Made by a program: the position numbers and the translations under genes | The notes under the pieces: model-generated | Seen by the model: the letters and a program-made list of their open reading frames with translations, nothing else | Told to the model about the DNA's origin: nothing | Databases searched by the model: none | Part shown: positions 1-64,000 of the stretch, piece after piece | Numbering within the stretch: the stretch's first letter is position 1 | Layout of the letters: every line of letters begins with the position of its first letter | From: Antedon mediterranea | Taxonomy: Eukaryota > Animalia > Echinodermata | NCBI RefSeq assembly: GCF_964355755.1 | Contig: NC_092674.1 | Location: 22,134,001-22,198,000 of the forward strand | Direction of reading: 5' to 3' | DNA: 64,000 nucleotides

Positions 1-1010
1 TTCCAAGTTTAACATTATTTTCCATCAACTAAATATTTCAATGCAAAATACTGTTTTTCTGGCAATTAATTGAAATAAACCTGGCAACACATTCTCCTAT
101 TTTATCTAAACTATTCGTATGACTTTAGAAGCATTATGACAAGCCACATATACATTTTATTATTGGATTAGCCGTATTTAAATTGTGTTTCATGTGTTTT
201 GTTTGTTGATATTTTGTTATATTTTTTTTATTTTTCGTATTTTCCTGGCAACAGAAAACCTATGTACAAAATTTGCCCCAGTATTTTTTTTGTGATTATT
301 GTTGACAAACCTATTGACTATCAAATTAAAAAATCTCATTGATTTAAAAACACCACTTTGGAAGTTATAGGTACGTTTATGAGGTATACTTTTATTTAAA
401 AAATATTTTTTAAAACACCCCTTTTTAAAATAATGGTATCAACCAAACTCCATTTTGTAATTTATTTTTTTTCAACATTAAATGGAACTCAATACATGTT
501 GTTTACACTGCTATAAACAAAAAATGTATACTGTAAGTATTTTTGGTTAAAATAAGTATACAAGTTTGTACTTTTTCACTATAGAAAATCTGTGAAAAAT
601 GGCAAAAACATCAAAATTTGGATAATTGACCGTTGTCATGGCAACGGAGGCTAAAAATTTAAATGAATGTTGTAGATATGCTTTTTATTGAAATGTCTAT
701 TCATGGTAAAAATTTGAGAGAAATCCATTTTTTTACATCTGCCACCAAATCTTTGATTTTTACAGAAAATGGCTCTTAATACAGCAATTTCATAATTTTT
801 TTTCATAAATTACTTGCTGTGATAGTCCTAGTCTCGATAGAATCAATAATAAGTGATTTGGAGGAGGTTTGCGCAGGTTTTTTTAGAAATGGTCTACCGT
901 ACCTGATCAGGTAAGAGCATTCGGCGCATGAAGCCAAAATGTATCGTGATAATCACTTCACCATCACTTGGCGAATATGCATTATTTGCAGTAGTACACA
1001 ATATGGAATA

Positions 1011-1227
1011 TTAAGGTCTACATAATTTGGATTAAGGCCTACACAATTTGGATTATTAAGGCCTACATAATTTGGATTATTAAGGCCTACATAATTTGGA
1101 TTATTAAGGCCTACATAATTTGGATTATTAAGGCCTACATAATTTGGATTATTAAGGCCTACATAATTTGGATATTAAGGCCTACATAATTTGGATTATT
1201 AACGCCTACATAATTTGGATTATTAAC
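1011..1227. repeat. 24-bp minisatellite (TTAAGGCCTACATAATTTGGATTA), about 9 copies, bracketed by ~80-bp imperfect direct repeats at ~808-885 and ~1251-1332
   Basis: Tandem units read directly; flanks share AAATTACTTGCT...TTTGGAGGAGGTTTGCGC. Confidence 0.9.
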
Positions 1228-1374
1228 AATAATAGCATACACAATTTACAAAATTACTTGCTATGGTAGTCCTGGTCATGATAGAACCAATAATTAGCCA
1301 TTTGGAGGAGGTTTGCGCTGGTTTTTTTTTTTAGGTTTGCGCTGTTTGCGCTTGGTTTGCGCAGTTAAGCAATA

Positions 1375-1905
1375 TCCTTTACGTGGTATAACAGTAGTTA
1401 AGGATTTGCTTAATGATAACGGAAGTATGCTGTCTTATGAAAAGTTTCATATTAAATATGATATACGTGTGGATTTTTTGACATACCATAGTATAATTGT
1501 AGCTATTCCTAAAATATGGAGAGATGCCATGCAATATAATAACTATGATATAATGTTAAAACAAACAAAATGAAGTAATTATAGCATCGAATTTAAAATT
1601 GATAGCAAAACTTGCATATACCTTAATAATAATCGCATTAGTGCCGCATACCTGTATCAAATGGGAAAACGAATTTGGACATATAGCCGACTGGGAGGTG
1701 TTATATAAATTAACATACATAAGTACAATGGACATAAGACTGAGATATTTTTAGTATAAAATATTAAATATGTTCTTGACTACAAATGTTTTACTACATA
1801 AATTTAAAATTAAAGATTCTGAATTATGCGATACTTATAAGGAAGAGCCGAGTGTTTGCATCATCTTTTTTGGAAATGCAAAAAAGTAATATCAATTTGG
1901 AAAGA
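1375..1905 (+). mobile_element. Degenerate L1/Tx1-type LINE ORF2 C-terminal fragment
   Basis: GITVVKDLLNDNG...YHSIIVAIPKIW, then KWENEF...STMDIRLRYF*YKIL...LTTNVLLHKFKIKDSELCD...HLFWKC (zf-RVT-like Cys/His region) with stops and frameshifts. Confidence 0.7.
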
Positions 1906-2333
1906 CAAATTAATCAAACAAAATGAATTTTTAATAAACCACTACAAACAAAACAGACAGTAGGCCTGCCACTACTACTAGAATAGTTAGTTATCATTTC
2001 TTATTTACATAATCACGAAATTTTCACTACTGTTGAACTACGTCTCTAAATCTGTTTTAAAAAGAACAATACAATCATAACCTGTAGTATACTGATAATG
2101 CCTATATCGTAAGTAAATCTTTCAGATATTGACATTATGTGCCTATTTATTGTGAAATCATCCATCATAATCATAATATCACCATATTAATCATTATTGT
2201 AACATTTTTCATTACAAATAATATATATTGTAATGTTTTAATCTTTCAACGTACCATGGTTTTGTAATCTACAATTCAAACGGTTTAAAAGACCCTAACA
2301 TAAGAATTTGAGTTAATGAAGGCCCTTTAATAA

Positions 2334-2899
2334 TTAAAAGTATAGCCTTTTTCTTAAACTAAACGCAGGAAATGGCACTTGTAACTTGTTCTCGCTTACT
2401 TTTTTATTCACATGAATTAAAATATCATTAACGTGATGCTTATCATGTAATGTTGCTAAAGCTTCCGTCAGGCTTTTAATGTAATACGAACCACAATTGG
2501 GGTCGTGATACCTATAGGAATATGCCAGAGGTGCTGTAGAATATCCAATGAGGAAATCAGTCTCATTGAGCTCTTTAGGAGTAGCTCCACCGCCGTCATC
2601 TTTTGGGTCATTGGTATTTCGACATGCTTGTATAAAAAATACTTTAGGTTTTAAGTTAAGACTTTTACAGCTATTTGCTCCAACGCTAGCGGTAAGGTCA
2701 AAAATCATACAAGCTTCTCCATCACTACCATAAACCATGTCATATCCACCATGAGACAGTATACAGCAAACAAAACAATCATAGTCTTTATGATCTTTTC
2801 TTCGCATTTCATCCATCACATCCTTCATCTCCTGAGCAGTTTGGTTGCGTTTCGATACAATTTTAAATCCAAATTCTTTGAAAACACGTTTTAGATTTT
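2334..2899 (-). CDS. Caspase catalytic (p20/p10) terminal exon
   Basis: ORF 2334-2828 extended to the AG acceptor at 2900-2901: [12 protein letters not shown]...SHG...QACRN...[15 protein letters not shown]. Confidence 0.93.
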
Positions 2900-5800
2900 C
2901 TGTTAAGAGAGCATTGTTTTGTCAGATTTATATAGTAAAATATCTAAGTAATTGATTGATTAAATTGACAAAGTTGGCATTACAAATATAAAGATAAATA
3001 ACATAATTGTTTGAAAGACTACTTACAACTGATTTTTATAGAAAAATAGGCCTATTGTATATTAATATGTTTCTATATAAATTTATATTGAGTTAATAAT
3101 AAAACATTGACACGAAGAAAACCCAATCGTTGTATACCTTCATCCTTATCGGAACCATCTCTCGTTGTCAATCCTTTAAAATCAACATTGTTTATGATAA
3201 GGCATATTCCACGCGGTGTGTGGGTCATGGCGTATATTTCCAAATCTGGTACAAGAAAAATATACAAATATTATTTTTATAAACAATATTCTGTAAGTCT
3301 GAACAAGTTCAAATTTAAGTATTGTGGTTAAAATAACATGATCAAAGTTCAAATACATTTGGTTGCAATTTCACTAATTTTTTAATTTTGTATTGTCACT
3401 ACTAAATAGAACGTTGGCGTGTCGCGCGTTGAGATAAATTGATGTAAGCAGATTTTTGGGAATTATTCATTATTAATTTGTAATGCATTATATTAATGAA
3501 TAAATAAGTTGTTGTTATTAGCAATCGTTTTTATTTTAAAGTTAATAACTTATTATGTTTACAATTATAGTAATAAACTTCTAACTTTGTAGTTTAAAGT
3601 TTTATATATTAAGACACATAATTTTGCCTAGCATTACCGGATGAGTTGAGTAAATTAAACATAATATTAAATGCTGACCACTACAGAATAGTGTAAGCTA
3701 GTCATTTTTAGAATAAAGATAATATGAAATACCTGTATTATAATTCTAGAAAACAATTCTACTCGTTGCTTTGATAACGAATAGAAACAAGAATAATTAT
3801 AATCAGACACAATGGTATAACTATATTGTTACATTTTCAAAATGAGATCATACTCATAATAATTTACCTTCGCCCGTCATCGCAATATCTGCAACTGGTA
3901 GTTGTGTTTCCTCCATTTTCTTTTCTAAGGAAAGATAAATACCATACGTAAATATTTCCGTCTTGCACAATATGTAGATGATACTGCATGTTTTAATGGT
4001 ACAGAAGGAACAGTGCCTATATTATTCGGGATTTGCGATTGACTTTAGATAATATACACATTTACAGTATTTTGAATGGTGTGGACCGAAATCACATTTT
4101 CAATTACCCAGACCCATTAGATCTTTCACCTGAACTAGAAGAATTCTAGAGAGTTCACTCGCTTCGCTCTCACTCTCCAGACGTGCAGTGTAGACGCTCG
4201 CGTATCGTACCATCTAGGTCGTCCACACAGATGGTTCTCGAATACACAGTAATTTCAGCGTAAAAAACTGGCGATTTCAAATTTACTAATGCAGGACTAT
4301 AATATATGTCATTTACAGGAACAAATAAATAGACACGGTGATTTATGTAGTCAACTATAATTAGCACCCTGGGAATTACTTCCGAAAGAGAAAGTTGTCA
4401 CCAAATGAGTCTAATAATGTTTTAGTCAAATTTAAACAAACCCAATTTGTGTTTTGTATGTAACATTAGGGTTTTGAGGGATTGGTGAAACGAGGAACAC
4501 TTTCTAAATAAATTCTTTATCCACTCAGTAAAAGAATAATATTTGTTTTCATGTTTTATAAATAATATACCGGTACCATTAAACACAGTGAAATATTTGC
4601 GTTTTAATACTTTGTAGAAACTGTGACTGTCGTAGTCGATTGAAATAGTGAAGTAACGATACACCACTACGACGTTTATATTTTTTTGTAATTATTAATT
4701 AATACAAACGTTGAGAAGCAACTGTCAGTAATACAGTTTTGTTTGTATATGTGTTTATATTATTACAGACATTTTAGTTTTAAACTAAGATATCTTTATT
4801 TCGGAATAAATAACAGCTTGTTGATCAATCAATCAATCAGGCATCCTTCAGTCAACATTGACTATGGAGACAACATTGGAGAGAATTTCATCAGTTATCT
4901 AGTGAGTATGTGTGAGTTCCAGTAGGTGATCTAGATGTTCAGATACCTCTCTTCATTTCCATGCGATAAGTCCTGCCTTAATACAATCTTTCCGTGATTT
5001 TCGGTCATCAGCCGTTTTTTCCCAGGTGTTAACATTGATGTCCATTGCCTTCAAGTCTCTTTTACATGCATCTTTGAAACGCAAAAGTGGACGTCCTTTG
5101 GATCTTTTATAATTCGCTAGCTCACCGTACAACATAACATTTGGAGTTCTTGTATCATCCATTCCTATGACATGACCAAGCCATCGTAGCCTTCGCTGTC
5201 GAATTAATGTAAACATCGAAGGAATGCCGCATCTATAAAGGATACTGTTGTTTGTTACCCTGTCCTGCCATCTGATATTTAAGATAGTCCGTAGACAGCG
5301 GAGGTGAAATACATTTAGTTTCTTTTCTTGTCTAGCATAGGTTGTCCACGATTCAGCTCCATACTATTAGACCTAATGTTTATCCCTCAAGGACCCATAC
5401 ATTTACCTACTTGTGTTATACCAAATAAGTATACTATCAGCTACTAAAAACAAATATCGTATTATTGTGTGCGGGTTTTTTCAGCGTGGACATCCATTAA
5501 ACAGTGTATACCACGATCGGAAAACACCCCTATTTGGAATAAATCTGACTTCCGAACCACCACCACTTTTTTCCTTATTTGTTCATCCACGTCAGCCTCT
5601 TCATGGTTGTTCACGAGATCATTCAAGACTCGTGTCTAAGAATTCCGTTGCCAATGTTGGGTCTTTTTTAGGATGTCACGGTCATGTATATTAACATTAT
5701 AAGTATAGGTTTGTATATGTCTGATTTTAACACTCGCCTGCCAGGAAATTTGGAAGGTCTTGACTTCATAGCTTTATCTATGTCTTTAGGCCAATTTTTG

Positions 5801-8800
5801 TTCTGGTCCAGTTATTAAGAGTTTAAAGAAGACATGTTGTTTAGACTTTAATTCAAGTAACTTGAGGAGAGTATTCTTTGTTTTTATCGTTTTTTCATCT
5901 ACCTACCTACTACGCATATGAACATATTAATAGAACCTGGAGTGAGTTGGAATAAAAAAACGAATGGCAAGTCAATATTCATTTTGTTGGTCATTATCAC
6001 AAGGCACATTAGGTATCTGGTGTTCAGCTATTCGTGTATCTTCTACTTTCGGTTCCTTGTATTGTCAATTATGAAAACGTTTTGTTTTAGTGATATTCTC
6101 GTCGAATATGCTTGAGTCTACCATACATAAATCCAGAAAATGTCTTTATCGTATCTGACCGTTCTCTGAAACTGTCAACAGACTTTTACAAAATATCATA
6201 GTAGAGCCTTCGCTGTATTACAATGTATTACAACTATTACAATAATTAGGTCGTGCCCACAGATGGTTCTCGAATACATAGTAACTTCAGCGTAAAAAAA
6301 AACTGGCGATTTCAAATGTACGTACCGCAGGACTATAAAACATTGTCGTTTACAGAAACGAAAAAATAGACACAATGATTTATGTAGTCAACCAAAATTA
6401 GCACCCTGGGAATTACTTCTGAAAGAGAAACTTGTCACAAAATGAGTCCAAATTTTTTATTTTGACGTGACTCATTTAAGCAAACCCAATTATTTGTGTT
6501 TTGTATCTAGCATTAGGGTTGGGGATGAGGATAGGTACAAAAAGGAAAAATTTTTAAATATGTTCTTTATCCACTCTGTAACGAAATATTTTTTTTTCAG
6601 TTTTATAGGCCTATAAATAATATACTACTAAATAGAGTAAACATTTCCGATTCAATACTTAGTTAAAACTGTCACTGTCATAGTCGATTGAAATAGTAAA
6701 GTACATGTAATGATACACCACTACGACGTTTATATTTTTTGTAATTATTAATTAATACAAACGTTGAGAAGCAACTTTATTGTTAGAAAACTTACTTTGG
6801 TGTACATGACTTGTACTAAACAAATTCCAATGGGTTTCCGGTTTATAAAGTTAAGTGGTCTATTTCGCACAAGTGTGAGAGTTCTAAATAAATGTATTTA
6901 TTTGTATCTCATTGTAAATACGACTGTTACCTGCTTACAAACCTAATACATGGTATTAACACTAATTGTGTTCATGGTAGAAATAAGTATGAAATGATGT
7001 TAAAGGTCACCTTGTTGAAATGAGATTCCTTGCTGTAACGGAACCAACTCCTCAAGCTTGTCTGAAAATAGATAAAATACATTAATTTTATAACCATTCC
7101 AAATAGCCTAATTAAGGGATACTTTTAAATCGTAAATCATAAATCAACAATATTTTGTTTTAAAGTGTACTATACCAAGATTGTTAAATTACTCAATTGG
7201 CATCATAATTTAAATAATTGCAACTATACCTTTTTTGTTATTAAAGTCGTAACAAAAAATACAATACCAAAACAACCTACTTGCTTATACATACTATATG
7301 AAAATTGATTTCAGACACATTCTACTGTTTGCCTCAATTTCAATAGAGCTTAAATACATGTTAATGATTTGTGGCCTGAGTAGACCTACCTTCATCTCCA
7401 ATAAACGGTTTTCCATCTAATAAAATATAAATAAATAAAACGTTAAAATGAAGAAATGAGTCCCACCCATATTTTTAGATCAAAATGTAATGCCCATTAA
7501 AAATATATATAATTTGATTCGTAAAATAAGTAGTAAAAGTGTTCAGTTTGACTAATGAGGTTGGACTATTGTAACCCGACTCGAATTATGTCATGTCACA
7601 ATAACAACGCGAGAGGAAATTCAACTTAATACGCAAATAAATGTTTAAATCTTACGGTAAGACATCGCGTGGTTCGTCTTCACGACGGTATACTTTGTTA
7701 GCGGCCTAAATATAACAGTTACCGTGTACTATAATATTACCTACATATTTTGTAGTTTTTATTTGTCTTCAAAGTTAATTATAAATAAGTTAATAATATT
7801 AAGTAATTCATTATTCCCTGCTGAAACGTAAACGTAAAACTTATAGACATAGAAAGAAATGTATAATTAATAACACAAAAAGAACCACAAACAATAGATA
7901 ATTACAAACAAATAAAAAATCCAACTTCCTGCCCATTCATGTTATGTAACCCTGTAGAGCTATGTTATGGTTGTACTTTTGACCTGACGAGTGTGTTAGC
8001 TTTGCTAGCATACAAAACAAATTTTTAGTCAACAAAGTACCATGAAGTGACGAAGTTTACATCACAGGCACATAATAAATTCTAAACAACCCGGTGATAC
8101 TATACTGAAATTTAATTAATTAATTTGAAACGATAAAGATGAGAATGAGAAAAGGTCGCCCCAACCGAGACTTCAACCCGAAACCTTCTCATTGATATGC
8201 AGCTGTCCTAACCATTAGACCACTGCGGCTTTCATTGTATTGTTCAAACTTGACTGGATAGCCACTCTTTAACATTCAGTCCTTCAGTTGTACGCAAGCG
8301 CACCAGAGATCAAATTGATACGCCGTCATCTTTCAGAATTTTGTTCACGAAGCGGGATCTCTGAAGAGATACTTTGTTATATATAAACATCACAGGCACA
8401 GCATAAATTCTAATCCACCCGGTGATATACTGAAATTTAATTAATAAATTTCTCAACAAAAATGATTGCAACCAAATTGAACATCGCCGACAGAGTTGAC
8501 ACAACTGCAAATAAAGATGCCTTCATAACTCTTAAAGATCACAAACCGAACTTCAGCAAAAACGCGACTTGCCGATTAATAAACCCGACCAAATCCGAGA
8601 TAGGCAAGATAAGCAAAACTATACTCGATCGTATTAACAGCAAAATTACATCAAAACTTCGCATCAATCTATGGAAAATAAATACCTCAACGGTCATCGA
8701 ATGGTTCAAGAGCATAGACAAGAAACAACAACACAACTTTATATGCTCCGATATCGTGGCATTTTACCCCTCTATCAGCAACGACCTACTGAACAAGGCA

Positions 8801-11800
8801 CTAGACTTCGCTGCTAGATACAACGATATTACCAACGACGAAAGACACACCATCGTACATACCAATATTATCACACAAACAGCAACCATGGCAAAAGAAA
8901 GGCCCCACAGCATTCGATGTGACTATGGGTAGTTATGATGGCGCAGAAACGTGTGAACTTGTTGGGAGCTTCCTGTTACACCAGTTACAACAGAAACTAG
9001 GAATACACATAGGACTTTACAGAGATGACGGTCTTGCCGTCACAGACACCACACCTAAAATTAAAAAAAGACATATGCCAGATATTCAAAGATAATGGCC
9101 TACGGATTACCATAGAAGCAAACAAACAAGTCTTTAACATCTTAGACGTCACACTCAACCTAGCGAGGAACACATACCAGCCCTACACCAAACCAAACGC
9201 CACGTTACAGTATATCCATCAACAAAGTAACCACCCACCGCTCATTCTAAAGAATATACCCGCAGGAAAAAACAAACAACTCTCGTCCTTGTCATCCAAC
9301 AAGAATCTATTCAACCAAGCCTCCCCTGTATACCAGAAAGCCCTTAAAGACAGTAGATATCATCAGTAGATGAACTCAGTAAACATATTTGGACACTCAA
9401 GGACAACAACACAGACTATTCAATCTCATGGCGCATCTCGGTATCTACTAAAGCATATAGTAGCGCAAACAAAAAATGCAAAGAGAAATTATTTATCATA
9501 CGCCACCCTGAATTATCGACATTAAACAAACAAACTTGTGTCCGCCTGCCGACACATAAAGAAAGCATTGTTACATAACAGCTAACGTTCCAAAATATAT
9601 CACCTGCAAATGCTAATTTTACAAGTAAATGTGCTTATAAGCAATGTTGTAATTGATTATTCTAATTATAGTCTCCTTGTTGTGGAATCGGTGAGAAATA
9701 ATGAGGTGAACACGTTGTTGCAATATGTTGTCTTTATTAGATTTATTATTATTCAACAACTGTGTTGGGTTGTCTATAAGAACAAACAAAATACACTAAG
9801 TAGATAGTTCTGTAGTCAACAAATACTTCGAAACATATAATAAAGAATAGTACGACTACCCCCTCTATAGTAATAGAAAGATGTAGACACTCGTACGCCG
9901 ACTCGACTTAACGAAGTGATAACGTCAAGCGAGGCCTAGATATATGAACTTTAACAACAATAAAATAACAAATTTTTAAATGTGTACACAACTCAAAGAC
10001 TGCCCCTGCAGACTCCTGGCTAAACATATTAATAAACGATTCTAATTAAACTCACCCAAAGGGTTCCAAATAACAAATAAAGATGATTACACAGCATGAA
10101 TATCTCACACGATACCAAATTGTATATGATTTCGTTCAGCCTGCGTATTGTACGCGCACTGGCACGCAACTCACAAATTGAAAACAAATGACGTCATGAC
10201 ATCCCAGCCCCTAAAAAGTGACGGATGGTCACAACTAGTAACAAAGTCTACAACTTTAAATGTAACAATGAAAAGTTCATAAATGTCAATTACACTTTAA
10301 ATCATCAATCACAGTGATCAAGGAACATCATTTGATCCACAAATCACTACATGTCTGAACGTTCGGTGCTCTTCATTAGCATGATCAACTTAGTAACCGG
10401 TTTCTTAGCATTGATACCATCTGCAAATCTTATGTCAACAACCCTAACAAGGTCATCTTTCCCTGGATAAACTTTACTGACTTCTGCCATTTCCCAACTA
10501 CCACGTTTCTTGTTCTCACCAATGACAAGTACTATGTCACCTTCCATTACATTCTCCATTGATTTCTGCCATTTAAGTCTTGGTGAGAGCTTATGGATAC
10601 ACTCCATCCATCGGTGCCAGAAACCATTCACCATAGAGTTACAAATTTCTCTCCGTTTTCTCAAATTTCCATGGAATTCTTCACACGGTAATTCCGGACA
10701 CTGTAAATTACCTCTTCCAATCAGGAAATGATTAGGAGTTAATGGCGGGTGATCCAGGGGCGATGATGACTTGGCTGTCAAAGGTCGACTATTGATAAGA
10801 CCAGATATCTGACAGAACACCGTCTCCCATTTCAACAAATGTTAGTCTATCAGCTTTCACCAACTGTCTCATGCCTTTCTTCACCTCTTGAACCATGCGC
10901 TCAACAGCTCCTTGGTGATGAGGTCCACCTGGTGGTCCAAATTTCCACTGCACATTATAACGTTGGCATTGTTCTCGTATCTTCGTCTGGTCTAGTCTCA
11001 AATTCAACTCATTCATTGTATTGTCAGCCCCTCTGAAACATGTGCCATTGTCACTCACCAACAAAGATGGTGCTCCTCTGATGCTTACAAATCGTTCCAT
11101 TGCTTGTAGGAACGCTTGGGTAGTAAGATCTTGGACACAGGTTAAGTGTACAGCTCTAGTCACGGCACACGTAAAAACTGCACAATATCCTTTTGTGGTG
11201 GTATTTTTGTTCAGTTTAACGTTAACTGGGCCCAGATAGTCTACGAGTGTGGAACTAAATGGCGGTGAGCATGGTTTCACTCGGAAGTCTGGTAGGTCAG
11301 CCATCTTCTGCTCTATTGGCTTCCCTTTGTGTCTCCTACAAATAGTACATTGTCGTACAACTGTTTTTGAGATGTTGGTATCCCCAATAATCCAAAACTT
11401 CTTTCTGACCTCTGATGCGGTTCTCAGGTGGCCCCCATGTAAAGAGTGTATGTGTCTATCCCGAACAATCAGTAAACTGATATGGCTTCCCTTCGGTAGT
11501 AGGTAAGGGTGTCTTATGTCATACGACAGTGGTGCATTCTTAATCCGTCCACAAACACGGTACACTCCTTCTTTCTCATCGAAGACTGGATCTAGCTTCA
11601 TGATGTTGTGATCATTGAAATTTATCTCAGCTTTTCCCTGTCGGATCCAAAGCAACTCAGCTTCCTTCAATGCATGTGGTGAAGGCCACTCAGAAATTTG
11701 TGAAGTTAACTTCTTTAACCATTGGTTCTTTGGTAACTGCTTTAAGGACACAACTCTTGCTGTGACCATCTTAAGTTTTGGCCAACTAGAAAACTTGGTG

Positions 11801-13594
11801 GGATCAAGTATTCTTTCAAATTCAGGGATAGCCTTTATTTTGAGTGTTAGTGTCTTAGCATTACGGACATGGAATTTCTTTTGTTCTCCATCTTCAGGAG
11901 CTACTTGAACATTTGTCGGAGTTTTAGGCCAAGAGATTGGTGGTGATCGTAGGAACCCTGGTCCATCGATGACTTTCTTCATATCGTCAATGTTTCCTCC
12001 TCTTGAAACAATATCTATAGTGTTCTGGTCTGATGGTACAAAGGCAATATCTTTGATCGGGTCAAATTCAGAAGTGATCTCACCTACACGGTATGCAACA
12101 TACGATCGGAAAGATTTAGATTGACCTCTCAGCCAACTGATGGCAGTCATACTGTCTGTCCAAATCTTTGAATAAACTATGTCAAACCTCAAAGCATTCT
12201 TTACAGTGAGCATCAGCCTTGAAAGCAGCAGAATTGCTTGAAGTTCTTTCCTGGGGATGCTTGATTGTTTAAGTGGTGTGAGTCTGGCTCGGGCGCACAC
12301 AAACGACAAATAAGCTTCAGTTGACTCTTCATGTGACCACCTTAGCCAAACTCCGATACCCATAGCATCTTCTGAAGCATCACTTGCACCATGCAGAGAT
12401 ACTTTTGGTAATGGTCTTTTTCCTCTAAATGGCTCTGGAATAAGACATCTTGGAATTTCTATGTCACTTGCTTTTTCAAGGTCTTTATTGATTTCACTGA
12501 GAATAGCACAAAGTTCACCTCTCTGGTTAAGTGGTGTATCCCAATCAATGTTTAGTTGCCACAGTTTTTGTAACAGTGTTTTCGGTCGGACAAGGATACC
12601 GGAAAGCATACCGAATACGTCATAGTAAGAAGCGGTTTGTTTCAGAATGCTACGTTTAGTTGGGATTAGACCTTGAATTAGTTTTACCTCTTTGACCTTT
12701 AGAGTGTCGTTCACAAGGTCCCACTTTGTTCCCAAAGCTGTTGCAGCAGTGGCGTCTTCTGATTCATCACACATATTCCTAACGTTGGATTGCCATTTCC
12801 TGATATTGAAGTTTCCTTTCTTCAGAGTCTCAATGAGTGTAGACTTTAAGTTGTCAGCCTCATTAGCATCAGTAACAGATTCATTCAAATCATCCATGTA
12901 AAACTGGTCAGTAACAATTCTTTCTAATTGTTTATCACCGGGTGCATGCTCAGATACTATATGCCTCAAAGTCACAATAGCCGCAGTTGGTGATGGCTTG
13001 TCACCAAACGTAACAGTCGTCAACTCGTACACTTGAATTGGATGGTTAGGATTCTCTCTGAACACAAATCGATGAAAGCGGGCATCATCAGAACTGATTT
13101 TAATAGCCTGGAACATCTTACTAATGTCAGCAATTATACCAACTTCGTTTTCTCGGAATCGTAGGGCAACATCAACAAGGCCAACAGCCATTAAGTCGCG
13201 TGCTACAATGCATAGTGATACCGGACCGACAGACAGACCGACAGACCGACAGACAGACAGACAGACAGAAAATAAATTTTGAAAATGTTAAGCGCGCGTA
13301 CGCATGCGTTACATTCGCTACGCACGAAATTGTATTGCCATATAATGATTTATGCCCTGAAATTTATGAGTACCAAATTTTATTTAATTGTGATTCATGG
13401 TTGTGAAGATATGATTACAAACGTGATTTCGTTAAATCGTGCGTAGACCGCGTAATTTTTTATTGCGCACCGTGAAAACATAACCAAATTGATTCCTGGC
13501 CATAAGGAATATACTGTGAAAAATTGACCTAGCTAGATTAAACTGATATCAAGATAACGTCTTAAAGCGATAAAACGCATAGTGATACCGGACC

Positions 13595-13625
<31 letters not shown>

Positions 13626-16600
13626 CGACAGACAGACCGACAGACAGACCGACAGACAGACCGACAGACAGACAGACAGACAGACAGACCGACATAGTGA
13701 ACTATAGAGTCGCTTCCACGCGACTAAAAAGATCTGTATTAACATTTTCTCCTTTATATAAATAATCATTAAGAGAATGGCCTTGAAATCTTGCCTTCCC
13801 ATCATATACCACTCTCACAGGTGTTGTTTTAGATTCTTTGGTTACGGAAAAGTGTGGTAAAAACCACATCTTCCTTCCAGCCTCTCTATCTCTTTGTAGC
13901 TCTGCTTCTGTCACTCGACGAGAGACACCTCTTTTCAGTTGATCTCTCATTTGTTCGCAATACACTTCCCATTCTATGCTTCTATTCTCAAATTGCTTTT
14001 CTAGGCTCTTTAGTCTCTTCACAGCATACCCATAGTTATCTGGAAGGTCATTTGGCAGTTGTTTCACACTCTGATCAATTGTTTCCGTTGCCTTGCGGTT
14101 TGTAAGATGTTCAGAGCATTTGCACTTCTTTGGTTCTAAACCCATTGTCTCAATGCCAAGAAAATCTTCCATTGGTCTAACTGCAGACACATTAACATAG
14201 TTGAAGAGTGCTGATGTGGTGAGTTGTCCTCCTTGGATAAACCATCCAAAAGGACATTTCACGGCTACAGGTTCATTGATACATTCACCTCGGAGGTACT
14301 CTTCCCAAATCATTAAGTGTGTGTTATCGACACCAAGCAGTACATCAATAGTTGGGTATGGAGCAACTTGTAAATCAATTTCATTTAGATGACTGTATTG
14401 TTTAAGCTGTTCTTTGTATACTATAGGAGCATCTCCGCAGGGTTCGTCTATTTCTGTGACGGTGAGTGGACAAGACCATGTACCATTTACGTCTTCAATG
14501 TAGCAATTCAGCAATCGTAGTTTCTTAGTAATTTTCTTACCACCAACCAGACTCAGATCGTGTTTTTAGTCGCGTGGAAGCGACTCTATTGTTCACTATG
14601 TCGGTCGGTCGGTTTCGTTTATTTATTTTTTCCACTCACTTATATATATATATATATATATATCATTTACATTTACATAACATAACATATATTAATTGTG
14701 GGTGGATGGAAGTCACAGTAAGTTCACTGAACTTTAAGTCGTGACTCCCGTATGCCTAAGTATACTAACATTGCTACAGAGTAGACTAAAATATGAATAT
14801 ATAATAGTGAAAGTACATAAAATAAAGAAATAAAAAAAAATTTAAATTATAGGAGTTAAGATAAACCAGGCAATTATATAATATATGATAAAAGGGATAA
14901 TGATAACAATTAGAGTACAATATGAAATATAATTAAATATGGTATAATAACAAGTATAACGATACAATGTAGCGGAGATTATTGAATACCAGGGTGAAGG
15001 ATTTAATGCCATGTATCACCACCAAATAAATAAGGATAAAAGATCGGCGAAAATTTATGTAGCATATTCTGACACCATTTTGTGTTTGAAATTAGATTTA
15101 AAACTAGAAAAGGAAGATTTCTGTTTAAGTTCATTTGAGAGTGAAGTCCAAAGTTTGGGACCAAAATAATACATAGAAAATCGTCGAGCCTTAACATTTA
15201 AATTATCAAGGATATAATTGTTAACAGAGGATCGGGTTTTATAGGAATGGCGTTCGTCAATTCTTGTAAATAAAGCATTAAAATGTGAAGGCAGTAAATT
15301 GTTAGATAAACGGTACATAAATGAGGCAACTTGTAATTTATTTAAATCATAAATGTTTAAAACGTTAAATCTTTTAAAAAGTAATTTTGTATGGGCTCTA
15401 AATGATTCTCCCGCGCAAATCCGAAGTGCACGTTTTTGTAGTTTAAAAAGGCGGTCAATTTGAGTTTTCTCTAGACTTGTCCAGGGGCATAACGTATTAA
15501 ATTTATCTAGAGTAATTGCCCAACATAAATTGGCATAAGAAAGGTAAGGCAAAACTAAAGTATTATAAAGGGTTAATAAGGTTTTTTGAGGGAAGATATG
15601 TTTTAATTTGTTCAATATTCCAACATTTCTAGAAACTAGATTACTGATTTTATTTATATGTAGTTTCCAAGTCAGAGAGGCATCTATGGTTACTCCTAAA
15701 AATTGGGTTTCATTAACTCGTTTGATCATTTTATTATCAATGTATATTTGTTCATTTAAAGAATTTGAAATTTTACGTTTAGAAAATATTATATAGTTCG
15801 TTTTGAATGTATTAAGAGTTAATTTATTGTGTTTGAGCCAATTTGAAACTTTAAGTAACTCATCATTGACAATTTTAAACAAGGTATTTAATTTAGGATG
15901 AGAGAAAAAAATATTTGTGTCGTCAGCAAATAAGATAAAATTTAGTAATTTAGAGCTGTTTGGTATATCGTTAACAAAAATCAGGAATAAGAGTGGTCCA
16001 AGAATCGATCCTTGGGGAACACCACAGGTTAAACGGGAATAGGAAGAGTTAAAATTATTTAAGGAAGTAAACTGAACACGATTGGAAAGGTAGCTTTTAA
16101 TTAGTTTTAAAGGAAGGCCTCTGATACCGTAATTTGAAAGTTTATGAATTAAAATATCGTGGTTAATAGTATCGAAGGCCTTAGATAAATCAAGGAAAAT
16201 GCCAACAGAAAACTCATTTTTACTCAGGGCAATTGTAATTTTGTCAAAAATATCTAATAAAGCAAGATCTGTTGAATACTTTTTCCTGAAACCATATTGG
16301 CCTTTAAATAAAATGTTATGTTTAGTTAAAAAGGAAGAAATTCGATTATGCATTATTTTTTCAATTAATTTTGAGAAACAAGGAAGTAGGGAGATTGGTC
16401 TGTAGTTATTGAAATGATGAGGATCTTCTTTCTTGTAGATAGGAATGACTTTAGCTATTTTAAAAGAATCAGGAAAAATACCGGTTTGAAAAGAAGTATT
16501 AAAAATGTGAGTTAAGGGTTTGCATATAAAATTAGAAACACGTTTAATAATTTTATTGGAAAACCCATCAAACCCAGGAGATTTATTATCTTTGAGGGAA

Positions 16601-19600
16601 AGTATTATACTGACAACTTCATGTTCGGTTACAGGACTAAGAAAGAGAGAGTGCACACATGGACGAGGTAGGGTAGAAGTATAATTATCATTATCCGACA
16701 CATGTATTTTGTTAACTAAATTTGGCCCTATACTAGTAAAATAATTATTGAATTCAGTTGCAATTTGTTGAGGATTATTTAATTCAATGTCATTGTTAAT
16801 AAAGTGAGAAGGAAACGGTTTACGAGATTTCTTGCCAAGGACTCCATTTATTGTTTGCCAGGTTTTTTGGATGTTATTTTTATGGAATTCAAATTTGTCA
16901 CTGAAGTAATTCTTTTGGGCAGTACGAAGGATTTTGGTAAGTACATTTCGATATTTAACATATTTATCTTTGTCCTTTTGCTTTTTAGATATAAGAAATG
17001 TTTTATATAATTTGTGTTTTTTGTCGATAGATTTAATTAAGCATTTAGTTATCCAAGGTTTTTTTTCTTTCCGAATATTGCGTCTGGAACGAGTGGTTTT
17101 AATGTTGTTATTATATAATGTACTAAATATGTCGTTGAATAAAGCGTATGCCTCATTGGGTTCATTGGAGTTATAAATACTAGTCCAGTCAACATTTGAC
17201 AAATCATTACTTAAGGCAGAAATTGAAATATCATTGACTTTTTTTATGTATATATATTTTGATTTAGGTTTCAGGTGTTGGAGAGGTTCTGATTTATGTA
17301 CTAACAAGAAAACAGGAAAGTGATCCAAGATGTCCGAATATAGAATTCCGGAAGAAATGTTATCATATAGATTATTACAAAAAATATTGTCGATTAAAGT
17401 TGCAGAATTACGCGTAATTCTAGTTGGCCTAGTAATAAGAGGATACTAATTTGATTGAAATAAAGTATTAACAAAATCAGAAGTACCTTTATGTGTTTTG
17501 GAATTTAACAAGTTAATATTAAAGTCTCCTGAAATATATGCTGTTTTTTTCTCATTTATTAATGGTGTCAATTAAATTAGAGATATCTTTATTAAATGTG
17601 TTAATGGATAATTCAGGCAAACGATATACTACTCCAAGGATTATGTTTTTGGGTTGTGCATCGATTTCAATGAAAAGAGATTCCGAACCATTAGTAATGA
17701 TAAATGATAAATCAGGGCGAAGAATATATTTAAATCTCTGGTGTAGGTAAATGGCAACGCCTCCTCCTGGTCTATCAGCTCGTGAAACATGCAAGAGGTT
17801 ATAATTGGGAATATTATAAAAGGAAAAAGGCGTATTATGATTAAAAAAAGTTTCGGTGAAGCATAGTGCTGAGAATTCATGGTTAATAGCACCTACGCAT
17901 ACATTGATATCGTTAAAATGTTTAACAAGACTGCGTGCGTTTAAGTGAAAGATACTAAATGAATAATCTTGTGTTGAATATTTGTTGTTAAGACTATCGA
18001 TATATTCATAGGCACAAGATTCAATATTTTCGGAAAATATTTGGGCATCGTTGTCATTAATAACATCTTTAAAATTAATATCAAAAGGGTTAAAAATTAA
18101 AGAATTAAATCTATCAAAGTCAATTCTATCGTCACAAAAGTAATAGTGAATGACATGCAAGAATTCATCATTATCAATAATGTGATTAAATGGGAATGCA
18201 TCTATATTGTCAAAAGGGTCCATGAGAATATCTAACGATACATAATGTGATCAGTTTATTCAATAGTATGTAATAAAAGATGCCTGGTAATGTTACGTAA
18301 AAACAGAAAAGTACAAGAACGTAAATATAAAAAAACAAGTTAAGAATTGGGGGGTAACAATAAAACAAAGGTGAATAAATGGTTTTAAGTGGTTTAAACA
18401 TCTTATGACAATGCAATTATGTGAGAACAGACTCCTGAAAACGCTATTGTAAAATTATTATGTAAAATCAATCAAGAGGCTTATACAAATTAAGCAAAGT
18501 ATGCAGATGTAAGGAAAATAATGGATAAAAGATTCTTAGTCTGTTGTAAAATTTAATAATGGATTGAATTTGTAAAGAAGAAATGCTTCTTAGACAGTCC
18601 AAGTGTTTACAACAACATTCCGATCACTAGTATGGCAATGGAATTTCGAAAAGTTTACCGGAACTATTTCAATGGAATTTCGAAAAGTTTACCGGAATGC
18701 CAGTTGAATTTCGCCATTTTCCAGCCGTAAAACGAAGCTTGGTACCTTTATTGTACATCTCTTTTACTTGTGATCTCCATTTCTTTTTTTCCAGTAGATC
18801 GGCAGCAGTAAGATCATCTATGATATAAAATTTCTGGCTATCTAGCGCAGAACTTCGTTGTTTCATAACTTCAATCTTAGAAGCGTATGAGAGAAAACGA
18901 GCAATGATATGCCTTGGCTTGCCGTTCATACTTTTACCATCTCGGTGGGCCCGTTCGATTGTTGGCCTGGGATCGAGTTTGAAAAAATCGGAAAAAATGT
19001 TCTCAAAGATTAACTTACAGTTTTCTTTTGTGTTCTCTTCCACACCAACAATTCTTACGTTATTACGACGAGAAAAGCGTTCCGTCTTGTTAATTTTTGC
19101 CAACAGGTCAGTTGTACTACCTTGTAAATTAGCAACTGTTGTTGTCAGCTCTTTGACAGTCGTTTTTAATTCCTTGTTTTCATCTTCAAGGGCATCTATT
19201 CTAGCAGAATTAAACGATATTGCTTCGTAAAGCTCAGCTTTATTAGATTCTTGGCCTTTTAAAATCGATTCAAGTTTTTTTTTAACAAACGATTCAAACG
19301 ATAGCTGGTCTTCGCTTTCGAATACAGCGGACATGGCTTGTCGTGATTGGCCTAGAGAAAATTAATATGCTAAGTAGTGCGTTTCAGGAGCTCGTTGTGT
19401 AAGCGTCTTACTCCGATCGAATCATGGTGTCAACGTAACGTCGGTCTGTCTGTCGGTCTGTCTGTCTGTCGGTCCGGTATCACTATGCGTTTTATCGCTT
19501 TCTGACCTTATCTTGATATCTGTTTAATCTAGCTAGGTCAATTTTTCACAGTATATTCCTTATGGCCAGGAATCAATGTGGTTATGTTTTCACGGTGCGC

Positions 19601-22600
19601 AATAAAAAATTACGCGGTCTACGCACGATTTAACGAAATCACGTTTGTAATCATATCTTCACAACCATGAATCACAATTAAATAAAATTTGGTACTCATA
19701 AATTTCAGGGCATAAATCATCATAAAGGCAATACAATTACGTGCGTAGCGCATGTAACGCATGCGTACGCGCACTTAAAATTTTCAAAATTTATTTTCGA
19801 TGAAATAAGAGTACATTTCAGGCAATTTTAAGCGTTTACAAAATTGCCATGAGTGCGCATATTTTTGCGCGCTCACTGCGCGTTAAATGTTATTACGCAC
19901 TCTTTTTGCCCGATTTCTGTTTTCTTGACTTACTTTTCAACTCGAAATTACGTTATACGAGCACGTCGAAAGTGACAGGCTACGCACGTGTAAATTAAAA
20001 AAATATAAATGTTTTTAAACATTTCAACATTTTTAAACATGTTCAGTAATTTCGGTCAGTATAGTTCACTATGTCGGTCGGTCTGTCTGTCTGTCGGTCT
20101 GTCTGTCGGTCTGTCTGTCGGTCTATCGGTCTGTATGTCGGTCCGGTATCACTATGCATTGTAGCACGCGACTTAATGGCTGTTGGCCTTGTTGATAAAC
20201 ATCTTGATTAGTAAGTGGAATGAGTCCCGATCTCAGAAGTGTCGCTTGGCTTCCACCATCCAATAAGATACGCACTAGACGGTGGGTTTTGCCACATCTC
20301 AGGTACCCCATAACAGTAGGTAAAGTCACTTGTAATTTACTTTCTCCATTGTGGGTGACCATGCCTGCCTGCTTAACAACTGTGGTTGGATCCGCTGGTT
20401 GAAATGGTTGAGCATTGCAATTAAGATTGGGTTGATCCTTTCTTTCATACAAGACAGGACAAACAGCCGGAAAGTGAAGGTTACTTCCACAAGATGGAGT
20501 TCCACAAGGTGCGGCAAATTGACAGGAATTCTTATCATATGGAGGTTTACCAGCAGAGCAATTGTTGTGACCACATCTAAAACAGATTCTGTTCTTTTTC
20601 ATCACTTCATATTTCTCCTTTTGAGACAAACTTCGAAACTTGTTACAACTCTTTAAGAAATGAGTATTCGCAGTTGGATGCAGTGCACACTTGGGATTTC
20701 TATTGTAGTCTGACTTGTATCCTTCTGCAGATGACACTACAGCAGCATTTGAAGCCTTCTTTGACGATGAAGATGTTTCAGTTTCAGTCATGGGCATAGC
20801 TTTCTCAAGTAACAATAATTGGCTGTACAGCCATTTAACCAAGCCAGTGAGAGAATGACCTGTGTCGTTGTCCCTAACGCTTTTATAGTAAGCTATTCTG
20901 TGTTCTTCTGGTAACCTCTGTTTTATTTGGCTCAGCATGATTTTGCTGTTCAATTCTCCAGATAAACCAATGGTTTCCGCTCTGGTTTCAAACGTTTGAA
21001 GGGTTTGGACAAAACGACTCATGGCTGGAATGTTGATCTTGTCCTTACTTTCATAGGACTTTAAATTCTCTAGATCCTTCAACAGACTATCAACCACTCT
21101 GTCTTTGTCTCCGTAGCGTTCATCTAACACTTCCCAAGCTCTAGCCACATCGATACATCCTTTAACCATGTTTCTTTCTTTGCTGTTAATCATAGATTCA
21201 GTTAGCTGGTAGAAACATTCAATCTCAGTTAGATTAGTTGCACAATGTGTAAATAATTCTTTAAATCTTTTGTAATCCCGGATGTTGCCATTAAATGTAG
21301 GATACTTCATCTTTGCCATGGTAGGCGTTGACCTTGCCATAGCAGGTCGAGGTGTAGGTGAACTGAATGCAGACGGCGAGGCAACCGTACCAGCAGGCTG
21401 CGTTGAGGCTGATGTTTGAAGAGGAGTTGTTGGAGTTGAGAATGGTACATCGACTGTAGATTGTGAGTGGCGCAGGGTAATCTCCCGTTTTGCACATACC
21501 AACTTTTGAAGGAAATCCATCTCACATTCTGACATCCATTTCTCTTCCGTTTCAAATTCTCCCTGGTCTTCAATTACATCAATCAGTTCAGAGTGTTTTA
21601 ACTCAACTTTTCTGAACTGTTCCTCCGCCTTGATAATGTAAGTTTTTAAAACATCTGGTTCGCAATTTTCGTTAAGTAGTGATTCTATCATGGACAGAGT
21701 CCTTGTTAACTGACCTTTGCTGTTCCGTCTGGTAAGCTTCAGTTTGTTTAAGTCTGCCATTGTAATTATTTCACTAGTTGTTGAAGCTGTTGTGGAATCG
21801 GTGAGAAATAATGAGGTGAATACGTTGTTGCAATATGTTGTCTTTATTAGATTTATTATTATTCAACAACTGTGTTGGGTTGTCTATAAGAACAAACAAA
21901 ATACACTAAGTAGATAGTTCTGTAGTCAACAAATACTTCGAAACATAATGATAATAAAGAATAGTACGACTACCCCCTCTATAGTAATAGAAAGATGTAG
22001 ACACTCGTACGCCGACTCGACTTAACGAAGTGATAACGTCAAGCGAGGCCTAGATATATGAACTTTAACAACAATAAAATATCTAATTTTTAAAGGTGTA
22101 CACAACTCAAAGACTGCCCCTGCAGACTCCTGGCTAAACATATTAATAAACGATTCTAATTAAACTCACCCAAAGGGTTCCAAATAACAAATAAAGATGA
22201 TTACACAGCATGAATATCTCACACGATACCAAATTGTATATGATTTCGTTCAGCCTGCGTATTGTACGCGCACTGGCACGCAACTCACAAATTGAAAACA
22301 AATGACGTCATGACACTCCTGATGAGTGAGTTGCACGACTCACGAAAAAAGCCTGTAGAGACCAAACTGTAGTGTGTGTGTGTGTGGGTGTGTGTGTGTG
22401 TGTATATATACACTCGGTCCGAGTTCGAGTCTTGGTTTGATTTGTTTATATATATAAAAGTATCTCTTCGGAGATCCCGCCTCGTGAATAGAAATACTGT
22501 AAGATGAGGGCGTATCAATTCGATCTCTGGTGCGCATGCGTACAACTAAGGACTAGTGCTGTTCCGCCGTACCACGCCGAGAATTTTAAAGAGTCGCTAT

Positions 22601-25600
22601 CCAATCGAGTTCGAACAATACCATGAAAGTGGTCTAATGGTTAGGATATCTGCATATCAAGCAGGCGGTCCGAGTTCGAGTCTCGGTGGGGGCGACTTTT
22701 TCTCATTTAACAGATTTCCTCATCTTTATCGTTTCAAATTAATTAATTAAATTTCAGTATATTACCGGGCGGTTTATATATATATATATATATATATAAC
22801 GCCCTAATTATACAATCCGTTCACACGTACATGCATATGCGTAGTACATCAACAAATCCAGAGCCATAAAGAGTTGCGACTTTGAATGGATTGAATCAAT
22901 TTGTTTAATGGTTTTTGTTAAAACAATAATAACATTATTTTTTGATGATTTTAAACTAAAAAAATAGCTTTAATCCATTTAATTTAACGGCTCTGGCTGG
23001 CTGTACGCGTTTATTTTGTACAGCGATTCTCTATAGTAGGCCTAATGCATTGTTTTTACATTTTGTTGTTTAAAATCATCTTCGCAGTAACTTTAAGATT
23101 GCGTTATCTTAACAAAAACCTTTAAACAAATTGATTGTTTTGATATTTAAAACCTTGTGAATGTTATACATTTTTTAAGCACATGACTCGACTCCATACA
23201 CAACATAGGCATAGTTGGACACAAAGTTGGCCAGTAATGTACCACGTGACTTTCTAAAATCTGTGAATGCGCCGAGAGGTTTGTTGATGTACTACGCATG
23301 CGCATGTACGTGTGAACAGATTGTATATTTAGTACGGCGTTATAACGCCCTAATTACGGCGTTATAACGCCCTAATACGGCGTTATAACGCCCTAATTAG
23401 GGCGTTATAACGCCGTATTATTATAAAATAATTTTTTCTTTAACGGAAATCAGCCAAAGTAGAAAACAAAGAAGGTAGCTTGGTAGAGATATAAACAATT
23501 TTGGAATGGAACTAAAAAAAGCTAAAATGGTGGTTAATATTGAAACTTAAATGTTGGTAGTCAATGGAATAATTTTGCCGATCTGGGAGTATGTTCCTAA
23601 TGTTAATATAAATATATATATATATATATACCATGAAAGCCCCAGTGGTCTAATGGATAGAGCAGCTGCATATCAAGCAGAAGGTCTGGTTTCGATTCTC
23701 GGTAGATATATATATAGTAGTTGAGAAATCTGATTGTTTTATACACACTAATATAGATAATATAAAAAAACATATTATCTAATCTAACAGTCCACCAATT
23801 TATTCCGCCATTACTGAAGAAATGTATAACACTTGTAAGCCTAAAGCACAATATAAAGGGAAAAACAGATTTGTGTGTATGTTACATATAAACGAGGTAG
23901 CCTTTTTAAATTTAAATTAACTGCTACATAACATTTTACCCACTAAGTGTACTGATAAAACTATGAACAATTTGCGATAGTAATTTATGTGAAAATATTA
24001 ATGAGGTTGAAAATAAACAACATAATTATTTTTTGTATATGTAAAGAAGTAAAGCAATGCTTTGTAAGATGTTACGCAATGTTGGAGACATGTTGTACTT
24101 TAACCCAAGAAGTAACATGGATAAAATTGTTCTTGGGAAAACAGTCAAAATAGAAATATATTTTCCGCTTTAACTGCTTGTATGGCAAAGACTTGCTCTT
24201 TAAAAAAAAGTGCCCGCAATGCCGGGTAATGTTTATTTGTGAATTGGAAATTCTCCTCAAATGTGAGTTTTTAATCAATAAAGACAAACAAAAAAACAAT
24301 CGTTTTCCCTTGCTGGGCCGGTCGCGACATTTTTATTTCCGAAATAAAAAAAATTAAATTGAATTTTTCCTCAACGTCTCAAGCAGAAATGTTCCGGGTT
24401 TATTGACTTTTTCTCGTTCATACAGATGTCCTCATTTTAACGTTTCAAATTAATTAATTAAATTCCAGTATATCACCGTGCTTATATTAAAGCAGACATT
24501 ATAAAAAAAACTCTATTGAATGTAACAAATTAGAAATTTAGTGATCATCATAGAATTCTTTTACATTTTTAACAATTTGTGTTATATACAACATAGGCCT
24601 ATAAATATATATTTTTTCTAACAATTATTTGAGATATATTATAAGTTTGTACTACCAGTGCAGGGCGACAAAGGTCAATAAATATATATTGGGTCATTTT
24701 CTACGAAAGGCCTTATTAGACTGAATAGAAACATACATATTTCGATTAATTTGAGTCATATTTTAAATTTGTACTCATGTTTGAACTGTTTTTACGGAGG
24801 TATGTGATATGTCAAAGGTCAAAAATGCCAAAAATCAATCATAATTTCCTAAAATGAACGCTAGGGAACTGTCATGTTTTGTTCTTATTCAACATAATTT
24901 TTATTAGGCATGTTCATCATGGTATTTTCTTCAAAGAAATACAAATACAAATTTTAATAAGTCATGCGAAATTATAGTGTACGTTATATAGGCATATGGT
25001 GCTTCTATATATAAATTTACGTAAGGGCAAAATTCGGTAAATCGCGCCTTACTTCTAGAATTTTTACTCGATGGTATATAAAGTTGGTTCGTACTTTCGG
25101 TACTGATTTTAACCACCTGATGTAACCCTGTTTACTAATTAAATTAAGTTAGATAATTAGTTATTGACGATTAAAACGAATTTAGGTTCAACGATTTGCC
25201 CCAAATAGGAGTGTTTTCCGATCGTGGTATACACTGTCTAATGGATGTCCATCTTGAAAAATACCCGCCACAAAAATGCGAGGAGGCTTCGCATTTTCCT
25301 ATCTCCTCCTACGATAATTGTTTTTAATAGCTGAAAACCGGTTGAACAGCTAGAGTACAGCATCATAATGTTGAAGACAGGCCGATTTTCTTTAAAAAAT
25401 ACTATTTTGATAGATTTAATATAAGATTATACAAATGTATTGATTTGCGATGAATGGAACATCCCAATCTCTCAGTCTGCCAGAGTTTGGTTTAACACAA
25501 GGTAAATTTATGAGCCCTTGGTTTAACACATACGGTAGGTAAATATATGGGCCCTTTGAGAATAAACTTCTTGCAATACTTTGACAATACTGTAAATACA

Positions 25601-27092
25601 CATTATTATATACAAATAAACTTTATACTGACAGTTCCTTCTCAACGTTTGTATTAATTGTAATAATTACCAAAAATATAAACGTCGTAGTGGTGTATCG
25701 TGACATGTACTTTAATATTTCAATCGATTATGACAGTGACAGTTTTAACAAAGTATTAAATCGCAAATGTTTTACTGTATTTAGAGGTATATTATGTATA
25801 GGCTTATAAAACATGAACAAAATATTTCGTTACTGAGTGGATAAAGAATATATTTAAAAATTGTTCCTCTTTGTACCTATCCGCTTTCTCATCCCTCAAC
25901 CCTAATGTTACATACAAAACACAAATTGGGTTTCTTTAAATGAGTCCAAATCAAAAATTTGGACTCATTTTGTGATAAGTTTCTCCTTCGGAAGTAATTC
26001 CCAGGGTGCTAATTTTAGTTGACTACATGAATCATCGTGTCTATTTATTCGTTTCTGTAAACGACAATGTATTATAGTCCTGCGGTACGTACATTTGAAA
26101 TCGCCAGTTTTGTTACGCTGAAATTACTGTATATTCGAGAACCATCTGTGGGCACGACCTAGATGGTACGCGAGCGAAGCGAGCGTACCATCTAGTAATT
26201 AAAAGCCAAAAAAACGTTTTGGACAAACGAGCTAGATTTATAGATAAACTACGAATAATGAATGATGAAGTAAGTTCAAATACTTTTTGCATAAAGAATG
26301 TTGTACGCTACATACCCGGCAGCTTTGTTGCCAAAGTCTTTAGTCCATCTAAAAAGAAGGTAGCAACATGCTTGTAATAATGTTATGATAAACTATAGGC
26401 TTATTTATATATTAAAATTGTTAATATACGCATGAGCAGCAAATAGCAAAATTGATTTAAATAATAGATAAAGTTGAATTAGCCCATATTGGTAACTCGA
26501 TTATTTTACATCAGGAGAAAAAAAAGTGTTGTATAGGCCTACCTGTTATCTTTTTGTCTGCTTTTCCGCAAAGAAGGTTAGCAAACTCCACCAACTGTCC
26601 TCTCGTTTGTAAGAATTCCTCTTTTTCCAGATATAAAACGACGTCCCAAATATCTTTTATTGTCTCTTCATATTTTGATAGGTCATGATAGGCCCGTGCC
26701 TCACGGTAATCATCATCTGTAGTGTTCTTAAGTCCTTTATAAAAGGCATGCCGATACGGTAATACAGAGGCGCCATCTTTCAAGCATTGTGTTTTATTCT
26801 CTGCTTCAGCGGCGTAATCAGTCAATAATTGTTTAGCCTTTTTAGATTTTGTCAGTTCAGCAATGTCCATAAATATTTTCAACTTGGTAGATGAAACAGA
26901 ATCTTGCCGTTCCATTTCATTAAAAATATCTAGTGGCTTCACATTCTCCTTGGAAAGAACATCGATTTCTTCAACAGCACCAGACACAAGAAATATTAAC
27001 TCCTTCATAAAGCGCCCTGTGAACAATTTACCGAATTCTTTTTTAAGATGCTTGTATTTTTTATTATCACCAGATGTAGCCTTAGAAGCCAT
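2334..27092 (-). CDS. Caspase-8/10-like protease: tandem DED-like prodomain plus caspase domain, ~452 aa. Exons (minus): 26543-27092, 7390-7416, 7011-7061, 3868-3924, 3138-3245, 2334-2899
   Basis: All junctions are GT-AG and phase 1, total 1359 nt in one open frame. Motifs [24 protein letters not shown] (catalytic His), [12 protein letters not shown] (catalytic Cys), [17 protein letters not shown]. The link across the 19-kb intron is inferred from phase and from the parallel structure of the paralogs; extra micro-exons are possible. Confidence 0.78.
3138..3245 (-). CDS. Caspase p20 N-terminal exon ([36 protein letters not shown])
   Basis: 108-bp phase 1-1 exon with the classic caspase start motif and substrate-binding Arg. 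Confidence 0.9.
4135..5540 (-). mobile_element. Non-autonomous Helitron-like repeat (family copy 1), interrupted by an RTE fragment
   Basis: Homologous to 6245-6775, 25200-26195 (inverted) and 53757-54125. The minus-strand end carries a GAGCGAAGCGAG hairpin followed by CTAG|T. Confidence 0.55.
4821..5365 (-). mobile_element. 5'-truncated RTE-clade LINE (ORF C-terminus, 3' UTR and (TGAT)n tail)
   Basis: YGAESWTTY...[20 protein letters not shown]...[10 protein letters not shown]...LYGEL...GRPLLRFKD; 3' end GACTGAAGGATGCC(TGAT)n. Confidence 0.85.
6245..6775 (-). mobile_element. Helitron-like repeat family copy 2 (partial)
   Basis: Collinear with 4215-4725 (CAGATGGTTCTCGAATAC...GATACACCACTACGACGTTTATA). 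Confidence 0.6.
7979..8032 (+). ncRNA. Degenerate type-I (Penelope-type) hammerhead ribozyme
   Basis: Stem I TTGAC/GTCAA, core CTGACGA, stem II GTGTGTTAGC/GCTAGCATAC, AAAA in place of GAAA, near-palindromic stem III CAAATTTT, then TA. Confidence 0.65.
8058..8450 (-). repeat. tRNA-derived (SINE-like) repeat, ~330-bp monomer plus partial second unit
   Basis: tRNA-like segment 8156-8230 with A/B boxes; 8058-8125 is repeated at 8386-8450; homologous to 22412-22772 and 23631-23703. Confidence 0.7.
8451..9677 (+). mobile_element. Penelope-like retroelement fragment (RT plus GIY-YIG C-terminus), frameshifted; 3' tail continues after the BEL element at 22316
   Basis: [80 protein letters not shown]...LSTLNK. 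Confidence 0.88.
9678..10201 (-). repeat. 3' LTR of BEL/Pao element
   Basis: Nearly identical to 21788-22315 (about 4 substitutions and one 4-bp indel by eye). Confidence 0.95.
10347..13174 (-). pseudogene. BEL/Pao pol (RT, RNase H, integrase) with a +1 frameshift near 10832
   Basis: [35 protein letters not shown] zinc finger, VDYLGP...VSDNG...AVER; continues in ORF 10347-10838 (INSRPL...LTPNHFL). Confidence 0.9.
13174..13730 (-). mobile_element. DINE-1-like non-autonomous Helentron, copy 1
   Basis: 5' TTTTTAGTCGCGTGGAAGCGACT (subTIR plus short inverted repeat), (GTCT/GTCG)n microsatellites, 3' CACGCGACTTA subTIR then GGCTGTTGGCC stem-loop and TTGTT; inserted in a T run without TSD; BEL frame rejoins as TDL(F)DVALRF. 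Confidence 0.75.
13731..14562 (-). pseudogene. BEL/Pao polyprotein middle segment (post-protease to RT start)
   Basis: [38 protein letters not shown]...VRVVYDG...SLNDYLYKG. Confidence 0.88.
15055..18223 (-). pseudogene. LINE ORF2 (APE endonuclease plus RT) with a +1 frameshift at ~17555 and a TAG at 17446-17448
   Basis: [27 protein letters not shown]...[45 protein letters not shown]. Confidence 0.9.
18669..19334 (-). CDS. LINE ORF1, coiled coil plus RRM plus CTD (L1 ORF1p-like), 221 aa
   Basis: Heptad region, then [34 protein letters not shown]. Confidence 0.85.
   Translation of the reverse strand: MSAVFESEDQLSFESFVKKKLESILKGQESNKAELYEAISFNSARIDALEDENKELKTTVKELTTTVANLQGSTTDLLAKINKTERFSRRNNVRIVGVEENTKENCKLIFENIFSDFFKLDPRPTIERAHRDGKSMNGKPRHIIARFLSYASKIEVMKQRSSALDSQKFYIIDDLTAADLLEKKKWRSQVKEMYNKGTKLRFTAGKWRNSTGIPVNFSKFH
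20194..21760 (-). pseudogene. BEL/Pao gag plus aspartic protease, interrupted by Helentron copy 2
   Basis: YPTFNG...[18 protein letters not shown], three Cys/His knuckles, [11 protein letters not shown]. Confidence 0.9.
21788..22315 (-). repeat. 5' LTR of BEL/Pao element
   Basis: TG...CA ends; gag ATG begins 27 nt downstream on the minus strand. Confidence 0.95.
22316..22362 (+). ncRNA. Penelope hammerhead ribozyme, 3' part (5' arm of stem I left at 9671-9675)
   Basis: Rejoined: GTCTC CTGATGA GTGAGT-tgcacg-ACTCAC GAAA aaagcctg TA GAGAC. Confidence 0.8.
22412..22772 (+). repeat. tRNA-derived repeat, inverted relative to 8058-8450
   Basis: tRNA-like 22628-22695 (TGGTCTAATGG A box, GTTCGAGTC B box); a partial earlier B box at ~22416-22435. 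Confidence 0.7.
22796..23420. mobile_element. MITE with ~65-bp TIRs (22796-22860 / 23278-23343) followed by tandem terminal palindromes
   Basis: ATACAATCCGTTCACACGTACATGCATATGCGTAGTACATCAACAAA is matched in reverse; ATAACGCCCTAATTA(C/G)GGCGTTAT units repeat at 23342-23420. Confidence 0.7.
25200..26195 (+). mobile_element. Helitron-like repeat family copy 3
   Basis: Reverse complement of 4200-4745 and 5440-5540; ends CTAGATGGTACGCGAGCGAAGCGAGCGTACCATCTAG|T. Confidence 0.6.
26543..27092 (-). CDS. Tandem DED-like exon of the caspase gene (183 aa)
   Basis: DED1-like ELIFLV...[22 protein letters not shown]; DED2-like LPYRHAFY...[12 protein letters not shown] (compare caspase-8 SAYRVMLY...LLDIFIEMEK). 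Acceptor 27097-98, ATG 27092, donor 26541-42. Confidence 0.8.
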
Positions 27093-27639
27093 AGTTCTAA
27101 CAAAGAAATACAATAGATATATATATATAAATCTTAAGCACAGAATAACAATATTAACAATAGCAACCAATTAACATAAAATAATACTTCCATCTATTAT
27201 ACGAATACTAAAACTAGTGCAAATAGGAGGGCGAAAAGTATTTTATCTTCAATAAGATTACAACAATAATAAATGTTGTATTCTCTCTTAGATTAATAAA
27301 TCTGAGATACCCAAACGTCATTGCGTTGGAAGTTCACCAAACTCAACAAACTACTGAAATGTGTCTTTTTTGCCGCCAAATTACACAGACGAACGGTAAC
27401 GGTAAACAGAAAACCGCGTAGCTTGTCCAACGTAGAATCTGTATCTATCCAAAGCGGAAATCGACGGTCCGCTTCACGTTGTGTAAATAGGCATAAGGAA
27501 TGACATAGATTATATATATTTTTATATATTTTATATAGTTTATTATGGTATGATGATTTATCAAATGATATGTTTTCAGTTGTAGTATTAATTTATTTTG
27601 AAATTGAGATTCTTTACACTTTGATATTAACAAGACTAA

Positions 27640-27960
27640 TGCTAATATGTTTCCCATTATAGATAAACCTACTCGTATAAAAACTAACTCATCTACCATA
27701 ATTGATCATATTATTTACTCAAACACCGTTAATCCCAGTTTTAAGTCCGAAATCTTGTTTTGTGATTTAACGGACCATCTTCCTATTTTTTTGCATTTCG
27801 TCCAAAGATAAACCACTCACAAATAGCCTGCCTAAGTATATATATAAAAGATCAATTATTGACAACTCTATGAGTTCTTTATTAACAGAGATTTCATCTA
27901 CTGATTGGACTGAGATAACATCTATAAATGATGTTGACTGAGCTTATAATTTAATTAGTT
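27640..27960 (+). mobile_element. Degenerate LINE endonuclease fragment
   Basis: MFPIIDKPTRIKTNSSTIIDHI...CDLTDHLPIF, with stops downstream. Confidence 0.65.
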
Positions 27961-28429
27961 CATACAGAGCATAAAATCTCCTAAACTTTAAATGCTGCCA
28001 TCTACAATTTTAGTAACTCTATTGCAATGAAATTTGACTCATTAGCATAATTTTCTTTGTTCTATACAAAAAATCACGCTTAGAAAGCTGTAAAATCAAT
28101 TCTGATTGGTCTAACAGAGAAGCAGCTTTTTTTCTATGAAATCCCTAAGCCAATAGGCCTATACCTGGCTAAGCCTCTCCTGTCAGCCAATCAGTGTAGA
28201 TATTGTTGGATGGTAATTGAAATGGACATTAAAGATACACCATGGATGTGTCCATAAGAAGAAGCTATTAAAGCCCAAAACAACATTCCATATGGATATG
28301 AAGAAGCTCTTGTTGTTTTTTAAAATGTTCACAAAAGTATTATAAAAACTGATGAAAAAGTTATTGCTGTATCGATTTACTCCTATTTTGTAAACATGCT
28401 CGGCTGGGGAATAGATGATGCCCTGAAAC

Positions 28430-29030
28430 ATACAAACGCAATTGTTGACAGAGATGTCAAGACAATAAGAAGATGGCGAGACAAATTGTATTCAAATAAT
28501 GGTAAATATTAATATTTATTTTTTCGTATATTATTTTTTATGCTGTAATTCAATAGTGTGAAAACCATGAATTTCAAAATAATTCTGTACCGGTATATTA
28601 TTTGCGTTGCAGTATTATATATATATTTTTTTGTTTTTATAGGAAATGTTGAAGAATCGCAAACTGGAAAGTATGAGCGACAGTTTATATTTAATGGTGA
28701 AGATCTGAGATATAAAGCGCTGAAATTCATCCGTGACAATGCTTGCACTCAAAGGCCAGCCGAATATGAGAGTAGCAGATTTCAGAAAATGGATCAACAC
28801 TGAGCTTTTGACATCAACTCACTTGCCACCTTTGTTTCCCAAATCAATTTTAATTGAAACAGCTAGCTCGAGTTTGGTTACAGCAATTAGGATTTTCATA
28901 TACAGATAAAAAAAAATGGGGACTTACACCGATGGACATGAAAGAGAAGATGTTCGAGAATGCCGAAAAACATTTATAGATCAAATTTCAGATTTGGAAA
29001 CCAAACACCTACCGCCCCCTAAATGTAATG
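28430..29030 (+). mobile_element. Degenerate intron-containing DNA transposase fragment (probably IS630/Tc1/mariner superfamily)
   Basis: KTIRRWRDKLYSNN | intron ~28502-28642 | ...KWINTELL...WLQQLGFSY...TYTDGHEREDVRECRKTF, with frameshifts. Family call from motif recall. Confidence 0.5.
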
Positions 29031-29339
29031 TAATACAGTGGAAGTACTTTCCATTTTACATGCTTTCTACAAAGAATTTTCTTTAGCCATGTGATTTAAG
29101 TGTTTTAACTTGAGTAGAAAAACCTGGCATATTAATGCCACAATGCCACCCTCAACTATTTTACCAATTAATGTTTTTATTTTTATTTTTCCATTCCATT
29201 TTGACAACACTTTTAGGCACATCAATTGTAGATGTATTGTATATTAATAATAATTAATTAATAATGGTGCTAAAGCTAAACTTTTTAAAACTGTGACTTT
29301 TCCAAAAAGTGTAAGATTCCTTGCTTTCCAAGGGTTTAA

Positions 29340-29990
29340 TACTTTTTCAAGGTTTGTTAATTTTTTAACCCAGTTTAATTCTTTAAATAATTCATTATCA
29401 TATCCTAAGTATATTCATAAGATTTTTATAGGATCAGTAACCCATTATATATTAAATGGGTTATCTATTTTTACCAGTCCACATGGCACTAGTTTTGTTC
29501 TTGTTTAATATGTTATAATCTATGGTTAGCAGAGTAATAGGACGCCAATTTTCTAGTAGACTTTTATCCCCTTTCTTGTATAACAGATTAATAACTTATT
29601 TCGCTATTTAAATAGCATTCATTAAAAACATCACATATTAAATATTTGAGATCTTCACAAAAACAGTTAAACCATCATACCCTGGGGCTTTATTCAATTT
29701 CATATGTTGTAATGCTTCCCTGCATTTATGCACTGTGATTAAGCCTTCACAGCTTGTTTTTTCTTCATTTGTTAAACTATTTACATTTGAATGATCTAGG
29801 TAGTCACTTATTTTTGTTTGGGAGATTCCCTTATTAGCATATAGTTTGTTAAAGAATCTTATTTCTTCACATATCATTTCCTTTGGTTTTTCAATAATTT
29901 ACCTTTATTTTTTTAATACTTTTTATATGCTTTTTTGATTCATTACTTTTTCTAAACCTAATAATTAATTTATGCTACGCTCACCCTCCT
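29340..29990 (-). mobile_element. Degenerate L1/Tx1-type LINE ORF2 fragment
   Basis: EGERS..LGLEK, FFNKLY, CEGLIT, MKLNKAPGYDGL, KKGDKSLLENWRPITLLTIDY. Confidence 0.75.
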
Positions 29991-31134
29991 TCTACTTGAG
30001 ATGTTATTCAAAAATACATTATGACGGTTTTGAGTGATCTGTTACACAGAATTCAGCTCCAATATACAGAATAGCTGTATATTTAACACTACTATATCCT
30101 CGAATATGGTCATTATTTTATTTATTTATTAAGAATCAAGATGCACACCTCACAAAACTTAAAAAACTACTAAAAATCCATCCAAATTTACATAGACGAG
30201 CACTATTGTTTGTTTCATTTGTTTTTATATCGTTTAGTTTTAAGTGGTAGTTGTATATTTGTTTCGTTTAAAATATAAAATCTGTTTATTTTGGTGTGAA
30301 GAATTCTTACATCATTTCCAAATTTATTTTTCTAAAATAGTTTATTATGGTAGGATGTTTTATCAAAGGATGTTGCCATTGTAGTATTAATTTATTTATA
30401 TTTGTGATATTAATATCTTTTTTAGAATCCATAGGTAGTTTTGGAACCCGATAGTGAAACTCTAAAGTACTACAGTAGTTTGTGCAGTGATAGCGACAAG
30501 AATGTTTCCCTTAACAAATATAGAAGCAGGATTATTGATTTTTACATTTGGATTTTGAACTTTGAACTCACTCACACATACACTTTCCATTGTCTTTCGT
30601 TACCACGAATATGACTAATGTTAGAAATAACAAAACAGAAAAATGTAATTAAAAGTGTCGGTTGTTTTTTAGTTTAGTTTATCTATCGCCAACTGTACAA
30701 GATGAATATTTTTTTCTGTAATGCCATAGTTCATGTAAATACAATTTCAATCAGAAGTATTATGTACAGAATCAATTAAAAACAAAGTAATCTGATGCTG
30801 AGTTTGAAACACGGATTGAGATCGCAAAATCAATATATTTAAAAGTAATATGAATAATTATATAACATTATATCGGTATCGGTTTCATAAGAGTACTTGT
30901 ATACTTTAAGATTCTAAGGTTTCTCAGAACCTGTTTCGTAGTAGTTATCAATTTATGTTTCGGGTTTTTTTTTTATAATTTATGTGAGCCACATTTGTAG
31001 TGCCCTTCTCACCAACCCATGTCTCCATTAAACCACAATGAATTGCGATATTTTCAATCTATTAATTCTTTTCTTACTGTTGATGCACCCGCATAGTGAC
31101 GCAGTCAAACTGAAACAGCCACAAGAAATGGGCC

Positions 31135-32035
31135 GTTTTTATTTTGAACCTTTCAGATATGGTGTCTTATTTTGTGAACAAACAATGTAAATATATGGAT
31201 TAAATTACTAACATTGATAACAATTATATTCAATTTTGGGCCTACCTTCGTTCTTCGTTCAGAAACAACTACAGTATTCCCTTTGTAAGAATGTAGTCTA
31301 CTCCGTGACGATTACAGATTGTTTGGTACTGCTACTCTAATTTTACCATACAAACAAAAGGAGAAAAAAACGGAAAAACTTACATACAGGGAACTAAAAT
31401 TTATGGACTTAGAAACAGGAATTAACAAAGTTTATATACCATTTCCACCTTATAATTTACAATCGTCGATTGAATACGCATGCGCACCTGGAGTTCATGT
31501 CACAGAATGCATTTTGGGTAATACTGACAACGCCCGAATTGTCATTGCAAAAATATAAAGTTCATGGTGTGTTTTGTTTGTTTTTTTAACAAAGAGGTCC
31601 AACCTTAACCAAAATGCTAAATGATTTCTATCTACATCCACCACATCACTAAAAACGGTAACTGCTTCTGAGATAATATAAAATAATTAATTATTACCGT
31701 CTTTTAGGCCTAGGCCTTTTCTAACTGCGACACTAATGAGTCTCTTTCAGGCGACTTTGACTGCCGACTTGCATCGTCTTCCCAAGCATTAGCTTGTCGG
31801 GGAAACGGCTAAATTTGGAAATTAGCGTTGTCGAGAAAAAAAAAGAATTCACGCAACTTGCCAATGAGTACGCAGATTTTTCTTTCGTCGTAAAAACAAA
31901 ATTTAACGTTACTGAACACCCTCAAAACAAAATGGGAAACACATATAAAGACAAACAAACAACGACAAAGCTATCATGAAACTGGTGGGATGCGATTAAA
32001 TAATAGTACTTTACATTTTTTTTAATTCCCCTGTA
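31135..32035 (+). repeat. Segment duplicated at ~37515-38470; adjacent 32135-32565 recurs at ~34345-34740 and 32665-32894 at ~40422-40649
   Basis: Long collinear matches, e.g. CGCATGCGCACCTGGAGTTCATGTCACAGAATGCATTTTGGG in both copies. Confidence 0.85.
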
Positions 32036-35000
32036 TACGGAGTTAACGGAGTTAACATTACAGAGAAATTCTCGCGTCTTGCTAGTAACAGAAACAGGCC
32101 CAAAAGGAGGTAATAGTAATAACATCAAATTAAATTGTTAAATGTATATCGACTACAACAATTCCCAACAACTTGTGTCAATTTGAAGGTTTTAATTTCC
32201 TTCAAATGCCTATATTCAATCTTGTAAAATTATTTGCTGCCGATTTAAATGTACAATCAGGCCTACATTAACTATATCACGAACAACTAATACAATCTTA
32301 TTTTTATTACTTTACCTTTTTATTTGTAAAACAACAAATGTGTCGTTGGTAAGTACGTATTTTCCTACCTCGTAGTTTATAATAATAGGCCCAAGTGATG
32401 ATAATGAATAAATCGCACCATAATATGCAACAATGGAGAGAACTCAATAAAGCGTGAATGCATGAATTACGTTGAATAACTTTCCGGCCTGTATTGTGAT
32501 GCCCCATTTTATGATCGTAAACCATATACTTTCAGTTCTATATTATTATTGAATTAAAGTAGTGTATTAACATAATGTACTAGAAACGGCTTTACTATAA
32601 TGTATGTGATTGTCTCATTATAATACCTACAACAAACAAAATAAACGTAATGGGCGTTGTTTTCATTTTATAAAAATTGTCTTCATTAATGCCCCTTACT
32701 ATATTTTACGATGGTCCCTAAACATATCTCAATAATAGTCCACAGACTTAGCTATGTATATTTATTATGTGAATTGTGTTTTACGACAAAGGGCACAACT
32801 CATTGTGCCAATCTAGTCTGCGCCTCTGAATAGGCTCAGTGTACATATAGATATCAGACCAATCTTTAAATTATACTGTTCAGGGATGGCATTCATTACT
32901 TTTTTAACACTTTTTCAATTCACCATATCATCCAGTTTAACTTCCCTCCCTCACCCCCATCATCTTTAGTTGCTATTTTTTTATCAGCAATATACAGTAG
33001 GATTCAAATCGAAACCGTTTCTAACACCTCATCCTGAATATTAAGCTCAATTTTTAAACGGTTTTCGTTCATGGTAATGCTGGCGAATACTGACTACGCG
33101 CAATTGTGACAGCAATTTGTGTAATTGCTAATTATCAAGAAATCGTTGGGGTTATAGAGCATAAAACACTTCGTTCCGTCAGGAAAGAGTGAAATTACAC
33201 CTCTTCCCAGGTTCCGTTAATAATAATAGGCCTAATAGTATAACAGGAAGCAATGGGGGGAATTGACAAAGCCATAATTGTGTATGCATCGATAATAACG
33301 TTGAATGAAAACATAAAAGTTTCATATAAAATTGTTTGTAACCGGTAGGTAGCTGCTCTGGCTAGAATCAAATCACAATCAAAATGAATAGTTATACTGT
33401 AGTGTATTCTCTATCGCTACGTCCAGATGCATTATAAATTATTTTTTAAAGTTTAATCTGTACATAATTAGTTCCTTTTATTTAATTTTGATTACTTTTT
33501 GTATACTTATCGTAGTTTTTTAAATGTTGTTTTGTTTTGTTGGACGCTCCGTTTGGCACGTGTGTCACCGATATAAATGTGTTGTTTATTATTATTACCA
33601 AATGCTGTACGTTGGTAATTCCGTTGACGTTCAAATTCAAATGTGCAGTTAAAGCGACTAGCTATCTTTTCATTCATTTATTTGTTTGATCACAATCAAT
33701 TTCAATAACAATAATTATCAACAAAACAACAAATAAAAAAAAGATCACAAGCAATACGCAAGAATGGGAGTTAAATGGTATACAATTTACATTAAAAGTA
33801 GAATAACATGGGATTAATATACTGTATACAGTTCACGCTTGATGTTAAATTGTTGTCTGTTTAGTATCATTTAGTTATGGTAGGCCCACTTTATTTGAAA
33901 AAAAAAATTAACTATACCAATGTATCAATATATCAGACAAGTATCAGAACAAAACGCACTAATATTATAAATAGGCTAAAAAACAAACAAATTGTAAGAG
34001 ACGCCAGACCTTATAACAATTATAAACCCTGCATGTTTTGGATATTTTGATAGAAACAGAGTTCTACAGGGTGGACTCTATCATTACTTTATTATAAAAA
34101 GTGCACTGGTTGTTCTACTGGTGATAAGATCCGTGTATAGGCATATTTATGCAACTAGCAACTGTTATTAGTGTGATATTTTATATCTAGTTATTAGTTC
34201 ACATTCTAGTATTTCATAACATTGTGATATTGCGTCTTTTTAGTAGGCCTAGGCCTATATTGAAGCAGAAACGGGATCAAAAAGGTAACCAATAAAATCA
34301 TTTTTAATTTTTAAATGAGGAGGTAATGGTAGAGACTAACAAAAAGTGTATCGACTACAACGATCCCCAACAACATGTCAATTTGAATGTTTTAATTTCC
34401 AAATGCCTACTTTCAATCTTCTGATTTAAATGTACAATTACAGTAAACATATCACGAATACGGTAAATAATAACATCTTATTTGGGTTACTTTACCTTTT
34501 TATTTGTAAAAGATCAAGTGTGGTTGATAAATATGTGTTTTCCTTCCTCGTAGTTTACATATGAAATACAATCATGGAGAAAACTCAATAAATGTTGTAT
34601 GCATGATGAATTACGTTGAATGGCTTTTCCGGCCTGTATTGTGATGCTCCCTTTTATTATACGTAGGCCTATCCTATACCATACTTTCAGTTTTCTGTAT
34701 TTTTTAATTAAAGTAGTATAGTAATATAACTTATACGATATAACAGGTCTTGTTTTCATTTGTGCTTAGATACATGGCTTTAGTCTCAGCTAATAATAAT
34801 AATATGCTTTGCGTTTACGAAAATGTAATGACATTTGAAATTCTAAACCTAATTTTTTACCGAATGTTCTACATCCCTACATAATTATTTAGATTACAAT
34901 TTCGAAAAAAAGACATTGGTTGATTTTGCCGTTAAATTACAGATTATCGTTTTGTTCAAATACATTTAATTTTACATGACAATATATTAAAACCATTTAT

Positions 35001-36544
35001 GAATTTATTTCACTAACAATATTTTTCCGATAATAAATTTACAAATATTGTGTTTTTCCAACACCCTAAAATTTAGCAATTTTGAACTAAATTTGAAAAG
35101 TAGGGCGCCCTCTCCGAGTCAAAATTTGACACGATTTGTCGACTGGCTTTCCCACTAATGATTGATTAATAGGATAAGAAAACATCCAATTTGTGTTAAA
35201 TATTAGTTTTTATTGGGTTTTATAGGTACGTTCTATAATTGGTCAATATAAAAATTTGACCCTTAATCATAAAAGGATTTTTTTTCATAAAGTGATTGAG
35301 TAGATATAATTATAAAAATGTAATAAAAGACTAAATTGTGCTTCAATAAATTTGTTATAATACATATTACATAATATATTGTTGTAATTGGTCAATTGAC
35401 CCTTTATATCTTAAAAACGCTTTCTATCCTGATCGATTTCCTTTCATATTCGTAATCTACGGAAAATTCTGGTCTAGAAAAGTTGGATGACAATTTTTCC
35501 CCATTCGGGTGGTAATTCCCCCTCCTACCACCGGACTATATCTCCGTCTTTAAAAATGTATTGTCCCCCTAAAAAATTAATTCTTAAATTGTTGTTTGTT
35601 GAATATGCCATTTTAATGTCACCAAATAGTTATCCACTTTGACCAAAAATTTGATAGAAATAAAAAACATTTCCCTACAAAATGTAATTTAAAGCCAAAC
35701 ATTCCAATTGGCTGCCAGCCAATGGGTTTTTGGTTGAATTTAACCATTTATTATGTAATTTTATAAGTGAAAACATTTCCATTTTTTTTTCTACAGAAAT
35801 GATTAACTTTATTAAAGCTACAAAATAATCTATTAAAAGTCTGATTTTATTAATCTTTATTTGTTTATGTTTTTGGGGGGAAATACATCTTTAACGAGTA
35901 AGTTTTCTAATACCTAATGCATGGATTAATGAATAGAAGGATACGTATCGACGGTGACATCAAACGATTTTCCATCGCGCTAGCCTATACTGAAGCACTG
36001 CTGCCAATCAAAGAAACAAGATCTTTGGATTCCCGGTCTCTAACCGCGGCCCTTTATCTGATTTTTCTATTGACATGTATGCGTCGATGATTAATTGACA
36101 ACAAGATAATTTTATTTCAATAGCACACAAAGGTAGGTCTATAACAGGTACGGTGCCATGTTAATTTGCGAATCCCTCTACACAACACAAGAAATACCAA
36201 CCCTCTTCCCATCCCAGACAAATTCCGGATGTCACCATGGGCCCATTACTCCCAAAAACCCACAACCCCTCTGTGACGGTTTTCAAATGAAATTTAAGAC
36301 ATTCCAGTAGGCCTCCAATTCCGGTTATTTTGATACTCCATCCCATGAACACCTCCAAATATTTCAAGTTTAATTTCTTCCCAGTACAATTCTGGTCGTT
36401 TTGAACACCACACTATAACCACCAGCCCCAGGCTATCATAAAAATTTATTTCAATTATTAATACCGATAATTAACAGGTTTGTACTCTATTTGATTTTAT
36501 GACCTTGAAAATGACCTTAAACTTGTAAGTTGATGAACTCTTCG

Positions 36545-37145
36545 GCAAATGTTAATGATATAACATCAAGAGCCTCACGTAGACTATTTTCACTATGTAT
36601 CCTGAAAAGGTCTAGTGCACCAGTCAGTGACCTGGTTACAGTATTTACATCATATATCAGACCTGTGCTGGAATATGCCTGCCAGGTTTGGCATTCATCA
36701 TTAACTGTTCAGCAATCTAATTTAATAGAAAAAATTCAAAAACGGGCTTTGCGCATAATTTTGAGCCCACATTATGTTAGCTATGAATTAGCCTTAGAGC
36801 AAGTAGGTTTGCCTTCTTTAAAGTCCCGTAGAGAACAGATTCTTCTCAAGTTTGGCAAGAGTCTTTTAGAATCTACCAAATTTAGAAATATGTTACCAGC
36901 ATATAAATCTGATAGGCATTCAAGATCGTTAAGGAGCAATACTAGTTCAAAGTTGGATTCTTGCAGATGTCGCACTGAAAGATATAGGCGGTCTACTATT
37001 CCACACTTAGCACGAATCCTTTAAGTTTAATGTTTAGTTTAGATCTTCTTTGATGTATTTTATTACTCAGTTGATTGTAATCCAACCTTTTCAGCTCTTG
37101 CTGCTGGTTGGAATTTGATGTTTTTATACCTTAATAAATAAATAT
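36545..37145 (+). mobile_element. 3' fragment of a CR1/L2-group LINE
   Basis: YIRPVLEYACQVWHSSLT...IEKIQKRALRII...CRTERYRRS, then AATAAATAAA. Confidence 0.8.
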
Positions 37146-38509
37146 GCCAATAAAATGATCCAATAATGGTTACATTTGTTTTAATTAGCGTATATATTGG
37201 CCTACCTACTACAGTATTACCAGGGAGTTGCTGGTATTACTATTCAAGAAGATTGTTTTTAGAGAGGGAAGTGGGGTGGGTGTTATAACATTTTCAGGCA
37301 AAGGTAGATTTTTAGAAATTATTGTTGGAATATCTGAAAAGTAAATAAAAAATCAGAAACATACAAAAAATACCCCAAAAATGTGTTTTATTTTCCAAAT
37401 AAATGAAGTCCAAATATTAATATTCTTTAACTCTATTATTTTCTAACTGTAGCTGCATCCATAAGATAGTAACGTTGAACTGTAACTAACAACAACAAGA
37501 ATTTTAAGGGAGAAGGGCCTTTTTTTTGGACCTTTCATATTTGGTGTAAATTATTTGGTGATTACAAACAATGTAAACATATGGATTAAATTACTAACAT
37601 TATTAACAATTATATTCAATTTTAGGCCTACCTTCGTTCTTGTTTAGAAACAACTACAGTATTTCTTTTGTAAGAATGTAGTCTACTCCGTGACGATTAC
37701 AGATTGTCTGTGAAACGACAAAGATAAATATGCATGTGATTTGTGATTTTTGACAAAAAACGGAATATATACGAGTTTAGTATTGCTACTCTAATTTCAC
37801 CATACAAACGAAAGGAAAAAAAAACGGAAAAACTTACACACAGTGAACTCAAATTTACGGACTTACGGAAACAGGAATTAACAAGGTTTATATACCATTT
37901 CCACCTTACAATCTACAATCGTCGATTGTATACGCATGCGCACCTGGAGTTCATGTCACAGAATGCATTTTGGGTAATACTGACAACGCTCGAATTGTCA
38001 TTGCAAAAATATAAAGTTCATGGTGTGTTTTGTTTGTTTTTTTAACAAAGAGGTCTAACCTTAAAAAAATTGCCACATCACAAAAATACGGTAACTGCCT
38101 CTGAGATAATACAGTAATTCAATACTGGACGTCATTCTAGTTCTTTACTAACTGCGACACTAATGAGTCTTTTTCAGGCGACTTTGGCCACACCCATGTA
38201 CCGTCTTCTCAAGCATTAGCTTGTCGGGAAAACGGCTAAATTTTGAAATTAACGTTGTCGAAAAAAAAAAAGAATTCACCCACCTTGCCAATGAGAATGC
38301 ACATTTTTCTTTTGTCGTCAGAACAAAATTTAACGTTACTGAGCACATCAAAACAAAATGGGAAACAAACAACGACAGAGCTATCATGAAACTGAAATTA
38401 TAAACTACTTGGATGCGATTAAATAATAGTAGGCCTATTTTAAATTTTTTTTTTAAATTACTCTGTATAAGTCTTCTCAGCCAGTGGAAAACATAAATGT
38501 AAAATAATT

Positions 38510-39846
38510 CTATTTATGATCACTAACTTTGTAATTTATTAACATCACTAGCATTTGTTATAATATTAAAATGTGTTATATTTGCTGATTTTAAGCACCT
38601 CAATTTTATCAGAATTATGTGTATTTAATATAAAGTTTTATTTTTTTTGATATAAAGAAAATTTAATTATAAGATTATTTTCAAATTATTATGGCTATAA
38701 GCAAAAAAGTGTATTTTTATGTGTGAACAGCGCCCTCAATCTTCATTTTTTCCCTCAAAATACCACATTTCAAAAACTTAGCTGGTTGTAACTTTTTAAA
38801 AGATTTGTTGTCAGTGACGTGTAAACTTGCATACCCTCTACCATATACTAAGTAAGTTTCTGAGATAAATGAAAAATATTTGTATAGCTTGATATTTTCC
38901 TTGAGGTTATTATATGGTGCACGCTGAAAAATATTTTGATTTTGTGCTAAAAAAATCCATCTTTTTGGTTCAGTACAAACAATCTTGTACAGACATTCTT
39001 ACACAAACGGCATGTTTTATTGGAAAGATAATCATAATATCTATCCAATAAAATATGAACTTTGTGAATTAGTATCTGCTAGATAGCTTTTATTAAACCA
39101 AAAAGATGGAATTTTAGTTCAAAATTAAAATATTTTTTGGTGTGTATCATGTAATAACCTCAACAAAATTATCAAGCTATCGGAATATTTTTCTAATTTT
39201 TTTTCAGAAACTGATCTAGTACGTTATAAAAGTGGTATGTAAATTACAGGTTACTGTAAATAATCTTTAAAACAAAGTTATAACCTTTTAAGTTTATGAA
39301 ACCACATAAAAATGTGGTATTTTTGGGGAAAAATGAAGATTGAGGGCTCTGTTCACACAAGTAAAAATACACTTTTGTCTGTATTTAATTAAGTTTTAGC
39401 CATAGTAATTTGAAAATGGTCTTATTTGATAGATAATTAAATTTTCTTTATGTCAAAAAAATAAAACTTTATATTAAATACACATAATTCTGATAAATTT
39501 AAAGATGTATTGTCCCTTGAAACACAAAAAATTAAAGTCAAGATATTGTAAATTTGAATTGGCCATATCAAAGTAATATTAAAGTTATTCACTTTAAGTC
39601 GAAAATTCGAGCCAACAACATCAAGTTTACGTAATTAACAGGTAAATTAGTTTGATTACATTTAGCCATAGTAATTTGAAAATGGTCTTATTTGATAGAT
39701 AATAAATTTTCTTTATGTCAAAAAAATAAAACTTTATATTAAATACACATAATTCTGAAGTGCTTAAAATCAGCAAATATAACACATGTTAATACTATAA
39801 CAAAGGCTGGTGATGTTAATAAATTACAAAGTTAGTGATCATAAAT
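38510..39846. mobile_element. Foldback/palindromic element of ~1.3 kb
   Basis: 38510-38975 is an imperfect reverse complement of 39095-39500 and 39660-39846. Confidence 0.7.
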
Positions 39847-41770
39847 CAAATTCTTTTACATTTCTATAAAATGTTGTTATTATACAACATATAAATGTAA
39901 ATTTTTCGAACAATTTCACAAAAACAACCCTTTTACGGCCAATAGTTTTTTAGATTATAGAAATGTGTACTACCAGTACAGGTCAAAGGTCAATCAAAAT
40001 ATTTTGGGTCATTTTCTTTAAAAGGTTCTTATTAGACTGAATAGAAACATATACCTTCAGATTAATTTGAGCCCTATTTAAAGTTTCTTCAACTGTTAGT
40101 TACGGAGTTATATGATATGTAGGTCAAAGGTTAAAAATGCCAAAAATCATACTTCCAGCCATTTTTGGACAAATATTTCAATTAGAACGAATATTAATAT
40201 GCATCTTCCAAATAAGTTGACTCTAAAATTATTTCATTTAATCTAAGCGTTGCAAAGATATGACCATTTTGTTTTCAATGGGTCAAAACATTCAAATTGA
40301 GGTCAGAGGTCAAAGATGAATTTTAGAAATTTGACAACATGGGTTTTTATAACCAACATTATTCAAATATTCATAAAACACAATGTTTACACTTTCTCCA
40401 TGATCTGCACACGAAGGCACTATTTTATAAAAATTGTCTTCATTAATGCCCCTTACTATATTTTACGATGGTCCCTAAACATATCTCAATAATAGTCCAC
40501 AGTCTTAGCTATAATATGTGAATTGTGTTTTTACGACAAAGGGCACAACTCATTGGGCCCATCTCGTCTGCGCCTCTGAATAGGCTCAGTGTACATACAT
40601 ATGGATATCAGACCAATCTTTAAATTTCTACCGTTCAGGGATGGCATTCCGGCAAATAATTCAAGATTTAATTTTTTATATCACTTATTTTCCAATTTAT
40701 AATTTCTGTTACAGTATTAATGCTATTGTTAAAATAGTAAGATTACGATTACACTACAACAAATGGAAATTGTGGTGGCTACAATCAGATTTGATATACA
40801 ATCATAATAAACCATTGGGCCTCTTATTTTCCTATGCGTCACATTGCAAGTTTCTTAAAGTTGATTGTGTATAACTAATAACTCTTAGCCCATTCAAACT
40901 AATTAAGTTTCCCAATCACATAATATCATTAATCATCAGTTGACAATATTGATATCTAATGTTCAAATGTTACTAAATAAATACCACAGGGATAAATAAA
41001 GTCACATCACAACTATGATATTTAATGTTTATAAAAGTTATCACATTCTTTGATCAGCAGTTATTATATATTTTATTTTTTATAATTCTAGAGTACAATG
41101 TATAAGTAATAATGTAATAATAATACTTTATTTAATTAAATTAATTATAACTATAAAAATAATTTAAAAATAAAACTATCTTGTGTAGGCCTGTGTGATA
41201 CAAAGTAGGCCTAGCTAAAATTATATCCCAAAAGCTATATACAAATTATTGTTAAAAATTATAATCAGTACACACAGATACACAAATGTACATCAAACTA
41301 TTACTGTATAGTGAACCACTACACAACAAAAACATTCACAATCTACTTATTTCTATAGATTATTTAAGATTTATATCTAATTACCGTTAACAATAATAAT
41401 GAAAAACAATTTAACGCAATTATTATTTGTTTATGGATGATTTCACAAAATTCAGCGAAAGTGTGAATACAATTTGTAATCCGTGAATTAAATTTATTTT
41501 ACTAGCGATAAATACACTTTAAAGTTTGAATTTTTATTAAATAGATTAGGCCTATTAATGAAAGTTTGGAAATTAACATAAACTGTCTTTATTCCATACT
41601 GTACTGTCATGCACATACATTGATAATTCGTTGCCAATTCGTTTGAACGGATCGCTAATTCATTTTAAGGATGTAAAGCATTGGATTGCAAAGTCGTTTA
41701 CATACTAAGTCGTTGTTCAATTGTTTCTTGTTCTAATCATCTCATAGGCATTACCAATGTCGCTTCCAGG

Positions 41771-44700
41771 TTATTCTTTCGGTGTTCTACGTTGCAAGAA
41801 TTGTATAATTCTATCTACACTTGCCGGTTGATATTCATGACTCCATCTGTAAGATAGGGGGAAAGCGGATAAAATAGAAATTATAACTGAGATAGCATTA
41901 AAGCAAATGAACTACTGAATAAATGAACTTACTTAACAGCATTGTATTTGGTGATTCCTCTCATGTCTTCTGGTAGTGCCTCCATCTTTGGCCATTTGAA
42001 ATCAGGAGAAGTAACAGGAACAATGTTACAGTTAGTTTCCATGGCTGTTACTACCTCCTACAACAAATCATAAATGAGATTATGAATGTCTTTTTAAAAA
42101 AATGATTTTTTTGTACTGATTGTATCGATGAACACCATCAGCATCAAATTGACACATAGCGTTGGAAGTGCAGGCCCATGTTGTGTAATGTAATTTGAAA
42201 GGACGAAACAAAGCACACAGTACAGGATAGCAATAAAAAGCTTGAATAAAACTTTTATAATCAGTAAATGTATTTTCGCATAAGGATTTTTATTTGTTGT
42301 GCCAAAAAACCGATTATATGGAAAATCACACAAGACATAACTACAATACATTTAAGCCTCAATATTTGTTCTTTTGTCAAAATTGGCAAAGGATATGCAT
42401 ACCTTGTGAATCCAATCGTTCTGATCATTGTCACCCATACATCTATCCAATGCATTAATTGACAGAACAATGATAAAGTTGCGTGCACTCCGAATACTAG
42501 TTAGAAGGTTTGTGTCGAATCTGCCTGCCCCTAAATTTTCTACATCCATGAAAACGGTGAAGCCTTTGTCTTTCATCTTTTCTTTAAGAAGACTACATAA
42601 GAGAGAACAATTTATGTAATATAAAACATTGTACAGTATTATAGATATAAAAATGAATACGTCGTTGTTGTTGCAAACAACCAACTTTGTTCATGTCTGT
42701 CTACACTATCAAACAAATGTGATGTACCTATATATGGACATGATGATGTCATATCACTACCATATTTGAGCATATCACTACCATATTTGGCCATATCACA
42801 CTGTTTTTGTCAAATTAGTTTGATAGTTTAGACAGATCTTAAGATTACGACGGATACTCCTTTGATGATCCTTATGATTAAGAAAGTGCAGCAGGTTTAT
42901 TTATTGTAAAAACGATATGAATTAAGTCATTTCTGTGTACAGAAATTCAGATCATAATTGCAAAATATTAAACATTTAATACCTTGCTAACCCTGATCCA
43001 TTGGATCGTCTATAGCTGATGAAGACATCAAGAGTCTTTTGTGGGTTTCCATCTTCCATGTCTTGTGGTAAAGGCTGTTCGTCTAGTTTTATTAATAAAA
43101 CAATATCTATGATGATGGTGTTTTTTTAAATTGCAAAATTAAATTCTCATCCGCCAGAATATCTATAGATTCTTTCAAGTGACAACATGCCACAATAGTA
43201 TTGGTACGGAGGATTTTTCAAAACAAGAAGTAGTTTTATATAATTATTTGTATCTCTGTTGAAATCTTTCCATAAACCAATTACATTATTATTAACAATG
43301 CTAATGGTATCCATAGTAACAAGAAATGTGAATAATGATGTTAAAGGTCACCTGGTCCAGACGAGATGCCTTGCTGTATCGGAACCAAGTCTACCAGTTT
43401 GTCTAGAAATATACGAATAAACTATACGTTGATAATCTATCCATAATAAAAGGTAATTAGTTATCCGCACTCGGCGGATAACTACGTGTTGTTACTTATT
43501 TGCCTTAGCAAGTATCATAGAAACATTACTAAGAGGAATTATATCCTAATATAATATCATATTAATGTCAGATAACAAATTAAATTACATAAATAACACA
43601 TTAATTGTTACTACTACCGTTATTATATGACTGTAACAAAATCGTATACTTGAATTTTATAATCCAACCAACCAAAACAATTAAATATATATTATCCCCT
43701 GAAAATAACATTTTTGGTTGAATATGCCATTTTAATTTTAATGTCAAATAGTCACATAATATTTATTATTCACTTTGACCAAAAAAAAAAATGGATCGAA
43801 AAAAAAAATTACTTTAAAAAATTATAAGTTACAGCCACAAATACAACAATTTTTTCCAGTCAATAGGGGGTTTGGTTGAAATTGAAAATCATTTTTGCTT
43901 GTTAAAACTGAAAATGGCACATTCGAATTCAATTAGTTTTATTGGTTTATTTGACTTGATTTGAATATTAATATTACGTCTTCATTATCATTTCATTTTA
44001 TTTTCAAAGAACCTATTTCTTCAAACACAAGTGTATCATTAATATTATCATGGCAATTAATAATGGTTATTTTTATAATAATGTATTATTTGTATCCTTT
44101 TCTTTCAAAATCGTCGATTTGTTTACGTTTCATTATTTGAAGCATATTATTTTGGTGTCTAATAATACATTATGCAATATTATAATATATTTGATTATTA
44201 GCAATTATTTATAGTATAATTATAATACATATTGATAAAGTACCGTAAGCATAACCAGACTTGACTACTTACCTCTTCCTTCACATTCACCTAAAAAACA
44301 AACCAAAACTGGTGTTAACATGCTTATACCTGCTATTACGAATAGCACTAGTTTTATTAGATAAACAGCCTTAAACAGTAAAACTCTGTCTACACTTATT
44401 TCAGATTCATGTTCACACAACAACTATAAAAAAACATTTTGTTAATTGGAAAGTAAAGTAGCAATAAATTTACAATTGCATGAAAGGAAATCGTAATATT
44501 GTTAGTTTTATAGTAAACGAGTTTCAACGTTTTTCCGATAGGAAATGTACATACTTTTTCCATGTATTACCAACTTTGCCAACCCATCTAAAATGTAAAA
44601 AAAAATATACAAAAGAAAAATTACTGTAGTGTTTTATGTGTAAAGACGTCGAATATTGACTGTATCGCCCCATACGACAATATTTGCCTAGTGTAAAGAC

Positions 44701-47407
44701 GTCGAATATTGACTGCATCGCCCCATACGACAATATTTGCCTAGTGTAGTATCACAAGGTAGTGTGTATAACATGCGGTGCTTCCATAGTGAATTGAAAA
44801 AAAGGTCATGAAACACCACAAAAGTATTGAAGATAATCAATGAGTATGTTTTTAAATGCTTGTACGTAAATGTGTTCTTTTATCATGCTTTCTCCATGCT
44901 TATTATTAACAGTGTTTAAACTGTAATTGTTCTGTAATCCGAATTCCATGTTATTTATAATGATTTAAATTTGCTAGAATTATGTGGCGAATGGAATGTC
45001 TATTTTTTTTTTACCATAATTATTTTTAATGAGGGTAATCCATCCAGCAATTTCTGATCATTAGATACCCTCAGAGGTTCAAGATGCTCTACATAAACAA
45101 AGCCTTTTTACAAGTCTTTGGGAGTGGAGTTGTTTTGTCCTTCTGACATATGACGGGACTTGAGCCCAGGGTTGGCATTTATCAATATTTGCTTATATTT
45201 TTGCTTAAGGTGAAATATTTAAGAAGTGCTTAAGCAAATAACTTAATCTTATTATCAAACCCGCAGAAAAATTGTTACTTTGCACATGCGCTAAATTAAA
45301 CTCTAGAGGGCAGCAAATTATGTCTTAAGACGAAAAATGCTTGCTTACGTTTGCGTATTAACTTTTTTCTCTTACCGATGGCGGCGCTATAACATTTTAT
45401 GTCGGTATTTTCACTCCCAACAAGAGAGGGCGCATTCTGGCTTTTATTACTTAAAATAGAGAAAGAGCAGAACAGTCGGAAATACATACGAAAATCATTC
45501 GCTCTAAACTTAAACAAAGAATATATATCACAAGAATGAGTATTCCGCGATTTTCCCTGTAACAGTAATATTGTCCATGTGGTAGGGCGCCGCCATAAGT
45601 GTGGATGTATCTGGGATGTATACAACTTTTTGTGACGGTTTCAATAATCAAAGGCTAGACCACCGGTAGTATTTTCATGATAAAAAATGTTATCAACTAC
45701 ATGCCAACATCATGTTAAATACTATTTGGATATTTAATTGTTCGTTTTATGCAATTTATTTAGTAAAAACTGCCGTATAAACAGTTTGCTTTATCAACCG
45801 GGCGCTACGATAGCGTGACCGGGCGTGTTGGTGTTTACGCGTTTTCACGAAGGATTGTTTAATAATATTCCTATATTTAACTTGTTTCTGGTAAAACAAA
45901 TAAATGTTAATAACATTTAACATTTTGTCCTATTAATAACATGTATTTTATACTAATTTATATCATAAAAACAATACTTAATTTACCGGGCGTAGAGTAG
46001 TACCCGGCAATGGTAAAGAATAGGCCGTGCTGAGTAACGATTCATTGATTTTTGGTGTTGCTGCGTTAGGCCTTTTTTGTGAACTAACTTAGCATGTTAG
46101 TAAATAATTGTCTGTAAAAGTGAATGTACACTAGTTTGTTAATAAATATGTATTATAAAATAGTTTACAATTGCAAAAACTATTATCATAATTCTATTTA
46201 ATGTGACATGTATAATATCTATTAAATCAAGTCTTATTTAGTATGTATACATCCGCCCTTATGAGGGCGGGCATCACTCACTGGAGCTCTCTGTTACAAA
46301 TTTCTCATGCAAAAATCGCGGAATACTCATTCTTGTGATATATATTCTTTGACTTAAATCAAATCAACATTTATTTATTTTTATCAATGACAGCGACCCT
46401 TGGCAGCCGATACAGTTTTCTAAAAGTTAGTCAATTGGGTAGTAGTAGTACCTATCCCGAAAATATTAGTTTTGCTCGTCCAATTTCTAGGCCATCTTTA
46501 TGAAGATCGATATCATTATTTTAGCGTCCGTAGTACAGCGGAAAACGCACTAGCGTAGCCTTTCCGAATGTTCAATGTTTCCGGCCTAGCGCGCTCGCGT
46601 TGTCAAAAAAGAATGTTTCTGTTGCAGAAATGAGATAAGACGAAATTTTTCATCTTAAGGCAGGGTGTTATTCGTCTTAGATTTAAGACAAAATTAAGCA
46701 AATTTTTTTGCTTAGATATATTGATAAATCTGACTTAGGCAAAATCAAGGATTTAAGGCAAAGTTAAGACCATTTTTTGGCTAAGCAAGTTTGATCAATC
46801 CGGCACTCTTGGAGTGGTAACCACCAATCCCCAACTCCACTACATTGGCCTATATTAGATTATTCAATGTTTTCTTACTTGTTAGTATGTTTTCTGCTCC
46901 TTTATTAAGAAGAGAAGCAAATTTTATGAGCTGATCTCGAGTTTGTAATTCGTTTTTCACTTCTTGTAAGTAGGCTACTAAGTCCCACATATCTTGAATT
47001 GTTCTCTTCTGATGACCTAAACGATAAAAGGCTAGTGCCACATCAACATTTCTGATCCCCGTGCTCTTTATTGCCAAATAGAATGGAATTCTATAGGGTT
47101 TTAAACCGGTCCCACTTTTTAAATACTGATCGGGAAAATTAGACAGCAATTCCCGGAGCTTTACCAATCTTGTAACTTGAGCTATTTCATCCAACATTTT
47201 CAAATGAGTAGGTGAGATAAGAGGTTTGTTATTTTCATCTAAAGTATCTTCTAAATGATTTAAGTAACCATGTGGAGTTGTACTTGAGTCAATCTGATCA
47301 AGATAGTCAAACAATAAAAATTTCAGCAGGCTCTGGTATTGCCCATCAAAACATTGTCCGAACTTGTGTACGAACGTTGGATAATCCATTTTGTTAGCGT
47401 CAGCCAT
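41771..47407 (-). CDS. Tandem DED-like plus SARM1-type TIR domain protein, 362 aa. Exons (minus): 46879-47407, 44273-44290, 43352-43402, 42983-43082, 42403-42592, 41933-42057, 41771-41846
   Basis: All GT-AG with consistent phases (1,1,1,2,0,2), 1089 nt, no internal stop. TIR reads LDVFISYRRSNGSGLASLLK...VFMDVENLGAGRFD...ARNFIIVLS..ALDRC...DWIHKEVVTAM...NIVPV...LPEDM...KWSHEYQ, matching SARM1 TIR; catalytic Glu retained. Confidence 0.85.
44638..44746. repeat. 53-bp tandem duplication
   Basis: GTGTAAAGACGTCGAATATTGACTG(T/C)ATCGCCCCATACGACAATATTTGCCTA, two copies. Confidence 0.9.
45515..46351. mobile_element. MITE with 40-bp perfect TIRs and 7-bp TSD (P-element-like)
   Basis: CAAAGAATATATATCACAAGAATGAGTATTCCGCGATTTT at both ends; ACTTAAA at 45508-45514 and 46352-46358. 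Confidence 0.85.
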
Positions 47408-50400
47408 TTTTCTAAAAGAAAACCAAAATGTATTTAAAATTAAAATGAATGGATACGGATAGTGTTAAGTGATTTTAGGGTAAATCTAGGAAAATCTTTA
47501 AAAAAGTATTTTGTCACGGTTGTGTTTGTAAAATCAATATGTAGAAAATCACATAATTTGTAATTTGTTGTATAATACTTTTGTTGTCGTTCATTTATGA
47601 TGTAGGCTAATTACGACATAGTGAACGGAATCAACACGACTAAGGCTGGACCTGGCCGTTGTGTAAGGTATATGTAAGTGTAGTATTAAATCTTTCAGAA
47701 ACCCTTGTAGGCCTAGAAGGAACTCATTTTCATCATCTGTCTTTCTTTTATTTATCAAAAATAAAACAGGTAATCAGCCTAACACCTAATCAAGTTCAGT
47801 CCATTGAATGATAGGCTACATAATTTTAAGAATACACATAAAACATTTATTTCCCAAGCAGAACGGCCCACTGTGTCGCGGAAGTTTCAAAAGATGTTTA
47901 AACTAAATAATGTATTAATTATACCAATTAGGATGGTATTAATATTTGAATAAACGCCAACACCTCCCCAATAAAACATCACTTAAAATAATTATCGCCC
48001 CTCAACCCACCCTTCCATATTTATGCACACAATTATATTGCATTATATTAATTTATAACACATTGTAGTAGAATTCATCGGACTGTTATCTACAATTTAC
48101 CAACCTTTTTAATTTTTTTTTTTTCACTTTTCATATTTTATTTGATAATAAATGTTACTAGATTATTAAAACTAAAAAAATTAAACGTATCCCTAGAATA
48201 AGCACCTTTCATATTAACTCATCATCACTGTGAAACATATTAGGTTTAGTTTTATATCAAGCATTTCAATAATGGTAACCGACCGAAAACATCCAGGCCA
48301 GAACGCCATTTTAAATCCTTTTACCCGTGTCATTATCATTTCGAGAACCATCGTCTACACTTCCTAGAGCCTATATAACATAATTATGCATGTGGGCTTA
48401 CGTGTGCCCAGTTGGCCTTACTCTGGATATAAAGGTGTGGCTGATATCTATTTAAACACTACTAAATAATATAAAATGTTACCTTCTTTTCTCTTTCTAA
48501 ACACAATTATTTCGTTGGTAGTGTTCCAATAAAGGTCAACTGTCTTCTGTACGTCACATTTTACAATAACAATGGTTGAAGCGGAAATAAATAAATCGTT
48601 TTGATGCATCAAATAACGATGAATGAATAGAATAAATAAAGAATTATATATGAAATTCGAACTTTAACCCTTGATTGCTCTCTCTAAAAATTGCCATACA
48701 CACCGGTACACATCGAATGAATAAATATTCCAAATAAGTTGAACATTTAGGCCTACATTCTTGTAATACGGCGTTTTAAGGAAATGCGTAGACCTACGTC
48801 GATAATCCATGGCGTTATGGTCATGTCAGACACATCATAGGCCTTTTTAACGGTCGAGGTTTATACATTTTTTTAATGTATTTTTCTGGTATTTTATTTG
48901 AAGAATACGTATAATATTACACCAAATAATTATGTTATACAGTACCTACTTTCGATCTTTATTTTCATTTTATTTCATTTAAAAAAAAGTAGGTATCAAC
49001 AATCACATTGAAAGCATATTTCAGAACTTGTCACTTTTGTGTATCTATTCCTATCTATTGTTCTGTTTTGGTGAAATTCCAAATGTAATTGTTTCTCGCG
49101 TAAAAATGTATTTAAGGAGAAATAACTTATTTATCCATGGTGCGACTAAACATTTTTGTTATTACATTTTTTTTACTACATTGCTTATTAACATTATAGA
49201 AAAATGTATGGGCGATATTTGAACACCATTTTTAATCACGGGCTTTCTCGATATTAGGAGGAATATCTTACAGTGGATCTCCTCAAATTGTCCGTCCATG
49301 AGATGCTACAATTCTTATATTGCAAAAAGTTTGATTCATAATATCGCAATGAGGTTGCCTTAGTACCAAATATATCCCCTATTTCCGCTTGTAGCAACAA
49401 AACATGTCTATCATGCTTACTTTTTATTGTTATGAATTATGATCAGAGCTGTGACTAGATCTCAATTTTACTACGTATAATCACAATTTAAAAGGTTCCA
49501 ATTTTATAGTCGTCAAAAATGCAATAGGCCTACATAACAGAATACTGTTACATAAAACATGTGTATAGACTGAGACTTGTATCATGACTGTTATGGGATA
49601 AGATATTTTTTATATAGCAATAAGTACATACATTATAAAATTATATGGGATATTGAAGTGAAATGTACACAGTACAGTATGTATGAATAATATATACAAT
49701 ATTATGAAGATGGATATATGTAGTGAACTCCAGTAAGTGGCGAGTTCAATTGCAATTTAGGTCCTGTACCAATTCCGATAACGCAAATAGGCCTATATCT
49801 TTGTTTATAATTATTAATATTTATTTTCAGAAATTCGAATGAATAATCTCAACCAAAACATGAGATGATATAATATTATGTTCGGCTTCCATGGTACAAT
49901 GGCGGAAGTGTAGGCCTAGGTGGGTATATCAATAGAAGTAGGCCTACTAAAAAGCAAATAATTTTCTTTTGTGCACAGCCTGGTTGTAGCTGTAGGCTAA
50001 ATCAAACTTTATTATTTCGTTACAAAGCGTACATATTGTTGTAGCTTTACAATCTTTAAGGCTATTTAGGGTAAGCTAAAATAAATTTCAAAATGTTAAG
50101 TTTAAAAAACGGTTTAGTAATTACATTGAAGACAGCATTATTTTAACAGATACTACAGTACAACCTAATGCATAAAATTATACTTGATTGTAATGCAAAC
50201 AGTTTTGGGAAGTTTATACTATTTTTCTAAGCATCTTAATCTTCAATTTATATACATAGTTAAAACAATTTAAATCTGACGATTAGGCCTACATTAAAAA
50301 CATTGTTGTAAATGTACGATTTACACATTTTCTTATTGAGATTTATTTAAATTAGTAATAGGTAGCCTACAGCCGAAAGTAAGTAGGCCTATTAACCGGT

Positions 50401-50801
50401 ATATACTTCCCATATACATTTCTTAAACAGGCTTATTCCAAACTCGTGTAACTACAGTATAACTTTTAATAGTATAACAAAGTTCACAAAGCTCATACAT
50501 TTTAACGTACATATATGCCTACTATATCGTACCTACTACCACTTATAGTTACAAACTAAAACAAAACCAAAATATAACTCTGTTGACGTCACTGTCATTC
50601 CTAACCCATACTGACCTCGAATCTGTTGATTGTATAACATACTTAGGTCATGTGATTTGTACTGAATAGTGATAATATGATAACAGTATCAAACGCTGTG
50701 CATCATAGCTAATACATTATGCAGGACATATTAGCAATGTATTTGAAAATATACCCAATAGACTGAAATAACACATTTAAATACACATTATGTAAGTTTT
50801 A

Positions 50802-50900
50802 TTAGTCGTGTGCAATGCGACTCTATAGCTCACTATGTTGGTCGGTTGGTAAACACTCAAATTTACACACGTGGCTGCAGCCATGTATATGGCCTTGTTT
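50802..50900 (+). mobile_element. Miniature Helentron related to 13174-13730; another remnant at ~55880-55956
   Basis: TTAGTCGTGTG...GCGACTCTATAGCTCACTATGT..GGTCGG...GGCCTTGTT. Confidence 0.55.
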
Positions 50901-50975
50901 CATGTGCGCAAGCAAATTAACAGTGGTTTCATCAAAATAAAGTTTTTAAATAATGACCGTAGACTTGAATCTTAC

Positions 50976-53219
50976 CATGGGAGACACATCGGCAATACTT
51001 GCATCCTCCGATTGCGCTTAACTTTCCATCGGTGATTCTTCATCTGAAGTAAAATTAAAACTTATAATTATGAATGCAATTATAAAAATGCATATCATAT
51101 GAGACTAAAGACAGAGAGAACAGAGATGTTGCATGATCATTTCTGCAACATGAATTAATCTCACGGAATGATGCAGTATCATTACGAATAGAGTTTCGCT
51201 ATTATAAATCACAATCAAATGTTTAATATCTTCATTATCATTGTTATTATTTTCTTTAATTTGTTATCACATTTCAGAGTATGACCACCATCGTCATTCT
51301 AAATAATAATTAATATAATCATAATGACTACTATATTTTGTTATCATCTTCATTGTAGCCTTTCTGATATCCCTTAGTAGTCCGTTTAACTTGTATGAGG
51401 ACTATTAAACGTTGATTTTACATCGTAGTTATTCTTCTGATTGTAATAATTAAAAAAATGTATACATAATTCTACTTATACGTCTATATGCCATACCTGT
51501 GAGGTTTAAGTGCTGCACCAATGCTAAAATATAAAAACAAATAGAAAGTTTATTCTTATAACCTTAGTCCAAATGTCTGTAATGAGTTGCTTTACAAATA
51601 TGCTTTTATAAGTCTGTTTCCTTATTTCTTATTCTAAATTTTATGAAAATTAGCAAGGAGGGAACATTAGGTTGCCTTAATATTGTTTGTATCTATATGA
51701 CTAAAATGTAAAAAAAAATCCTATTTTGTTAGTGTTGAGATATCGAATTTGGCAAGAAGTCTATAATAAATCCATAGGCCTATTCAATTGTTTACTATTT
51801 ATAATCTTACCTGGTTGTACCATAACCAAATCTACCAGTTTATCTAAAATAAAAACGCAATTAGCAGTTAATGGTTTCTCGACATGTTTAATCAAATAAT
51901 AGATTACGTATTCGCATTTTTAAATCACTGTGGTACGGAACAAACAATGTTGGTCTTCCAACTTTAGCATTCGATGGTGGCATTCCATGTGTATACAGTT
52001 AAACTTCAAACAAGTCTAAGGAAAGTTTGAATTCCTAAATTAATGTCTACATGAAGAACATCTACGTTTGTAAATTATGTGCAAAACACGATACTTGGTC
52101 TACTGCACCTACCTGTCTTCCGACGAACATTGTCAAAAGTTCTATCTAGATTTTAAAAAACAATACAAAGGTTCATTTAATGAAATTGTGTTTACATTTA
52201 ACGGTGTCATGTTTGCACATTTGTTATGAGATAATAATATTTTACAGATTTGTATAAAAGGGTGCTGCAATGTTTGCACAAAATTTTGTTATCTCTGCAC
52301 ATTTGAGCAAAATTAGGTGCTAAAATGTAACTTTGTGCTCATTTCAAGGCTCATTGTATAGTTGACAGTTTTTGTGATTTTTTCAATTCGATTATACTTT
52401 TATTTCGGATTCACGTCATAGAATATAGGCCTACTCTACATACCTTCATTTGTAGTTACTAAAACACTGAGTGCATCTGGAAAGAAAATAAAACAACAAA
52501 ACAATTATAATAAATATTTTAACTGCAGTTTAATTGGCTATTTAGTTATGTATGTATTTACATTAAATCAAAAATGTAAAATGCACTAGTGATAACTATT
52601 ATTTTTAGTATTCAGTTATGCTGTATTAGATTATGAAAGAAGTACAATAGTTTATTACTCTTTGTCATAACATATACCTGTTATTGTTGCTTTTGCTCTT
52701 CCGCAAAGGTGATCAGCAAATGTATTCAGTTGTTCTCGAGTGGCTAAATCTTTCTCTTTTTCCAGATACAGCACTATGTCCCAGATATCTTTTATATATG
52801 GTATCTTCATATTTTGTCAGGTCATGATAGGCACGTGCATTAAGGAAATCATCAGGTGTTGTGTCCGTCAAAGCTTTATAGAGTGAATGACGATACGGCA
52901 GTACACCTCTGCCATTTGCCAGATACCAATCATTTTCTTCGGCGTACTTCTTGAGTAAATTCGTTGCCATTTTACATTCTGTCAGTCTAGCAATGTCCAT
53001 GAACATCTTTAATTCATCTGGTGCCACAAAACCTTTCCATGCCAATTCGTTGAAAAAATCTAAAGGCCTTACCTTCTCCTTGGTAAGGGTATCGATATTT
53101 ACAGTGCCAGTTAACAGAAATTTTAACTTTTTCATATTGGTCCCCGTAAAATATTTGCCGAATGCATTTATAAGCTTCATATATTTTGGATCATCGGGAT
53201 ACATGTTAACAACAGACAT
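50976..53219 (-). pseudogene. Third tandem-DED paralog, DED-only or disrupted. Exons: 52678-53219, 52444-52476, 52113-52145, 51811-51843, 51497-51523, 50976-51043
   Basis: Close to the caspase DED exon (VLPYRH...ARAYHDL.KYE.TI). A 4-bp TATA insertion at ~52794 shifts the frame, which resumes as KDIWDIVLYLEKE...LCGRAKATIT. Four phase 1-1 micro-exons follow; the last exon reads DEESPMES*. No caspase or TIR exon was found downstream. Confidence 0.72.
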
Positions 53220-53756
53220 TCTATAACGAATAATAATAATAATAACAATAAAAAAAACTTCTTTAATTAAACTAGATTAAGAGACATGTGATATCTTCAA
53301 CAATCGACGAAAACAGTCACCATTATTGTTTATGTATACGTGTTTGATTCTGAAACATAATATTTTTTATTTTTTAGTCTGCATACATTAATATACATGC
53401 GTTATCAATATTAAAATGCATTATTCGTTATCTTTATGTGTTGAATAAAATAGACAACGCGCTTTATATTATAAATAAATATTATAAATTGTGACTATTT
53501 ATAATATTCGATCACAATGGCATATGCAATGATTGTTGATTTTATTTTATTTTGCAACATTAGGTTTTAGCTCGAACCTTCAGTAATTTGCTCAAACGTT
53601 TCCGGTCTGTTTAATGTGTGAGATCAGCCATGTTGAGTTTCACAATGCCTTCCATAATGTATTCAACATTTCATTTCTTTATTCTGACATAAAATCATAG
53701 GATAAAAACACAATAAAGTACCGAGACGGCAAACTTATTTCCATTGTGGTCCTAAA

Positions 53757-54125
53757 CTAGATGGTACGCTCGTGTTCACAAATGGTTCTCGAATACAGAG
53801 TAATTTCAGCGTAACAAAACTGTTTATTTTATGTACGTACCGCAGGCCTATACATTGTCGTTTACAGAAACGAATAAATAGACGATGATTTATGAATCCA
53901 AATTTTTGGATTTAAACAAACCCAATTTATGTTTTGTATATAACATTAGGGTTTAGGAATGGGGAACAATTTTTAAATATATTCTTTACCCCTCAGTAAC
54001 GAAATATGTCTTCATGTTTTATAGGCCTATATAAATACAGTAAAACATTTGCGATTTAATACTTTGTATTTTTACTTTGATTGAAATAGTAAAGTACATG
54101 TAACGATACACCACTACGACGTTTA
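53757..54125 (-). mobile_element. Helitron-like repeat family copy 4 (internally deleted)
   Basis: Starts CTAGATGGTACGCTCG; collinear with copies 1-3. Confidence 0.55.
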
Positions 54126-54604
54126 TTTTTTTTTTTACAATAGGTACACACAAAATAGGTCTACGGGAAATTTATATCTCTAGACGGACGATAATATTTA
54201 TAAAGCCTATGTGTTTGGATAGTTTAATCGAACCAGAACTTGTTATACAGAATGTGTCATTATTTATAACACACTGCACTGGATATTCTATTTACACGGG
54301 GCGATCATTGGTGTTTATTTATGCTACAATGGGTTTAGTAGCAGCATAGGCTTATTTGCAGCCTATAATTTCGAAAAATATAAACTAAATTATATATACA
54401 TATAAATTTATTCGATTGAATTGAAGATAGTTGACAATAGGTAAAACTAGAGAATATATTCATTGCCATGAGTGAACTTTGATCGAACCGACTATCAATC
54501 TACCTTTCCACAATCGGGTGCGTACCTGGGTATTCCTAGATATCAAATTCAATCTCAAGGTCATCGCTCACGAATTGCATTCTGTCTGATACTGACTACC
54601 AGCG

Positions 54605-54790
54605 AAAATGCACTAGTGATAACTATTATTTAGTATTCAGTTATTCTGTAGGCCTATTAGATTATGAAAGAAGAAGTACAATAGTTCATTACTCTTTTTC
54701 AGGTCAAAACATACCTGTTATTGTTGATTTTGCTCTTCCGCAAAGGTAATCAGAAAATGTAGGCCCTATTCAGTTGTTCTCGGGTGGATA
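54605..54790 (-). pseudogene. Fragment of a fourth DED exon 3' end plus donor and intron
   Basis: Diverged copy of 52578-52746 (ATACCTGTTATTGTTG.TTTTGCTCTTCCGCAAAGGT). Confidence 0.8.
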
Positions 54791-55254
54791 AGAGGGTGCG
54801 AACACATTTAATTCAATGTGATCTCTATATCTTCTTCAAAATAACGAGGTAGAAAACAACAAAACGTGAGGCTTGCCCAATGGCAATTTAGTCCTATCAT
54901 AGAGAATATCAATATGGACCTATAGGCCAAATTTCCTTTAAAATTGTGTACATTATTACAATTGGCGGTTTAAAATATAGCCTACAGTAACTACATTTCT
55001 TTAATATTACCTTTTTGTGTAGAACAACCACTATTTTCGTTAAGAAGAAGGAGTTCCAATTCGATCGCGGTTCACGGAGTAACAAACCATAAACACTGCT
55101 GTCACCTCACGGTAAAATGTAGACTTGCCTCAAGTCTGTAGTTATTTCGAGGCTTTCGATGTTTGTCTGAACCTGAAATCGGGCCTGAAATACAGACTTG
55201 TAAGACGCGAATAGAACTTAATCGATTAATCGAGACCGCAAACATCAGAATGAT

Positions 55255-55380
55255 AAGAATGACGTAGGATGGCTATATAGGGCGGGCCGCATGTAAATAA
55301 TGGATTTCGAATCAACCAATGATTAAACGGATGTCATTTTCGGCTTTCGTACGTAAGCAAATTGACCAATCAACAGCGAT
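55255..55380 (-). promoter_or_regulatory. Putative Pol II promoter for the third DED gene; non-coding first exon ~55011-55245
   Basis: CTATATAG, GGGCGG and two CCAAT motifs clustered upstream of a CpG-richer segment that ends in a minus-strand GTAAT donor at 55009-55010. Confidence 0.45.
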
Positions 55381-57011
55381 GGATTATTTAAACTGTCGAA
55401 TAATAAAAACAAATATAAAACAAAAATAAGGTAGGCCTACTATTAAGCATAGTAAAATATTATTATTAAATATTTAGATTGATTATGAACAGTGTTTTTA
55501 AATGTAACTAAAAATACAGAAAGTTTTATTTTATAGGGAGATCATTCCATATATAGTTTAGGTCCGGCTATTGAAACACAAATTTGATTTCTTGTTAATC
55601 TTGTAAAAGGAACATAACATTTGTTGTTCTCAAATTATATTCATTGCTTAAATTACTTTTACATAACATTTCAAACATTATAAAAAGGAAGTTTATTAGT
55701 TAATAAATTTAGCCTAAACATATAAAATAGTAACTTCATTTAAGCTGCATATTTAATTGGGGTTTTTTCGGATTTTTTTTTCTATGGAAGTAATTAACTT
55801 TATTAAAACTACTTCTTTTTAATCTTCATTTCGTGTATTTAGAGGACAATATATCTTAATATAGGTTTTTACATTATTTACAGCTCACTTTGTCGGTCGG
55901 TTGGTTGGTCGGTCGGTCGGTAAACACTAACTGCAGCCATGTATATGGCCTTGTTTTTTGTAAGTTTTAAAATCTTCTACTAGCGTTTTACTGTTAATTG
56001 TGTAATCAGTTACAATAGTTTGATGTTGTTGTTTTTTTTTTAATCTTTATTAATTTAGATTGGTATTTAGGGAAGAGTGAAATTGTAATATAATTATTAT
56101 ATAATATTTTTTATGTTAAATAATATGTTAAATATTAAGTGAGGTTGTTTTTTCTTTTTACTTATGTATACTTATAGACTTTTAAATATTGTTTAAATAG
56201 TTTAAACAGAAATGTTAACCCGGACACAGGAAGTATGCGAAACAATAAATAGGGGAATATGGGTCATAATACGGGTACTCATAATATAATGACAACAAAA
56301 AGAAAAGGAAGTGATTGGTGGGTTTGCTGTTGTTTTTTCATTCTATTTTTTTTATTTTATGCAATTTTATGGTGATTTTAATAATATTCAGTATACGAGC
56401 GATTTAGAATTTCTTTTGTGCCTGTTATTAAGTTATATGTGTAATACAAATACTCAATTTTACCATCTCTATTCGTTTTTGAAACACCTAAATGTATTTG
56501 TTCTTGGTTGCGCAAGTGGCAGTACAAAACTCTCAATTCCGATTTTTTTCTAGGTATAGGCTATGTCCGTCATTGTGTAAATGAAGAGGTTGAACCAACC
56601 ACCCAATAAGATATTTAAGCTCTTAAAAAAACAAAAACCAACTGTAGACAATTTTTTAAAATAGTAGGCCTACCTAAAAGCTATAGTTTTTTTTACAATT
56701 AATGCATAGCAAACTCGACCGTAATTTGTTGTTAATCTTTTAAACCACCGGGAATGTAACAAAACAGGTCTACTAAATTCAGGTCAAGACAAACTGCCAA
56801 CTTTAACCTTTTATATTAAAATAAAACAAATAGTGGAAAGTGTTTATGTTGCAGAAAACGAGGCGTATGATAATGATGATTTAATTTTACTTTGGCGTTC
56901 CATAGACGTAATTGTAGGAGGAAGGATTGATTATTTTGACGAAAACCGCGCTGAAAATGTTTAACGCATGCGCCCTCTAACTACGTTCAGTTATAACGAC
57001 GCAGCTCTAAA

Positions 57012-62775
<5,764 letters not shown>

Positions 62776-64000
62776 GTACCCTACTCGCATTTTCTTTATC
62801 GCTCCAACCGAGGGCGTTAATATCTTTTTTACAGAGACGTCTTTTTCTGACTAATTTCGTGGTTTGCTGTTGAAATATTCCAGATCAATTAAACTTATTC
62901 AGTGGCTCAAAAGTAAAATTTAAATGTTCCCAAATTATTGACACTATTTAAATTATTTTTACATGTTTGATTTTCATTTTTATCACTATTATAAAGAAAT
63001 TCATTACCACTAAATGGTTATTCAGAAAATGTTTAAAACACTAAATTGATTGAAAGCATTTAGCATACATTTGAGAATCAAACACAAACCAATTATTGCC
63101 AAATTTGTAACCATAGTTAAACTGTTTCCATGGCATGCATCTACTATTTGAATGTTATAATAACATATAGAAATTATACAGCAAAGAAATAAATTATTAA
63201 TGAGCAAACTGTCAGTCAGACAAAGACCTTTCTGGTAGCCATAGTAACCACAGGTGTAAACCATGCCTGAAGTGCATCAAGCAGGTATGTGAATTTTATA
63301 TTTTTCTAGCGATATTTTGTTCAAAAAAGAATTCCGTGATAGAGTGCCATTTAAATATTTTTGATGGAATGCACTTACACTATTAAAATTTCACACGTTT
63401 ATACAAAATATGTAAAGTAAATATTTATGCATTTAATTGCCGTCTTTAAAAAACCAACTACAAACATCAACTAATGCATGCCTAAAATTACATACAGGGG
63501 CAATATCCAGCAATTTCATTTTTTCAATACTAAACTACAACACAAATCTTATTTGGGAGGAATTTATTTCATACTTATGCCAACAGACAACTATATTTAA
63601 TATTTTGTTTGTTTATTTATTTGTTTATATTCAAAATATACCTTTTTCCCATCTCTACCAATCAATTTTGCATTCTTGCCACATTTCCCTGCACACATTT
63701 AGTTTTAATTACATTCATTCACACATTGTGTCAAACCTACTATTGTGGACTTTATCTATTTCAATCTAAGACCTCTATTAAAAAGGAAATATATTTAGTT
63801 ACATATCATTACTGATCTTGTATGGTTCAATAAGCACTAAATTTAGATAATTTGTAACCGTGATAGTTATAATCGTCATACGTGGATAATTTAAATAAAC
63901 ATATTGGTATAAAGTTACTAAAAAAATTTTATTATATTAATTATTTCTGCATATTATTCTATATCATATTGTTAATAATTATTATTAATAAAGATATGTG

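Follow-up and report, generated by a model that had tools for sequence, protein, structure and literature searches.

The window analysed here is a 64,000-nucleotide stretch of AT-rich animal DNA from the crinoid Antedon mediterranea. Three genes on its minus strand, here called A, B and C, begin with homologous first coding exons (Table 1), as the initial annotation had stated; when the gene A protein is compared with the window by tblastn, the corresponding exons of gene C and gene B are recovered with E 3e-44 and E 3e-20, respectively. The ATG follows an AG acceptor by 4, 4 and 1 bases in genes A, B and C, with identical phase throughout, and all of these exons close with I/L-T and one further base ahead of a GT donor (phase 1); both features had been described before and stand. 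The list of shared motifs holds in part: the exon is homologous in all three genes, but D.WD.V.YL and TR.QL..FA are out of frame in gene C.

Gene A encodes P0001 (463 aa; four accessions, identical protein) in seven coding exons that run from 27092 to 2334, and gene B encodes P0002 and P0003 (362 and 373 aa, respectively) between 47407 and 41771; the coding sequence of gene C starts at 53219. The splicing of genes A and B is taken from RefSeq-named models together with splice signals. In these models, the first exon of gene A is joined to the caspase exons via five phase-1 exons, a connection on which the initial annotation depended, and the first exon of gene B is joined to exons for a SARM1-type TIR. 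The same tandem-DED front end therefore precedes a caspase in one gene and a SARM1-type TIR in the other, as had been proposed. All linker exons of gene A have lengths that are multiples of three and phase-1 ends, and a transposon-filled intron of 19 kb separates its 33-nt and 27-nt microexons. The DKL exons of genes A and B are homologous at the DNA level (blastn 76% over 138 nt, positions 43274–43411 of gene B, with the match extending into the intron; local score 166 vs a shuffle maximum of 67, with 0/300 shuffles reaching 166).

Table 1. Features of the tandem-DED genes in the window, listed from the gene A end
Feature	Position	Strand	Remarks
Gene A caspase exon 2 (SHG, QACRN, stop codon)	2334..2899	-	Pfam Peptidase_C14 E 2.8e-43
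Gene A caspase exon 1, start of catalytic domain	3138..3245	-	
Gene A linker exon, 57 nt	3868..3924	-	Phase 1-1
Gene A DKL linker exon, 51 nt	7011..7061	-	Homologous to DKL exons of genes B and C
Gene A linker microexon, 27 nt	7390..7416	-	Phase 1-1; beyond the 19-kb intron
Gene A linker microexon, 33 nt	26316..26348	-	Phase 1-1
Gene A tandem-DED first coding exon	26543..27092	-	aa 1-183 of P0001 (100% match); tandem DED fold
Gene B terminal TIR exon, with EE loop (HEYQ) and stop codon	41771..41846	-	
Gene B TIR exon opening with the catalytic Glu codon	41933..42057	-	Phase 0 to phase 2
Gene B TIR exon, helix alpha-A and BB loop	42403..42592	-	Phase 2 to phase 0
Gene B exon with start of SARM1-type TIR	42983..43082	-	Phase-1 acceptor; phase-2 donor within a Ser codon
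Gene B DKL linker exon, 51 nt	43352..43402	-	Beyond it, homology to the caspase genes is no longer clear
Gene B linker microexon, 18 nt	44273..44290	-	
Gene B alternative linker microexon, 33 nt	44555..44587	-	Present in P0003, skipped in P0002
Gene B tandem-DED first coding exon	46879..47407	-	aa 1-176 of P0002/P0003
Gene C last recognisable exon	50976..51043	-	Eight codons, then an in-frame TAA
Gene C candidate linker microexons	51497..52476	-	52476-52444, 52145-52113, 51843-51811 (DKL), 51523-51497; AG...GT, multiples of 3
Gene C tandem-DED exon	52678..53219	-	Frameshift ~52799-52793; ORF stop 52715-52713
Decayed partial copy of gene C DED exon (3' end and donor)	54605..54791	-	blastn 83% over 189 nt
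Promoter-like stretch ahead of gene C: CCAAT-type boxes (two), GC box, TATA-like box	55250..55380	-	Read by eye, putative

The description of the shared exon as DED-DED is borne out by confident structural models. Those of the gene B and gene A modules, built from 38-row alignments, reach pLDDT 90.2 and 88.7, respectively, and for both the top structural matches span the entire module and are tandem DEDs from caspase-8, cFLIP and viral FLIPs. The ten best Foldseek matches of the gene A module are caspase-8/cFLIP tandem-DED chains (TM 0.59–0.66, E 0.006–0.04). A VIA search with the gene B module against 48,161 chains gives nine matches at Z>=8 (Z 9.3–11.6), all nine of which are tandem DEDs, including that of caspase-8 (4zbw_A; Z 11.6, rmsd 3.8 over 158 residues). 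The Foldseek E-values for both modules are weak (0.006 or above), and the fold is called from consistent top ranks, TM scores and VIA Z-scores. At the sequence level, Pfam gives a DED below threshold within the first halves of the gene A and gene C exons and none in the gene B exon, and the only PDB sequence matches of the module at E<0.5 are to cFLIP. The DEDs are 13–19% identical to the caspase-8/cFLIP chains that are their top matches, and their Pfam DED scores fall short of the cut-off. When longer relatives of the two DED exons were sought by word-index homology, the window's own protein was the sole outcome (1 of 759 and 1 of 518 candidates).

The caspase of gene A and the broken frame of gene C

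Judged from its sequence, gene A is an intact tandem-DED caspase. Its catalytic domain has the His–Cys dyad, and SHG, QAC, TRDG and YSYR align with caspase-7, in an alignment that also included an ancestral effector caspase and that takes in the Arg/Gln/Arg residues of the Asp pocket. The consensus of the caspase active-site pentapeptide is QACxG, from which gene A departs with QACRN and P0125, a second tandem-DED caspase, with QACRP. The best PDB sequence matches of gene A are caspase-3/7-like (E 1e-36 to 1e-33), and caspase-8 is matched with E 5e-33. Genes A and P0125 resemble caspase-8/10-type proteins in combining a tandem DED fold with a C14 caspase that has a His–Cys dyad, an architecture that is also listed for amphioxus (PMC2575513, supplement file 5). 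Gene A differs from them in its QACRN pentapeptide and in having both DEDs in one exon that is followed by phase-1 microexons. It is predicted to work like caspase-8, the likeness being one of architecture.

P0125 is encoded outside the window, on the 31.9-Mb contig to which the window belongs; its accession is just ahead of that of gene A, and from accession numbers alone we infer that the two genes adjoin. In a midpoint-rooted tree of the module, which includes the 60 of 67 family proteins with at least 120 profile positions (7 omitted) and in which the backbone is open, genes A, B and C and P0125 form one clade with support 100/98. These four are also the members of the family in which the module is followed by the DKL linker motif. 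The initial annotation had described a three-gene kit. The shared tandem-DED front end of that description is retained, and its extent is too narrow, given the fourth clade member and the occurrence of the module in 67 representatives. Because two of the three intact members of the clade are caspases, a caspase is likely to have been the ancestral tail.

Gene C has a lesion in its first exon. A 4-base insertion in an AT run disrupts the frame partway through DED2, leaving an ORF of 168 aa with 27 unrelated residues at its end and a stop 35 bases ahead of the donor. Among the candidate microexons that follow, the most upstream one is similar to gene A (0/300 shuffles) and the DKL one to gene B (1/300), and the last recognisable exon is weakly similar to the 57-nt linker exon of gene A (3/300 shuffles). 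The five linker-like exons that gene C has behind its first exon were absent from the list in the initial annotation. No caspase or TIR exon was found in 47412–52677, where the best values (E 0.044 over 41 residues and E 0.012 over 16) are taken as chance, and none of four candidate gene C ORFs is present in the protein collection. Against gene A, dN/dS is 0.37 for the whole exon, 0.42 before and 0.24 after the frameshift (172 codons; rough values, with dS 0.8–1.1). As the ratio stays low past the frameshift, gene C is likely to have been functional for long, and the break is either recent or not real; it could be an allele or a slip of the assembly.

These observations bear on the earlier view that the products of the three genes co-assemble via their DEDs, as a protease, an NADase and an output-tuning decoy like cFLIP-short. 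Genes A, B and C do have fold, clade and locus in common, and cFLIP enters caspase-8 filaments (PMC12133306). Like cFLIP-short and viral FLIPs, gene C would consist of a tandem DED with no catalytic exon behind it: if read in the ancestral frame it ends at the TAA of its last recognisable exon, as a DED-only protein of ~230 aa, and the signs of selection extend across its entire first exon, downstream of the promoter-like stretch. However, an intact decoy is not supported by the window sequence, in which the frame is broken inside DED2 and a later exon has a stop. The premature stop lies ahead of several introns and would probably make the transcript a target of decay, and the candidate ORFs lack counterparts in the protein collection. 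In addition, the A and B modules are only 31–36% identical, so their cross-binding is not to be assumed. Gene C also differs from cFLIP-short in being a sister of the caspase gene A in a local array, and the resemblance does not imply orthology. A kit of co-assembling protease, NADase and decoy is considered quite improbable. Gene C is probably a recent pseudogene, which is likelier than a working decoy; a DED-only protein of this kind may possibly exist in other haplotypes.

Gene B and its SARM1-type TIR

As its models predict, gene B is a tandem DED joined to a SARM1-type TIR, and it is the solid new item at the locus, with an origin that is traceable. In Pfam searches P0003 gives TIR_2 only, with neither ARM nor SAM, and the N-terminal half of the protein folds as a tandem DED. 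The TIR matches human SARM1 with E 1e-49, is up to 61% identical to SARM1-type TIRs and agrees at 44 of the 49 columns that are at least 90% conserved in the 100 closest of 118 TIRs. Residues kept in gene B (by alignment to SARM1, with numbers counted) are R569, R570, L579, D594, E596, G601, E642, W662, H685, Y687 and Q688, a set that is named as important (PMC8635717; PMC11874154; 10.64898/2026.09.21.753143). K597 of the BB loop is Asn in gene B, at a position that is variable among relatives. Gene B thus has the TIR sequence, the catalytic Glu and the BB- and EE-loop residues of SARM1/TIR-1; it differs from them in the tandem DED that takes the place of ARM and SAM, and in an altered helix alpha-A. 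Because it has no ARM domain, gene B cannot be a SARM1-like NMN/NAD sensor.

The introns of the TIR point to its source. A metagenome scan gave 448 confirmed loci; among the best 80, two with intron-like match spans were examined. One of them (L059) is a spliced SARM1 gene at a genomic locus of which the greater part matches sea cucumber SARM1, and all three TIR introns of gene B match it in position and phase, in a comparison with this one intron-bearing SARM1 locus. The other (L072) contains two separate TIRs and was dropped as an intron-bearing SARM1 locus. The three shared introns favour a DNA-level copy of the last exons of SARM1 over a retrocopy. In a poorly resolved TIR tree, gene B is not placed beside sea cucumber SARM1. 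A test for a chimeric origin of the first TIR exon gave no support, there being no significant DNA likeness to the corresponding linker exons of genes A and C (the score is reached by 85 and 218 of 300 shuffles, respectively).

That lack of likeness could also suit an explanation in which the DED and TIR exons of gene B belong to separate genes, or the TIR is what is left of a decaying SARM1 fragment, and the annotation has joined the two artificially. We regard this as very improbable: all exons of gene B have AG/GT boundaries, compatible phases and one open frame, the two RefSeq isoforms differ by one 33-nt exon, the DKL exon lies 270 nt ahead of the TIR exon, and the TIR contains neither a stop nor a frameshift.

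The join of a tandem DED to a SARM1-type TIR is known from one species and one gene. It is absent from the other 66 of the 67 family representatives, in which the SARM1-type TIR profile matches gene B alone, and in the best 120 of 231 full-length relatives of gene B the DED module is found in none of the 119 besides P0002 (best E 0.3). In a TIR survey, group 24 (SARM1) comprises proteins with SAM and/or ARM, typically one per genome (PMC7075850), and the main text of that survey makes no mention of DED. No report of a DED–SARM1 TIR fusion or of this locus was found in the mainly open-access literature covered; the architecture tables of PMC8662601 may bear on its novelty.

Helix alpha-A is the part of the TIR that has changed. 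E248, K249, M250 and D252 replace V, H, L and a hydrophobic residue of most relatives, at SARM1 positions V582, H583, L584 and L586, and E, K and M are each seen in none of the 100 closest TIRs. In inactive SARM1, alpha-A docks on ARM (PMC7688312), and in the active assembly it forms the interstrand AE interface; TIR activity requires self-association (PMC8635717). Since alpha-A serves the AE interface besides ARM docking, the change may harm assembly. The TIR of gene B might accordingly keep its active site without forming the two-stranded SARM1 assembly, and act as a scaffold or as a damper of tandem-DED caspase or SARM1 signalling instead of a killer enzyme. Four changes from hydrophobic residues or His, three of them to charged residues, in a helix that is half of the AE interface (PMC8635717) speak for this reading. 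However, gene B retains L579, H685, Y687 and every one of the BE-interface residues, and loss of the ARM partner would also permit alpha-A to change. A scaffold or damper is considered unlikely, and the drift of alpha-A itself fits either lost ARM docking or impaired assembly.

The tandem-DED family and a proposed origin of the locus

A profile of the module finds 67 representatives at E<=0.001 among 1.84 billion proteins. With up to five Pfam families per protein considered, so that the counts are lower bounds, they include at least 7 proteins with NACHT, 4 with ROC or COR, 3 with kinase, 3 with MAM, 3 with Death, 2 with NHL, 2 with ZU5 and 2 with caspase domains, and 1 each with a very large GTPase, ubiquitin and TPR. 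P0139 and P0185 are among the members that have NACHT or Death domains. Ten representatives that were looked up are all from crinoids (8 Antedon, 2 Anneissia), and with genes A and B all 12 members of known source are crinoid, in agreement with the lineage restriction that had been suggested (55 of the 67 are without a source). The locus thus belongs to a family of shuffled adaptors like those of other marine invertebrates. As in the lineage-specific expansions in which a constant DED region precedes varying effector tails (PMC8195603) and in the amphioxus hybrids (PMC2575513), a sessile marine animal has one adaptor module attached to a wide range of sensors and effectors. The constant part here is a DED pair and not DED plus TRADD-N as in PMC8195603, and no SARM1-type TIR tail is named in the passages covered. 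Supplement file 4 of PMC2575513, as its PDF is parsed, has DED twice, both times in the NACHT-partner column.

On balance, it is probable that the locus is an array of caspase genes in which gene B likely swapped its caspase exons for the TIR exons of SARM1, becoming a predicted NADase that DED clustering would switch on, and in which gene C is a probable pseudogene. According to this proposal, a tandem-DED caspase gene was duplicated into an array and one copy, gene B, exchanged its tail by taking up genomic SARM1 sequence at a phase-1 junction that follows the linker. The tandem DED would then replace the SAM ring of SARM1 as the clustering device. A relative from the same tandem-DED family that acts upstream (NACHT-LRR, ROC, kinase or DED-DED-Death type) would nucleate the gene B product and likewise the neighbouring caspases; family members with NACHT are candidate activators alongside FADD. 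Extended further, and held more tentatively, the array would belong to an inflammasome-like network of crinoids built on DEDs only, in which NACHT-LRR, ROC and kinase sensors with this tandem DED would seed assemblies to which either a caspase or a SARM1-derived NADase is recruited; we consider this possible and rather doubtful. In mammals, a caspase–SARM1 link exists by another route, the reported activation of SARM1 by caspase-3 (PMC12846840).

Implications for death-fold signalling

Domain shuffling in the immunity of marine invertebrates is already well known. Among the canonical TIR proteins of mammals, SARM1 is described as the only established NADase, and its control lies with ARM and SAM (10.64898/2026.09.21.753143; PMC8635717). 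Gene B would offer a natural test of whether another clustering device, DED assembly, can drive a SARM1-type TIR, and its altered alpha-A could separate the residues that serve ARM docking from those that serve TIR–TIR assembly. If the proposal for gene B is true, an animal would couple NAD destruction to death-fold signalling, comparable with plant TIR-NLRs, in which such destruction is coupled to receptor oligomers. If the network also exists, the crinoid would possess a natural NAD-depletion effector that is driven by the death fold, and two death outputs on one scaffold.

Retroelements in the long intron of gene A

The long intron of gene A, the tandem-DED caspase gene, contains an LTR retrotransposon with gag- and pol-like frames on the minus strand. 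Its terminal repeats, at 9678-10201 and 21788-22315, share 98.5% identity, and its motifs suggest a Pao/BEL element. The LINE-like element nested within it is bracketed by a repeat pair (13268-13625 and 19440-19798) whose two copies lie in opposite orientations.

Repeats and other features of the window
Feature	Position	Strand	Description
LTR retrotransposon	9678-22315		within long intron of gene A; terminal repeats and coding frames
LINE-like element	15058-19361		nested within LTR retrotransposon; ORF1- and ORF2-like frames
Interspersed repeat family	4206-4750, 6247-6776, 25608-26170, 53770-54137		one family
Duplicated segment	31138-32037, 37520-38469		copies 82-90% identical
Imperfect inverted repeat	38602-39500		~900 bp, 75% identity
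RRM-containing gene	58590-62850	+	exons; RRM_1 match

Other duplications and the neighboring gene

On the plus strand, the open frames of the duplicated segment are broken; a Pfam search with one of these frames gave no match. The imperfect inverted repeat resembles a foldback or MITE element. The RRM-containing gene, a putative U2SURP according to the initial annotation, matches Pfam RRM_1 at 61206-61472 (E 3.8e-08). It lies on the opposite strand from the frameshifted tandem-DED gene, gene C, in a head-to-head arrangement.

Tandem-DED proteins and a SARM1 locus

In the tandem-DED family member P0123, a ROC domain is preceded by four near-identical tandem-DED repeats, and P0143, from the same species as the window, has an interferon-induced very large GTPase-like domain fused to a tandem DED. 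The first TIR intron of the spliced SARM1 locus L059 (L059:1808-1976) has a GC-AG boundary.

Interspersed repeats in the gene array

Copies of the interspersed repeat family are located within introns of gene A and upstream of gene C. Unequal crossing-over within the array could occur through these repeats.

Follow-up and report, generated by a model that had tools for sequence, protein, structure and literature searches.

A gene of Antedon mediterranea that joins a predicted tandem-DED prodomain to a SARM1-type TIR domain

On the minus strand of the window, i.e. the whole 64,000-nt stretch of Antedon mediterranea DNA analysed here, coding sequence for a tandem DED lies ahead of exons for a TIR domain of SARM1 type; the locus raises the question of whether the two belong to one gene, where its parts come from, and whether its product may be an NAD+-cleaving enzyme driven by DED assembly, as the earlier note proposed.

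The DED-TIR gene has seven coding exons on the minus strand (Table 1), with AG acceptors and GT donors at six of six introns and compatible phases at every junction. The spliced coding sequence of 1089 nt encodes 362 residues and a stop codon, and its product is identical to protein P0001, i.e. RefSeq XP_071950587.1 of Antedon mediterranea, which bears out the seven-exon frame of the earlier note; that exon set was right in its seven members, but had overlooked the 33-nt linker exon of isoform X1 (XP_071950586.1, 373 aa), counterparts of which, equal in size, place and phase, occur in the two neighbouring DED genes. Micro-exons of 18 and 33 nt in RefSeq models would usually require transcript alignments, and thus their presence supports the gene model being transcribed. 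A TIR-only product starting at Met207 has been rejected, with no evident start exon.

Table 1. Features of the DED-TIR gene and its neighbours (positions in the window).
Feature	Position	Strand	Remark
Exon 1: tandem DED, aa 1-176	46879..47411 (coding 47407-46879)	-	ATG at 47407; ends in phase 1
Alternative 33-nt linker exon (isoform X1)	44555..44587	-	RefSeq isoform
Exon 2: 18-nt linker micro-exon	44273..44290	-	splice model, RefSeq
Exon 3: 51-nt linker exon	43352..43402	-	39/51 nt identical to caspase-gene exon 7061-7011
Fusion intron, phase 1	43083..43351	-	resembles the caspase intron up to about 43238
Exon 4: linker ahead of the TIR, SARM1-like; strand betaA and first part of helix alphaA (VFISYRR)	42983..43082	-	
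Exon 5: TIR aa 233-296 = human SARM1 578-641; alphaA, BB loop, DWIHK	42403..42592	-	
Exon 6: first residue is catalytic E297 (= SARM1 E642)	41933..42057	-	
Exon 7, coding part: EE loop WSHEYQ, helix alphaE, stop codon	41771..41846	-	
Three AATAAA hexamers 3' of the stop, candidate polyA signals	41493..41593; starts 41593, 41538, 41498	-	weak: 30% GC DNA
Upstream paralog: tandem DED, four micro-exons, short last exon, no catalytic domain	50188..53219	-	
Downstream paralog: tandem-DED caspase P0003, 463 aa, QACR	2334..27092	-	RefSeq 'caspase-6-like'

Transcript evidence comes from run X1, whose reading as RNA is the tool's guess, supported here by spliced contigs (none of the matching runs listed is recorded as RNA). 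One of its contigs corresponds exactly to 46879-47411 and departs from the genome at both splice sites of exon 1, while another, from the upstream DED-only gene, carries a 126-nt insert that equals the four micro-exons of that gene (33+33+33+27). Both borders of exon 1 have thus been recovered in RNA; the join of exon 3 to exon 4, among the junctions that the earlier note had singled out, is not seen in any RNA contig among the matches listed for the read runs, nor does any contig there cover the entire gene. The fusion intron is spanned with 0 differences by a DNA contig of run X4 (42807-43736), and a contig of run X1, which comes from another sample, crosses it from 43057 to at least 43295, as deduced from the contig end values.

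New here, at the level of sequence, is the position of the gene, flanked by a DED-only gene on one side and a DED-caspase gene on the other; with them it shares the DED and linker exons and about 110 bp of intron. The similarity of the fusion intron to the caspase gene's intron extends to about 43238, which would place the breakpoint within about 43237-43083. Taken together, these shared stretches point to a chimera of the 5' end of a caspase gene and SARM1-type TIR exons, exons 1-3 probably stemming from a gene of the DED-caspase neighbour's type. The borders of the TIR exons match what we take to be the intron positions of human SARM1; a literature search on SARM1 exon structure found nothing. 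The prodomain groups most closely with the DED-caspase and DED-only genes on either side (clade 99.8/100) and derives from a tandem-DED module that is expanded in Antedon; the label “caspase-8-like”, given to it previously, fits the predicted fold, which is closest to caspase-8/FLIP. The catalytic domain of P0003 finds its best PDB matches among caspase-3/6/7 types (129-118 bits, with caspase-8 at 117.6), and these scores against caspase-3/7-type structures, together with the QACR sequence, leave caspase-8 orthology of this neighbour not established. The upstream gene has a cFLIP-short-like layout and is frameshifted near 52796 in this assembly. One ISRE-like site and no kB-like site occur within 2.5 kb upstream, and the count of such motifs ahead of all three DED exons stays at the background rate.

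The DED assignment of exon 1 is based on its family, a profile search and the predicted fold; searches with its single sequence gave 0 matches in PDB and 0 in Pfam, where no DED was reported. The AF2 model of residues 1-176 (pLDDT 87.6) has a tandem DED fold closest to caspase-8/FLIP, i.e. a predicted pair of six-helix death-fold bundles in tandem-DED arrangement. The top nine matches of the VIA structure search are all tandem DEDs (Z 9.6-11.3, the next match 7.7), the best being caspase-8 (Z 11.3, rmsd 3.5 over 155 aa), with all these values lying below the Z of 13 that VIA flags for helical bundles; the structural scores are moderate, and the best Foldseek E is 0.015. The profile of the family matches the caspase-8 tandem DED at E 5e-4, and Pfam DED is matched by 16 of 25 relatives at E<=0.001, five of which exceed the curated cut-off. 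Model, structure search and profile agree with the earlier proposal of a tandem death fold at the N-terminus, and the protein as a whole is predicted to have two folded domains connected by some 27 disordered residues.

The KFLL motif is present in DED1. The “FL” motif of DED2 is altered: it maps to A126/F127, by an ungapped alignment extended three residues beyond its end, so that the equivalent of caspase-8 F122 is Ala, and this position is A, G, S or N in 21 of 25 family rows. The caspase-8 F122G/L123G mutant blocks filaments (PMC7864959), and the altered motif thus calls for caution on DED assembly. Positive selection on the DED exon has been rejected, its dN/dS versus the paralogs being about 0.33-0.38, i.e. 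under 1.

The TIR domain matches SARM1 at E 1e-49, which excludes chance, and all 19 PDB matches at E<=0.01 are SARM1/TIR-1; the modelled domain has a TM of 0.85-0.90 to SARM1 TIR structures, and the named motifs VFISYRR, DVENLGAGRF, DWIHK/E and KWSHEYQ are present, in full accord with the SARM1 type claimed for it. Of 22 SARM1 TIRs compared, 20 share 52-62% identity with it and two share 51%. The alignment of exon 5 with human SARM1 579-641 is gapless, therefore E297 corresponds to E642, and the catalytic glutamate that the earlier note had identified is retained. Among the 55 columns conserved across 68 distinct SARM1 TIRs, 50 are retained; of 55 differences, only 5 lie in these columns, versus 21.5 expected (P 1e-9). 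A checklist of 18 sites is identical to human SARM1 throughout (18 of 19 with K597 added); it includes L579, D594, E596, G601 and H685, named as interface residues in PMC8635717, as well as E642 and Y687, named in PMC11874154. The equivalents of Y568, R569, W638, H685, Y687 and Q688 in the NAD pocket and the EE loop are also retained. Two variants of run X1 in exon 5 are both synonymous.

The BB loop reads ENLGAG against the motif E(R/K)LEAG, with E596 and G601 retained and K597 (now Asn) and E599 changed; K597 is important for catalysis (PMC7075850), and its position also varies among other SARM-like TIRs, the same 9-mer being found in 1 of 123 TIR hits. Helix alphaA carries V582E, H583K and L586D, and columns 582-584 make up three of the five conserved ones that are broken; novel residues are not significantly clustered in this helix (permutation P 0.19). 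Helix alphaA docks on ARM (PMC7688312) and also forms the AE interface that is needed for activity (PMC8635717), and thus its changes could weaken the enzyme; literature searches found no paper on residue-level ARM-TIR contacts of V582, H583 and L586, and the link to ARM docking is the helix-level statement of PMC7688312. A conserved glutamate gives no guarantee of activity (10.64898/2026.04.20.719644), the SARM1 TIR requires self-association (PMC8635717), and SAM-TIR without ARM kills cells (PMC7688312).

Long branches distorted a first TIR tree with 46 rows, which was then rebuilt with 23 rows, 23 having been dropped, including all seven long ones. In the rebuilt tree, the domain falls within the SARM1 group, among eight deuterostome rows (support 96). 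The best tree joins it to vertebrates (84, unstarred), while Anneissia SARM1 has the highest identity and the shortest path; neither a crinoid clade (p-AU 0.255) nor the arthropod control (p-AU 0.12) is rejected. The branch is long (0.71 versus 0.09 for Anneissia SARM1).

The gene lacks the architecture of a full SARM1 orthologue, having neither N-terminal ARM nor tandem SAM: tblastn with five full-length SARM1 proteins matches the TIR exons alone in the 64 kb (E<=1), as the earlier note had held, and Pfam finds only TIR on P0001 and P0002. A published survey describes TIRs of the SARM1 group as always accompanied by SAM, ARM or both and typically present once per genome (PMC7075850), and DED is missing from the TIR-partner lists of 13 genomes (PMC2575513, supplement 4). 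No further DED+TIR protein occurs among 123 TIR hits and 25 DED hits or turned up in the literature searches, which found no description of this architecture either, consistent with its having been called uncharacterised; none of the 63 pattern matches of a metagenome scan was confirmed as a relative. A DED+TIR protein is known from one species only.

Compared with SARM1, dSarm and TIR-1 (ARM-SAM-SAM-TIR NADases), the protein has a TIR of the same group, with the E642 equivalent, the EE loop HEYQ and TM up to 0.90, but a tandem DED replaces both ARM, with its NMN/NAD+ sensing and autoinhibition, and the SAM octamer, and the alphaA changes and K597N set it apart. With caspase-8/-10 and cFLIP it shares the tandem-DED fold, the KFLL of DED1 and a locus in which DED-caspase and DED-only genes are clustered, whereas its effector is a TIR and not a protease, identity is 15-19%, and the FL motif of DED2 is altered. 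MyD88 (death domain-TIR) and the Death-TIR and CARD-TIR hybrids of amphioxus also combine a death-fold domain with a C-terminal TIR; MyD88 TIRs rarely have the catalytic glutamate (PMC7075850), which is present here. In bacterial effectors with bDLD3 or EAD7 and TIR, a death-like adaptor domain similarly recruits an interchangeable TIR or caspase effector (PMC8195603), but their origin is independent, the Antedon gene being assembled from animal SARM1 and animal DED exons; the Atlas searches, both under 0.9 and leads only, gave a MyD88 look-alike (0.85) and EAD7-TIR (0.86). Oyster TIR-STING, TEP1 TeTIR and plant TNL TIRs also place an enzymatic TIR on a non-SAM scaffold (PDB 6wt7; 10.64898/2026.09.21.753143), although these TIRs belong to other groups, and what drives them is a ligand-binding or NTPase domain instead of a death fold.

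We lean towards the explanation that the gene combines DED-caspase 5' exons with SARM1-type TIR exons and that its protein probably acts as an NAD+-cleaving effector recruited via its DEDs; a DED front end on the enzyme domain of SARM1, a nerve-degeneration protein, makes NAD+ destruction likely upon clustering, rather than under SARM1's usual metabolic control. A duplicate of the local DED-caspase gene would have recombined, within a phase-1 intron, with a SARM1 copy, of which it took up the 3' part. Without a SAM ring, the protein would be monomeric and quiet, leaving the ARM brake unneeded, and the ARM-docking face of alphaA may have drifted. An upstream DED-bearing adaptor or receptor would template DED assembly and recruit the protein as caspases are recruited; the clustered TIRs would form SARM1-type two-stranded assemblies that cleave NAD+ to ADPR/cADPR, and the outcome would be caspase-independent death or a signal, with the neighbouring DED-only gene as a putative FLIP-short-like brake.

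A natural, apparently selected tandem-DED fusion would show that the SARM1 enzyme is a portable effector in animals, like the TIRs of bacterial and plant immunity, and apoptosis-type platforms could then output NAD+ loss. More tentatively, caspases, the DED-only brake and the SARM1-type NADase might form a three-way switch on one DED platform, in which a DISC-like complex of a deuterostome kills by NAD+ destruction when caspases are blocked or outcompeted; if true, no earlier animal example of a SARM1 enzyme gated by death-fold assembly would be known. With one small protein, two questions also become testable: can the geometry of a death fold drive the antiparallel two-stranded assembly of TIRs, and are given alphaA residues conserved for docking on ARM or for TIR-TIR contact?

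It is unlikely that the protein is instead a FLIP-like modulator, which would enter the DED assembly formed by the neighbouring caspases to block or redirect these enzymes, its TIR being a weak or non-catalytic scaffold. Such a role would suit K597N, the charged alphaA substitutions, the long TIR branch and the adjoining DED-only paralog, and cFLIP-S terminates caspase-8 filaments merely by joining (PMC7864959); however, a pure decoy would have no need of catalytic residues, and the NAD pocket, the catalytic glutamate and the EE loop are all retained, with changes biased away from conserved columns.

We give little credence to a constitutive or weak cADPR-producing enzyme that is set by expression level, its DEDs only localising or dimerising it in place of nucleated assembly: many animal TIRs make cADPR without NAD+ depletion (10.64898/2026.04.20.719644), the FL motif of DED2 is altered, and a nucleation barrier is found in only 21 of 109 human death-fold domains, mostly adaptors (PMC10055258), but SARM1-type TIRs deplete NAD+ in an assembly-dependent manner (PMC8635717), and the upstream ISRE-like and kB-like sites stay at background. 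About as little can be granted to a regulator of canonical SARM1, an activator or a dominant negative whose TIR co-assembles with SARM1 TIR strands; the retained TIR-TIR interface residues (L579, D594, E596, G601, H685, Y687) and the 62% identity to crinoid SARM1 over 128 columns would fit it, while its own catalytic glutamate is more simply explained by autonomous activity, and the required co-expressed canonical SARM1 finds no hit named Antedon among 84 long hits, a weak point in a word-limited search.

That the DED and TIR exons are not co-transcribed and the gene is an artefact of annotation or assembly (e.g. exon 1 serving the caspase gene as an alternative first exon, beside an orphan SARM1 piece) is very improbable: the exon 3-exon 4 splice and a whole-gene contig are absent among the listed rows and runs X2 and X4 possibly come from the assembly's own sample, but phases fit everywhere, the gene has its own linker exons between DED and TIR, two RefSeq isoforms join both domains, the TIR is under constraint yet the window offers it no other start exon, and contigs of X4 and X1 bridge the fusion intron.

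Pfam-based architecture surveys miss this DED subfamily, and thus more such fusions may be hidden. Antedon also has DED-NACHT and other DED-fused proteins; the DED family is heavily shuffled, DED-TIR being so far a single-species innovation.

The seven exons of the DED-TIR gene splice to 362 amino acids and a stop, with GT-AG borders at all six introns (phases 1, 1, 1, 2, 0, 2), and the product, P0001, is identical to RefSeq XP_071950587.1 of Antedon mediterranea ('uncharacterized protein isoform X2'), so that the frame proposed in the earlier note stands; the same protein was the sole match, identical letter for letter, to the exon 1 query among longer proteins (518 candidates). XP_071950586.1, of the same cluster, is labelled 'NAD(+) hydrolase tir-1-like isoform X1'. 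Since its product corresponds to RefSeq proteins, the gene has already been automatically annotated; the DED is not recognised there, and Pfam gives TIR_2 only.

Exons of the DED-TIR gene and neighbouring tandem-DED genes
Feature	Position	Strand	Remark
Exon 1	47407-46879	-	529 nt, DED-TIR gene
Exon 2	44290-44273	-	18 nt, DED-TIR gene
Exon 3	43402-43352	-	51 nt, DED-TIR gene
Exon 4	43082-42983	-	100 nt, DED-TIR gene
Exon 5	42592-42403	-	190 nt, DED-TIR gene
Exon 6	42057-41933	-	125 nt, DED-TIR gene
Exon 7	41846-41771	-	76 nt, DED-TIR gene
Additional exon of isoform X1	44587-44555	-	33 nt, adds 11 aa (XP_071950586.1)
DED-only paralog	53219-50188	-	cFLIP-short-like layout
Tandem-DED caspase P0003	27092-2334	-	RefSeq 'caspase-6-like'

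Five sequencing runs match the locus, none recorded as RNA, and three were aligned. Run X1 behaves as RNA: a 611-nt contig matches 46879-47411 exactly and departs from the genome at both exon 1 splice sites, while a contig over the upstream gene links 52678 and 51043 through a 126-nt insert, which equals the combined length of that gene's four GT-AG micro-exons. The proposed junctions are thus borne out at exon 1, but an exon 3-exon 4 join is absent from the run contigs among the matches listed, and for this reason the evidence for the DED-to-TIR splice comes from the RefSeq models, the intron phases and the gene layout; co-transcription of the DED and TIR exons is very probable. A DNA contig of run X4, possibly the assembly's own sample, spans exons 3 and 4 (42807-43736) with no differences, and a contig of run X1 extends from 43057 to 43295 or beyond, as deduced from contig-end values.

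The exon 1 module, searched with phmmer against 1.84 billion representatives, found 26 proteins at E<=0.001, the query included. Among the 25 relatives, Pfam gives a DED match at E<=0.001 in 16, above the curated cut-off in five, and a TIR in none; 19 of the 20 whose source species was looked up are A. mediterranea. The module has been much shuffled in Antedon, because it is fused to many different domains (caspase, NACHT, kinase, MAM, ZU5-UPA, Roc, very large GTPase, RING-NHL, ubiquitin). The AF2 model of the N-terminus (25-row alignment) has pLDDT 87.6 and pTM 0.80; the top Foldseek rows are the tandem DEDs of caspase-8, cFLIP and vFLIP (best E 0.015, TM 0.62); the first nine VIA entries among 48,161 chains are all tandem DEDs (Z 11.3-9.6; next 7.7); and the best PDB match of the family profile is the caspase-8 prodomain (E 5.4e-4). 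Every score is moderate, and together they agree on a predicted tandem DED, as had been claimed from the sequence. In the extended caspase-8 profile alignment, F122/L123 corresponds to A126/F127 of P0001, with a small residue at the F122 position in 21 of the 25 rows of the family; as A126 sits where F122G/L123G blocks caspase-8 filaments (PMC7864959, excerpt), the mode of DED assembly may differ from that of caspase-8.

Each of the 19 PDB matches of the C-terminal domain at E<=0.01 is a SARM1 or TIR-1 entry (best E 1.1e-49), and exon 5 aligns without gaps to human SARM1 579-641, with E297 at the position of the catalytic E642, in agreement with the SARM1-type TIR described earlier. Relative to 68 distinct TIRs (from 84 long SARM1-like matches, 16 identical or short rows dropped), P0001 departs from the majority residue at 55 of 141 positions; only five of these differences (V582E, H583K, L584M, K602R, K694R) affect the 55 columns with conservation of >=90%, where 21.5 were expected (P 1.3e-9), and the median SARM1 has 0 such changes. 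Eighteen of 18 checklist sites, drawn in part from excerpts of PMC8635717, PMC11874154 and PMC8266388, are as in human SARM1; outside this list, the equivalent of K597, a position named important (PMC7075850, excerpt), is Asn. Three of the five broken columns lie in helix alphaA, which contacts ARM in the inhibited octamer (PMC7688312, excerpt) and also builds the AE interface (PMC8635717, excerpt); loss of the constraint from ARM docking would be the simple reading, but the clustering of novel residues in this helix does not reach significance (P 0.19). In the full-length model there are two domains (pTM 0.54) and a linker at 184-210 with pLDDT <50; the modelled TIR fits SARM1 TIR structures at TM 0.85-0.90.

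The SARM1 TIR cleaves NAD+ only on self-association, with the ring supplied by SAM and the brake by ARM (PMC8635717, excerpt), and ARM-less SAM-TIR is lethal to cells (PMC7688312, excerpt). P0001, without SAM and ARM, would have to cluster by other means, and the tandem DED is the only candidate in the chain. Because adaptors rather than effectors carry the nucleation barrier in the human and sponge pathways (PMC10055258, excerpt), recruitment to an upstream DED platform would be favoured over self-nucleation; candidate platforms are DED-NACHT proteins, a FADD or the DEDs of the neighbouring caspases. That P0001 is a putative NADase effector recruited in this way we hold to be somewhat probable. 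A FLIP-like decoy is unlikely, a low-level cADPR producer lacking a switch quite unlikely, and a regulator of canonical SARM1 very unlikely. The DED-TIR observation itself is real, an artefactual gene being highly improbable.

The three tandem-DED genes of the window share one orientation, and in all three the DED exon is followed by a 33-nt phase-1 exon and then more micro-exons; their DEDs and that of P0004 form one clade (99.8/100). Exon 3 is identical to the caspase-gene exon 7061-7011 at 39 of 51 nt, with similarity extending into the intron to about 43238, and exon 4 is akin to the linker that precedes the TIR in Anneissia japonica SARM1 (PQKTLDVFISYRR in common); on these grounds, we infer that the fusion breakpoint lies within this phase-1 intron, somewhere from about 43237 to 43083. 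The three TIR introns presumably occupy human SARM1 intron positions, with partial support from two models: in the Anneissia SARM1 database model a gap stops where E642 would be, and a spider isoform diverges at the last intron position. In the tree, the TIR sits among deuterostome rows, grouping weakly with vertebrates, and Anneissia SARM1 is nearest by identity (62%, 128 columns) and by tree path. Under the AU test a crinoid clade and an arthropod control are both acceptable, and the tree does not fix the donor lineage. With exon 1 at dS 1.6-2.2 (near saturation) and dN 0.6-0.7 against the paralogs, the DED copy is, by these estimates, old and on average under purifying selection; exon 3 and the adjoining intron match more closely, which suggests that the clustered genes exchanged sequence later.

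The DED-only paralog is frameshifted near 52796 in the assembly, whereas over 52678-53134 the contig of run X1 is shorter by 4 nt, suggesting that an allele with an intact frame of about 229 aa exists. The DEDs of P0003 were missed by Pfam on the full protein, and P0004, a second tandem-DED caspase, is encoded elsewhere on this contig, beyond the window. The Antedon module is expanded (P0005-P0027), mostly under Pfam's DED cut-off, some members having hydrophobic tails.

A second DED+TIR protein was found neither among the DED relatives nor among 123 SARM1-like proteins (39 of 124 plus 84 of 206 candidates, from word-limited searches), none of which the tandem-DED profile matches, and no such relative was confirmed in a metagenome scan. 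The design principle is already known from bacterial death-like domain-TIR proteins, TIR-STING and TNLs, and surveys of TIR architectures in amphioxus and bivalves could list DED-TIR proteins of other TIR groups. DED is absent from the TIR partners across 13 genomes (PMC2575513 supplement 4), and SARM1-group TIRs are described as carrying SAM and/or ARM (PMC7075850, excerpt). A full-text literature search gave no paper naming DED-TIR, TIR-DED, DED-DED-TIR or DED+TIR, and further literature searches, with excerpts of PMC8662601, PMC2858798, PMC8195603, 10.64898/2026.09.21.753143 and 10.64898/2026.04.20.719644 also consulted, brought up no account of the architecture; within this literature it appears undescribed in an animal, in line with the earlier note, both parts being known singly.

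Elsewhere in the window, a BEL/Pao-type LTR element (about 21862-10350) lies in the 19-kb intron of the caspase gene (26315-7417) and is broken up by a LINE-like RT (18250-15058) and a 230-aa frame (19361-18672); an element of about 900 bp at 38602-39500, 75% similar to its own reverse complement, is likely a foldback or MITE-type repeat; and a very high-copy short repeat occupies 42715-42790, between exons 4 and 5. SARM1-like TIRs also occur in other architectures in the metagenomic proteins P0073, which has the BB-loop 9-mer of P0001, and P0071, which has HEAT repeats. P0051, P0056, P0061 and P0062 are SARM1-type TIR proteins of 275-324 aa with no SAM match; the first two, with an apparent signal peptide and membrane segment ahead of the TIR, may represent a further SARM1-TIR fusion, or else a wrong gene prediction.
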